The notes beneath the pieces are model-generated. The model ran no database searches and was not told where the DNA came from. It was given only the letters and a program-made list of their open reading frames with translations. The position numbers and the translations under genes are program-made. From positions 3,844,001 to 3,908,000 of the forward strand of contig JAUPSS010000002.1 in assembly GCA_040285825.1 (NCBI GenBank): 64,000 nucleotides of DNA, given 5' to 3'. This DNA comes from Eukaryota sp. TZLM1-RC. Lineage: Eukaryota; Protista; Metamonada: BaSk clade. The number at the start of each line of letters is the position of its first letter. Positions within the stretch are counted from its first letter, which is position 1. Positions 1-64,000 of the stretch are shown here, in pieces.

Positions 1-2850
1 TCTCAATTAGAGCAAATTAATTCTGAATTAAATACCAAATTAGAGGAAGAAAGCTCTGAACTTGCCAATTTGCAGTCTAATTACTCTCAATTAGAGCAAA
101 TTAATTCTGAATTAAATACCAAATTAGAGGAAGAAAATTCAAGTTTGGCATCCACATTTAAAGAATTGACTGAACTCAAAGAAAATTATTCTCAATTAGA
201 GCAAATTAATTCTGAATTAAATACCAAATTAGAGGAAGAAAGCTCTGAACTTGCTAAATTACAGTGTAATTACTCTCAATTAGAGCAAACTAATTCTGAA
301 TTAAATACCAAATTAGAGGAAGAAAGCTCTGAACTTGCTAAATTACAGTGTAATTACTCTCAATTAGAGCAAACTAATTCTGAATTAAATACCAAATTAG
401 AGGAAGAAAGCTCTGAACTTGCTAAATTACAGTCTAATTACTCTCAATTAGAGCAAATTAATTCTGAATTAAATACCAAATTAGAGGAAGAAAGCTCTGA
501 ACTTGCCAATTTACAGTCTAATTACTCTCAATTAGAGCAAATTAATTCTGAATTAAATACCAAATTAGAGGAAGAAAGCTCTGAACTTGCTAAATTACAG
601 TCTAATTACTCTCAATTAGAGCAAATTAATTCTGAATTAAATACCAAATTAGAGGAAGAAAATTCAAGTTTGGCATCCACATTTAAAGAATTGACTGAAC
701 TCAAAGAAAATTACTCTCAATTAGAGCAAATTAATTCTGAATTAAATACCAAATTAGAGGAAGAAAATTCAAGTTTGGCATCCACATTTAAAGAATTGAC
801 TGAACTCAAAGAAAATTACTCTCAATTAGAGCAAATTAATTCTGAATTAAATACCAAATTAGAGGAAGAAAAATTCAAGTTTGGCATCCACATTTAAAGA
901 ATTGACTGAACTTAAAGAAAATTATTCTCAATTAGAGCAAATTAATTCTGAATTAAATACCAAATTAGAGGAAGAAAATTCAAGTTTGGCATCCACATTT
1001 AAAGAATTGACTGAACTCAAAGAAAATTATTCTCAATTAGAGCAAATTAATTCTGAATTAAATACCAAATTAGAGGAAGAAAGCTTGGAACTTGCCAATT
1101 TACATTCTAATTACTCTCAATTAGAGCAAATTAATTCTGAATTAAATACCAAATTAGAGGAAGAAAGCTCTGAACTTGCCAATTTGCAGTCTAATTACTC
1201 TCAATTAGAGCAAATTAATTCTGAATTAAATACCAAATTAGAGGAAGAAAGCTCTGAACTTGCCAATTTGCAGTCTAATTACTCTCAATTAGAGCAAATT
1301 AATTCTGAATTAAATACCAAATTAGAGGAAGAAAATTCAAGTTTGGCATCCACATTTAAAGAATTGACTGAACTCAAAGAAAATTATTCTCAATTAGAGC
1401 AAATTCATTCTGAATTAAATACCAAATTAGAGGAAGAAAATTCAAGTTTGGCATCCACATTTAAAGAATTGACTGAATTCAAAGAAAATTACTCTCAATT
1501 AGAGCAAATTAATTCTGAATTAAATACCAAATTAGAGGAAGAAAGCTCTGAATTTGCTAAATTACAGTGCAATTACTCTCAATTAGAGCAAACTAATTCT
1601 GAATTAAATACCAAATTAGAGGAAGAAAGCTCTGAACTTGCTAAATTACAGTGCAATTACTCTCAATTAGAGCAAACTAATTCTGAATTAAATACCAAAT
1701 TAGAGGAAGAAAGCTCTGAACTTGCTAAATTACAGTCTAATTACTCTCAATTAGAGCAAATTAATTCTGAATTAAATACCAAATTAGAGGAAGAAAATTC
1801 AAGTTTGGCATCCACATTTAAAGAATTGACTGAACTCAAAGAAAATTACTCTCAATTAGAGCAAATTAATTCTGAATTAAATACCAAATTAGAGGAAGAA
1901 AATTCAAGTTTGGCATCCACATTTAAAGAATTGACTGAATTCAAAGAAAATTACTCTCAATTAGAGCAAATTAATTCTGAATTAAATACCAAATTAGAGG
2001 AAGAATGCTCTGAACTTGCCAATTTACATTCTAATTACTCTCAATTAGAGCAAATTAATTCTGAATTAAATACCAAATTAGAGGAAGAAAGCTCTGAACT
2101 TGCCAATTTACATTCTAATTACTCTCAATTAGAGCAAATTAATTCTGAATTAAATACCAAATTAGAGGAAGAAAGCTCTGAACTTGCCAATTTGCAGTCT
2201 AATTACTCTCAATTAGAGGAAATTAATTCTGAATTAAATACCAAATTAGAGGAAGAATGCTCTGAACTTGCCAATTTACATTCTAATTACTCTCAATTAG
2301 AGCAAATTAATTCTGAATTAAATACCAAATTAGAGGAAGAAAGCTCTGAACTTGCGAATTTGCAGTCTAATTACTCTCAATTAGAGCGAATTAATTCTGA
2401 ATTAAATACCAAATTAGAGGAAGAAAGCTCTGAACTTGCCAATTTGCAGTCTAATTACTCTCAATTAGAGCAAATTAATTCTGAATTAAATACCAAATTA
2501 GAGGAAGAAAGCTCTGAACTTGCCAATTTACAGTCTAATTACTCTCAATTAGAGCAAATTAATTCTGAATTAAATACCAAATTAGAGGAAGAAAATTTAA
2601 GTTTGGCATCCACTTTCAAAGAATTGACTGAACTCAAAGAAAATTACTCTCAATTAGAGCAAATTAATTCTGAATTAAATACCAAATTAGAGGAAGAATG
2701 CTCTGAACTTGCCAATTTACAGTCTAATTACTCTCAATTAGAGCAAATTAATTCTGAATTAAATACCAAATTAGAGGAAGAAAGCTCTGAACTTGCCAAT
2801 TTACAGTCTAATTACTCTCAATTAGAGAAAAATAATTCTGAATTAAATAC
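1..2850 (+). repeat. Coding tandem array of interspersed 84-bp and 105-bp units
   Basis: Near-identical units built on tctcaattagagcaaattaattctgaattaaataccaaattagaggaagaa with either a short (SSELANLQS) or long (NSSLASTFKELTELKE) linker. Confidence 0.95.
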
Positions 2851-4303
2851 AGAACTTGGTCAAGTTAAGTCAAGGCTAACGTCAACTCTTAATGAATCAA
2901 ATGATTGGTATGAACGGTATTTGATTGAAAAAGTTGAACGCCAAAAAATTCAAGAAGAATTAACTACCCTCAATTTTAACTATGAATCGAAGATTAATCA
3001 TTTGGAGTCTTCGAAAAACAAAGAAGTCAACAAACTTCTCTCTGATATTGACCGTTTGACTGTCAACAATAGAGAAATGGTAACCGAAAATGAATATTTA
3101 TTGGATTTAAACAATAGGCTTGGTGAACAAATCACCATGATTGAAAGAGACTACTCTTCATTAAAGGATGAGTATAACAGGGTTGTCACTCAGTTATCAA
3201 AATGCCAATCAGAATTGATTGATCTTGATAATCAACTTAATGAAACGATACCGGCTTTGGAAAAACTTCAAAAAATTGAAATTTTGGTCTCGTCATCTTG
3301 CTCCATTCTTGATTGTTCCACAGACAACTTGGTTAATACCATCGAATCAGTTTCCCAAGAGCGAAATGAACTTAAATCAGCTTGTTTAACATGTTGGCAA
3401 ATAATTACTGGACATTCTGCTAGCAGTGTTTCTACTATTTCATTGCCCGAATTAACAAAAAAACTTGTCAGTGATTTGAATGAATTACACCAAAAAATGA
3501 GACAAAGTTGTCAGCAGACGAGTAGGGGACCAGTTGGGATCACTGAAAGTTTCGCCAGGGAAATTTTCCAACAATCTCTGCTACTTCATTGTCATTTAGG
3601 AACTTCTGATTTCCAAAATATTTTACAGTCACTGGCGTCAGTATTAGATGTGGAACTTTTCTCTACCGGTGTTTCAACCCATTCAAATGATCCTACCAAT
3701 ATTGTTTTAGATTCAGTTAAGATTTTACTACAAGTAATTGCAGTTTTGGAGTCATCAAAGCCTACCAATTCAGAGTTTTTCCTGCCAGCACCAGTTGCGC
3801 CACCTATTCCTCCTATAAGGCCAGTAGTTGAGTCATTGAGGTCTCTTAGTTTGAATTACACAATGAGTGACGCTGATTTGTCTTTAATTCGTGATGCTGT
3901 TGATCTAATTGAAAACCTCTGGCGTTCAAAGTCATCTAAAACAAGTAATTCGCAAACACCGCGGACTAGTGACGATTCACATACTGTTGAAGAACAATTT
4001 GAGCTCAAGATAGTTGAAATGGCAGAAGATATGAGCAGAACTTTGGCCACAATTCAAGAAAGAAATAACAAAGATCGAGCTCAATTTATGACCAAAATTT
4101 CTGATCTGACAGATCAAATCAGTAATTTAATTGACGAATACCAGAAAATTATGACTGACAAGGTTGCTTTGGAAGCCACTATTGAAAGTCTCAGGGAGGA
4201 GAATTTAGATCTTCGAGAATGTTATTCAGGTGCTGTTAATGAATTGAATAGGTGTAAAGTTTATATAGAACGATTCTCCAAACCTGGCCCACAAGTTTTT
4301 TGA
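1..4303 (+). CDS. Long coiled-coil repeat protein (5' end outside window); one gene split by a single-A frameshift at 869-873
   Basis: ORFs 70..897 and 881..4303 share the same 28-aa and 35-aa repeats (NYSQLEQINSELNTKLEEE...). The repeat normally reads gaggaagaaaattc (A4) but has A5 at 869-873. The non-repetitive C-terminus is also largely coiled-coil-like. Confidence 0.85.
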
Positions 4304-4989
4304 GAGTGTTTATTCTTTTATTATTAATAATTAATAATTATTAATCAGTGTTTATTTATTTTTTTGTGTATTATAACCTGTAATTTTACTTTATTTCATT
4401 AATGTTTAAAACATAATAAATGTGTTTTTGTTGTATAGTACGTTTTCAACGGAGCAACTTTATGAAGTTATTACCATTTAATTGTAAAGTACCAGTTACC
4501 AGTGTAAATATTATCAAATACAAAACATAATTTTAAATTGACATCATCAACTTTTTGATACAATTTGGTTCAATAGAACACTGGTTTGAAATTATTTATT
4601 CAAAATTCGAAGAGATGTTTTGTTTTCAAAAAATGTTAAGACTATGTATCACACAAATCCACTAGAGTGTTCAACACTTGCTGAATTACTTCAAAACATT
4701 AAACAGTGAAATAGTTTTCTTTGTAAAATAAAAAGTGTGTTGAAATTTCTATTGGTCTGTTTCTCAACAATTATTTCTGAATCTGCCAAAAAACGTAAAG
4801 CAATGGATAAAAGTAAACAAAATAGAGAAACTACAAATGGATGCAAAGCATTTCGCATGCTGTTGGTTAGAGAATTTGGACAATGGCCCACTAAATTTTT
4901 TGATTTTGAAAGTTTCAGCATTTGAAAGAATAAATATAAACTTCAGAATAAGATAAACTGTTTTTTATCAAAAGATGACGATAAGTTTT

Positions 4990-7920
4990 AATAAGTATAA
5001 ATTTTATTGAACTTCCAGACTAAACAAAATAAACTCATAACTAATGGGACTGAATTCATTGACCCAAAATTGTGATATGCTTGTTTTCTCACCATTGCTT
5101 CTCTAATTCGATAATAGAACTGAGGTAGTCTATTAGTTATAGCAAATGAAATCAGCGACCGCCACAAAAAGATATCATATCTCTTCATGTTTTTTCTGAA
5201 CCGTTTTTTTAAATATCATTCAAAAAAGTTCCAGCTTCTGCTGATAATCTTCCATTTATCGAAAATGGGAAAGTAATAAAAACTAGTTGTGTATTTCTAC
5301 CAGCATTAGCTTCTTCGATATCTTTGTCGTATTTTCTATGTTTTTTAGCTTTACATTCAAGAGCACCTACAGGATTAAGTTTTCTTCTGTGAACCAAAGT
5401 ATCATTTGCAACATTACATGAGACAAAGTCGACAATAGCTTCAAAATTATCAATCCAATCACAGTATACATCACCTCTGTCATCAGAACCAAAATTTTTC
5501 AGAGAAAGTGTTTCCTTCAGCAGGGGCTCTTTGATACACGATATCCTTGCAGTTTGTGCCATATTGAAAACAGTGTCTCTAACAGCATCATGTAATGAAG
5601 AACGATTTCCTCTACAAAATCTTGATTTGCTTGCTGTCTAGCTAAAGCTTCTCTGATTCGATTGAAAAACCGCGGTAATCTATTAATAATGGCAAATTGA
5701 ATCCGTGAACGCCATAAAAAAATATCAAATCTTTTCATTGTTTTTTCTTTCACCATTTTTTGGAAGTCATCCAAGAAAGTTTCTGCTTCAACTGATAATC
5801 TTCCATTTATCGAAAATGGGAAAGCAATAAAAACCAGCTGTGTATTTCTATCGACATTTGCATCTTCAATTTCTTTATCATATTTTCTATGTTTTTCTTT
5901 TGCTTTAAAATCCAGAGCAGCCACAGGATTAAGTTTTCTTCTGTGAACCAAAGTATCGTTTGCAACATTACATGAGACAAAGTCAACAATAGCTTCAGAA
6001 TTATCAATCCAATCACAGTATACATCACCTCTATCATCAGAACCAAAATTATTCAGAGAAAGTGTTTCTTTCAGCAGGGGCTCTTTGATACACGATATCC
6101 TTGTAGTTTGTGCCATATTGAAAACAGTGTCTCTAGCAGCATCATGTAATGAAGAACGATAAGTTATCAATTTAGAGCAATTCAGAGCATGGTGCAAAGT
6201 GAGTTGAGGTGAATTCGAACAAATACGTTTTTCTTTTGATAATAATTGATTAATGGGGATGTTCAAATATAATCTCATTTTTGTTACAAATGCTTCATTA
6301 GTGGAACACAATCCAAATCTTCGTGGTACAATGGTTACAAAAAGTGAAGAGTCTGACGACTTGTTTTCACAACCACCCTTTTCCAATATCAATGAGTGAA
6401 GATCCTGATTTAAAACAGCCGAGCTGCATATATTATCATAAAGATCATTTTCATACATTCCAGTCAATCGTTTCTGTAATGTTCGAAGAGTGTACTTCAA
6501 ATTTAAAACATTTTTTTCTGGAAGATTGCCATTGAATGATTGGGGAAAACATCGACCCCATTTGTCTACATCAATTTTTGAAATTTCTTCATTTAATGCA
6601 AAAACAGTGGAACTTTGCGTTGTCATCAATAAATCTTCCCAATCTGCAAATCATTCGGAAAACTCAAAGATTGCATTTCTGCATCCACCAACAAAAGCAC
6701 ACGAAATAAGAAAAGAAGCCTTCGTCCACCCTAAACCGCCATAATGTGGACTAAGGTAAGCATGATCTGGAATTTGGAACATTTTACATCCCAGTAATTG
6801 TGACAAAACTTTTGCACGTAACTCATTAACTTCTGAGCCAAAGGCCTAGTAATAAAAAAATTTGTAGATCGAAATATATGATTGAAGTTGGAACTAAAAC
6901 ACAGTCTTATTATAGTAAATTTGATTTGTTTCTGTATATCTAAGGTCATTATTCGGTCAATTTGATCAGAAATTGAGTTCAACTTATCAAACAATTCTTT
7001 GGTAATTTCATCATTATTTCCTAAAGACGAACCCAAATGACGAATAGCATCACTTGAATACAATTTGGCTTGAATTTTAATACCATCAACTATTGTAGCA
7101 ACTGGGAAATTCGAAAGTAAAACACATTTCAGTAAATTAAGTTGGAGGCCAATTTTGCTAAATAGTTCTTTAAAACATACAGTTGCATTTTTCACAATCT
7201 TTAACTTACCAATAAGCACAACATCATCCATATATGCAATCATTGATGGCGAAGGAAAAATCTCTTGAATTTGCAATAAAATAGGATGAATGGCCAAACA
7301 GACCAAAAGAGGTCCTAAGGGATCTTTTTGCTTTAAAAAACTTGATGATTTCGAAATAGAATTACCAAAATGCAAATTAGAATTTGTGCAATATGTGGAT
7401 TGGAAATAAGGCATTAATTCCGGGAAATATTGTAACAAAGCACCATGAATACTGCAACGACTGATTGAATTGGAATACAAAACATAATTAAGTGATATTG
7501 ATTTGATATTGAAAGGGCAACAAGATTTTTTTGCATTTTCATTCAATCTATTTACGCAGCAAGCAGAAAGAGTATTGTGTAAACTTTAAGCGACCAATTG
7601 GACGAACATCCATTTTTGAGTTTTTTACAAGTGTAGTCAAACGTGAACATCTTAATTCTTCAGGGTGTTTGACCGGATAAAACTCTATTAAAAATTTGGT
7701 TAAAGAAATAACGGCAGTTTTGATATGATCAATAGAAAGCCAAAAAAAGATAAAAGGATGCATATAGTTTTATAAAGATCATCATTTTGTAAAGGAAACA
7801 AATGAATTTATTTTTAGTTCCGGACATTTGAACAATGGCTGAGTTTACAGCATAAATTATTAAGAGATGGCTGGGAAAAGAAATGGGAAATGATGCTGAT
7901 AGTGTCAAACGGGCTAACAA
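4990..7920 (-). mobile_element. Degenerate non-LTR retrotransposon with RT and restriction-like endonuclease (RLE; CRE/SLACS/R2-like), 3' part tandemly duplicated
   Basis: Frameshifted RT motifs (DVRPI, QKDPLGPLLVCLAI, AYMDD, GLQLNLLKC, RHLG), degenerate zinc knuckle (HHALNC), RLE motifs HDAARD, RGD, IVDF, KHRKY, PFSINGRL. About 5000-5606 repeats the RLE/3' segment of about 5620-6160. Confidence 0.85.
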
Positions 7921-8027
7921 AAATTTGGATTAAGCAAAAAAACAAAATCATGTTTATTTTTCCTCAAAAAAAAACAAACTATATACAAAACACAGTGGTA
8001 AACGATAAGGAACAAATACAGAAAAAG

Positions 8028-11000
8028 TCAACAATTTAAACGACCAACAGAGAGTGTTGATTTTAACATGGGATTATTGAGTGGATTAGTGACATAAACA
8101 AACTTTCCTTGTTGTAAACTAGTCACTGGAGCGGTAGTAAAGCCTCGAATAGAAGCTCCGATTAATACAAGGGTCCATAATAGAGGCAGTAATCCAATGC
8201 TGAAAGACCCAAAAGTATCAGTTTCCCATACAAAATGTCTAGAAAATCTTGACAACTCAATACTAAACGAAAAGAAAATAACAATTAACAAGACCCCAAA
8301 ACTAACAACAGAAGCGTAGTTGAGCTTATTATCTTTATAGGGGGCACACTTGCAAATAAGAGCAATGGAACCCAAGGTTACGATAATAGAGGCAGCTAGA
8401 CGGACCATTCCACTGGGAAACAACCACAAAATACCGGTAATGGCTGAAGTAGATAAAAGGAACATCTTCTCATATGACATTTTTCTATATCCAAACAGGC
8501 CAGACACATCAAGAGTGTTTTTAAAGGTGGCTTCTTGATCACATCTTGTTGTATTGAATTTAACTAATAACCAAGAAAAGACAATAAAAGCCAAAGCAAC
8601 AATTCCAACCAACATATACCAATCAAGAGTATAACATTTCAATATATTTTCACTAGCATCAGCCTCAACAATGAACTGTCCATCTACGGAGAGACAGCTG
8701 AATAGACCAAAAGCAAGATGAATCAGTGAAGGTAAGAATAAAAGCAAAAACACATACAATACTTCTGCGGTGTACTGTCTGCTACTATATCCAGTATCAG
8801 GATCTTTGGGTTTGACAATCTTGACAAACAAGACTGTAGCAAGTAATACTCCAATAGAGCCAATTAGGGTGGTGGAATAAGATCGGGGTAGTAAATCCAA
8901 ACACATGAGAGGGACAGTTTTCCAAATATCTAAAAAGATGGACTTCAGAACACCATAAATGGGTAGCAAGTATGAATGAATCGTAATGTTTGACATGATG
9001 ATGGTACTGAGAATCATTTGTAAAAATCTGAAAACATTTAAAAACATTCCAATTCTTGCTCCTTGGGTAACAATTGCGTAAACAAAAATGAAATAAGCAA
9101 CGGTGGAAACTCCCAATGTCGTGCTCTCCTGAATGAACCCACCACAGGTTACGCAGCGACCAGCCATCATGTAGCTATGATCTATACATTCGAGACAGAG
9201 TGGACCTGTATGATATTCATCGCAAAGGTCAGAACTTGAGAGATCAGAGGCCTCAGGCATAAAACCATCAACACAAGACCCCAAACAGCCTGCATGTTGA
9301 CATTTATAAAAGTTACTACCACCATTGCTTCCAGTTGAATTCTCAGATCTCAAATCACTGATATCAGACCAATACCCGGGCATTACACAAGTAGCATCTG
9401 AACCAAAACAAGTAAGACCCAAAGGACATGGTAGACAATCTAAATTACCTTCAGAATCAGAACCAGCCAGATAACTAGAGATACACTCACATTCACTCCT
9501 TCCATGATCGTTTACTTGTCTGTAACCACATAGCTTGCACTCTTTGGAGCCAACTTCAGGGGCAATTGAACCAACAGGACAAGCTTGACAAGCAGGAGAG
9601 CGGTCATCAGGACGGAAACTACCAATAGGACAAGGGTAACAATCATAAGAACCTTGGTGTGACCACTGACCGGCAGGACAGTTAATACACGTGGAGTTTC
9701 CGTTAGGGGATGACCGAGTACCTTCTCTGCAAGGAACACATTGAGGACCACTAATACCGTGTCCAAGGGGACAAGAGCCTGTATAAAAGGTAATTTCAGC
9801 TGGTTCAAGACCGGGAAGTCCAACAAATAAAGTATAATTGCCAGGAATACCGCGCATTGTAATAACAGTTCGTAGCATCCAATTCGAAACTTGACGGGTT
9901 GTAGGAGGTCCTTGAAGTAAAACATCCCCACTAATTGGATAAAGATTGAGTTGATCAACGTACTCGGATCGCACCCACGCACGAACATGATAGTAATCAG
10001 TGACGTGAACAGATAAGTCTCTTCTATAAGCAATTGATTCAGGATCAACCCACTCTAATTCAATGTGCCGTGGATCTGTAGCAATATCATTACCCCAATC
10101 GTACGCCTGACAGTCTTGGAAATTATTACTCAAATCTTCTTCTTTTGGATAGGGTCTGTAGTTAAGGTAAATAGCTCCACCAGCTCTAAAGGCATGACTT
10201 CCAACAAAAGAGTTGTCTACAATACGGGCAGTTGAGATCGATCTGCTTGATCGAACGTTGAGAGAACCGCCATCTCGGTTAGCAAATGAACCTGAGAATA
10301 AGTTACTTTGACATGTAAAATTGACAGAATTCAAAACAGAGGCACAACCACCTTCATAGCCTCTATTGTTACGGAAAACATTCATTCTGTGAATTAAACC
10401 AAGGGAAACTTCTTCCAGGATAATTGGACTAAGAGGAGATTCATTTGATTCAAACAAGCTGTTTTCCAAGACAAAAATAGAGTCTTTGTTAGAGTAAAAC
10501 ATCACACCGAAATTGTTATTGACATTAGAATCTTTCATTAATAATTTACTTTGAGAACAATAAACAATGGGTAGGATATCTGTGGACTCAACCCTTGAAT
10601 TACTAACTGAAACTTGGTCGAAAATGAGATTACTGCCAAAAAATTCAAATGAGGAATGATGGTGTGTAAGGGTAATTTTGTCAAAGGAGCACAAAGTGAA
10701 AATTAAATCAGATTTGAAAGAACTGAATAAGGGACTGTCATAATTAGATGTAGACATTTTCGTCAACTTGTAAGTAGAAGACACAGACTTAACCATTGCT
10801 TCAATAAAAACGACATTTTCATTGATACTGAAATCAGAAATCTGCAAATCCGAGTGATAAGATTCAACATAATGTCCCGCAATATAATTATATTCCACGT
10901 TTTTCAAGTTTAATGAAGCTTTGGATGAAACAAAGTAATGTGTTGTGTGAGAAAACTCTGAATCATTGATAAACAAATCATTAATTAGAACTTCCGATCC

Positions 11001-14000
11001 CAAAGTATTTAAAAGTCTTGGAGATTTTGAATTAATAATAAAGGTATCATCCAAAGAAATCTTTGAAGAATCAACAAAAATGAAGTAGTCACTTTGTTTT
11101 GAATCTCGTAAAGTAAAATTAAATGAAGTGAAATCACTATCAGATCTCAAGCTTGCTAAAATACCACGGGAATTATTGCAAACTAAAACGTGGGAGAAAT
11201 CAAGTGTACTGTGAATCAGGTCTAAATGAACATCAGTAGAGGAGTTGGTAAATATGACATTATTAAATTTGAAGTTGGAATTAGAAGAAACAACCGCCTT
11301 TGCTCCACTATTGGTAATCGTAGAGTGAGTAACTTCGTAATTAGAATTAGTACTAAAAATCAAGGGATATTGATGTCTCCATTCAACAACTTTAACAACT
11401 GAGCTATAATTGAATATGCTAGAGGTGACGATTTTATCCAAATAAATATTTGAGTTAGTGGAAATAATTAAAGAATTGAGATAAGATCGTTGAGGAGCAA
11501 TCACCGTATTGTTAACTGTCACGGCAGAATCTAGTGACGTGATTAAATGTTTTGATTGGTAATCATAATCAACGGCATAATGATCAATAATCACAGTAGA
11601 ATCGACAAAATCAAACGTTGCACCACTGAATTGACTTGAATAAACAGTGATATGATTAACAAAAGTGGAAGAATTAGTTGAGTAAAGTAAATAAATAGCT
11701 TGGACATTGTTGTAATGAATTCTTGTTAGAGTTGCTGTGGAGTTATTTGAGACGGATATAATAAACTCATTGATGGCATCAATGGATACAAATTCCAAAT
11801 TGGTTCCAGTAACTTTAGTATTATCTTTAATATTGAAAACTTTACCTTCAAGACCTTGGAAATTGGCACTATTCATAGTCAAATTAGAATTTGTTAATTC
11901 AAAGTGACCATCAGTAGCAGTTGAATCACGAACTAGAACATTTTCTAAATCAATAGTAGAATCAGTAGCAACAATTGATTGAGATTGACAACCAACAACA
12001 ACTACATCATCAAAATCAACATTAGATTTAACAAGGGTAATAAGAGGTTCATCATTAGCACATCCACTGATGACATTACCATCAGAATCAACTGGACCTA
12101 AAGTTTTGACATTGGTGAAATCCAAGGTTGAATCATCAGCATTGATAAATGAACCAGTATTAGATTCATGGTGAACAATATCAAAGTCAGTAATGGTAAT
12201 TGTGGAAGTTTTAGAATCAATAATGTTGCTGAATTTGGTATCAGAAAGGTCAACAGTTGTCAAGGTAAGCTCAGAATCATCAATCAAAATGATTGAATCA
12301 GTAGTTGAATCTGAGTCGGAAATACCAACATTGGTTCCACTAACATTAGTATTATCTTTAATATTTAAAACTTTACCTTCCAGACCTTGGAAATTGGCAT
12401 TATTCATAGTCAAAGAAGTTTTGGTTAATTCAAAGTGACCATCAGTAGCAGTTGAATCACGAACAAGAACAGTATTTAAATCAATAGTAGAATCCGTAGC
12501 AACAATTGATTGAGATTGACAACCAGCAAAAACTACATCATCAAAATCAACATTAGATTTAACAAGGGTAATAAGAGGTTCATCATTAGGACATCCACTA
12601 ATAACTTTACCATCAGAATCAACTGGACCTAAAGTTTTGACATTGGTGAAATCCAAGGTTGAATCATCAGCATTGATAAATGAACCAGTATTAGATTCAT
12701 GGTGAACAATATCAAAATCAGTAATGGTAATTGTGGAAGTTTTGGAATCAATAATGTTGCTGAATTTGGTATCAGAAAGGTCAACAGTTGTCAAGGTAAG
12801 CTCAGAATCATCAATCAAAATGATTGAATCAGTAGTTGAATCTGAGTCGGAAATATCAACATTGGTTCCAGTAACTTTAGTATTATCTTTAATATTGAAA
12901 ATTTTGCCTTCAAGACCTTCGAAATTGGCATTATTCATAGTCAAATTAGTATTTGTTAATTCAAAGTGACCATCATGAGCAGTTGAATCACGAACAAGAA
13001 CAGTTTCTAAATCAATAGTAGAATCAGTAGCAACAATAGATTGAGATTGACAACCAACAAGAACTACATCATCAAAATCAACATTAGATTTAACAAGGGT
13101 AATAAGAGGTTCATCATTAGCACATCCACTAATAACTTTACCATCAGAATCAACTGGACCTAAAGTTTTGACATTGGTGAAATCCAAGGTTGAGTCATCA
13201 GCATTGATAAATGAACCAGTATTAGATTCATGGTGAACAATATCAAAATCAGTAATGGTAATTGTGGAAGTTTTGGAATCAATAATGTTGCTGAATTTGG
13301 TATCGGAAAGGTCAACAGTTGTCAAGGTAAGCTCAGAATCATCAATCAAAATGATTGAATCAGTAGTTGAATCTGAGTCGGAAATACCAACATTGGTTCC
13401 ACTAACTTTAGTATTATCTTTAATATTGAAAACTTTACCTTCCAGACCTTCGAAATTGGCATTATTCATAGTCAAATTAGTATTTGTTAATTCAAAGTGA
13501 CCATCAGTAGCAGTTGAATCACGAACAAGAACAGTATTTAAATCAATAGTAGAATCAGTAGCAACAATTGATTGAGATTGACAACCAACAACAACTACAT
13601 CATCAAAATCAACATTAGATTTAACAAGGGTAATAAGAGGTTCATCATTAGCACATCCACTAATAACTTTACCATCAGAATCAACTGGACCTAAAGTTTT
13701 GACATTGGTGAAATCCAAGGTTGAATCATCAGCATTGATAAATGAACCAGTATTAGATTCATGGTGAACAATATCAAAATCAGTAATGGTAATTGTGGAA
13801 GTTTTGGAATCAATAATGTTGCTGAATTTGGTATCAGAAAGGTCAACAGTTGTCAAGGTAAGGTCAGAATCATCAATCAAAATGATTGAATCAGTAGTTG
13901 AATCTGAGTCGGAAATATCAACATTGGTTCCAGTAACTTTAGTATTATCTTTAATATTGAAAATTTTGCCTTCAAGACCTTCGAAATTGGCATTATTCAT

Positions 14001-17000
14001 AGTCAAATTAGTATTTGTTAATTCAAAGTGACCATCAGTAGCAGTTGAATCACGAACAAGAACAGTTTCTAAATCAATAGTAGAATCAGTAGCAACAATA
14101 GATTGAGATTGACAACCAACAACAACTACATCATCAAAATCAACATTAGATTTAACAAGGGTAATCAGAGGTTCATCATTAGCACATCCACTAATAACTT
14201 TACCATCAGAATCAACTGGACCTAAAGTTTTGACATTGTTGAAATCCAAGGTTGAATCATCAGCATTGATAAATGAACCAGTATCAGATTCATGGTGAAC
14301 AATATCAAAATCAGTAATGGTAATTGTGGAAGTTTTGGAATCAATAATGTTGCTGAATTTGGTATCGGAAAGGTCAACAGTTGTCAAGGTAAGCTCAGAA
14401 TCATCAATCAAAATGATTGAATCAGTGGTTGAATCTGAATCAGAAATACCAACATTGGTTCCAGTAACTTTAGTATTATCTTTAATATTGAAAACTTTAC
14501 CTTCCAGACCTTGGAAATTGGCATTATTCATATTCAAAGAAGTTTTGGTTAATTCAAAGTGACCATCAGTAGCAGTTGAATCACGAACAAGAACAGTTTC
14601 TAAATCAATAGTAGAATCAGTAGCAACAATTGATTGAGATTGACAACCAACAACAACTACATCATCAAAATCAACATTAGATTTAACAAGGGTAATCAGA
14701 GGTTCATCATTAGCACATCCACTAATAACTTTACCATCAGAATCAACTGGACCTAAAGTTTCGACATTGGTGAAATCCAAGGTTGAGTCATCAGCATTGA
14801 TAAATGAACCAGTATTAGATTCATGGTGAACAATATCAAAGTCAGTAATGGTAATTGTGGAAGTTTTGGAATCAATAATGTTGCTGAATTTGGTATCAGA
14901 AAAGTCAACAGTGGTCAAGGAAAGCTCAGAATCATCAATCAAAATGATTGAATCAGTGGTTGAATCTGAATCAGAAATACCAACATTGGTTCCAGTAACT
15001 TTAGTATTATCTTTAATATTGAAAACTTTACCTTCCAGACCTTGGAAATTGGCATTATTCATAGTCAATGTAGTTTTGGTTAATTCAAAGTGACCATCGG
15101 TAGCAGTTGAATCACGAACAAGAACAGTTTCTAAATCAATAGTGGAATCAGTAGCAACAATTGATTGAGATTGACAACCAACAACAACTACATCATCAAA
15201 ATCAACATTAGATTTAACAAGGGTAATAAGAGGTTCATCATTAGCACATCCACTAATAACTTTACCATCAGAATCAACTGGACCTAAAGTTTTGACATTG
15301 GTGAAATCCAAGGTTGAATCATCAGCATTGATAAATGAACCAGTATTAGATTCATGGTGAACAATATCAAAGTCAGTAATGGTAATTGTGGAAGTTTTGG
15401 AATCAATAATGTTGCTGAATTTGGTATCAGAAAGGTCAACAGTGGTCAAGGTAAGCTCAGAATCATCAATCAAAATGATTGAATCAGTGGTTGAATCTGA
15501 ATCAGAAATACCAACATTGGTTCCAGTAACTTCAGTATTATCTTTAATATTGAAAATTTTACCTTCCAGACTTTGGAAATTGGCATTATTCATAGTCAAA
15601 GAAGTTTTGGTTAATTCAAAGTGACCATCGGTAGCAGTTGAATCACGAACAAGAACAGTTTCTAAATCAATAGTAGAATCAGTAGCAACAATTGATTGAG
15701 ATTGACAACCAACAACAACTACATCATCAAAATCAACATTAGATTTAACAAGGGTAATAAGAGGTTCATCATTAGCACATCCACTAATAACTTTACCATC
15801 AGAATCAACTGGACCTAAAGTTTTGACATTGGTGAAATCCAAGGTTGAGTCATCAGCATTGATAAATGAACCAGTATTAGATTCATGGTGAACAATATCG
15901 AAGTCAGTAATGGTAATTGTGGAAGTTTTGGAATCAATAATGTTGCTGAATTTAGTATCAGAAAGGTCAACAGTGGTCAACGTAAGCTCAGAATTATCAA
16001 TCGAAATGATTGAATAACTTGTGGAGGTCGAATCACTTAATTTGAGACCTGAACAAACCAAATCAGACTTTTGAGTTACTGAAAACAAGGGTTTATGATC
16101 AGTTTTGCAAGAATTAATCTTGAGATCATTAGCATTAAGTTTGGAATTATCATCCAGAATTAACACCTGACCTTTTAAATCCACAAAATTAAAGCTATTT
16201 CCAGTTAAATCAGACCTTACAAAGTCAAAGTGTCCTTCGACTTTAGAATCCTTTAATGTTAGGTCACTTCCGGAAACTTTAGAATCTAAAGCCAAGAAAG
16301 TTTTCGTCTCACAAGCTGCGATAACCACATTGTCGATATTAAAAATGGAATTGTTTTCCAAAACAAATAAAGGCTCAGTTAAAGAGCAAACTGGCGAGTC
16401 TTGGACTTCGAAATTAGTGAGATCGACAGTAGAATAATCAGCAACAATGACAGATTCAGTGTAGGTAACTTGTGGCTTAATTACAGAGTTTTTGATTTCT
16501 ACGTAAGATTCTCTTAGATCAAACATAAATTGGGCCTTTACTTCATCATCCACAGTAAAGGAATAATCTTCGATATTAGTTTTTACTAATTTAAATGCAG
16601 ATTCAGTAATTGTAGTTTTTTCAGCATGAAGGTGAGAAATTGTAAGTGTAGATTCATCAGCCTTGATCAAGTTGTTGTAATCAGAACTTTCGATAAAAGA
16701 ATTAACAATGGAAAACTCAGAGGAAGTAACAGCTGTCATTGAATTTGAGTATGAGGAATCCTTAATATTGACATCTTGAAGCAAAACCTCTGAATCTTGC
16801 TTGACCTCAAACAACTGACCAGTTAAATTGGACATTTTGGAATTAGTATGAGTGAATTTAGAATTAGTAAACTTAAAATGTGGGCTTACAGAAGCATCTT
16901 TGAAGTTAACATTGCTTGCATCAATATCTGAATCAGTTGCAACCATTGACTTTGAACTAAAACTACTATAGTGATTATCTTCTAAATCCAAAGTTGATCC

Positions 17001-20000
17001 TTGTAATCTGAACAAAGGTCTGCTGATTGAACAGTCAATAACTCTACCAAGAGAGGCAGAAATGTGATTGATATTTACATTAGAGAAAGATAATTGGTCA
17101 CTATCATTATCGTCTAAGATACCTCCAGAATAACCAAATGAATGGGTAATATCAAAATTATTGACCGTAATGGTAGATTTGGAAGTCTTGAAGATACTCT
17201 CCAAGCAAGATTCTTGAATTTTGACAGTAGTAAAAGTAACTTCAGAATCTGAAGAACTAATGACATGATCATTTGAAATAAGATTGAAATCAACATCACT
17301 GAAAGAAACAGTAGAATCATCTCCAATTTCAGAAACAGTACCAGTGAGATTTGAAAATACTGAACGATCAAAGGTTACAACAGAAGAGGAATCAAATGAT
17401 AAATGGCCATCTACAGAGGAATCAAAAACTTCAAAATCTGAAACCTGAATTTTCGAATTAACAGTATCAAATGTCTTTGATTTAAATCCAGAAACTTTAG
17501 AATTAGTTATATTCACTGTTGGACAATCATTAAGTTTAAATAAACTAGAAGTGATAGAACAACTTACTGGGTTGGAGGTTGAAGAGCTCTGGTGGAGAGT
17601 CTTCAGGTTTGTTATAATTATATTTGATTCGGAACCGTCAATTAAACCACCATTATAACCACTGAAGTGAATTGATTCAAAGTTATTGATGTCAATGACT
17701 GAATTATCTGGCTGAATAAACGACTGAGTACACGAATCAGTTAATTTGGTATCACTAAGTGTTACCTTTGAATCTCCTTCAACAACAAAGGCTCCATTAG
17801 AAGTGGTAGAAAGAGAAATGAACTGAGAATTTGAAAATGAAACAAGCGAATTATCCTTGATATTGAAGGTGGAACCAGTAAGGTTATGGAAAGTTGAGTC
17901 TACAAAATCAACAGTGCTAAATTCAAAGAAGAGATGTCCATTTGTATTGGAGTCAAATACTTCAACATTAGAGATAGTGACCTCAGAATCTTTTGAATCA
18001 AATGTACTGGACCTAAAACCAGAAACCTTGGAATTGCTTAAATCAAAAGAAGGGGTGCTTCTAAGTTTGAAAATAGGGGATTCAATACTACAACTAACTG
18101 GATTAGGAGAGGAAGAGCTTTGGTGAATGGTTTCAAGGTTAGTTATAGTGATTTTAGAATCGAAACTATCAAATAAACCTCCATTATATCCATTGAAATT
18201 ATAAGAATTCATATTTGTAACAATAGATTCAGAATTTTTGGAAGAAATAAATGATTTAACACACGAATCGTACAAATTTGAATCTGAGAGAATTAATTCA
18301 GAAGTGTCCTTGTTAACAATAGCACTAGTAGTGGGAGATTTAAGAGAAACAAAATCTGAAGCAAGAATTTCCACCTTGGAATTATCAGAAATATCAAATA
18401 CTTTACCTTCTAGTTCTGTAAACTTACTATTTGTAAACTTAATATTAGAATCAATAACCTCAACATGACCATTATTGTTGGACTGTTCTACCACAAAATC
18501 TTCAAAATCTATGGTAGAACCTGTGATTCTTAGAGAAGCAACAGAACAAGAAAGTAAATTAATGCCCGTAAACGTCATATCAGAGTCAGTGACTGAAAGT
18601 AAAGGAGCATCGGAAGAAGGACAGGGAAACTTTACAGTGTTGTTGGCACGTTTGACATCCCATTCGACATTATAAAACTCATAAGGCAAAGTGGCAGATG
18701 TAAATTCACCAGGTAATACCCAAACTGTGCCTTTTTCGCCCATTCTTTCCTTAATTCGGCCAAATGTTTGACACGGTCTTTCTACAGTGCCGCAGCATCT
18801 GTTGTCTGTGCCTATATGCTGGATATACGATACTTTTTGTAGATCAGGAATGATGGGAGAGCTGATAGTGATGATTAACTCATCTGAATGGTACTCATGA
18901 TCAAGGAAAGTCGCACATTTGAAGTTTGTATTTGCAAAGTTACCACTGAATGAACTATACTTCAATACAGCAAACCCGTCATTTCTACCAATAGGCTGCA
19001 TAGTGAAGGAAACATCCAAAGTTCCGCCCAAAGTTACATGTCCTGTACTATAAACTCTTGCAATTGAAGACGCATCGTAAATATAGGCATGAAGAGTTGC
19101 AGTACTTTGAAGTACCAGATCAGCTTCTACTTCAAGTTTATCATGTGGATAAATTTCGCCATAAATGTGGGTTTTGTGCAACAAAGACCCATAACCTGAT
19201 ATCCACTTGGATTGTTTAACAACAATAGTGTGATCAGAATCAATAGACGCATCATCTTCCAGTTTTACATGAGATCCAAGATCAAATTCAGTGGCAAACA
19301 GACTGACAGCTGACAAGGTAAGGTTCTTTTGAGTAATCAATTTTAATTGTAAATCAGTGTTTGCGTTAATATTAGTAAAACCATGTACATTTAAAGAAGA
19401 CCTTCTGGAACTACTACCATGACCTGATGAAGTCACAGTGAAAGGAGAAGACACGGTAAAATCTTTTTTTGAAATTATTTGAGCAGAATCCCCAATATCC
19501 ATACTAGAGGAACCCACAATGGAAAGAGGTTCAAGGAAAGTTAGTTTAGAGTTAGAGTGAATGGAGAGTGAAACATCATCTAAAGAAAATGGTTCCTCAA
19601 CCGTTAGATCATTAGCATAAATACTACCCCCAATCCATTCTAATTTACGCACAGTATAGGCATTATTATTGCAAAAGTTCAATCTACCACCACTCACGGT
19701 TGCTGAGTCAAGGTGACGTGGCGAAGAAGGACACTGAAGTGAGCAAGTACCTCCAGAAACTGAAAAAAGAGTAGCAGAATTCGTATTAATTTGACCATTT
19801 GAAATAGTAGTTGTGCCAGAAGTTTGAGTAAATGTAGCACTATTTAGATTAAATGTACCAACTGACAATGAAGCAGAACCTCCACGGTTTCTAAAGGTTC
19901 TGGAACTTGGTATAGTTAAAGTATTAACATTATTAATATCAAAAGAACCAGATCGAATATCAGTATTTCGAAGGGTAAGAGTTCCATCAATATTGGAAAA

Positions 20001-23000
20001 TTGTGCACTGCCCGAGCTTCCAGAATTCAATTCAAAGTCATGAATAAAAACATCTTGTTGACAGGCTGAAATTTTAAACTCTGAACTTGAATAAACGTGT
20101 ACCTTGGAATCAAAATTCATTGTACCACCAGAAATATCAAAATCTGAATTTGATAGGGTGACCTCTCCGCCAATAGTAGTAACTTGCATATTATTACCAA
20201 ATACTACTTTTGAATTTTGAACAGCCGAGACTATGCCTGGAATGGAAACATCTCCTGAAACTTCTCCTACTTCAAATTTACAATTCTCTAAATCCAAATA
20301 CTTGGCATTCATATTTCCACCAATTGAATTAATTTTGAAGACACCCCCCTTACAATCTGCAATAATACCTAAAGGAACTTCAAAATCACCACCAACATCA
20401 CCAATTTCCACATCACAATCCTGGATGTTCATCTTGTCTACATTAAAATTTCCACCAATACTATCTAGCTTCAGAGTGCCACCATTACAATTAATTACAC
20501 CATCAACTGTGAAATCATCATTAATATCAGGAAAATGAACATCTTGATCTTCACCAATTTCGAAATCATCACGAATGTCAACAGAACCGCCTGAATGTGG
20601 TAAATCTACGGTACCTCCATCTTCAATTACGACCTTTCCTATATCTACATCACCATCAACGTCACCGATAGAGATATCACCACCAACTACTAGATCATCA
20701 ATGGTTAAATCGCCATCAACTTTACCAATATCTAGGTCACCATCCTTATCAATAACAACATTTCCAAGATCTACATCACCATCAACCTCATCTACAGTGA
20801 AATCGCCACCTACTTCTAAATCATCAATAATCAAATCTCCACCGACATCACCAATTTCAGTAGTACCATCTTCTTGAATAAACTCATCTATTTTAAGGTC
20901 TCCATCAGTTTTGAGAATACGTAAAATAGAATCGTCAAGCTGCAAAACCTTTTCCCAATGAACGTCCTGTTTAATGTGGTAAAAGGTAATTTCAGAAGTA
21001 TCAGTTAAATGAAGGAAATCCAATTCGGAAACAGTAGTTGATTGATCCTGGTGAAAATGATATTGTACATCGTTTTTAGATCTAATAGAATCTAATAAAA
21101 ACTTACCAGGTTCATTGAAAATTGTACTGGAATAAGATTGTTCATAATGAGGGTTCATCAGAGAATCACCATCAATTTCTAATACTGATTGGGAACTTTC
21201 TAATTCAATTATACCAGGATTACTGCCACTAGATACAATATTAGAACCACTTCTGCAATGAAGGTAATCTTCCCAGAGTAAAAGCTTAGCATTGTGGCGT
21301 AAATTAAGATTACCACGAACTCCATGTCTGTTACTACGAGTATTATTGTACATTAAACGAAGGTTATTATTGTCATGAACAGTAACAGTAGATTCACTTT
21401 GGGATTCAAATAGTAACCGAACATTGGTGGTTGCGGCATTTGAGTTTGATCGTTGTTTTGTTAAAGTACCAGAATGAGCATTAATCATTGGAAAATTACC
21501 AGATTTTAGGTTGTAAGAAACAATTTCAATAGTGTCCTGAATACGCATAGTACCTCTATTTTCAAGGACTACCCCCGTTTCAAGGTAAAGATAGGGTAAA
21601 TGAAAGGTGCCTGGAATTGTCCCTTTTCTTCCAATTAACATGGTTCCATAATTGGTGATTTTGGAATTATGGCGGAGAAAGTTGAAAATAGTAAGGAAAG
21701 AGTCACTTCCAGAAGTACTAAACTGAGGTAACAAAATATCAGAAGCATGCATTTGAAGGTTTCCACTAACAGCAGTCCAAGTTCTTCCAATAATTCTGCC
21801 ACGTGTCAGTGAAACACTTTCACAATTAATATAACCACTTCCATCTAATTGCAAATAGCCATCTACAATATCAATATTACCCAAGTTGATTGTACCACCA
21901 GTAGTGATTCTAACTGAGCCATGATTAATGTTGAGATTTGTAGTTGTAGAGAATGAGCCAGTAATAGTCAAATGACCTCCATTATTTACATTGACAGTTG
22001 AGGCTGATACAGAAGACCAAGTGGTGGTACCAGTAACAGTAGAAGTCGAAGTGAGAGGTCCAGTTGTTAAAGGAGTCATAATTTTCTTAATTTGACCTTT
22101 AACGACAGAATCAGTAAGAAAATCTTGTTTTAAATTTGTTGATAATACAGAATCTTGAGGCAAAATCAACCTTGTCGTGAGCTTGGAGACTGGCGAAGCA
22201 ATACTACTGACAAGAGTGGAACCATGGATAAAAGTACTATTAGAGACAATTATATCAAACTTTGTTTCAATCCTGGCATTATTAAAGAGTACCAACTTTC
22301 CTTCAACTTTAAGGGGGGTATTTAAAACAACAACTTTGGTAGTGTTGATGTAGAGTGAGCCCAGAACTGTTAGATATTCAGCGGTGATTGATCCATCAGT
22401 CCAAACAACATCGCCATTGAGAACAACTTCATAGTCAGAGAAGAAGTCTTCAGAAATCAAGGGGCTTGAGAAGACTTCAGCAGAGGGGTGATCAGGGTAA
22501 TCAGTATCAAAGTCTGGAATATCAACTTCGCCTCCATCTAGAGGAATGGTAAGAGTTGTCAAGTCAAAGGTCGCTTCAGGGCTGAATTGAACAAGAGAGT
22601 GTTGAACCAGTGGAGATGTACGGAGAGAGGAACAAGTACTGCTGTCAGTGAAGACAAGACTTGAATAGGGGGACAGAGAAGTAATACCGGAGAGTTCCCA
22701 GTTTCCAGACATATAGAGGCGTGATGATTGTGAGAGGGTGACGTCCGCCGACCCTGTGATAGTTGATCCTACTGAGGAAGTGTTGGAAAACACTACAGAG
22801 CTGGAATCGGGGAAATCGAGATTCACCTCAAACGAACCTCCATTGGCGAAGAAGCTGTGGGCGGCTTTGAGGGACACGTCAGGCGGAGCTGAGAGTAGCA
22901 ACCCTGAGTGAGTTGTTAGCGATGATACAGTGACTGACTCAGTGATGACCACACTGTACTGATAGTGACATGGAGCAAATACGACACTGCAATCAGCACA

Positions 23001-23126
23001 TGGCACCTTCTTTCCTTCCCAATTTTTGGCAGCAGACCAAGAACCATCATGACATGACTTCCAGTAATACTCTTGGGCAGCAGTTGCCAGAGAGCACAAG
23101 TAAAGGAAGAATACGAGCTTATACAT
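8028..23126 (-). CDS. Giant (~5,030 aa) surface membrane protein: signal peptide, beta-solenoid/Pmp-like repeats, Cys-rich GCC2/ephrin-receptor-like repeats, multi-pass C-terminal TM region
   Basis: Uninterrupted ORF; first ATG at 23126 gives a signal peptide (MYKLVFFLYLCSLATAA). FxxN/GGA(I/S) motifs (FRNNRGYEGGCA, AFRAGGAIY), CxxCPxG repeats, about 7 hydrophobic helices at the C-terminus. Confidence 0.9.
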   Translation of the reverse strand: MYKLVFFLYLCSLATAAQEYYWKSCHDGSWSAAKNWEGKKVPCADCSVVFAPCHYQYSVVITESVTVSSLTTHSGLLLSAPPDVSLKAAHSFFANGGSFEVNLDFPDSSSVVFSNTSSVGSTITGSADVTLSQSSRLYMSGNWELSGITSLSPYSSLVFTDSSTCSSLRTSPLVQHSLVQFSPEATFDLTTLTIPLDGGEVDIPDFDTDYPDHPSAEVFSSPLISEDFFSDYEVVLNGDVVWTDGSITAEYLTVLGSLYINTTKVVVLNTPLKVEGKLVLFNNARIETKFDIIVSNSTFIHGSTLVSSIASPVSKLTTRLILPQDSVLSTNLKQDFLTDSVVKGQIKKIMTPLTTGPLTSTSTVTGTTTWSSVSASTVNVNNGGHLTITGSFSTTTNLNINHGSVRITTGGTINLGNIDIVDGYLQLDGSGYINCESVSLTRGRIIGRTWTAVSGNLQMHASDILLPQFSTSGSDSFLTIFNFLRHNSKITNYGTMLIGRKGTIPGTFHLPYLYLETGVVLENRGTMRIQDTIEIVSYNLKSGNFPMINAHSGTLTKQRSNSNAATTNVRLLFESQSESTVTVHDNNNLRLMYNNTRSNRHGVRGNLNLRHNAKLLLWEDYLHCRSGSNIVSSGSNPGIIELESSQSVLEIDGDSLMNPHYEQSYSSTIFNEPGKFLLDSIRSKNDVQYHFHQDQSTTVSELDFLHLTDTSEITFYHIKQDVHWEKVLQLDDSILRILKTDGDLKIDEFIQEDGTTEIGDVGGDLIIDDLEVGGDFTVDEVDGDVDLGNVVIDKDGDLDIGKVDGDLTIDDLVVGGDISIGDVDGDVDIGKVVIEDGGTVDLPHSGGSVDIRDDFEIGEDQDVHFPDINDDFTVDGVINCNGGTLKLDSIGGNFNVDKMNIQDCDVEIGDVGGDFEVPLGIIADCKGGVFKINSIGGNMNAKYLDLENCKFEVGEVSGDVSIPGIVSAVQNSKVVFGNNMQVTTIGGEVTLSNSDFDISGGTMNFDSKVHVYSSSEFKISACQQDVFIHDFELNSGSSGSAQFSNIDGTLTLRNTDIRSGSFDINNVNTLTIPSSRTFRNRGGSASLSVGTFNLNSATFTQTSGTTTISNGQINTNSATLFSVSGGTCSLQCPSSPRHLDSATVSGGRLNFCNNNAYTVRKLEWIGGSIYANDLTVEEPFSLDDVSLSIHSNSKLTFLEPLSIVGSSSMDIGDSAQIISKKDFTVSSPFTVTSSGHGSSSRRSSLNVHGFTNINANTDLQLKLITQKNLTLSAVSLFATEFDLGSHVKLEDDASIDSDHTIVVKQSKWISGYGSLLHKTHIYGEIYPHDKLEVEADLVLQSTATLHAYIYDASSIARVYSTGHVTLGGTLDVSFTMQPIGRNDGFAVLKYSSFSGNFANTNFKCATFLDHEYHSDELIITISSPIIPDLQKVSYIQHIGTDNRCCGTVERPCQTFGRIKERMGEKGTVWVLPGEFTSATLPYEFYNVEWDVKRANNTVKFPCPSSDAPLLSVTDSDMTFTGINLLSCSVASLRITGSTIDFEDFVVEQSNNNGHVEVIDSNIKFTNSKFTELEGKVFDISDNSKVEILASDFVSLKSPTTSAIVNKDTSELILSDSNLYDSCVKSFISSKNSESIVTNMNSYNFNGYNGGLFDSFDSKITITNLETIHQSSSSPNPVSCSIESPIFKLRSTPSFDLSNSKVSGFRSSTFDSKDSEVTISNVEVFDSNTNGHLFFEFSTVDFVDSTFHNLTGSTFNIKDNSLVSFSNSQFISLSTTSNGAFVVEGDSKVTLSDTKLTDSCTQSFIQPDNSVIDINNFESIHFSGYNGGLIDGSESNIIITNLKTLHQSSSTSNPVSCSITSSLFKLNDCPTVNITNSKVSGFKSKTFDTVNSKIQVSDFEVFDSSVDGHLSFDSSSVVTFDRSVFSNLTGTVSEIGDDSTVSFSDVDFNLISNDHVISSSDSEVTFTTVKIQESCLESIFKTSKSTITVNNFDITHSFGYSGGILDDNDSDQLSFSNVNINHISASLGRVIDCSISRPLFRLQGSTLDLEDNHYSSFSSKSMVATDSDIDASNVNFKDASVSPHFKFTNSKFTHTNSKMSNLTGQLFEVKQDSEVLLQDVNIKDSSYSNSMTAVTSSEFSIVNSFIESSDYNNLIKADESTLTISHLHAEKTTITESAFKLVKTNIEDYSFTVDDEVKAQFMFDLRESYVEIKNSVIKPQVTYTESVIVADYSTVDLTNFEVQDSPVCSLTEPLFVLENNSIFNIDNVVIAACETKTFLALDSKVSGSDLTLKDSKVEGHFDFVRSDLTGNSFNFVDLKGQVLILDDNSKLNANDLKINSCKTDHKPLFSVTQKSDLVCSGLKLSDSTSTSYSIISIDNSELTLTTVDLSDTKFSNIIDSKTSTITITDFDIVHHESNTGSFINADDSTLDFTNVKTLGPVDSDGKVISGCANDEPLITLVKSNVDFDDVVVVGCQSQSIVATDSTIDLETVLVRDSTATDGHFELTKTSLTMNNANFQSLEGKIFNIKDNTEVTGTNVGISDSDSTTDSIILIDDSELTLTTVDLSDTKFSNIIDSKTSTITITDFDIVHHESNTGSFINADDSTLDFTNVKTLGPVDSDGKVISGCANDEPLITLVKSNVDFDDVVVVGCQSQSIVATDSTIDLETVLVRDSTATDGHFELTKTTLTMNNANFQGLEGKVFNIKDNTKVTGTNVGISDSDSTTDSIILIDDSELSLTTVDFSDTKFSNIIDSKTSTITITDFDIVHHESNTGSFINADDSTLDFTNVETLGPVDSDGKVISGCANDEPLITLVKSNVDFDDVVVVGCQSQSIVATDSTIDLETVLVRDSTATDGHFELTKTSLNMNNANFQGLEGKVFNIKDNTKVTGTNVGISDSDSTTDSIILIDDSELTLTTVDLSDTKFSNIIDSKTSTITITDFDIVHHESDTGSFINADDSTLDFNNVKTLGPVDSDGKVISGCANDEPLITLVKSNVDFDDVVVVGCQSQSIVATDSTIDLETVLVRDSTATDGHFELTNTNLTMNNANFEGLEGKIFNIKDNTKVTGTNVDISDSDSTTDSIILIDDSDLTLTTVDLSDTKFSNIIDSKTSTITITDFDIVHHESNTGSFINADDSTLDFTNVKTLGPVDSDGKVISGCANDEPLITLVKSNVDFDDVVVVGCQSQSIVATDSTIDLNTVLVRDSTATDGHFELTNTNLTMNNANFEGLEGKVFNIKDNTKVSGTNVGISDSDSTTDSIILIDDSELTLTTVDLSDTKFSNIIDSKTSTITITDFDIVHHESNTGSFINADDSTLDFTNVKTLGPVDSDGKVISGCANDEPLITLVKSNVDFDDVVLVGCQSQSIVATDSTIDLETVLVRDSTAHDGHFELTNTNLTMNNANFEGLEGKIFNIKDNTKVTGTNVDISDSDSTTDSIILIDDSELTLTTVDLSDTKFSNIIDSKTSTITITDFDIVHHESNTGSFINADDSTLDFTNVKTLGPVDSDGKVISGCPNDEPLITLVKSNVDFDDVVFAGCQSQSIVATDSTIDLNTVLVRDSTATDGHFELTKTSLTMNNANFQGLEGKVLNIKDNTNVSGTNVGISDSDSTTDSIILIDDSELTLTTVDLSDTKFSNIIDSKTSTITITDFDIVHHESNTGSFINADDSTLDFTNVKTLGPVDSDGNVISGCANDEPLITLVKSNVDFDDVVVVGCQSQSIVATDSTIDLENVLVRDSTATDGHFELTNSNLTMNSANFQGLEGKVFNIKDNTKVTGTNLEFVSIDAINEFIISVSNNSTATLTRIHYNNVQAIYLLYSTNSSTFVNHITVYSSQFSGATFDFVDSTVIIDHYAVDYDYQSKHLITSLDSAVTVNNTVIAPQRSYLNSLIISTNSNIYLDKIVTSSIFNYSSVVKVVEWRHQYPLIFSTNSNYEVTHSTITNSGAKAVVSSNSNFKFNNVIFTNSSTDVHLDLIHSTLDFSHVLVCNNSRGILASLRSDSDFTSFNFTLRDSKQSDYFIFVDSSKISLDDTFIINSKSPRLLNTLGSEVLINDLFINDSEFSHTTHYFVSSKASLNLKNVEYNYIAGHYVESYHSDLQISDFSINENVVFIEAMVKSVSSTYKLTKMSTSNYDSPLFSSFKSDLIFTLCSFDKITLTHHHSSFEFFGSNLIFDQVSVSNSRVESTDILPIVYCSQSKLLMKDSNVNNNFGVMFYSNKDSIFVLENSLFESNESPLSPIILEEVSLGLIHRMNVFRNNRGYEGGCASVLNSVNFTCQSNLFSGSFANRDGGSLNVRSSRSISTARIVDNSFVGSHAFRAGGAIYLNYRPYPKEEDLSNNFQDCQAYDWGNDIATDPRHIELEWVDPESIAYRRDLSVHVTDYYHVRAWVRSEYVDQLNLYPISGDVLLQGPPTTRQVSNWMLRTVITMRGIPGNYTLFVGLPGLEPAEITFYTGSCPLGHGISGPQCVPCREGTRSSPNGNSTCINCPAGQWSHQGSYDCYPCPIGSFRPDDRSPACQACPVGSIAPEVGSKECKLCGYRQVNDHGRSECECISSYLAGSDSEGNLDCLPCPLGLTCFGSDATCVMPGYWSDISDLRSENSTGSNGGSNFYKCQHAGCLGSCVDGFMPEASDLSSSDLCDEYHTGPLCLECIDHSYMMAGRCVTCGGFIQESTTLGVSTVAYFIFVYAIVTQGARIGMFLNVFRFLQMILSTIIMSNITIHSYLLPIYGVLKSIFLDIWKTVPLMCLDLLPRSYSTTLIGSIGVLLATVLFVKIVKPKDPDTGYSSRQYTAEVLYVFLLLFLPSLIHLAFGLFSCLSVDGQFIVEADASENILKCYTLDWYMLVGIVALAFIVFSWLLVKFNTTRCDQEATFKNTLDVSGLFGYRKMSYEKMFLLSTSAITGILWLFPSGMVRLAASIIVTLGSIALICKCAPYKDNKLNYASVVSFGVLLIVIFFSFSIELSRFSRHFVWETDTFGSFSIGLLPLLWTLVLIGASIRGFTTAPVTSLQQGKFVYVTNPLNNPMLKSTLSVGRLNC
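11801..15993 (-). repeat. About 8 near-identical 531-bp (177-aa) coding tandem repeats in the giant protein
   Basis: Antisense shadow ORFs recur at exact 531-bp spacing (12193, 12724, 13255, 13786, 14317, 14848, 15379); the protein unit ...LTTVDLSDTKFSNIIDSK...GCANDEPLI... is repeated. Confidence 0.95.
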
Positions 23127-23523
23127 CGTGTGAGTCACGAAAAACGAATTGTATAACGTCAACCTGACCTGGACTTATGTTTCCAAATTTATTCTCTCAA
23201 TTCAACCTCTTGATCACAGTACAGATATCTATGCTCTTCATTGTGGTAACAAAAGAAATGATGCAATCACATCAGTGTTCTCTATTACACTTAATCCAAT
23301 TCATTTATGATGCTGCAATATGTCGATAAGCTTCAAACGAGTAAAAGACTAAAAGAAGAACCACTTTGCTGCAGCAGACACCATTGACCTGTTTATTGGG
23401 GTTTTTTCTAGGTATACTGGGCCAAACGTCAACTATTTTCACACATCTTGGTTTAGGGACACCCGATTATATTGGACTGATTCTTCTTCTAGGTTTAAAG
23501 TAATTAACTTCAATATTGATAGC

Positions 23524-23817
23524 TAGAGTTGGGCAAAACTTGACTTGAACACGAAATGAAACAGCTGAAGTGGTGTACCATATATCTGTTAAAGATAAGA
23601 TTTCTATAAGATGTCTTCCAGAACTAAAACATTTTTATTCATCCAACACTTTCAAACAAGAAACAACATATAATGGAACCTACATTTTATCTATATTTTA
23701 AATTAGTTTGATCAACTCAAAATATACTCCAACTGGAGACAGGTAGTCGAGTACTTGTGCACAAGTTAGTTAGTTAGTAGCAACTTGTGTTTTTAGGTCG
23801 AGCTTTGCCCAGCTGTT
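23524..23817. mobile_element. Possible degenerate hAT-like MITE
   Basis: Imperfect terminal inverted repeats tagagttgggcaaaacttgactt / aggtcgagctttgcccagctgtt and an internal palindrome acttgtgcacaagt. No matching TSD. Confidence 0.3.
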
Positions 23818-24100
23818 TTTCAGTCTCTATTCACATTATATGTCCCTTACTAAGGGTTAATTTTCGAAGCATTAGCTTAAATACATGAACAGTAGAAGTA
23901 AGGCTGACCTTTGTTGTTTTGTGTGTGGAAGGGTCGATATCAACTTAATGGAAAATATGTAAAATATTCCTCAATGATACCATTTCATTTCATAAGTTAA
24001 AAAACAATGAAACTCACAGTGTAAATAAATGAAGAGATTTGATTCAATTGAAATGTTTCAAAGTTGGACTTGGGTCATCTTCAAGTTCAAATGGTACTTG

Positions 24101-24233
24101 TGTTGTAATGTGGACAATTAGTCTAGTTCATTTACTATCATAGATACTTCACTAGTGATGGCCTTTATAAGGGCCAGTGAAATTCAATAAATTATCTTAC
24201 CTTTTTGCTGTTACCATTATGTCACAGGCATCA
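24101..24233 (+). repeat. 5' LTR of element A (TG...CA, includes gag ATG)
   Basis: Starts tgttg; contains the tcactagtga palindrome, TTTATAA and AATAAA. The end ggcatca is placed by analogy with element B (ggcaaca) and the solo LTR (agcatca). Confidence 0.75.
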
Positions 24234-27200
24234 TTATTTAATGGCTTGAACGGCCATGATGTTAGCAGTAACATCCCTCCAATCACGGAGAGTATTCCTC
24301 CATCTAAGGAGAGTCCTTCCTCACGAAAGAGTAGTCCTTCCTCGCGGAAGAGTAATCCCCCCCTTGAGGAGACGAGAACTTCACTTGTGAAGAATGCTGC
24401 TCCTGCGGAGAGTAACATAAACGACCACACCTGTGACCCAGATAACATTCTCCCAAATGGGATGAAATTAGCTCTTGGTGCGGGAAACCAACAACTTCCT
24501 TCTAAAAAGACGAAAGGAGATGGAGAGGATACCTCCATGAACCCTCCTCCCTCCCCGTCCAAAGAAGTTCATGAAGACTCGTCTTCTGTTACTGTTATTT
24601 CCTCTCACACGGGAACATTTAACCGAAACAATGGAACTGGGGATGAGGATAGTGATAAACCCCGCACTGACCTAGAAGAATCCTAGAGGAAATCAACAAG
24701 AAAACTATCGATCAATTAATAAACACCTATGGAATTTGGATTGATGAATTGCCTCGAGGTAGTAGAGTCGTTAGCAAATTGGGTGACGCTATATATGCTC
24801 TCGGACAATCTTTCGGGCAGAAATTGAAAAAATTCGAGAACCTGGAATTATCAAATGTGAAAATCTTATTTGGCAACAAACCTTCGTTCAAAAGAGCTAG
24901 CCAGTCAAGAGGTTCCTCAAGAATGCACATTAGAGGTTCTAAGGTTAGCGGTAAACCAAAACATCAACCCAAGCAAATTCTTCCTGGGCAATGGTGTGAC
25001 GTTTGTAATACAGATAGACACGCTGAAGACAAACGCTTTTCAGTAGTAGGTCCGTTTCAACAAAATGAAGCAACTCGTAAAAGAGAATATGCCATTGAGT
25101 TTACCCCCAGCAGATAACCGTGTCCTCATTAGTTGGGACGCATCAGACATTGCTATTGGCGGCGTCATTTGGGAAGAATATGATTTTTGTGAACACAATG
25201 GCACTCCTCGCATTGACCGCAAGGTCAGACCTATCAGTTTCTTCAGCAAAAATCTCTCCAATTCCCAAAAGAATCGGTCAACAATTCAGAAAGAGCTTTA
25301 CGCCATACTTCTCATCCTAACAGAATCATGCATCGAGAGCTACCTCAAAAGCAGGAAGCTAACGATATTCACAGATTACAGAAACCTCTCATATCTGGTA
25401 ACAGCCCCATATAAAAATCGAATTGTCACATGTTGGTAACCAATACTCAGTGAGTTCGACTTCGAGTTGGTACACACCTCGGGGGAAGACAACTACTGGG
25501 CAGACATGCTATCCAGACAGCTCCCAACGACCGATCCTGTACGCATAAACACAATCAACACAGGCAACACTCATTCATCAGTGAGCGAGATCACCTATGA
25601 ACCGTTTCACCCAATCTATTATATCAGAAACTATAATCCATCAGACGACTCTGCTCTTCCAGACCCAGACGACCTTCGGGATACCCACAAAATCCTCATT
25701 TTAAAAGAGAAATGTGCATCTGCAATCCCCATGTTCGATCCTTGGTTGAGTAGAATTCGTTCAGAGCAAAGACAAGCTGTTGCAGCTCACGAACGTTCAT
25801 TTAATAACTGTTCCGTCAATCATCTTGACCTTTACGTTAGCGAATCAGGCAAGATTATCATCCCGTCATCACTCATCAACGACACGCTCTTGATCATACA
25901 TGGGTATGTATCAGGCGGTCATCCTAGTAGGTCTGAGAGTTTACGCAGGCTATCCTCTAGCGACTACTACTGGCCCAGTATGACTGACGATATGCAGAAC
26001 CATGTGCGTTCTTGTCCATCATGTCAGAAAACGGCACCTGTCCCCGAATCTATCATTTCATCCACCGGATCTCTCTGGGCTGACAAACCCTTTGCGAGAC
26101 TGAACGTGGACACTATTGGTCCACTTTTTCCAGATCAAGAGGCCAATAAGTACATCTTATTATTCGTGGACAGTTTCACTCGGTATACAATACTCGTACC
26201 CCTCAAAGAATTAAATGCACGGCTGACAGCCGACGCTTTGATTTGGAGTGTGTGTGCAATCTTCGGTACACCCTACAGCATTCGCAGTGACAACGGCCCA
26301 GAAATCGCCAACAACGTGTTTAAATCACTCTGCGAATTCTTATCTATCAACGTGACGAACATTATTCCAAATTTCAGTCAATCAAATGGCCTAGTTGAAT
26401 AACGTCATAGAGTCATATTACAAAATTTTAGGAAGCTCCTAATCGATTTTAACGCCTATGACAACTGGTCAGAATACATACCTTTAATTCTTCTTCTTCT
26501 TTTTAATTCTTCTAAGAGCTCTGTCACAGGTTTCAGTCCATTCGAGCTTCTGTTTGGGTCAGACGTCAGTCCCAGAGCTAATCCTTTATCAATTTTCTCC
26601 ACCATCGAAAAGGCTGCCACTGAGGTCCCTTTCAATCTGGATATCCAATCCAAATTCAATCGATTGACAGAACAACGAGAAAAAGCAAAAATCACCCTAA
26701 CATGGAAATCGCTGGAGGAGAAGCCAAGCACGAGTAACCTGCTATTCGAAATTGGATGCTTAATCCTCAAATCATCTAGTAACTCCAAATTACATGAAAA
26801 TTATCTGGGCCCATATCTGGTCATCGACAATCCTAGTAAATCAACTTTATTAATAAAGAATTTAATTACAGGTGTCGACTCTAAGGCTAGCATTTCACAA
26901 TGCAAATTATACCATTCCGATAAGCCCACTGATGACGAGTTTCATCGTATCGTGGCCTCAGGTGATACTGAGGAACATCTTTTATTAGAAGTTCTCAGCC
27001 AGGATGGTAACGAGTGTCAAGTCGTATACGCTGGAGATGTACGAGGCACTGAGCCTGTCGACCACATTATGAATACAAAGGCCTATCAAGCCTTCCTCCA
27101 GACCAACAAGTCACGACCTCCTGTTGGTCAACCTACTCGCAAACAACCAGGTAGAAGAGCCAGAAAAGACCGTCGAAAGGAGGGGAAGAAATAGTGTTAG

Positions 27201-27452
27201 TCTTTACACTATTCTAGAGTTTAGATAGACTTATTTATTTATTCTTGTATATTAGCTTAATGTTTATTGTTCATTCATGGAGACTTCACTAGTGATGGTA
27301 TTGAAGTTCAGTATAGCTCATTTCCCGTCGTAATGAATTACTCTATCTCTGTTCATATGTCTGACTCTAGCCCACAGGCATCATCTAAGGCTAATTTCCC
27401 TGCAGCTAATTCTTATAGCTCTTGTACGAGATCTAAGAGAGGGAAAAGGTAG

Positions 27453-27571
27453 TGTTGTACTGGGGACAATTAGTCTAGTACATTTATTATCATAGAAACT
27501 TCACTAGTGATGGCATTTATAAGGGCCAGTGAAATTCAATAAATTGTTTTACCTTTTTGTTGTTACCATTA
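27453..27571 (+). repeat. 3' LTR of element A (last ~14 nt apparently missing)
   Basis: Follows the PPT; about 92% identical to 24101-24219, then diverges after ccatta. Confidence 0.85.
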
Positions 27572-27732
27572 CTTTAAACTGTGTATATAGTTATTACAAT
27601 CATTGACTTTCTTCATCAACATGTAATAGAAAGATGACATTGAAAAATAACGTGAGTAGGAAGTGGTGCTAGCTGAAGTTATCTGTGGGGTAAAAGGGGT
27701 GTTGAGATAATGATAATTTTATATTTTTTATG

Positions 27733-27843
27733 TGTTGTACTGCGGAAAATTAGTCTACTATATATTTAACTAGTGTTGGCCAGTGAATTGAATAAATACT
27801 TTTATTCTTTACTGTCATAGTTATGTTTAACCTTTCAGCATCA
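27733..27843 (+). repeat. Solo LTR related to family A
   Basis: tgttgtactg...ttagtct...actagtg...ggccagtgaa...aataaa...ttATG...agcatca; flanked by tatg/catg (3 of 4 TSD match). Confidence 0.75.
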
Positions 27844-27984
27844 CATGCTATATGATAGTACTCACTAGCAAGGTTCCTAAGAAGTGTGTGAATTGCAGCT
27901 ACCACAGTCTTCATTATGTAAATGAATACATCAAAAGCACAGATTGGGAGATATTAGTTCCAAGTCATGAACAAAAGGTCGAAG

Positions 27985-28090
27985 TGTAGGTATCTCACTA
28001 GTGAGTACCTTTATATAGAATGACATTTAATAAAATTAACTTTATCTTAACTCTCTTTACATCCAGCTAGCATAATGCCCAACGGCAACA
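27985..28090 (+). repeat. 5' LTR of element B (106 bp)
   Basis: Identical to the reverse complement of 51478-51583; TG...CA termini; palindrome aggta(t)ctcactagtgagtacct; TATATA; AATAAA. Confidence 0.95.
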
Positions 28091-31000
28091 ATAATTATTG
28101 TGCGTATCAGGCACCATTAACAGCAAACAGCAACAGCGCTGTAGACACCCAAAAGATGTCTGGGGTATGTCAGACATCTGTCAGAGGAGACCCTTCTAAC
28201 CCTCCTCTCAACAACTCATCTTCTTCGAGTTCAATGGCAACTCCAGAAAAGGATTCGAGTTCGGGCGAAAAAGGCCTCACTCCTCCTCAGGTTACGGGTA
28301 CGGGTGTAATCCACCCCACTCTTGCCCCCCCCCCCCCCCAACAAATAGATTCGAGGCTAGACACCTCCACTGCTTCAGGTTCGGGTTTAAGCTTCACCAA
28401 GAATCAAATTTCGGCGCAAAACGTCCAATTAAATCAGCGAGGTAAAGTTACGGCGCAAGGCGCCCAATATGTCCACTCGTCGGCGAATACCGCCCTCGTG
28501 ACGACACCAAAGGTCAATTTCGACCTACCTCCAGCTCCCTCCCAAGAGATACAAGAGTTACTCTTGGCACTCACTATGAGTAAGGAAGAAATGGAAAAGA
28601 AGGAACCAACGGACTTCATAGAGTCCCTGGACGAATCAATGTACCCGCAGTGTGAAAACACTGTCGTCGTACAAACTCTCAATGAGACGACTTCGGGAGC
28701 ACAGGAAATCCCCATACAACCCTCAGTGTTGAAAGAGGCAATTGAGCTTTTAGACAAAGAAAGCCATGAGTTGAGCACACGGCCCGCAGAGCGAAGAATG
28801 AGACTCTCGCCTCCCGACACAGAATACAAAAATATAATGGCAAAACCTCGCACAGAACGTGACGACTTTTTGGGGAATAACGCCACCCTCGATGACAAAG
28901 GATTCAGAATTCGGTGGTTAGAGGTAATGGAAGTTGGTACCGACTTCTCTGGGAAACTAGATAGTCCCGAGAACGTCCGCCTCCTACCTGACTGGTTCAG
29001 AGTTGGTATAGACAAAATTTACGAAGAGCTTAGCGCCCCCCGAGAGGACTATACGGTAGTTAGAGAGGTTCATGAATACTACCCAGTCTCACATAGACCA
29101 AATTACGTTGAAATGAGACCAGCCTCACAACCTTTCAGGCTCATATATGAAGAATTAGGGGTCACTTGTAGACGAGATGATATAAACATGACGACAGCAG
29201 TCATTTCCACATACAGGTCTCCTCCTAATAACAGGAACCTCCAAACAGGCGATTCATGGGTACAGAACAAGGTTTTCACCTTCACCCCCATCATTGGTTT
29301 AGAGAATGCACCCTTCAAGAGTATCAGGCCTTTCCGGCCCTCAATTCAACTAAATTTCCAAGATGAATCGAAATCAGTTAAGGAGCTGCATGTAGACACC
29401 TTACCCCAACCAAACACAGGACCAATAGGGTTAGACGTCCTCACAATCCAACCTGGTGATTCATCACAACCGATGGAAGGAGTTCCACAATCCTCGGTTG
29501 ACACCACACACACAACAGGACAAGGTCTTAGTTTACAAGATCTACAGGCAACTGGATCTCAACAACAACACAGTCAAAACCCACTCGATCCACGCCTCAT
29601 ATTAAATCAAAACTTACAGTCCCATGTTGGTTATCATTACAGAACTAAGGCCATAGAACATGCAACCATACACGAGCCCCCTAGACTCGAATTCCCTGAA
29701 ACTCAGATGAAAATAGTACATTTCCTCATGGAATTCGCCCTCTGGAACACAACTGGTAGAGACGGAGCTCAAAACGTCGATCAAATACAGATCCCACAAT
29801 CCAGCACCCCTCAACAACAAGAACAAATAACGAAGATGATAAACAGTTTAGCTCAGTTGATCTCAGTACAGAGTGGAGACTCAACTCACATTCAGCAACA
29901 AATAGACGATTTACAGTCCAAATTGAATAATAGGGAAACACCAAAATTATACAGAATAGATCAAAGCTTCATAAAAAAGATAGGGGTACCTGTTCACTCT
30001 TATGATCTTTTTAGATCAGTCTTATCAACAGTGAATCCCCAGGGAATCTCAGGTTGCATCCATGCCAGAATTATATCTTTCTGGAAACAACAACAACTCG
30101 TGAGCATGGAACCTACAGATGCCGAAATATTATTACTACTGTGTAGGAGAAACCAGTTCACATCATTACATGATGCAAAATTAGCACTTTTTAAACCTAA
30201 ATTCAACTGGCAAAAGGTAAGTACATCCGCCGACACAGAAAGAGAATACGCGATTTATATGGAAAATTTTGGAGACATCTTAAGGATGTGCACATACATA
30301 TCCGACCCATCGGCCAGAATTGAAGAACTCGAATTTTCAAGAGGGGTATTTACACTCCCAATGTCGACCGTAGCTAACGCCTTCTTAACAGGTCTGGACA
30401 ACTTGGCATCAACGAGCAATTTATTCGAGATTTACGGTAAACAATCTTTTTGGAACGACAAACTAGTCTCGTTCAACGATTTAACCAAAGTGGCCAGAGA
30501 GAAACTTTTGTCTTGGATGCAAGCCGCACCGAACAAGGAAACCATCCAACTACTGAGAAACGGGGCGAACAAACCTAAATTAGAAACAGGAGAATTTCAT
30601 TCGTCAGAAAGGAAAAGGAGAACCGACCCTGAAGACCAACAATTCCCTCAATTGAAAAAAGGTAAACACACCAGAGGGGGACAGAAATTTTGTACCTTTT
30701 GTCAAATCCGAGGTCATATTATAACAGAATGTAGGAACCCAACCTGTAGTCGCTCATTGGTCCCTATGAATCAAAGAAAAGGCGCCGGCTATGGTAGAGG
30801 CCGTGGAAACTTTAGTAGAGGCAGTAGAGGCAATTTTAGAGGCCGAAGTAGAGGCCGTGGTAATTTGTATAGAGGAACTAGGGGCCGAGGTGGCCGTGGT
30901 AATAGAGGTAATACATATCGTGGATATAACGTCCTTAATAACAAGTTTAATAACAAAAACAAATCATCACATGTTACAGCTCCCGAATTGAATCAGATTT

Positions 31001-31931
31001 GTTCTTCTACTCAATCGGACCATTCAGCTCAAACAACCCTCTTAAATCCACTCTCTTTCTTGAACAATGGAAATAGCAACATAAATAATCAGATTAATGT
31101 AATAAATAATACAGAAAGAGATTTATGCAACCGAACAGGTAACACTGCTCCTTGTATAAACCACAACAGATCCCAGCAGCCTCAGTTTTTAGAACTTCAG
31201 GTAAGAATTAACAGTACAGTCATAAAAGGCATGATAGATACAGCTGCATATTGTTCTGTCATTTCCCTAGACCTAGCAAATCTGTGTTCAATGTCCATCA
31301 ATGAAAACGACATCACACAATTCATCCCTGCTAGTAACGTATCGACCAATTCGCTTGGAAGTGCACAAGGCATTTTGACGTTCAATGTTGGTAGCATCGC
31401 GAACCAAGTTTCAATAAATCATACTCTCCCCATAATCCCGGGTTCAAACAAATTTTTATTGGGGTAGACATGTTACAACAACTTGGGTTATTGACATCTG
31501 ACCGTTTAGTAATTGTACTAGACGAAGAGCGCCGCACTTTACTAAATGCTGAAACCGAATTTGATAACAAAATTAAAACTCACCAAATCGGTCATGTAGA
31601 ATCTATTCCCAGCAGTGAAGAAGATTTTACCCAGCAATTAGATAGATCTGGATGTGAGATTAAATTAGATGATAGTGAGTATAATAAGAGTTTGTCTGAT
31701 ATATTAGCTCAATACAAGGACGTATTCAGCGAAACGCCCAATAAAGAAGGCATCGATTGTCCACCCATGTCAATCCCCTTTTATAATCCTGACGCTATTG
31801 TACATAAACCAGCAAGGGGTCTCAACCCAAAGAAATTACAAATAGCTAACCAAATTTTTGACGAATTAATCGAAATGGGCTATGCAATTGAATCGAACTA
31901 TAAATTCAGTTCCCCTATTGTATTAGTAATA
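27985..31931 (+). mobile_element. 5' half of young Ty3/Gypsy element B (LTR, gag, protease, start of RT)
   Basis: LTR 27985-28090 preceded by TSD gaag; gag ATG at 28075; CCHC knuckle CTFCQIRGHIITEC; RGG tract; aspartic protease IDTAA...IGVD (1-nt frameshift near 31455); RT start ending at FSSPIVLVI. Confidence 0.95.
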
Positions 31932-32771
31932 TTCACAATCCCTTCTTTTCAGGCAGTCAACAACCAACTGTCCAAAGAACACTTCATCAACTCACTTTGA
32001 AGAAGACTCAAGAGCGGTTGAACACGAAGATGCTGGAAGACATGGCTGCAACGTACTGTTTTGGTGAAGGTCTCCCTCTAACGAAAGTTAGTAGTGGAAC
32101 ATTGCTACAAGACTTGATAGATAAATCAGTTGAGCATTTTAAGTTATATGGACAAGTTTTTCAATTACCTTCTTACACCAAATTACAGTCATCTGTGGGA
32201 CCACGAGTGGTCATTAGTGTAAAAGACGGAATTAAAAAACAACTCACCCAACACAAATTGACAGGATTTTGCCTGGCAATAGATGGTTCTGAAGTAAATG
32301 GCAATTCTTTAATCAATTTTTGTTTGATTGCTCCAGGGAAATCAATTTTCTGGAAAGCTGTCGATGCGGAGACCAATCGAAAGAATGAAACATATCTTAC
32401 CAATTTATTTGAAACCACAATGCAAGAAATCGGCCCTGATTTGGTCAATTGTGTGATAACTGATGCAGCTCCAAATTATCTTAATGCTGCCAATAATTTA
32501 TTCAATATGGTAAAAGTCAAAGGACTCAGGTGTTCAATCAGTTTTTGATGAGTTTCTGAATAAATGTTAGGTTTTGTTATCTTATGGTGAATTGAAAAGT
32601 TACCTTACTTGAAGAGGATTTCGTAAATAGAATGTTCTCTATTAAAATGTACAACATGTTTGTCAAACCAAATAATGATGACTCTACTTTATCAAAAAAA
32701 GATTCTTTAAAGTAAAGTTAAGTAAAGTAAAGTAAAGTGCTTAAAGTACTTTACCACTTTAGTTATCCCTA
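31932..32771 (+). mobile_element. 3' half of an internally deleted hAT transposon (DUF659-like transposase segment plus TIR)
   Basis: Frame HNPFFSGSQQPTVQRTL...GLPL...LAIDGS...INF...VITDAAPN...RC; aaagt subterminal repeats; TIR ctttagttatcccta ending at 32771; flank aaaaaaag (reverse complement cttttttt). Confidence 0.88.
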
Positions 32772-32861
32772 AAAAAAAGTATCAAGGAGAAAATCTTCCA
32801 CTTCTCAAAAACTCAAACCCTATAAATTGGTGCAAAAAGGACACTTATTTCATTGTTATAG
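32772..32861 (+). mobile_element. Displaced 3' tail of the Fanzor at 55058-56392 (last codons plus right end)
   Basis: Reads KSIKEKIFHFSKTQTL*, homologous to NDIKEKIVHLTENQSL of the Fanzor copy at 43.5 kb; ends ...aattggtgcaaaaagg...ttgttatag. Confidence 0.8.
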
Positions 32862-32876
32862 ACATCATCTGTTTCA

Positions 32877-33695
32877 ATGATTACGATAGCTCCATTGCCT
32901 ACTATTAACACTTTAGTTTCTAGTCTAAGGAACATCATTGATACTCTCTCTAAACAAGATGCTTCCGATATGGATCTTACAATTTATCATCATGGCTGTT
33001 ATCTAGTGTCTTCTTTTTGCCATTTACACCTAGTGGATGAACTCAGGTATTGTTTTGTAACACTTGGTCTCCGTTCACTTCCCCATATTGCAGCTACACA
33101 ACATCTGTCTGTTCTACAAGATCTATTCTCCCTTGCCACACCTCCCCAAGGCAGTAGGATGGTAATTCCTATAGCTGGATACATTATTGATCTCTTACAC
33201 AACTTTTCTCTTCCTCTATCTGTCCGATCTGACGCAATCTCTCTCTTAACTAACTTTCTAGCTGCGTTTTCTACATCCCCTAGCTTTGTTGATTTCGCCA
33301 CTCCCATTTCTATCCATTTGGACAAGGTAATTGAACTAGTCAATCAAAATCCAGATTACAATCCAAACCATTTCCTTGTTGATCTTGAAAAACTCTCTGA
33401 TGCTCTCCAGCTCTCACTCTCTTTGATTTCATCTCAACTTTCAGATGCCCCCACCACACTTGATATTTCTACAGCCATCTTATGGGAAGAAACCCTACGA
33501 AGGAAAGGGGAAACTCCTCTTGAAATGCTGGCTTCTGGAGAAGGTGACGTGGCGATGAAGGGACTCAGGGCTTTGAAGAAGAGTAAAAGAAAAGAACATG
33601 AAAGAAAACTTGCTGAGAAGAGGTTTATGAAAGAACAAGAAGCAAAAATTCCAAAGGTGGCAACTGTTAACGCGAGCAATTCTGGTTGGGATTAG
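32877..33695 (+). CDS. Hypothetical protein (272 aa, helical, charged C-terminus)
   Basis: Clean ATG-to-stop ORF followed by a T-rich 3' UTR; no family recognised. Confidence 0.75.
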   Translation: MITIAPLPTINTLVSSLRNIIDTLSKQDASDMDLTIYHHGCYLVSSFCHLHLVDELRYCFVTLGLRSLPHIAATQHLSVLQDLFSLATPPQGSRMVIPIAGYIIDLLHNFSLPLSVRSDAISLLTNFLAAFSTSPSFVDFATPISIHLDKVIELVNQNPDYNPNHFLVDLEKLSDALQLSLSLISSQLSDAPTTLDISTAILWEETLRRKGETPLEMLASGEGDVAMKGLRALKKSKRKEHERKLAEKRFMKEQEAKIPKVATVNASNSGWD

Positions 33696-34581
33696 TCTGG
33701 TTGTTGCTTTTTATTTAGTTTTATTCTAGTCAAGGTTTTTTTCATTTTTCATTTTTTTATTTAAACCAAACTTGTTTCATTTCAAAAATAAACAGTTTAT
33801 CTGTTTTGTATTGACATCTTTTAGCCACCTTTGAGTTAGTTGAATTAAATCAATCTCAACACTGGTAGTTTATAAGCTTCACATGTTTGAAAAGTAAAAA
33901 TCTCATCTTATTAAGCGGAATTAATGTAAAGCGGAATTAATGGTAATAAAGAATGTACAACCACTTTTGATTGTTGTGCCATTTATTCTCAACAAAAATT
34001 GAAAGAATAATTGAATTTATGAAAAGTCAACAAACCAAAGAAAAAGTATCAACAATTTATTCAATTCACCATCAACTGGTTGTCATCATGTTCAATTAAA
34101 TAGAAGAGTTATATATGTGCAGTAATGCTTTATTGAGGACTTTTTAGAGACTTCTTTGGTCAATGAATTCTGTTCTATCATTTTTAATCCTAGTTCAACA
34201 GCTAAATCCTAGTTAAAGTTCAATACTTTCACTAATCCAGTTGCACTTTAATATAACACTCTGTCCGCTCTGCAAGTAACACTACTAAACACAAGCAGCA
34301 CTGATTACAATAACAAATGAAAATCAATGAGTGAATCATTTTCAACTGGTCTAATGGCTGTTTAGTCTATACAATTTTAACAATTTATTTAATAATGTAC
34401 ACTCTACTAATAAGATATTGTCTGAGTGGACACAGTGATTTCAATCAATTAATTCCTGTTACCAAGCATCTAAAAATTCAAATTATTTCCTAAATTTATA
34501 GGGCAAAGTAATTGCAATAATGTGTGGTATTTACAGTGCAAACACAAGACTATTTACAAACTAGAAACAAAAACTAACCCC

Positions 34582-35907
34582 TCACCTTGTACGACTGGAC
34601 ATCGACTGAACTACAGATTGAGCTATAAAAGCCGCCTGATTCTCATCAAATGCTTCCTCGTACAATGCCCTGGCAGCTGGTTGAGGGGGAGAGCTGCTCG
34701 CAAGAGGAGTGACTCCGTAATGGGAGAAAAGCTGAGATCCATATTTTTTCTTCAAAGTTGTAAATCGCAAATGAATCTGCTTATCTGTTCTATTTGGAAC
34801 ATAACGCGAGACTTCGGACCATCTGCCTTCTCCAATGACAGCAACGGCTCTGATTAGTTGAGAGTCCTCAGCAGCTTCCCAGCGTCCCTTTCTGATGTTA
34901 GGCTATGGTTAATAACAAGAGCATCACCACATACATTCAAGACCTTTTCCCAATGTCGGAGACACTGCTGGTCTGTTCTTCCAGGAACTCTGTGATAAGA
35001 TAACAATTAACAAATCAACACACCTTGCAGCAATTAATTTCCAATTCCCGGCCCCAAACTCAGCAACAGCCTGTCTCAACAAATTATCCTCTTCCCTCGT
35101 CCATGCTCCTTTCTTGCTCCTGCGTCTATCAGAGTCACGTTTAGTTTCTCTTATTTCCACCTGTTCCCCTCGTGCTTTCTGAATAGCAGGCTTTAGTACC
35201 CTTTCATAACGATATCTACACTGACCATCAGTTCTTCTCGGAACTTTAGTCGCCACTTGTTTCCAATTCTCAGTCCCAATTACTCTCACTGCATCTAAAA
35301 GCAGACGATCCTCATTTTCATTCCAATGCCCCTTTTTGATGCTAGGAGACAGGACTCTGTTCCAGTGATCTCTGATGGTTTCTTCTCGCCGGTTCAAAAC
35401 TTGGGCAAGTTTCTTGAATGCAATGTCGTGAGGGTATTGGGCGATGTATTCCAATACTAACTGGTCCTCTTCCTGAGCCCATGTATTTCTTCCTCTAGCA
35501 TGATGTCTATTGGGGGAGTAGAGGGGTTGTTGTTGTAAGACAGGGGAACTCTGCTCTGACACTTCCTGCAATTCAGTGAACAGAGCATTGCTTGGTTGGA
35601 ACTCGGGAAAGGTGCGGACGGAAGGAAGATCGGTGAGGGGGATGTGTTCGGAGGAAAAAGGTTGAGGAGTATCCATAAGGGATCCAAGCAGCGTAGTTAC
35701 TTCGTGGTATAGTTGAGGGGGTAGCAGGGGAAGAAGCTCATTGAAGGGAGCTCGGTGCACTAGAATTGAATAAATCGTTTTTGTAATCTGTTCTATTTGA
35801 CATGCAAGGTTGGGAATGACTGCTAGTGCTTCTTGAACATGGGTAGGTATGGGTTCAGAAGACAAACTTTTACGTCTATCGATCGGATTGATTGGGATTT
35901 CAGCCAT
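34582..35907 (-). CDS. Four-repeat Myb transcription factor, about 419 aa; exons 35024-35907, 34935-34989, 34582-34902
   Basis: Myb repeats NTWAQEED, GHWNENED, GAWTREED and GRWEAAED. Removing two GT-AG introns (34990-35023 and 34903-34934) restores [27 protein letters not shown]. Confidence 0.9.
34903..34934 (-). other. 32-nt spliceosomal intron
   Basis: gtatgtggtgatgctcttgttattaaccatag; TTAAC branch-point-like motif; removal restores the Myb frame. Confidence 0.88.
34990..35023 (-). other. 34-nt spliceosomal intron
   Basis: gtgtgttgatttgttaattgttatcttatcacag; removal restores the Myb frame. Confidence 0.85.
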
Positions 35908-36196
35908 GAGACCTGAAAATGATGAAAACCTTGATGAGAGTTCACAACGGTGAAAGATACCTTGAATGTATCTTGAGCCACAGGGAACGGTAGAGTTAGT
36001 AGGTATCAAAAAGTGTTACTGTAGAAGTTTACAGCATCGTTGCCGTCAGGACAACATAAGTTGACATGATGGTGATGTCAGATGATTGACCAGACAAACA
36101 AGATAGTGATGGGAGAAAGTTAATTTCTAGATAATCAGGAATCAATGCTGTTACCGGCAATCATTCTTTGACTCAGGGAGTTTTCCAGAAGAGTCC

Positions 36197-37510
36197 ATGA
36201 CCCCACTCAAGCAGTTTATTTTAACCCAATGTACCACTGCCACTGACTTTCTCTGCATTCACAACGATAGCCTCAGCCGATTCTACATTGGATATGAGAT
36301 GATGGATCTGCTGTCAACTCCAAGCTCCCTTCTTGAACAAGTCAACGCCTACAATCTCAATTCATTTTTAGGTGACATGCACTATCATCATGACTCACAC
36401 CTTACCACTATTATCCCATCCACTCAACCAAACTCACGACCCTTACTATCCCCTTTTCCGAATTCATTGTCCTTCTCAACTAATACCTCGGTCCCAGAAC
36501 TTTCAGATCTTCAACAATCTTTACTAGAGGTTTCATTGCATGTTCCATTGTGTTCCTTTAAGTTTAAATCATTTGAAACAATTTTTATTAATTTTCCTCG
36601 CCATGAATCAGTTTTAGAGAGGATTTGTTATATTTTGAGGGGTAAACTGTTGGATTTCATTCAACTACAATATAAAGAATCTTGGTTATTATTATCTCAC
36701 CCTGATGTTGCTTTTGATAATAATTTACAAAAGTCTATTATTTCTATTATAAATGATCAAAACCAATTTCTATTTTTAAATTCTGAAATCACCTACATTT
36801 ATCAGCAATTATCACCTCATACTCAATCAATTAAACCAATTGTTATTGGTAAAATAGATGATAATGATTGCCAAAAGAGTTTGATGACACTGGTAGTCAG
36901 GGAGCTAAGTAAATTATTATCAAATAGACCAAATTTTATTCCAATAATCGCTGCTGATGACTCAAAAATTAACCAAAATAAGGCACAATTCATCACCTTT
37001 TTTGATTCTGAAACAGTTATTGCGCAATGTAATGATGATTTAATTTTTGTCAACATTTTAAATAGAATAGAAACACTCATACATAATCAACACTACACTA
37101 CTGTTAGATTAAGTACTCCTTTGCCATTGAATAAATGGTTATCTCAAGCTCACAAAAAGTTTCCTGAATCCTTTAATAGAATGAAGTTTGAAATACTCAA
37201 TTGTAAGAGCTTGATTGTTATTAATGAATCTTTGGTTAGCTTGTTATTACCAGTTGAAGGTTTAATTCCTAGTTTTAAAGATCTCTTGCGCTTGCCATTG
37301 TCTATATGCTCAATTATTAATGAAAAATCGTTTTCAATTTGCAACTGCTTTGCCTTGTGGATTCTTGGAATCATAAGGGCGTGTGATGTTAAATTAAAGG
37401 AAGAACTGGTGTTGAAAATTGTTCAAAATGGAGGAATTGTTAATGGGAAAGGAGTGCAAATTCCCAAAGTCTTGTCTCTTTTACATCGTCCACATAATCT
37501 ATTTAATTAA
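36197..37510 (+). CDS. Hypothetical protein (437 aa)
   Basis: Long ATG ORF, divergent from the Myb gene; no recognised domain. Confidence 0.75.
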   Translation: MTPLKQFILTQCTTATDFLCIHNDSLSRFYIGYEMMDLLSTPSSLLEQVNAYNLNSFLGDMHYHHDSHLTTIIPSTQPNSRPLLSPFPNSLSFSTNTSVPELSDLQQSLLEVSLHVPLCSFKFKSFETIFINFPRHESVLERICYILRGKLLDFIQLQYKESWLLLSHPDVAFDNNLQKSIISIINDQNQFLFLNSEITYIYQQLSPHTQSIKPIVIGKIDDNDCQKSLMTLVVRELSKLLSNRPNFIPIIAADDSKINQNKAQFITFFDSETVIAQCNDDLIFVNILNRIETLIHNQHYTTVRLSTPLPLNKWLSQAHKKFPESFNRMKFEILNCKSLIVINESLVSLLLPVEGLIPSFKDLLRLPLSICSIINEKSFSICNCFALWILGIIRACDVKLKEELVLKIVQNGGIVNGKGVQIPKVLSLLHRPHNLFN

Positions 37511-38399
37511 TAAATATCAAAATAGGATTGGAAGTTGAACTTAAACTACTTAAACTTACATCTGCAAAATATTAATAATACTAATATCTGATTGGCACAA
37601 AATAGAGATTTTGTAAAACCAATACCTCAACATTTGCTGCCGAAGATAAGTAATTTTTCTATATTCCTGGATCTACATCCAATAAATCATCAAAAAAATC
37701 TTGTCCTCAAAGAATTAAAGAATCGAAAAAATTCTAATGCTATGAGAGGAGCACAACATTACAAAAGACGTGGATTATTCTATCAGTATGACAAATTTAA
37801 AAAAGGAAAAGTTTAATAAGTTTTTCTAAATATAATGAATAAATTGAATCAAGTTCAACTACAATTTTTTCCCAAAATACATTGTAATTCTTTCAGGATT
37901 TGAGGCAAATTTTTCGATATCAAGATTTCAACCAAGAATTTAATGAGCATTGTTAATGTCATTAGTGAAAGGAACAACAGATTATATGGTCCTGAGGAGA
38001 ATAACCAATTAGATGGGTTTTCGCATCTAAATGAAAAACAAATCATCTCATCAAAAGCAAGTTTATGTTTTTGGACAATGTTTCACATTGATAGTTTTCT
38101 AGAAGATAAGCAAAATATACTTTTTCACGCTCTACCACTAAAGAAATGCTTTATACCAGTTTATGTCAGAATTGATAAGATTAGCACTTTGCGAATATCA
38201 TCACCATCGCAGAAACAGTCAGCTCAACATTGTTGTGCATTGTTACTCAAGCATCACCAGGTCTTTCATTAATGCACTGTTGTTGTTCAGTCTACACTTA
38301 TTCTTGCAGCTTCAATGTACTTAAAAATTTATAGTTTTCTAGATTGTAGTTTGTTGCTTAGTTTCTTTATTTTTAAAACTGGAATAATTATTGAGATAA

Positions 38400-39590
38400 A
38401 AAACCCATCTAGAATTCAATATCCTCCAAACAAGCGTCACTATTACTGAACCTACTCACAGCATTACGTTCATATTCTACACCAATAGCTAAAAGTGGCT
38501 TTGAAATCATTGTTGGAATAGACTTGAAAATGCAAAAAACAATTCTATTTAACCAGAAAGTGGAGTTCATTGTTTTACCAGACCTATTCAGTAACACTTT
38601 TTTAAAATATTCAAAAAAGTGCAACCCTGAAGGTCCAATATTGCCAAAAAGAGAAATCGCAAACGGCACAAACTGATATTTCACATGTTCTACTCTACCT
38701 AACTGTGCCAAAGGTTCTTCATATTTTTTCATCTTCTTTTTTTCGGCGTTAGATAACGGCGAATCAGCGGAATACACTAAACGAGCAGCAGAATTTTTGC
38801 AAACATCAACTGAGACAAGATCTACAACATTGAGAACACCATCGATCTCTGGAGCTACTAAATCTGCCCTTCTTTTACCAAAGGAATCATAAGTTTGATC
38901 TGAAGTCAGCTTACGTACTAGTGGCTCAATAAATGCCTCTATATTGAAACTTTTGCACATGGCATATAATTGATCACGAACTGAGTCATGAATAAGTGAG
39001 CGATAAGTTATAAAATACTTACAGGTTCAAATATGGGAAAGCGTAACAACACTCTTGCAGCGACAAATTAAATCATTTGGTAATGAACAAGGCCATAGAA
39101 AACATCTCATTCTCATTGCAGTGGTCCATTGGTGATCATTAAGTAGGAGGCCATAAATGGTGGGAATTTGGGAGATTAGGCAACTTGAGCAACTGTCTTC
39201 AAGATCAATCAAAAAGTTTGCAAAAACGGTATTTTTTTCTTTAGCCAAGCTAAGACGTACAATATAATCCAAGTTTTCTAAAACTTTCAAGATTTTTTTC
39301 TGCAATTTTGCAAAAGTCAGTGGTAAGGAGAGCAAGCTTCTTGGAGGAAGTTCCACAATATCAGAGGGGAAACATTTAGCCCAAATATTGGGTGAAAGAG
39401 TTTCAATTTCCTGTTGCAATGAAATAAGATAAGAGCTGCCACAATTTTCAATGAGATGAATTTTTTCAGGAAAACGATTCACAAATTCATAAATATAATT
39501 CTTTCCACCTCCAATAAAGGCAGCTTTACAAAGGTAGCTTAGTTTCTCGGTGAAATAAATCAAAACAATACAACAATGGAGATAACTCAC
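38400..39590 (-). mobile_element. 5'-truncated RLE-type non-LTR retrotransposon fragment (second family)
   Basis: CRC...H knuckle, HDSVRDQLYAMCK, RRADLV, VVDLVSVD, KKMKKY, PFAISLFG; frameshift near 39025. Confidence 0.85.
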
Positions 39591-39690
39591 TCAAAAGCAT
39601 GTCTTTTTTCAAAAATGCACTTTGAAAAAAGCACTATCTTTGGGTGTATCGCTGTCAAAATGAAAATGATTTTTTTGATTTTTTTTCTGC

Positions 39691-39725
39691 TACATTGGAG
39701 CCAAAGGCTTAATCCTTTGTTATAG
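39691..39725 (+). other. Isolated copy of the Fanzor right-end motif upstream of the UPF0193 gene
   Basis: tacattggagccaaaggcttaatcctttgttatag aligns with taaattggtgcaaaaaggacacttatttcattgttatag (32823-32861). Confidence 0.55.
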
Positions 39726-39741
39726 TCAATATCCATCAGAA

Positions 39742-40296
39742 ATGACTAACAAATTCAGCTCTTCAACTCTCTCATTTGTGGACAATTTGTTCTCAAAATC
39801 CAATGTGCCGTCCTCCATGAGAACATCACTCAAAAAGAGTCTTCAGACAGGGGAACCTGCACCTTCGAGACCACGACGACTTCCTCCAACTGACCCTCCT
39901 CTCTTTGGACGTCCATCACTAAGATACATGACAAAGAGAACCAAAGATTGTATCTCCATTCCACCACGTGATGAAGCTCCTCCTGCTCCCGGAATGGATC
40001 GACAGAAGCTTACTCTCAATCTGCAGAACAAGATGGAAGGGGTAAAGATGAACGAGACTCGAACTAATTTTTGTGTGGAAAAGACAATTAATGAGGAAGT
40101 TGATTTATTTACAGAAATAGAAAATGAAATTCAAGAACGATTTGAATTTCTAGTCTCGCTGGACAAGAAAGGACTCTATGAAAATGAAGAAATAATTAAA
40201 CTTCAAATTGTTTCGAAATTAAATGAATTAAAATCACTAAATTTCGATAAATACGTCAAATTACCAAAAAAATGGTTTTCATTTGTTAGATCTTGA
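39742..40296 (+). CDS. UPF0193 (EVG1/C22orf23-like) protein
   Basis: C-terminal DLFTEIENEIQERFEFLVSL...IIKLQIVSKLNELKSL matches my recollection of the UPF0193 motif. Confidence 0.7.
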   Translation: MTNKFSSSTLSFVDNLFSKSNVPSSMRTSLKKSLQTGEPAPSRPRRLPPTDPPLFGRPSLRYMTKRTKDCISIPPRDEAPPAPGMDRQKLTLNLQNKMEGVKMNETRTNFCVEKTINEEVDLFTEIENEIQERFEFLVSLDKKGLYENEEIIKLQIVSKLNELKSLNFDKYVKLPKKWFSFVRS

Positions 40297-41094
40297 ACTT
40301 GATCTTGAACTGAGCTGAGAATGTAAGGTATTTGTCAGAATTCCTGCTAATTTTGGTATTGACGGTCTGTTTTGATTGATTGAATTTTTGATTGATTGAC
40401 CATTGCAAACTAAACTTTCCTCTTTTGGAATTTCTAATTGTTTTATTCCAATTCCCAACTGAGATTTAGATTTGTTTCTTTTAATTAAAAGATTTGGAGT
40501 TTTTTGCAATTTAGGTTCTTTTTCTTCTGTAATAAATGTACTGATTTTTGACCCTTCATTTTGACCTTCTTGACTTTGTTTGACTTTGGGACTTAGTGAT
40601 ATATTCTGATGTAAAGGTGTAAGGTTGGGATTCAACATCGAGAATTTCTTGAGATTTGTGGGGGAATCATCCTTCATGTTATGCTCCGTGGTTCTATCAA
40701 TCGCTGCCGACGTAGGTCTGACGGCTGATCCATGGTGGCTTTCAGTCGGTGAAACTAAGGGCGGCGGAAGGCTGTTGAAGGCAATTTCCTGAATACTGGT
40801 AAGTGAAGCACTAAATGGGCACTTACTACATGTTCTCTGTTTGGTTACAGGGGCAGATTGTGGTCTGAGTTGATTAGAAGAAATAGTAGGTGTATCAGGA
40901 AACATATTAATCTTTAAACGACTTGAATCTGTGGAATATAGATGGTTAAGTTCATTAGAAAAAGAACGACAAGAAGACCTGAGCTTATCTCTTTCTTCAT
41001 TGTCATGTTTTGCATATCGTGAAGAATGTTTGTCAATAAGAGCTTGCAGACGTACAGATTCTGTAAGTTTTTGTGTAACAATTGAGAAAGACAT
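40279..41094 (-). CDS. Hypothetical low-complexity protein (RPxSA motifs)
   Basis: ATG at 41094, ~271-aa ORF; its 3' end overlaps the convergent gene by 18 bp. Confidence 0.7.
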   Translation of the reverse strand: MSFSIVTQKLTESVRLQALIDKHSSRYAKHDNEERDKLRSSCRSFSNELNHLYSTDSSRLKINMFPDTPTISSNQLRPQSAPVTKQRTCSKCPFSASLTSIQEIAFNSLPPPLVSPTESHHGSAVRPTSAAIDRTTEHNMKDDSPTNLKKFSMLNPNLTPLHQNISLSPKVKQSQEGQNEGSKISTFITEEKEPKLQKTPNLLIKRNKSKSQLGIGIKQLEIPKEESLVCNGQSIKNSINQNRPSIPKLAGILTNTLHSQLSSRSSSRSNK

Positions 41095-41265
41095 TGATGA
41101 ATATGCCACAAATGTCAAATAGTACTAAGTAACCTGTTTAATCTCTCAAATATGTCAGTCGTTGAGATTACCGGAATATGAAGATGAATCTAGATCTTTT
41201 CAAAACTTGAGGTCTTTCATTTACTTCAAGATACTTTTCCACAACATGAATCATATTAAGAACAG

Positions 41266-41700
41266 CAAATGAAACTTTGGTACAAAGAAGGAAACTTAAT
41301 CCTGCAAAATATCTGGAATATCTGGATCTGCAGCGAAAGAAAAACATAGAAAATATGACAAAGATATCGAAGAAGGTAATGCTGATAGAAATACACAACT
41401 AGTTTTTTTTGCTTTCCTATTATCGATACACGGAAGACTATCATTAGAAGCAGGAACTTTTTTGAATTATTTTTTAAAATTGGTTCAACAAAAACAATGA
41501 AAAGATTTGATATCCTTTTGTGACGGTCACGAATTCCATTTGCTTTACTTAATAGATTGCCTCAGTTCTTTTATTGAATAAGAGAAAGCATTCGCAAGAA
41601 AACAAGCAGATCAGGATTTTGTAGAGGAAATCTTTGTTCATTGAATTTAGTCCCATTAGTTCTGATTAAATCTTATTAGGTGTTGTCGTTCAATAAATTG
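41266..41700 (+). mobile_element. 3' end fragment of the same RLE non-LTR family as 4990-7920
   Basis: Nucleotide similarity to the ANDTLVHRRKLNP...KHRKYDKDIE...QDFVEEI segment and to the 3' UTR ending gttcaataaa. Confidence 0.85.
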
Positions 41701-41901
41701 AGAATTCTATAGACATCTACACTTCTTGCAAGTGAGTAATCCATGATTATTTAACACTTGAATCATAAAGCTAACCAGGAATTCATATGAAAGCATTCTT
41801 GGTAATAATGGATCAGATATTTTACTAAAAAATAAAAACAATTCAAGCTAAAAACAAATCTTTATTTAAAATACAATAAAATTAATAAAATTATAAGAAA
41901 G

Positions 41902-43440
41902 TTAAACTTCACCATTCAAATGTCTCAAAGTAAAGCCATCTGCATTTTTCAAAACAAGAATTCTTGAAAAAACATTCAGTTCTTTTCCAATTTCTAAATC
42001 ATTAATACTAATATGACCATCGCCTTTAGGCACCTTTGTCCTTTTTAAAGTCACTCCACCAATATAGCCTGAATTATGCTGAGGAATTTCAAATAAAGAA
42101 ATAGTAGAATCCTCGCAATAATAACAAAGAACAAATTTTCTGCCATCAGAATCACCAGCAATTTCAGCCTCAAACCTTAAAACAGGAGGTTCTTCTCCGT
42201 TTATCAGATAATGAGCTTTCTTGACAACAGGTTTAGGCACCAAAGAGACACAATTGGCCAAAGAATCTTCTTCGCTTCCAATACCAGAATGTTTAGGAAC
42301 AGTAAACGTGAGAGTCTTTGGTTTTCTTTCCATTTCTGACCTTTTAATAGTAGGTTTGGGAATGGGATCGGCAAGTGCCACGTTGTTATCACGATACCAA
42401 TCACGTGTGAAGTCATCTACATCATGAATTAAAAACTTCCTATTGTAAACATTAATTTCATTTCCAATTAATAAATCCTTCCAAGTATAAGTTTCTAATT
42501 CCTTGTATGGTTCCTTTTGATTTATATTTTTTGGTAACTTTTGACGTTTTAAAAACTGAGAAGAATCAGCCCGTCCACTGTTTGCTCCACGCACCTCAAC
42601 AATTTCCAAAGAATCCTCTGATAAGAAGTAATGAATTTCAAACAATCGCACGTCATCAACAACATCATCCACGTCACGCCACGTGGCATAAAAGCAAAGA
42701 ACTTTGCCATCATATTTTAAAAATCTTCTGAAAGGAATTTCGTCCAAGTTTGGTGTTTTTGTATAAGTTGTGGTATCTTCCAGCTGTTGCCTAATAACAT
42801 CAGTATAGCGATCTTGAGGAATTGAGAATGGCCCGGGAACGGAGACACCATTGGATGAAAGGAAATCTCTTGTGGATTTATCACAGTCAACCAGCATATA
42901 AACCCTTCCAAAGATCTCCAGCTCTTCTCCCACGTTCAATCTCTCCCATGTAATATGAGGAGACAGAGTGGGATCCAGAGGGGAAGGAACGTTGGGGTAG
43001 GCTTTCTGTCGGGAGAGAATGACACCTTGGGGGAGTTGGGAGTTCTCAATGGGAGGTTCGGTAATTTGAAGTGTTTCGTCATCGAGGAAGAAGTAGATGA
43101 AACACCGACGGACTCGGTACTGCTCAAAGCAAGTTTCAACTACAGGCTCCTTGAAGTAGGCATGGAAACGTAGCACTTTACGATCATAGTGTAGGAATGC
43201 AGGCTTGGTTTCACCAGTGGGGGTAGAGACTAAACGTTCACGAGAATTCATGGGAGACGGGACATAGTTGGAGTGAAGAGTATCCATGCCGATTCCAGGA
43301 ACGTCTTTCATGCGAGGACAACCATCATTGATATCAAAGATGTGAGATTTATGGAAAGAAGTTTGGCGCATTTTATCAGCAAAGGATGTGCCTGGTAGAT
43401 GTGGAAGAGAAGTATCCAGTCTACGAGTGTGTTGACTCAT
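41902..43440 (-). CDS. EFHC1: EFHC1/Rib72-like flagellar microtubule inner protein (three DM10 domains)
   Basis: DM10 motifs YDRKVLRFHAYFKE, EPPIENSQLPQG, DGKVLCFYATW, NSGR, GIGSEEDSLANC, HNSGYIGG; no EF-hand tail. Confidence 0.92.
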   Translation of the reverse strand: MSQHTRRLDTSLPHLPGTSFADKMRQTSFHKSHIFDINDGCPRMKDVPGIGMDTLHSNYVPSPMNSRERLVSTPTGETKPAFLHYDRKVLRFHAYFKEPVVETCFEQYRVRRCFIYFFLDDETLQITEPPIENSQLPQGVILSRQKAYPNVPSPLDPTLSPHITWERLNVGEELEIFGRVYMLVDCDKSTRDFLSSNGVSVPGPFSIPQDRYTDVIRQQLEDTTTYTKTPNLDEIPFRRFLKYDGKVLCFYATWRDVDDVVDDVRLFEIHYFLSEDSLEIVEVRGANSGRADSSQFLKRQKLPKNINQKEPYKELETYTWKDLLIGNEINVYNRKFLIHDVDDFTRDWYRDNNVALADPIPKPTIKRSEMERKPKTLTFTVPKHSGIGSEEDSLANCVSLVPKPVVKKAHYLINGEEPPVLRFEAEIAGDSDGRKFVLCYYCEDSTISLFEIPQHNSGYIGGVTLKRTKVPKGDGHISINDLEIGKELNVFSRILVLKNADGFTLRHLNGEV

Positions 43441-43455
43441 TCTTACAGATATTGT

Positions 43456-43935
43456 CTATACCAATTAAGAGAGACTGATTTTCTGTGAGGTGGACGATTT
43501 TCTCCTTGATATCGTTTTTTGAACTTTCATCAACCCCGGCTCTTTGTAGGTAAACGGGTCTATCTCCACCTTTTACATGTGCTTCCATTACTGCCAACAT
43601 AATCAGCGAAGCATTTCTCATGTTTTACACTCGGTAAGCCCGTGACGAATAGACATCTCATGCCTCTTCCATGGACTTGAATTTCTGCATCATCAGAATA
43701 CTTCAACTGTTTTCTCTGCTTTTTGCAGTTGAAACAACAACAACTGGTTCAAAACTGATCAATTCAAAAGACCATATAACTATCCTTTCTAAATAAAATT
43801 CTCAGCCCTTTTCTTTTGGTAGGTTCTTTGGATTTCTTGTGTTTTCGTTGTTCCCAGTCTCCGATTCCAATAACTACTTTTCTGGGATTACCAATTACTG
43901 ATTCGAATCTCTGGATCATCTTTGTCTCAGATCTT
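43456..43935 (-). mobile_element. Fanzor1-type (TnpB-like) pseudogene, 3' portion with right end
   Basis: RSETKMIQRF...VVIGIGDWEQRKH...KEPTK..GLRILFRK; RuvC-II region IDQF*TSCCCFNC; HGL.ECKT; NASLIMLAV...DRPVYLQR; ends aattggtatag 15 nt before the EFHC1 ATG. Confidence 0.85.
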
Positions 43936-44395
43936 CAAAAAGCCTCATAGTCATTAACTCATGCCATACCATAAAAAGAGGATTTACTTCAAAAAAGGAC
44001 TTGTTCTTCTTATTTTGAGATCAAGGTGTCCCAAGGTAGTTGCATCATAGTATAACAGCATAAATTCTAAAGAAAAAAAGTTAAAAAAAGAAGTGCGGCT
44101 GTGCAAAAATCAGGGACAGGTGAAGAAGTTGAAATCAGGGAGTTAGAATATGGTGTTCCTTAATACTTAGTGTAATTAAATTTATTAGTCTTGGAATAGG
44201 GAATTCTTCCAGATAACAAAATTTGAATATTTTGCACATGGTTACAAGTTGAGATCAAACAAGACAGATGATTTATTGTCAAATTACTAAAGTGCATTTT
44301 CAGGAAAAACTACCCAAGAAATTAGGTTGTTAAAAAAATATAACAAATTTATACACAAATCCGCAAAACTATACAAAAACTAAAAAAAACACACC

Positions 44396-47300
44396 TTATG
44401 GCTCTTTTTTCAACTCCTCCAATTCAAACGCTGCTTGATACAGAGGATTCGAGAATGGATCCAATCTAGTTGCATTATCCTTCACTAACCTCTTGAAAAA
44501 AAACTTATACCGTTGAAACAAAATTTCAACAAGTGATAAAACAAACCCAACAGCACCAGTAACTCCAGCCGAAGCTCCCAGTGCATTAGAAAAGAATGAT
44601 GCCAGAGTCTCCTTATCTCGAAGTTCAGTAATCAAAACAAACGGAGATTCATCAAAAATAAGCAAGACGGAGAGCCCCGAATTGTAAGCAAAATCAGAAC
44701 TTGAAACCAAGTCACCAAACTCCCGTGATTCAAGATTTAAATGATAGCCAGATTGTTGGGAACTGTCTCGAGAATGATCGATAAATAAACTTTTAATTGC
44801 TTCATACCTAAAAACTGTAGGGTGTGAACCCCTAAACAACATTTGTACTGGGGCATTCAAATGAGAAGACACAACTGAATGACCAAAAGGAAGGCTTGAC
44901 GAGGATGAAACATTGAGATCCAAAGAAAAGGCAAATGCTCGTGGATCGGTTAGTGCAATTTCCAAGGAAGAGTGTACAGAAGTTAGTAGACACTTTTTCA
45001 ACCGAATGTCGATCAAACAATTGCTAGTGTTGGTTCCTGCAACAAAACTAGTGCTGGTTAAAGTTTTTTCACATCTCATAGACGAGAAATCAAGATTTAC
45101 AAAAGAAGAGAGACAAACTCCTTGATAGCCTTGAACTAATAACGAAATATTGGTATTGAATTCGAAATTTTCATCAATCAAAAAGGTTGGCTCCATCGTT
45201 CTAAGGTAAGTATGATTATCAAAAACAAATTGAGTCAACAAAACCGCTACCAGGCCAAGAGTGATGAGGATAAACCAACAAGTGAATAGTCTTCCAAGTT
45301 TGGTTTTTCTTCTAATGATTACACTATCGAGTTCAACATAATGACTTCTTGAAAAAATATCAATCGGCAGAATCTTGCTAGCTCGTTTGCCTAAAATAAA
45401 GGCAAAAACGGTTATTGAGATGGCTAGAAATGAACCAATTGACAAAATTGTGAGAGAAACAGAAGATACTAAACTTACATTATCATCTGGTAGTGAAGGT
45501 TGAAGAGACCCGTACCTACTATAAGAAGACATGTTGCTCATGGGAAAAGTGCTTCCAACTGGACAAAAATCATCCAAATTACAGGGGAAACATTCAAAGG
45601 AACCTCTATATGGTTGATAAGTACCTTCTTCACACGGTATACAAGACTCAATACCAACAGCAGAATAACTAGTTGAGTAAAAACCACGAGGGCATGGTAG
45701 GCAAACAGAGCCAGTTGCAGTAGAAGTACCATAATATCCTGGATCACAAGGTTCACATAGGTTCCCGTTAGAGGAGTTTGTCGTTTGTCTACTTCCTGGC
45801 TGACAGTCAAGGGTACACTCTAATCCTCTAGTGGTGAAATCATTGCAGGTGAATTGTCTTTCAAATAAAGTATTAGTCCCAAAACCATCTATTGAAAGAC
45901 TTGAAGCAACACGAGAGCCACCAAAAACAAAAACAGAATTGCCAATGGCAGCTGTTGAGAATGATAATGATTCAAATAAATGATCATGAAAATATTCAAA
46001 ATTCAAAACTTTAATTGGATCTGTGTCACTAAGTGTTCCTAATTTAAGAAAAGAAATCCTGCCCACATAAGCATCCCACATTACTCCACCAAATAAGAAA
46101 ACATTATCTCCAAATACAATTGGGGTAAAAGAGTTAGTGGGAATGGAAGGTGAAATAAAAACCAACGATTGATTAAACCAAATATTTTCAGTAGAATCGT
46201 CTAAATTGAGTTTGTAAATGTAATCCTGGTTAGCTGTCCATTGACTACTCCTCCCTCCCAACAAAGCCAAATAGCTTGGTTCACCAGCAATGGTGACTAG
46301 GCCACAACTATCCAATGGAGGTGGGATATGGGAAGATGGATGAATATCAATAAGTTTCCATTCTCCAGTGGGTAGGTTTAGAGTGTACAAACTATCGCTC
46401 AATCCACCAGAAGTTTGACCTCCATACACGTATACAAGGTTAAAATGACGTGCACAACAGGAAAAAGCTCGGGGAGTGGGGCGTTCTCCAAACGTTTCCA
46501 AAACAGTCCATTCCGCAGTTAGAGTGTTAAAAACATAGACTTCACTAGTGAGCACTTCGTCAACCCTACCTCCAAAAGAGATTAAACGGCTGCCAAACCC
46601 CAGTAGACAATGTCCTTCCAGAATAGGAGCCACAAAGGAAGAGGTGACTTCTTGAAAGGACCATTGTTGGAAATCAAGATCGAAATAGTAAACACTGGTT
46701 TCTCTTGAACTTGAGGATTGACGAAAACCACCAGTAAAATAAATTTTACTTGCTATGGTAACACTTTGATGTGATGCAACTGAAGGGGGAACAGCAAAGT
46801 GGTCTCCTAGAGTTTGGAAGAAAATCACATCATCATTGGTCCAAAAAGAATCAGTTTCAATCAAAAATAATGTATTCAAGACACCAATATCAAAATAACC
46901 CCCAAAAACAATGATTTGATTGCCGTAAATCACGCTAACTGTTGAATCTACCGCAAATTCTCTAATCTCATTACTCATTTTGTATGATACCCAATACCAT
47001 TGATTAAAATCTAAAGAATTAAAGGTCCTCAATACTTGAATTTTATCTGAACTTTGTTGTTTGTCTCGGAGCCAACCTCCTATTATTATAAAGTTACCAG
47101 AATCATCAAAAAGAGTTGAAGTTAGATAAGTTCCAAATGAACCATTCAGACAAGGAGTTAGATCAATCAAATCCGCTGTAAACGTCATAAGATCAGAATC
47201 ATTTGATTGATTGATGGTAATCAGCCACGTGTCATTTTTATCAGACTGTGTGGCACTAGCAGCTACGTGTGTCCTCCCGGAAAATAACAACACACTAGAT

Positions 47301-47899
47301 TTATGAAAAGGAAGGGTAGCAATGTTTGGGAGTTGCCGAGTAGAAAAGACGTCATCAGAGAGGATAGTGACACTGTGCCACGTGGCAGATTCAAAGTCGA
47401 GTAACCAGATATCAGCCAGAAACCCAGATAAACTTCCACCTGACGTTAGAAAACCATATTCCTTTCCATTAACTTCAATGGTTGTACAAGAAGAACGACG
47501 TCTTCTCCCAGGGGATATTGAAGTTGAAATGGGAGTCCAAACAAACTGTTCATATGCCCATCTGTAGAGCACATCAGAATCAGAGCCAACAGAATCTACA
47601 CCTCCGTATTGAAAAAGATAGGGTCCATGTTTCCAAAGACAACCTTCAGAATGGGGGACATCGGATAAAGATGGCAATTGTTGATAAACATAACTGGTAA
47701 GATTAAGTGTCCAGAGATCTGGTATTGGTGCATTAAACGGGTCAAGACCACCAAAAATGTAAGCAAGATCATCATCGATTACAATTCTAGACAATTGTCG
47801 AGGTGCAGGAGGTGTGCGAGTAGGCGGAATTGATTTCCATGGATCAGCTAATGCAAGAGAAAGTAGCAGATTAGATATAATAAAAAAGCATATCTTCAT
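44396..47899 (-). CDS. Kelch beta-propeller plus Cys-rich (GCC2/ephrin-like) membrane protein
   Basis: Signal peptide, many kelch GG...W repeats, CxPCxxG repeats, three hydrophobic TM segments. Confidence 0.9.
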   Translation of the reverse strand: MKICFFIISNLLLSLALADPWKSIPPTRTPPAPRQLSRIVIDDDLAYIFGGLDPFNAPIPDLWTLNLTSYVYQQLPSLSDVPHSEGCLWKHGPYLFQYGGVDSVGSDSDVLYRWAYEQFVWTPISTSISPGRRRRSSCTTIEVNGKEYGFLTSGGSLSGFLADIWLLDFESATWHSVTILSDDVFSTRQLPNIATLPFHKSSVLLFSGRTHVAASATQSDKNDTWLITINQSNDSDLMTFTADLIDLTPCLNGSFGTYLTSTLFDDSGNFIIIGGWLRDKQQSSDKIQVLRTFNSLDFNQWYWVSYKMSNEIREFAVDSTVSVIYGNQIIVFGGYFDIGVLNTLFLIETDSFWTNDDVIFFQTLGDHFAVPPSVASHQSVTIASKIYFTGGFRQSSSSRETSVYYFDLDFQQWSFQEVTSSFVAPILEGHCLLGFGSRLISFGGRVDEVLTSEVYVFNTLTAEWTVLETFGERPTPRAFSCCARHFNLVYVYGGQTSGGLSDSLYTLNLPTGEWKLIDIHPSSHIPPPLDSCGLVTIAGEPSYLALLGGRSSQWTANQDYIYKLNLDDSTENIWFNQSLVFISPSIPTNSFTPIVFGDNVFLFGGVMWDAYVGRISFLKLGTLSDTDPIKVLNFEYFHDHLFESLSFSTAAIGNSVFVFGGSRVASSLSIDGFGTNTLFERQFTCNDFTTRGLECTLDCQPGSRQTTNSSNGNLCEPCDPGYYGTSTATGSVCLPCPRGFYSTSYSAVGIESCIPCEEGTYQPYRGSFECFPCNLDDFCPVGSTFPMSNMSSYSRYGSLQPSLPDDNVSLVSSVSLTILSIGSFLAISITVFAFILGKRASKILPIDIFSRSHYVELDSVIIRRKTKLGRLFTCWFILITLGLVAVLLTQFVFDNHTYLRTMEPTFLIDENFEFNTNISLLVQGYQGVCLSSFVNLDFSSMRCEKTLTSTSFVAGTNTSNCLIDIRLKKCLLTSVHSSLEIALTDPRAFAFSLDLNVSSSSSLPFGHSVVSSHLNAPVQMLFRGSHPTVFRYEAIKSLFIDHSRDSSQQSGYHLNLESREFGDLVSSSDFAYNSGLSVLLIFDESPFVLITELRDKETLASFFSNALGASAGVTGAVGFVLSLVEILFQRYKFFFKRLVKDNATRLDPFSNPLYQAAFELEELKKEP

Positions 47900-47949
47900 G
47901 TATCAAAATAACCAGAGATTTTGTACTGTGATATTCACTTATCATACAT

Positions 47950-48175
47950 TCCCCTGTGAAATTCACTCCTGTTTTCAACTTTCTCAATGTCTACTCACAG
48001 GCTGTAAGAGACATGTAGCGTCATTTGACAAAGACAATCATGATTTTCATCAATGGGCTACCTCACTTAAATACACCTACTGCTTTCACAGAACAAAGCC
48101 TCGTGACTTGATGTATCTAAGTGGATCTACCAAATGCTACTAAGGTATTTGTAGATCGGTCTCAGAAGTTTTAGT
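47950..48175 (-). ncRNA. Putative Fanzor omegaRNA scaffold (four consecutive hairpins)
   Basis: Stems at 48124-48157, 48064-48123 (14 bp with two G-U pairs), 48015-48061 and 47987-48014, immediately 3' of the Fanzor ORF; G-U pairs favour the minus strand. Confidence 0.7.
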
Positions 48176-48198
48176 TTCTGTATGCTCAGGTTCCCCAT

Positions 48199-48780
48199 TC
48201 ATCTCCTCAACAGAGCTTCTGTGCAAATGTATCTTTCCGGCCACAATTCCGCTTTTTTCTTAATTTGAATATTTTTTGCAGCGGAAATATCTCTGTCATA
48301 TACTATTTGACACTCAGTACAAATATGCATCTGCCATGATCCTGCTTGAATATTCTCGGCCTCGCAACAACTTGACAGTTTGCTTGTATTAAATTCACTG
48401 GTTGACAAGCGCCTCACGTCCTTTTGATAACACAACCATTTTCTGAAAGCTCTTGCTGATCCATATCGATTGACTTTTCGGCAATGAGAAGGGAAATTAG
48501 CAGAACCCACAGCAAGATAGAGTTTATCAGGATGTCCTGCCAGCCTTTGAAATTTGTTGAGAGTCTCTCTGACCCGTCTCTCTTTTCGTCTGCGGTTATC
48601 AAATTTAATTATTTTCCATTTCTGGCGATTACTTTCCAAATACACTTTCCTCCTGACCAAATTCCAATGGTTCAAATATTGGTTGAAATTTTGAACGGAA
48701 TATTGGTTGGGAGAGTGTTTACTGGGTGAAGTATTTGTCCTGTACCTCCTGCCAGTTGGACAAGGAATAACTCCAATCTA
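48199..48780 (-). pseudogene. 5'-truncated Fanzor/TnpB-like nuclease (second family)
   Basis: LAVGSANF, RuvC-II SEFNTSK, zinc finger CC...CTEC, RuvC-III DRDISAAKNI; RuvC-I is missing. Confidence 0.85.
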
Positions 48781-48919
48781 TCATTGTCTGATTGTATTAG
48801 ATTTGATTCCTAATAATTAGAGTGAAAGTTAAGCAAACTTTTGTCTGATTTGACCAACCTAGGGTCAACCTACGGTCTTTTGACCAACCTATCAATGTGT
48901 CGGATGGTTCGTTCACACA

Positions 48920-49551
48920 CAGGAATGACTAAAGTGATAAAGTACTTTAGTCACTTTACTTTAACTCTTTTTTTCAATAAATTGATGACTTCTATGCACT
49001 TCTGACGATACTCTAGGACAACCTCAAACATCAGTTAGATATTGTGACTACTTTTTTGAACACAGAAGATGAAAAAAGTACATTTACTCAGAAACTCATC
49101 AAAAACTGATTGGAAACTACATGTAAACACTTGGTACACAAGATAATTGCGTAAATCTGCAACCTTTCGGCCGTTGATGGTGTCAGCAGACCCTATTTGG
49201 TTGCATACTGGTACTGGCCTTTTAGGGAAGAGGTCAGGTATATAGTGTCCTTCCATTGCCCAACGATTTACCGAATAAGTTTCATGGCAAAGCACTGAAA
49301 GCGCGCACAAGTTTTTGAAAGCACTTCGTTAAGCCTACAGTCATTTGTCCATGCCTCACAAGGAAGTGAAATCATCAGATGCAAAGTTTGTAACACAAAA
49401 AAATGAAGAGAAAATAAGGGGGAGGAAAGATTGGGAGCTGTCACTACTTTATTTCACTTTAAGCAACTTTACTGCATAAAGTATAAAGAATAAAATAAAG
49501 CAGCAATAAAGCACTTGAATTTCATATTTTGGACCAATTTAGTCATCCCTG
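48920..49551 (-). mobile_element. Non-autonomous hAT element (632 bp) retaining the BED-finger N-terminus
   Basis: TIRs caggaatgactaaa / tttagtcatccctg; perfect 8-bp TSD ttcacaca (48912-48919 and 49552-49559); internal sequence homologous to 54600-55057. Confidence 0.93.
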
Positions 49552-51477
49552 TTCACACATATGTTCACATAGTCAGTAAAATTTATATTATTTTACAGAA
49601 ACATAACTGACGAACTTTATGAAGCTATCACTTTGCTCAAATAGATTAGGGAGGCGACATTGTTAAAAAAGGGTCTTGTAACACACTTTCTGCCTTCGGC
49701 TTCACAGGATCTTGGTCTTACAGGGTTTTTACCCATTGAAGGGGTTCAGTGTCCTTACGTTTAAGTTGTTTTTTTTTGGTTTTTGATTGCAAAAAATTAA
49801 ACACAAAATCATGAGTCAACGTATCTCACATTCATTTTGTCCTTTTGTTTTTGAATGTTAAATTATATACCAATGGAGGCAGTATTAATATTCCATCTCG
49901 GCTGCCATACAAATTTCACCATTTGGCTTGGGGACTTCCTTCCCAGAATCGTCTTGAGCGAAGTGTTCTTCTTCACCGTTTGAAACAATTCCCATTTATG
50001 GAAAGTTTTTATTGCACCTTCCGGTCCATAAATTGATTGTAGCGTTTTCTGCAATTTTCCGTTAGAGACTTTCTTAAACTTGTTGAAGAGACATTGGATC
50101 AGAAGTAAAAAGTTGTGGAACAATTTCGGTGTACACCAATTAATGAGCCAAATTTAAGTTGGTTGAACCGAGATAATTTGGATTTCTACCACTGTCGTTG
50201 TGAATGCAAAAATATCTTGCACAAAATGGGTCAACATAGTCAAGGGATGACGTAGTACAGGAATGGAAAAGCAGAAATCTAATGATATTTCTTCATTGGA
50301 GCAGTGAATTTAGTAAACACTCCACATTTGTTTTCTTTATTTCAGTTGTTAAACATCTTAGAATGACCATTCTCAAACTTTGGCAATCGCGAAACCGCAT
50401 ATCACAAGGACTGTTTTGCTCAGCAAGAAATGATGATGAAGTAATTGTTTATGATGAAAGTTTTTTTTGATTATGTTTGAGTACAAACAAGTAAAAATAT
50501 AATTTATTTTATTCATAATTTATTTCTTCAGATTTTGAAACCAAAGCTAATTTAAATTAATTCTTTTCCCATTTTTGATGCAGTTGCAAAGCCGTCACCG
50601 CATTATCTTCACTACTTTCAATGCAACTTTCTTTACCTTCCTTATGTCACATATTTTCAATTCTTCGGCAAATCAGAGACTTAAAGATTGTAGCAAGTTT
50701 TTCAATAGATGTTGGGTAATTTTCTAAATGAAAAAGGTTTAAATTGGATAAATGTATTATTTGATGAGCCTATTGATATAAAATCTTGTGCATATATTGA
50801 AAGAATTGAATCACCAAAATTGCCAAATTTAAAAATCTTTAGCATCGAGTAATTCCCCCCATTTCATGCTACCGCTTGGTGATCGGCAACAACGCTGTTT
50901 AATGCATTTTCTAGAACAAATCGATAGAGTTGCAACTCGCTACATGACTAACTACAATTGCAGCATAATTGTCCATCAAAGATGAGGATTCACTTAAACA
51001 ACCACCTTGTCACAAAGTAGGCCTTACAGAAAGTCATCACAAACCATTTTAACCAAAACCTCAACATTGTGAAACACGTTATGTTGTTAGAATACCATTC
51101 CCAAAACTTGACAGAGCAAGTCAACATCTTCACTTTTGAGATGCTTTTCATAATTTTGTATTAGAGTCAAACTGACAGTTGCTTTTAGTAATTAGTGAGA
51201 AATCACCTCTAGCAACTAATTAACCATTCAATTCCACAAAACTGTGACTGTAATTTCAAACACTATGCATCTTCAACATTGTTAAATTTTTGTTTGTTCT
51301 ATTGTGATCATTGTTCTAAATGTTTGATTTTATGTTAAACCATTTAAACAAACCAAAAACCAAAATTGAGCAAACAACTAGTGTGTAGAACATTTATACC
51401 TTTTTCAGATGATTAGTGGTGTTTTCAAGAATTTATGATATCCTTCGCCTATTTCATGACATATATTTCATGTCTTC

Positions 51478-51583
51478 TGTTGCCGTTGGGCATTATGCTA
51501 GCTGGATGTAAAGAGAGTTAAGATAAAGTTAATTTTATTAAATGTCATTCTATATAAAGGTACTCACTAGTGAGATACCTACA
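51478..51583 (-). repeat. 3' LTR of element B
   Basis: 106/106 identical to 27985-28090 on the opposite strand. Confidence 0.95.
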
Positions 51584-54437
51584 CTACCTTCTCCCGTTTC
51601 GTTAATTAAAATTACTTACTATTGTTGTTCCGCTTCCTTTGCGGATATCGCTTTTGTCGAGGCACGGGGAGAGCCTGAGACGAGCTATTGGATATATTAG
51701 CTTTGCGTTTTCTTTTATTTGGCTTACTAATAAATCGCTTATACGCTTCTGAATAACTGATCGAATGGAGTGGTTCCTCGGTAGTTTCTCCACCAAACCA
51801 TTTCACAGTACAGAAGGGTCCCTGAGATGTTTTATATTCCTCAAGGATTTCTTCGATGACATGTTTACCTGAATCGGTGGCTGCGATTGCCCTGAGTAAA
51901 TCAACATCGTTAGGATCGTCAGCGTTGTATATTTTGCAGTCCCTCTTTGATACATTTGTCTCATAACCAGTCGTCAGGTTCCTAACTGTCAATGTGGAAT
52001 TGGATGGGATTTCTATAATTAAAAATGGGCCTAACCAAGATCCATGCAATTTGCTGTTTTGCTTAGCTTTTCGAAGAATATAGTCACCAATATTAAATGT
52101 GGTTTCTGTATTATTATTAATATTATTCTGATTGGGTTTGTTCAATAATTGGTGGTTCTCTGCTTCCTCCCATTTCTTTTGGAGACGATCAGTTTTAAGT
52201 TTGAGGTCTTGTAAAAGTGGGACATTGGATTCAAAATCGAATATGCCGCCAAGGATGTTAGCAGGGTTTGATCTAGGGCTGATATATGACCCGAAAATCA
52301 ATTCATAGGGGGTGTGGTTTGTGATTCTGCTTTTGGTTGAGTTAATTAATAACTGTGTAATTGGGACATATGTGGACCAAGCATCATAGTCGTTGTAATC
52401 TATTAATAATCTTCTTATACATTGAATTACATCCCTATGTTTCCTTTCTACCAATCCATTACTTTCAGAGTGATATGGAATTGAATTTGTGACTCCAATT
52501 GACATTCTCTGGCATAGCAATTTGAATGTTTCATTGGCGAACTCTGGGCCATTATCACTATGTATAGCCATAGGTATGCCGAATATTGCACAGATATTCC
52601 AAATTAATGCATCTGCCACTTCTAAAGCATTGAGTCCTCTCAGTGGCACTAGTATTGTATATCTAGTGAAACTGTCGACGAAAACTAATAAGTATTTATT
52701 ATCATTATTATCTTTATTCAGAGGTCCAATTGTGTCTACATTTAGTTTAGCAAATGGACGATTTGCCCACAGTGAGCCCGTTGAGGGAGTCTTTGATTGT
52801 TTTGTGGGGGCTGTTTTCTGACAAGTAGGACATTTTTCGATGTGTTTGATGACGTCTTTTCTCATGTTTGGCCAGTAAAAATCACTTTTGGAAAGCTTGT
52901 GAAGACTTTGGTTTTTGCTTGGGTGGCCTGATTGTGTTAATCCGTGTATTAAATTGAGTGCAGTTTTTCTTAGTTTGGTCGGTATTATCATTTTATTATT
53001 ATTATTAAGCCAGATTTCTGTGTTTCTGCAGAGTGTGGCGTTTTTGAATAATGGATCGTTATTGCTAATGGCCAGTTGTTGTTCTGCTCTTACTTTGGAT
53101 AACCAATTTGAAAAGATTGCTAAATCTGGGTGTCTTGATAATTCGAGAATGTGGATTGGTTCTGGACTTTCATAGTCGGAATCGTCATCTGGGGGTGGAA
53201 TTTCACCGTGCCAGTAAGGATCGTGTGGGTGACTGATGTGATTTAATTCTGGTATTACTGAATTGTCATCAATGTTTCGTGACATCATGTCTGCCCAGTG
53301 ATTGTCTTCTCCTTTCTCATGTACTATATCAAAATCAAATTCTGATAAAATAGGTAACCATCTTTTGACTATTTTGTTCTTTTCTGGAGCTGTGGCGAGG
53401 AACGCAATATTTCTATGGTCGGTGAATATGGTCAAGTGTCGAGTGATGAGGAAGCTTTCTAAATGGCTTTCTGTTAGTATTAATAATATTGCGTATAGTT
53501 CCTTTTGTAATGTTGACCAACGTTTTTGAGTATCAGTTAATATTCTACTGTAAAAAAAGATTGGTTTTACTTTTCTATCTTTTAATGCAGTTCCCATGGG
53601 TGCATATGGTTCGACCTTTTGCCAGATAACTCCTCCTACTGCGATGTCTGATGCATCGGTGCTTATTAAAATGCGTTTGTCTGGTGATGGTAATTCCAGA
53701 GGCATATGATTAATGATTAATTCTTTTATTTGTTCTAATAGTTGGTCGTGTTTGGTTTCCCAGTTGACACGGCGTTGTTTGTGTTTGATTAATTCGTTTA
53801 TGGGTGCAATTAGTTGTGAAATGTTTGGGAGCCAGTCTCTGATGAAATTGACTGAGCCGACTAATGACCGAACTTCTTTTATTGTTTTTGGAGCAGGGAT
53901 GTTAATTAAAGCATCGACTCGTTTTTGACTAATTTTACGTTGTTTATATTGGAAAGTGCTGCCTAAAATGTCAATTGGTTGTTTGTCAGTAACGAATTTA
54001 CATTTTTTCAATCCAATGTTGACTCTTCTATCCCTTGCGCATTGCAGTACCCTTTGAATTCTTTCTAAAAATTGTTGAAGGGTTGATCCAATTATGATTA
54101 TGTCATCAATGTATGTGAACACTCCGTCTATCTGAAAAATTTCCATCATAACATTTTGAAAAATTGCTGGGGTATTCTTTAATCCGAAACATGCCCTTTT
54201 AAACATGATGGATCTGCCAGGGATAGAGATGGATGTCTTTTCAATATCCTCGTCAGCGACTTTCATCTGCCAAAAAGCTTTTGGAAGGTCCAAAGTGGCG
54301 ATGTAGTTGGCTTGACTTAGAAATTCCAAAACATCTGAAATTAATGGTAAGTTAGACTCAACTGGAATAGTAAGAGCGTTAACACCATCTTTACCGCTGA
54401 AATCGCCTGTCAACCTCGGTTTTCGATCATCAGGGTA
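51478..54437 (-). mobile_element. 3' half of Gypsy element B (RT, RNase H, integrase, chromo-like domain, PPT, 3' LTR), inverted
   Basis: Open frame YPDDRKPRLTGDF...LDLPKAFWQ...FGLKN...YIDD...TDASD...DH...GHP...CPTCQ...DNGPEF...ESNGLVE...VIEEIL..VKWFG; PPT gaaacgggagaaggtag; LTR 51478-51583; TSD gaag. Confidence 0.95.
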
Positions 54438-55057
54438 ATCATTGATGGAGTTGATGGATTCTGTGGTGTAGAAGGAGTTGATGGAGTTGATGGATTCTGT
54501 GGTGTAGAAGGAGTTGATGGAGTCTGTGGTGTAAAAGGAGTAAGTGGAGAAGGACTTGAAAAGGACGGAAGTGCTTGTCTAGGAGCTGGACTATTGATAC
54601 TGGAAGCTCGTCTTTTGCGTTGTCTAGAATGTGTAGCTAGATACACTCGTAAGTCTGCAACCTTCTTACCATTGTTACTCTCAGGACACCCTATTTGGTT
54701 GCATAACGGTACCTGTCTTTTAGGTAGTAGGTCAGGTACATAATGCCCTTCCATTGCCCATCGGTTGACAGAATAGACCTCATCGCATAATAGACATTGA
54801 AAGCGCGCACAAGTCTTTGAAACAACTTCGTTGACTTGACAGACATTCGTCCAAGCCTCACAAGGGAGTGAAGTCATTAACAAAAGAAAATATATAAGAA
54901 AAATGAAGTGAGAAAGGGGTGGAGAGTAAAGAAAGAAGCGTTCACTACTTTATACCACTTTAGCCAATTTTAGAGCTTAAAGCTTAAAGTTTAAAGTAAA
55001 GCTTAAAGTAAATAAAGTACTTTAATTTCATTTTTTGGACCACTTTAGTCATCCCTG
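54438..55057 (-). mobile_element. 5' half of the split hAT transposon (TIR plus BED zinc-finger N-terminus)
   Basis: TIR cagggatgactaaag at 55043-55057; W...CLLC...H...C BED-like finger; TP/SP repeats; flank cttttttc matches the other end at 7 of 8 positions. Confidence 0.88.
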
Positions 55058-56392
55058 CTTTTTTCTTTGAACCTTTGTCAACCTTGGCTCTTTGCAGGTA
55101 TTCCGGTCTATCTCCACCATTTACATGTGCTTCCATCACTGCCAACATATTAAGCGAAGCATTTCAATCTCTATTCCACAAACTTTCGCATGATTTGCAC
55201 ATGGTAAGCCCGTGGCGAATAGACATCTCATGCCTCTTCCATGGCCTAGGATTTCTGCACCATCGGAATGTTTCAACTGTTTTCCTTTGGTAGGTTCTTT
55301 GAATTTCATGTGTTTTCGTTGTTCCCAGTCTCCGATTCCAATAACTACTTGGCTGGGATCACCAATTACTGATTTGAATCTCTGTATCATCTTCGCCTCA
55401 GATCTTGTGCGATTAATCTCAGCCCATCATCTTAGTTTCCTAAATATTTTTTGATGATAGACTTCACCAACAATACTATTCACATAATTCTTTTGTTTAA
55501 TATACTCCATAAATCTATCAAACCTGCAGCTTTTGGAATTGAATTGGGATAAAGTTGCTTCCCATTCTACTACAGATTTAGTCGTGTGATCATTATTTCT
55601 CAAATTGAATGAGTAATCAATTTCGTGGGGAATATTGATTTCTTGAGGTACTTCACCTCTTAATAAACTAATTGTTCTTTCAGTCATTTGATTAATTATA
55701 CTGCTGCTTAAATCCATCCTTTGTTGTTGCTGTTCAGATTGTTCATAATTGGATAGATCAATCACTCTACCAGTAGAGTTACTTATTGTGATAAGAGTGT
55801 CATTACGTATGATGACTCTTATTCTTTTGAATTTGGAACTTTTCGACTCAAATCTTCGTTGATTTTGAGTGTACCTGAAATGAACATATTTATCTCTCTC
55901 AGGTTTTCTTTGAATAAGTCATTCCAGTAGCTAAATTGGCAGAAAAATAGAGTAGATCAGATTTTCCTGGATCAGCAGCGGCAGGGTCATATCTTGGTAT
56001 TCAGAAGGATTGATGCTGGGGTCATCAATATATTTTTCCTTATGTTTTAACTCTTTTGCACTTACTTTGTACTTTTTCAAGTCCATTCTAGATTGAATGA
56101 AACTTACTGCTATTCCATCAATCTCGATACTAGACATGAAGAACTTGGAATTTTCTGAATAAAGTTTAGTGTTTTTAATCTCGTCCATTTTTAAAATGGT
56201 GTCCCATAAAACCAAATCAGCAGCTTGATTATTGCATTGGTAAGACGACCTTGGACCAAGAATATCCTTAAATTGGACAAAGAACAAGTCCAATAAACTT
56301 TTTTGAATGAGTCATTCTAGTAGCTAAATTGGCAGAAAAATAGAGTAGATCAGATTTTCCTGGATCAGCAGCAGCAAGGGTCATATCTTGGA
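55058..56392 (-). mobile_element. Fanzor1-type pseudogene (frameshifts, internal deletion, small internal duplication), interrupted by the hAT
   Basis: IEIDGIAVS, RuvC-I (L)AADPGKSDL, FRYTQNQRRFESK, FRKLRW, VVIGIGDWEQRKHMKFKEPTKG, CKSC...WNRD*NASLNM...DRPEYLQR. The DPG segment is duplicated at about 56310-56390. Confidence 0.88.
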
Positions 56393-56477
56393 ATTTTCAT
56401 TGGAAAGAACCGTTTTTGTTTACCTCGAAAAGATTCAACCGCTTCAACATATCTTCTGATTTTACACAACTATCCAA

Positions 56478-57260
56478 ATGTCTGTCTTTGTGCCTCACAT
56501 GGACAACATTGGAGGTCGAGATTTACTCACCCATGAACGATTTAATCACATTTCATCTTTAAACACCACTAGGAACCGCCCTTCATCTCGACCCAGCAGT
56601 GCTGTTAAACCAATTTCTGAAAAGTCGGCTCGTGATTTAAACAACAGACTATGCGTCCGTGGATGTGAATATGATGAAGTTTTTGAGACTTATAGACGTG
56701 TTTCCAAAGTCAAAAGTCGCATTGACAACAAACCACCAGTCTCTCTTAAATTCAGAAACAATTGTTCAAATAGAAGAAGGAGGCTAAATAAAACTGTCCA
56801 TGATAACCATTCCTTAGAGGTCTACCACCTTCAACGCCGTATGGCAACTACACATTCCTTGACAAACAGAAAGAAAAACTCTCTTGATCACACTATCAAT
56901 CCTTCTTATCTGATGAGGAGAACCCCTCGTAAGTACTCTGTTTCAGACAATCAAATGTTGATGTCATCAAGGTCAGAATCCTGTTTGACTAATGAAGACT
57001 ATTCTAGTGTTGATTCGCTTTCTCAAAGTCTATCCTCTACTTTCCTGTCAACTTCATCATTTTCTCTCCCTCCTTTGGCCAATGTTCGAGATGCAAATGA
57101 ACTGGCTGCAAGGCTCTCAGACTGTGTGGTTTCTCAAAGATTGTATAAGGACGAACATCTGTTAGAGATTGTGGATTGGGTTCATGAGCATGATAATATT
57201 GATTATAATCTTCGGCAAGCTGGTATTGAATTATTTAAAAAAGAATATTTGATTTGCTAA
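56478..57260 (+). CDS. SPATA7-like ciliary protein (tentative)
   Basis: RRVSKVKSRIDNKPP motif and a C-terminal helical block (VVSQRLYKDEHL...IELFKKEY) resembling SPATA7 as I recall it. Confidence 0.55.
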   Translation: MSVFVPHMDNIGGRDLLTHERFNHISSLNTTRNRPSSRPSSAVKPISEKSARDLNNRLCVRGCEYDEVFETYRRVSKVKSRIDNKPPVSLKFRNNCSNRRRRLNKTVHDNHSLEVYHLQRRMATTHSLTNRKKNSLDHTINPSYLMRRTPRKYSVSDNQMLMSSRSESCLTNEDYSSVDSLSQSLSSTFLSTSSFSLPPLANVRDANELAARLSDCVVSQRLYKDEHLLEIVDWVHEHDNIDYNLRQAGIELFKKEYLIC

Positions 57261-57306
57261 GTGGTCTAACTGAATTTAGTCGTTTTTTGAATGTACATTA
57301 TTTTTT

Positions 57307-57756
57307 TTATTTAATATCTTTTTCTTTCTTCTTTTCCAGTTCTTTTTGTAATAAAGCTAATCTATTGGTTTTTGGTTGTACTTCTTCTTCTCCAGACATA
57401 CCCAATATCTCCAATATATCTGCAGCCTGTGACTTTTCAACAACCATTTTCCTACCAAGACGTCGTTGATGCTTTTGTCCATTTAGATGGTCTAAATAAG
57501 CAATACTGTCATGAAACCCCACATCACAGACCTCACAGCGGTAATAACTAACTCCTCCCGCAGTATCCTTATCAATGGTTCGCTGGCCAACGTGCTGGTC
57601 CAGATTAAGTTCTCTGTGTGGCTTCAAAGTGTCCTTTACCATAGGTAGCACACGAAGGCCCTTGTCCTTGGAATCTCTTGAAGAAGAAGTGGAAGCAAGC
57701 TGAGAACTATCCCACTTTTTTCTGTAGCTGAGATTGACGCCCGAAGGTGTGGACAT
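57307..57756 (-). CDS. ZMAT2: U4/U6.U5 snRNP matrin-type zinc-finger protein (Snu23/ZMAT2)
   Basis: RKKWD; YYRCEVCDVGFHDSIAYLDHLNGQKHQRRLG...VEKS. Confidence 0.88.
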   Translation of the reverse strand: MSTPSGVNLSYRKKWDSSQLASTSSSRDSKDKGLRVLPMVKDTLKPHRELNLDQHVGQRTIDKDTAGGVSYYRCEVCDVGFHDSIAYLDHLNGQKHQRRLGRKMVVEKSQAADILEILGMSGEEEVQPKTNRLALLQKELEKKKEKDIK

Positions 57757-57939
57757 CAGCTAAAAGAACTTTGAAAGAAGATTATTTTATTTTTACCTAC
57801 CACAAATCAATTTTAATACTTTCATCACTTTACTAAAGTACTTTCTATGCCTTTCAATAAACTCACAGGTGTTACACTTTGAAGGGGAGACATTGATATT
57901 TGCAAGAGATGATAATCATATCTGATCAGTAAACGTAAA

Positions 57940-58177
57940 GTATCCGTATATATACTGTACCCCTATATTAATAAAGCCTCCAGAAACCAGCTGGAGATTG
58001 CAATCAGTGAGTATTTCGCTGGTACTAGGCCAGAACCATTCCAAAGGCCAAGGCGTGTGAGACGTCTAAGGAGACAGTAGTAGCTGTTTTCATCAACGTA
58101 TTTCCAAGGTGTTTAGTGATTACTAACTCTTGGTGCTGAGAAAATTACATTTATGTTGGCGATATTCATTCAATATC
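57940..58177 (+). mobile_element. Possible C-terminal remnant of a third Fanzor family plus structured 3' RNA
   Basis: Frame INKASRNQLEIAISEYFAGTRPEPFQRPRR* resembles the Fanzor post-RuvC-III motif; followed by stems tcaacgta/tatgttgg and ccaag..ttagt/actaa..cttgg. Confidence 0.45.
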
Positions 58178-58240
58178 TTGATGTGAAAATCTTGAAAACT
58201 GAATTGATTACGAAAATGATTGTTTTTCGCCAACACTTCG

Positions 58241-59827
58241 ATGACAGCTTCACATGTTTCTTCTCAGATTCAAATTGAGCTCTCGAAACTTAGGAAAGAT
58301 AGAGAAGCTATAATCAGCAAAACTTGTGCTTTGCGTTCCCATTCTTATCAATTAGTGGACGGTAAGCGTAACTACCGTAGATTTAGCAAGTATCTCTCCA
58401 AAACTCAACAAAATATTCAGGAATTGTCAGAACAACTAGAGTCTCCAGAAGATGCCACAACTAATACCAATAAACAATATCAGCCAAAGGAGACATCCAC
58501 AGTACCGCATATTCCGGTATTAACCTTGACCGAATCACATCCAAAAGCAACCATACCACAAAAGCCCCGAACCTTTAGTTCCATTGAAACCCCCAGGTGT
58601 AAGTCCACAGCAGCCCGTAGACATTTCCATCAAAAACAATGCACAAGATCAGTGAATCCCAGGTCAAGACCCCCATCAAATAGAAGTTCCATCTTCACCA
58701 GCACTTCCATAGCCTCTCTCTCATCCATACCATCCCGTCCTTGCTGTGTCTCCTCTTCGTGGGGCGATCATGGGGTGCGGTTCTGCATGTCACCTTCTCA
58801 AGAACCTCTTCCACTTTGGAAAGCTCTATTCGAGGCTGGGACAATGCGACATTTACCTGTATTCTTTTCATTTGAGTGTACACGTGATTGCATAACCCTA
58901 ACCAAAAGAACCTCTCCTCTTACTATTCCCTCCTTCAACACCCTCTCAAGTCTATGCTCGCTACCCTCACTGTGTTTTCCTTTTTGGCATTCGTATGAAT
59001 TAACGAAGGAGAATGGGGTTGTAGAGGAAGTGCAGGATGAGGTGTACAGAGATGCAGTTTTTTCATCAGAAGCATTACAGGTCATTATTCATGAATTTTG
59101 GTCGCTCAGTCAAGAGAATTCTTTAGTTTCGAAAGACGAATATGTAGTTTTAAATTTAAGAATAGCGAAATCTTTATTTCCATTAGAAGAATTTGATAAT
59201 TTTGAAGCTGGAATACGGAAACTGATTGAGAATGATTGGGAAATTGATTGTTCCATGTCACAGGGTAGTAATTGTTTATGTCCAGGTTCTTTTTATTGTT
59301 CAATTCTATCCTTAGCTCATCAATGGTGTGGCTGGATGTCAATTGAAATTTTTGATGAGTTTTTAAAAGATCTTTTGAGCTCTATTTCAGATGTTTCAAA
59401 ATTTGGAAAACGAAAAGCCAAGTTATTGACTAGTATTTATAATAATGGTTTTTTGAAAGCAAATTTATCTTGTTGTTTGGGATTTTATTCCCCAAATTGT
59501 TTTGAAAATTTAGCAAAGTTGGACAAATCAAATTCAAATTTTGATCACCTAGCTCTTGATTTTAGTAAATTACCACCTTCCAGTAGTTTTGGAAAGAATA
59601 GTTTTTCCAGGTCTAATAATCAACGACGACTTTCGACCACCAGGAATCTAACTGATACTAGGATGATCTCTTCTCGATCGTCACATCACGGGTTGACACG
59701 TGTCATTGTGTCACGTGCTAGTCACGATAATAGAGGGTTTGGAAAGTTAAGTAATGAAGGATTGTTGAGAGGAAGTGTTATGGAAAGATGCCTGACTCCT
59801 CGTTTTGTAAATAAACATCATAATTAA
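58241..59827 (+). CDS. Hypothetical protein (coiled-coil N-terminus, degenerate EF-hand-like central domain)
   Basis: First in-frame ATG at 58241; motif EFW...VSKDEYVVLNLRIAKSL...ENDWEID...LAHQW. Confidence 0.75.
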   Translation: MTASHVSSQIQIELSKLRKDREAIISKTCALRSHSYQLVDGKRNYRRFSKYLSKTQQNIQELSEQLESPEDATTNTNKQYQPKETSTVPHIPVLTLTESHPKATIPQKPRTFSSIETPRCKSTAARRHFHQKQCTRSVNPRSRPPSNRSSIFTSTSIASLSSIPSRPCCVSSSWGDHGVRFCMSPSQEPLPLWKALFEAGTMRHLPVFFSFECTRDCITLTKRTSPLTIPSFNTLSSLCSLPSLCFPFWHSYELTKENGVVEEVQDEVYRDAVFSSEALQVIIHEFWSLSQENSLVSKDEYVVLNLRIAKSLFPLEEFDNFEAGIRKLIENDWEIDCSMSQGSNCLCPGSFYCSILSLAHQWCGWMSIEIFDEFLKDLLSSISDVSKFGKRKAKLLTSIYNNGFLKANLSCCLGFYSPNCFENLAKLDKSNSNFDHLALDFSKLPPSSSFGKNSFSRSNNQRRLSTTRNLTDTRMISSRSSHHGLTRVIVSRASHDNRGFGKLSNEGLLRGSVMERCLTPRFVNKHHN

Positions 59828-59879
59828 TTTAATAATTTATGGTATTTATTTATGGTTATTTATGGTATTCATCTTTTGA

Positions 59880-60570
59880 ACTGCATTTCATTACGTTTAG
59901 AAGCAAAGTGCATAATAACGTCAGGGACCAAATTTATGTAATGTGCAAATCATATCGAGTAGATTCCTTTTTAGAACCGCTGTTATCAAAATTAATTCTT
60001 GATGATCCCAATATTGTTAGTACGCGTTACAACAGAGCTTCTATGGATCTGGCAAGAGGTGATCTAGTTGTTCCTGGTTTAAATGGTAGTTTTACTATCT
60101 TGGACGCCATGTCTATTGACCCTTGTAATTCCTCTAACGAACATCTCATTAACTCGGATGTAAATAATCCTCTTCTTGCAGGCGAAAAATATAAAATTGC
60201 TAAATATGCGAAACCCATTTCCTCGGTTAATGAAATTTCTCATGCCCAATATAATTTATGTCCATTTGTTTTTTCTTTGCTTGGATCTCTAGGTAAGGCT
60301 GCTATGGCTTTCCTTGAGGATTTTGTTGTAGTTGTAAAGGAAAGAACTGGAAGAATTTTCAATCGTGTTCACTGGCAAAACAGAATTGTATTTTCTATTT
60401 TTAAGGGAATGGTAAAACTAATTTCTGATTCACTATCTTCTTTTGGGAAATTTTCTGAATCTTTAGCAATTAATTGTTTTGATGTAGGGGAGGCAGGTTT
60501 TGAGGATGTGGAGTTTTAATTCTGTATTTCATATTTGTTGTTAAATAAAAATAAATAAAAGAAAAAAAAT
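59880..60570 (+). mobile_element. 5'-truncated RLE non-LTR retrotransposon 3' end with A-rich tail (related to 38400-39590)
   Basis: HNNVRDQIYVMCK, RGDLV, ILDAMSID, KIAKY, PFVFSLLG, ends EDVEF*; tail aaataaaaataaataaaagaaaaaaaa. Confidence 0.87.
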
Positions 60571-61163
60571 TATTTATGGTAATTCTATATATAATTTAAA
60601 TAAATGGTAATTTTTTACATAAGATTTTCATATCACCACAATAGAATTAATTATTAATATCCGTTTAGTCATTGATTCATTGACAATGATAATTATTGTT
60701 CAAGAAACACAAAACTAAGCTTATTTCTGTCTCATCTCTGTAGGCGACTCTGGTTTTGCATCGCAGATGTGAAGCTTGAAGGTTATTCTCAACCCACTAT
60801 TTGTCTATTTGTTTTACATCCAATAATAATTTAGATTTTTGCCATGAAAACCAAAAATGTTTTGGACGTGAATTATAATAGATCATTATTTGGAACCCTG
60901 AAATAGATTTGAGGTTTTCAGACAGTCCTTACTAAGTCTCATATTGAGCCTCACAACGCCTCATTTTGGATTGATGTTACTTTCTTGTTGAAAATAGAAC
61001 CTAAAAAAATTTATGATCATATACACCGTTAGTTAACAGGATGAATTATCCCAGAAAAGAAAAAAACAGAAAACAAAACAAAACTAATAAATATATTAAT
61101 TGAACATACACACTTAATAAAATAAATTCATAACTGATGGGGCGAAAATCATTGAATTGGTAT

Positions 61164-62525
61164 TCAAGATTTCAAGATAAGAGCTGAAGTTTTGTGAAAT
61201 TCTGAATTAAACAATTCAAAAACATTTTTGGAACACTCAATTAGTTGTAGATTAGGAAAAAGTTCAGAAACATTAAATAATTGTGAATAGTAATTTAAAA
61301 CTAATTCAACAATTAGATTAAATGGACCAAATAATTCAAAAAAATTATTTTCGGTTTCTAACAACGTTAACTTTCGAAGTCGGGGAAAACGATCCAAATT
61401 TTCAACTTTCAACAAATTAACACTTGATAAAAAAAGTGATTCTAGTGAAGGCAAAGATGGCAAGAAGGTCAAATCATCATGGTCACAAGGATCAAGATTT
61501 AAATTTTTCAAATATTGGTAGTTAGGAAAGTACGGCAGATGCTTTTTGACATGCTGAATATTTAAATCATTCAGAAATTTTTGGTCACTGAGCCCTCTGA
61601 TCTCTTCTAGACTTCCAGAAACTCCTAAATTAGCTTGTCGACATCTTGGAGGAAGAGACATCTTTAGCATTCGCGGACACATTAAGATGATGTCAACCAA
61701 AGTGGAGCAAGTAGAGAGACTTAATTCGGATATTTCTATATCAATGACGAAAACCTTTGTTAAATTTGGAAATAGAGGAGCAAAATCAAATTTAAAATCT
61801 GCCATATAAAATAAACTGAGTTCTTTCACACTCATAAACTTACCTAAACCAAGAACTTTTTCCATTCTTACCATTTCCAATTTTTCCAGAAAATTGAATT
61901 CTATAAAATGAAAATCAACCAATGTCCTCCCAAATTTGTTAGGTCCAAATAAGCCAGTACTTAAGGGCTGGCCGTACAGATATAATGACGTGACACTTGG
62001 AGGGAGAGCAAAAATTTGGATATAACATAGGGAGTCGCATGGAATATTGGTATAAATGGATAAGCTTTTCAAGGAAGGAAATTGGCACAGTGTATCCTGC
62101 TTTATTGTCAAGTTTTTCCCAACTGTATGAACAGAGAGATTGGTTAGATTATTGGTAAAAACACTTCCGCGATTGTAGAGTCGTGTTAGTGGTGAGCTGT
62201 GGGGAAACATTGAACGGATCTTTCCAAAAAACGACAGATTGTGTTGATCTATTGAGAGATCTTGTTTGAGCGATTCAAAAGAGTAGCTAATCTCTGGACA
62301 CTGAAGGTGTGTGGTGATCTTATCAATGGTTTGAACAGGGACTGAATCGGAAAAAGAGAGGGAGGCTTTGGACAGAACAAGTGAGGCAAGTGTTTTAGTT
62401 TTACAGCTAATCTGACTGTATTTATTGAGAAACAGTAACGGTTCATTGGAAACTAGACATCCAGACCGACAGTACAACTCGAAAGTCTTGTGTAGAACCA
62501 GATGCCAAAGGGTTCTCGACAGCAT
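61164..62525 (-). CDS. Leucine-rich-repeat protein
   Basis: Repeated (F/L)PxLxxLxL motifs (FPSLKSLSI, LPSLESLFL, FPRLRKLTL). Confidence 0.85.
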   Translation of the reverse strand: MLSRTLWHLVLHKTFELYCRSGCLVSNEPLLFLNKYSQISCKTKTLASLVLSKASLSFSDSVPVQTIDKITTHLQCPEISYSFESLKQDLSIDQHNLSFFGKIRSMFPHSSPLTRLYNRGSVFTNNLTNLSVHTVGKNLTIKQDTLCQFPSLKSLSIYTNIPCDSLCYIQIFALPPSVTSLYLYGQPLSTGLFGPNKFGRTLVDFHFIEFNFLEKLEMVRMEKVLGLGKFMSVKELSLFYMADFKFDFAPLFPNLTKVFVIDIEISELSLSTCSTLVDIILMCPRMLKMSLPPRCRQANLGVSGSLEEIRGLSDQKFLNDLNIQHVKKHLPYFPNYQYLKNLNLDPCDHDDLTFLPSLPSLESLFLSSVNLLKVENLDRFPRLRKLTLLETENNFFELFGPFNLIVELVLNYYSQLFNVSELFPNLQLIECSKNVFELFNSEFHKTSALILKS

Positions 62526-63258
62526 CTAGAATTATACTAAATCTAATCCTTGGCTCAATGAATTTTAGCAACTAATTTTAGCTATTTGATGCTACCAACT
62601 GGCAATTACTAAATACGCACCAATGCTGGTTGGTCATCACAAAGGTCCACATAGTTACATCCAAGCCTTCTTCATCAAGAACTGGAACCGCAATGTTTGT
62701 TTGAATCGGCTTATTAACTGTTATGTTAAGATCTAAAGTATGAAGTGGACATTGATTCATCTATTTAATTGATTTCAATTTTTTCCGAAATTTGTAGTTG
62801 AAGTTCACCAGCCCTTGTGAAGGTTTTAACTTTGAGTGTATAATGTTGCTATATTTTTATGCTAGTTGTTATTATCAATGAAACAACAGTTCTACTGTTT
62901 CTTGTACCTTTTTGGCTGTTTCTTCAGATTCAGTACAGTTTCCATCCATGATTATGTAATAATGCCATTAGCAACATCCCACATACAGAAATTTGCCGCA
63001 AACAAATCAGAAATTATGTGAAGAGTTTGATACTGACAATTTATATAGGAACAAACATTCCAGGACAATGAAAAGGTTTCTCAAATTGAGGTCATTTTTA
63101 CCTATATTCAGCAGGGGTTCGTACACTCAATGCAAAAGCTCAACTCTCCACTCATCATATAGGTTCGAGTAGACTCAGCAACCCGTTGTATGGGGAGGAG
63201 GGGGATAGTATGCTGATACCAGAATTTGCCTGCACACTCCTTCTTTTCTTTCACCTAA

Positions 63259-64000
63259 ATGAGTCTTCGTGGTGCTCTCAGAGATATCACCAACATTTTT
63301 GGGACTTTTAACCGCACATACAAGTCAAAGAGTGTACCTAATGGTTCAACACCACTATCTCCCTTTTCCCAGTTGCGCAACACATCAAGTTCTCCAGCTA
63401 CATCACATCCACAACCTTTAACATCCCCATTACGACCATACTCTGATGTCTCGGATTCTGGTCTCAGCACCGAAAACCTCCTTTCACCCTCTCCCCAGCT
63501 ACCAAGTTCACCTTATCTCGAAGACGTGTCCATGGAGATATCACCTGCCAAGTCGCCCAACAGACCAAATACACTTTCTGAACTACTTACTGCTTTAGAC
63601 GATACACCTGTGCTTGTGTCTCCAAAACGACGTATAACTTCTGTTCCTACCAAAAGAACCAATGAAGGAGATCTCACCATCTCTGACTTAGCAGATTCTC
63701 CAGTAGCCTTGGACCTCGATGTCTCGCTTAATGATGATGTGATTGATGATGTCATCAGTATGATTGAAGAAGAAGTTGTAGAGGGAGCAGAAATGGAAAA
63801 GTTTGATTTTGATTGTCAATTTATGAATGAAATTGAATTGATGAATGCAAATGATTTTAATTCAATAGAACCTTACCTCCAAATAGAAGAAAAACAAAGT
63901 TTATTAGAATTGGATAAAGATGCAGGTTGTAGAAAACGAAAAGCTAAAACAGATTTACAATTAAAGTTCAAAAAAGCTGAACACTTGGTAGGAATTTCAA
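63259..64000 (+). CDS. Disordered protein with N-terminal destruction box and many SP/TP sites (runs off window)
   Basis: ATG at 63259: MSLRGALRDITN (RxxLxDxxN); open to the window end; basic RKRK...KFKK cluster. Absent from the ORF track, presumably because it has no stop in the window. Confidence 0.75.
   Translation, partial: MSLRGALRDITNIFGTFNRTYKSKSVPNGSTPLSPFSQLRNTSSSPATSHPQPLTSPLRPYSDVSDSGLSTENLLSPSPQLPSSPYLEDVSMEISPAKSPNRPNTLSELLTALDDTPVLVSPKRRITSVPTKRTNEGDLTISDLADSPVALDLDVSLNDDVIDDVISMIEEEVVEGAEMEKFDFDCQFMNEIELMNANDFNSIEPYLQIEEKQSLLELDKDAGCRKRKAKTDLQLKFKKAEHLVGIS

Follow-up and report, generated by a model that had tools for sequence, protein, structure and literature searches.

The window analysed here is a stretch of 64,000 nucleotides from the anaerobic flagellate Skoliomonas litria TZLM1-RC, a metamonad (assembly GCA_040285825.1, JAUPSS010000002.1:3844001-3908000), and it contains two transposons, each of which lies in two separate pieces. 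The first of these is a Ty3/Gypsy LTR retrotransposon. Its 5' half (27985-31931, plus strand) consists of a mini-LTR of the form TG...CA (27985-28090), a gag/protease reading frame (28075-31467) whose ATG at 28075 falls within that LTR, and the beginning of pol from 31470 onwards, which stops with the residues SSPIVLVI. The 3' half (51478-54437) lies on the minus strand and is open over 941 stop-free codons (54437-51615), in which Pfam finds RVT_1, RT_RNaseH, Integrase_H2C2 and rve, i.e. the order RT - RNase H - integrase that is typical of Ty3/Gypsy pol. This half closes with a polypurine tract (GGGAGAAGGTAG) followed by the 3' mini-LTR (51478-51583), which is 100% identical to the 5' one. 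The target-site duplication GAAG can be read directly on either side, at 27981-27984 on the plus strand and at 51474-51477 on the minus strand. At 106 nt, the LTRs of this element are unusually short.

The second element is a hAT transposon. Its 3' part (31932-32770, plus strand) carries the DUF659 region of the transposase (Pfam) and ends in the 3' terminal inverted repeat at 32770, while its 5' part (54438-55057, minus strand) has the 5' terminal inverted repeat at 55057 and the transposase N-terminus from an ATG at 54877. On the plus strand, both ends read ...CCACTTTAGT(T/C)ATCCCT(A/G), in other words, the two share one polarity as they now stand, and adjoining them are two target-site duplication copies, at 32771-32778 (AAAAAAAG, which is CTTTTTTT on the opposite strand) and at 55058-55065 (CTTTTTTC), equal at 7 of the 8 positions. 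The sister copies L005 and L006 have inverted ends with CAGGGATGACTAAAGTGG... termini and perfect 8-bp duplications; a 631-nt non-autonomous relative inside the window (48921-49551), 75% identical to the split copy, has CAGGGATGACTAAAGTGG... ends and a perfect 8-bp duplication as well (TTCACACA). The split copy measures 1,459 nt and arose from a 2,615-nt element by internal deletion. Namely, positions 31932-32538 are 99.5% identical to L005 4404-5010 and the rest of the 3' part matches L005 6149-6435, which places the internal deletion at about 32538, some 600 nt from the join. The full-length sister transposase P0228 (703 aa) has DUF659 together with a faint Dimer_Tnp_hAT match, and, because DUF659 alone is kept in the split copy, the latter is non-autonomous. 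Its 5' part is 99.7% identical to 3821-4401 of both L005 and L006, with two private changes, a 36-nt tandem duplication (array 54442-54523) and a C>T substitution at 54441.

The hAT element sits in the tail of a third, Fanzor-type element, which is likewise found in two places. Its last codons and right end (32772-32831, plus strand; translation KKSIKEKIF...) match 43460-43520 in reverse complement at 80%, while its remnant body (55058-55406, minus strand; translation ...YLQRAKVDKGSKKK), which extends rightward past 55406, matches 43515-43935 directly at 78-92%. The matching region, 43460-43935 on the minus strand, is a paralogous Fanzor tail free of hAT, colinear with the reverse complement of 32772-32831 followed by 55063-55406, and as such it provides an empty-site control. 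Because this paralogue is uninterrupted, the two flanks of the hAT element must formerly have been contiguous.

Between these pieces lies a tract of host DNA (32832-51473), characterized by ORFs, Pfam hits and public gene models, which also holds Fanzor remnants and the small hAT derivative mentioned above. The original prediction counted seven host genes here, but the public annotation has eight, with products of 272, 419 (Myb), 437, 183, 184 (UPF0193), 271, 512 (DM10) and 1167 aa (Kelch/attractin-like). Rfam and tRNA scans gave no RNA genes in the window, and exact-protein look-ups with the ORFs spanning either junction and with gag returned no matches. As a side remark, the host gene at 32877-33695 now lies downstream of a Gypsy promoter and in the same orientation, owing to the arrangement described below.

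How are the pieces to be put together? If the segment 31932-54437, which measures 22,506 nt and has its ends inside the Gypsy RT and the hAT transposase, is flipped in silico, three structures are repaired at once. In the retrotransposon, SSPIVLVI, ending at 31931 on the plus strand, is continued by YPDDRKPRLTGDF, beginning at 54437 on the minus strand, and the two pieces are neighbouring residues in about 20 unbroken relatives. What is more, the two identical LTRs turn into direct repeats with GAAG flanking each of them, the arrangement by which a Ty3/Gypsy LTR retrotransposon is recognized. In the transposase, PSTPSM, which reaches 54440, joins the piece on the 31931 side in frame, whereas L005, L006 and P0228 read ...PSTPST-IHNPFF... 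across the same place. The position of this join is as originally predicted, but its terminal M is not a native residue: it stems from the private C>T at 54441, the sisters having the residue T in its place. A library-wide search with the 206-aa hAT piece found only relatives at 42-49% identity, from sister species, and these are colinear across the join to within about 12 residues. The hAT ends become inverted, with a 7/8 duplication (CTTTTTTT versus CTTTTTTC), and the Fanzor tail is rejoined from ...VDKGSKKK and KKSIKEKIF..., as comparison with the unbroken paralogue (...VDESSKNDIKEKIV...) confirms. Since a single flip restores three independent structures, a chance origin of this pattern can be excluded.

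Both junctions can be followed base by base, because the two breaks lie in young transposons for which near-identical sister copies exist. In particular, the native sequence across the breaks was taken from unbroken sisters in the same assembly, L001 for Gypsy (98-99% identity) and L005/L006 for hAT (99.5-99.7%). At junction 1 (31931/31932), Gypsy ...GTAATA is joined to hAT TTCACAAT..., and 2 nt (AT) are compatible with both; at junction 2 (54437/54438), read on the minus strand, hAT ...CAATGAT is joined to Gypsy TACCCTG..., and 1 nt (T) is compatible with both. The native Gypsy sequence in L001 runs gapless through GTAATA|TACCCTG (10702|10703), that is, from 31931 to the reverse complement of 54437. 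Its left portion, L001 9819-10702, is 98.3% identical to the 5' half and has the same last base, and L001 10703-10798 and 19900-20438 are 98.5-99% identical to the 3' half. The native hAT sequence in L005 and L006 is ...CAACGAT|TCACAAT, the two halves abutting exactly. By this comparison with L001, L005 and L006, each base of both broken sequences is recovered at one junction or the other: neither element has lost a single base at the breaks, while a single T occurs at each of the two junctions, for a net gain of 1 nt. The earlier suggestions of a few shared bases and of a 1-nt gain are thereby borne out, the former now amounting to 2 nt at the first junction and 1 nt at the second. Large segments missing at the joins in intact family copies, named at the outset as an observation that would speak against an inversion, are absent from L001, L005 and L006. 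Taken as read from the assembled letters, the breakpoints, their reciprocity, the complete retention of bases, the extra nucleotide and the lack of homology can be regarded as established.

We consider it highly probable, judging from the assembly sequence, that two double-strand breaks occurred and that the 22.5-kb segment between them was religated in inverted orientation by end joining. In the ancestor, a Ty3/Gypsy element of 6,907 nt would have lain complete on the plus strand, with the 1.46-kb non-autonomous hAT copy approximately 18.6 kb to its right, within the tail of the Fanzor-type element. One break would have fallen in the Gypsy RT, after 31931, and the other in the linker of the hAT transposase, whereupon end joining would have returned the 22,506-nt piece in reverse. 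One of the breaks would have been blunt and the other either blunt or staggered by 1 nt, with no resection, such that a single T:A pair is now found at both junctions. The two breaks were presumably simultaneous, and the repair pathway was probably similar to classical NHEJ. The original prediction had favoured end joining of two breaks over homologous recombination, and the reciprocal, lossless joins with 1-2 nt of homology agree with it in every test run.

Inversions arising from two breaks and NHEJ are known to follow paired nuclease cuts, and natural ones in Drosophila have been explained by the 'staggered breaks' model. The present case resembles them in its reciprocal junctions, where homology does not go beyond 1-2 nt and little or nothing is lost, and in having a short sequence, of 1 nt in this instance, at either junction, as the fill-in of a staggered break predicts. 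It differs from the fly inversions in that the duplication is the smallest possible, whereas there it often spans tens to thousands of bases. A further difference is the host, a metamonad whose end-joining machinery is uncharacterized. With inversions produced by ectopic homologous recombination, it shares a transposon at each breakpoint and target-site duplications that are swapped or split. However, the two elements are unrelated here, one being an LTR retrotransposon and the other a DNA transposon, same-family inverted repeats at the two breakpoints are absent, and self-BLAST and k-mer scans found no repeat shared between the breakpoints in the window. As the elements have no homology at the break, homologous recombination cannot be the mechanism.

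Could the joins have been made by template switching during replication, of the FoSTeS/MMBIR type, rather than by ligation of two ends? The microhomology of 1-2 nt at each join would suit such a process, although this much is expected by chance alone. At one of the joins, FoSTeS/MMBIR normally introduces a duplication, a deletion or an inserted stretch, while both joins here are reciprocal, lossless and enlarged by 1 nt only, and we therefore hold this origin to be very improbable. A slightly smaller chance still is given to a cut by a nuclease that a transposon encodes, be it the hAT transposase acting at cryptic sites or by alternative transposition, the Gypsy integrase, or a Fanzor with a transposon-matching guide. 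Both breaks do lie in transposons, the hAT copy is flanked by Fanzor elements, of which there are many here, and a stagger of 1 nt would fit a nuclease cut. Against this, the breakpoints are 620 nt and approximately 3.9 kb away from the element ends, neither of them at a terminal repeat or an LTR end; the joins show no fresh duplication of 8 or 4 bp; and no guide-like match of at least 12 nt to the breakpoint half-sites occurs elsewhere in the window, where there are chance 11-mers only. Alternative or reversed-ends transposition of hAT elements, as in Ac/Ds, also involves a hAT at one breakpoint and yields inversions of comparable size, but it breaks at the termini and creates a new 8-bp duplication at the second breakpoint, while the break here lies 620 nt inside the 5' end and comes with none. 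The bolder idea that the breaks were non-random, a programmable Fanzor nuclease having cut transposon sequence and the inversion being a side effect of mobile elements in conflict within a genome rich in Fanzor copies, deserves in our opinion the least credence of all.

One should also ask whether end joining has to be invoked at all, or whether the true order is the unflipped one and the segment was inverted by the ABruijn/Nanopolish/Unicycler pipeline. The assembly is based on long reads, with just 41x of Nanopore data and base calling of the 2018 era, and the locus is present in one assembly only. The read-level data consisted of three runs of one sample, in the form of Logan contigs of low depth. 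These tile 29100-32737 but part from the window at 31931/31932, beyond which their sequence differs; none of the contigs from the available runs bridges junction 1, and neither junction could be shown to be spanned by a read or an independent contig. That said, they carry the letters of sister copies in place of the window's own, namely A at 31791 and G at 31570, as in L001, and A at 32063, as in L005, and, because they derive from those copies, they are silent on this locus. For this reason, the contig breaks, considered at one point as support for the unflipped form, were dropped as evidence. Moreover, there is no N gap, and the breakpoints contain no repeat able to mislead a repeat graph. 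Chimeric reads and repeat-graph errors do not yield two reciprocal junctions that account for all bases; the base-exact reciprocity, with nothing lost and 1 nt gained, would require chimeric joining to have happened twice, independently, at identical positions. An assembly artefact is thus quite improbable.

A related question is whether the inversion, albeit real, is confined to one haplotype or to a subclone of the culture, with the unflipped form coexisting. The same sample does contain contigs with native continuation through both breakpoints, and the event is probably young. However, the letters in these contigs are those found only in sister copies at other places of the genome, and the annotation lists 11 members for the hAT family by itself, at an identity of at least 90% (90% cluster look-up). 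What is more, the host genes of the segment were found by look-up on one contig of one NCBI assembly only, with no alternative haplotig. Coexistence of the two forms is accordingly unlikely, even if it should not be neglected.

As far as age is concerned, the identical LTRs were initially taken as the sign of a young event. A young age remains the likely reading, but on other evidence: 106 nt are too short for LTR dating, and identity over that length gives a 95% upper bound of 2.8% divergence. The Gypsy reading frame, 6.7 kb without a stop, sets a bound of approximately 0.9%, and this frame, together with the identity of 99.5-99.7% to the hAT sisters, lends better support to a young age. The inversion is therefore likely to be recent.

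The type of rearrangement is ordinary, but the example is a very clean one, and it may be read as a natural record of double-strand break repair in a little-studied flagellate, with no resection, a 1-nt fill-in and no homology. Such joins suggest that classical end joining is active here, in a group of which some members are thought to lack it. The genome paper of the organism does not mention Ku70/80 or ligase IV. On the practical side, two gene models of the public annotation run across the inversion junctions and are chimeric.

The two pieces of the Gypsy element, taken together, make up one complete retrotransposon. Namely, the left piece starts with a 106-nt 5' LTR (TG...CA; 27985-28090, plus strand, flanked by GAAG), downstream of which come, on the same strand, a gag/protease frame of 1,130 codons, a 1-nt frame change and the start of pol, ending in SSPIVLVI at 31931. 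The rest of pol runs on the minus strand from 54437 as a 941-codon frame, which opens with YPDDRKPRLTGDF and encodes, in order, RT, RNase H and integrase; behind it come a polypurine tract and the 3' LTR (51583-51478, minus strand, flanked by GAAG). The two LTRs, each with GAAG beside it, are 100% identical and at present inverted relative to each other. The left piece's final I and the right piece's initial Y align with adjacent residues of a locally conserved stretch, ...FSSPIVLVI|YPD..KPRLTGDF, in approximately 20 unbroken relatives, which belong to this species and two sister species. What is more, a sister Gypsy on contig JAUPSS010000001.1 (L001), 98.3-99% identical to the window copy, reads GTATTAGTAATA|TACCCTGATGAT across its positions 10702|10703, which is the window sequence up to 31931 followed by the reverse complement from 54437, with zero bases missing or added at the break.

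Several other features of these copies may be noted. The short LTR contains the gag start codon (ATG at 28075). At 31457, in the gag/pol boundary (31440-31470), the window copy lacks one A that is found in L001 and in some read contigs; protease and RT share a single continuous frame in L001 (...PGSNKFLIGLDMLQQLGLL...), while the window frame shifts and meets a stop at 31465-31467. The missing A may be an inactivating deletion private to this copy; otherwise it is an error left in the assembly. The sister copy is 5'-truncated and, 96 nt past the equivalent of the window break, carries an interruption of approximately 9.1 kb (L001:10799-19899), within which lies a 950-aa RVT_1 gene. Immediately to the left of the young Gypsy, a stretch (24100-27571) bounded by 120-nt direct repeats (24100-24219 and 27452-27571; 93%) encloses a decayed, older Gypsy-type remnant (25276-26311), whose identity to the split element's RT region is 65-68%.

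The hAT element tells the same story from the other side of each junction. Both of its ends (32770 and 55057) read ...CCACTTTAGT(T/C)ATCCCT(A/G) on the plus strand, a shared polarity that is impossible in an intact element. A cluster look-up gave 11 proteins annotated in this genome at 90% identity or more, a 703-aa transposase among them. At two sister loci, L006 and the full-length, 2,615-nt L005, the ends are inverted and the 8-bp duplications perfect. The 5' part (55057-54438, minus strand) is 99.7% identical to L005 3821-4401 and the 3' part (31932-32538) 99.5% identical to L005 4404-5010, the native element reading ...CCATCAACGAT|TCACAATCCC... across the break (protein ...PSTPST-IHNPFF...). 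Three features are private to the window copy. Immediately ahead of the break (54438-54523 region), 36 nt are tandemly duplicated; the duplication ends 4 nt from the break and adds 12 residues of PST-rich linker. At 54441, at a distance of 3 nt, a CpG C>T change has put M in place of the last T. Lastly, an internal deletion, matching L005 5011-6148 and approximately 600 nt off the join, means that the element was a 1,459-nt non-autonomous one before it was split. The original prediction had joined PSTPSM to the 31931 side, and these halves do abut natively, but its M is the private change and the native residue is T. A second hAT relative (631 nt, 48921-49551) has a perfect duplication, TTCACACA.

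A further control is provided by the empty site. On both sides the hAT is flanked by the tail of a Fanzor-type gene, and a paralogue without the insertion (43460-43935) is colinear with the reverse complement of 32772-32831 and then 55063-55406, its protein reading ...YLQRAGVDESSKNDIKEKIV... as compared with ...YLQRAKVDKGSKKK / KKSIKEKIF... across the split element. This uninterrupted copy bears out the claim that flipping the segment rejoins the Fanzor C-terminus. Within the inverted segment, a 158-aa frame (48199-48675) with a Cas12f1-like TNB domain (Pfam E-value 3e-8) is a Fanzor/TnpB-type remnant.

Junction 1 consists of GTAATA + TTCACAAT and junction 2, on the minus strand, of ...CAATGAT + TACCCTG. 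Relative to the native sequences, every base of both elements is present and one T is used twice, at both junctions, which agrees with the net 1-nt gain proposed before; this T comes either from the hAT (L005 4404) or, indistinguishably, from the Gypsy (first base past the break). The bases compatible with either partner number two at junction 1 and one at junction 2. Such a make-up is the mark of a pair of breaks, of which one was blunt and the other either blunt or 1-nt staggered and filled in, ligated without resection. One could argue that the breaks came from alternative transposition of the hAT or from integrase action, but they lie far from the element ends and the joins carry no new target duplication, both of which argue against this. 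A Fanzor-made cut is a low-probability speculation, as a guide-like match to the break sites was absent in a search within the window. The observation itself is confirmed in the sequence, the Gypsy join being exact in L001 and the hAT join exact against L005 and L006, and no segment is missing at the joins in the intact copies (L001 for Gypsy, L005 for hAT). The original reading of a recent inversion with breaks in a Gypsy RT and a hAT transposase is, as far as sequence comparison goes, supported, though small points of it need correcting. Rearrangements of this kind are known and ordinary; it is the precision of the documentation that is unusual here.

A host gene of the window (32877-33692) has its sole match in assembly GCA_040285825.1, on the 3,948,580-nt contig JAUPSS010000002.1, of which the window covers 3844001-3908000. 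The source organism, TZLM1-RC, is presumably Skoliomonas litria, the strain name being absent from the genome paper. S. litria is a free-living anaerobic metamonad, whose assembly was made with ABruijn from 41x MinION reads and corrected by Nanopolish and with Illumina data via Unicycler (PMC11316075). Misassembly of the segment is unlikely, as it would need two independent chimeric joins, reciprocal to the base, at breakpoints without a repeat that might mislead an assembler. Logan contigs from one sample (k-mer depth approximately 2-8; 36% and 22% of sampled words present) tile 29100-32737. Those reaching junction 1, of low depth and with sister-copy letters, end at 31932 and continue with 7, 133 and 128 unlike letters, and one begins at 31931, preceded by 32 unlike letters; none of these low-depth, sister-lettered contigs bridges the junction. 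In particular, they share the letters of L001 at 31791 (A) and 31570 (G) and that of L005 at 32063 (A), and not the window's own. They thus derive from sister copies, which must give such stops at junction 1, and carry no information on this locus.

The inversion is later than both insertions, and it appears to be recent, since the Gypsy reading frame is stop-free over 6,675 nt (which limits neutral divergence to about 0.9% at the 95% level) and each hAT half differs from its sisters at only 2-3 sites. Youth had been argued from the identical LTRs, but zero differences over 106 nt allow up to 2.8% divergence; the LTRs are too short as evidence, and the conclusion is held by the Gypsy frame and the hAT identity instead.

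No host gene is broken by the inversion. The segment was said to contain seven, but the public annotation has eight; one of them, the 272-aa gene at 32877, has come to sit downstream of, and on the same strand as, the Gypsy 5' LTR. Two public gene models are chimeric: one of 1,299 aa (28075-32000) comprises gag, the start of RT and then hAT out of frame, and one of 1,079 aa (54877-51612) the hAT N-terminus and Gypsy pol. Both cross the inversion junctions, with one short predicted intron (approximately 26 nt) apiece. The approximately 1.9 kb that separate the small hAT copy from the Gypsy 3' LTR (49552-51477) contain no open frame of at least 90 aa and no Rfam or tRNA match. On the minus strand, 8028-23162 is a single open frame of 5,044 codons without introns, for which the annotation gives a 4,313-aa protein with Ephrin_rec_like repeats; eight tandem repeats of 531 nt, 92-96% identical, lie in it at 11799-15815. 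Finally, 1-4303 contains long tandem arrays with unit lengths of 84 nt and 21 nt, which fall within two open frames (70-897 and 881-4303) and suggest a highly repetitive protein.
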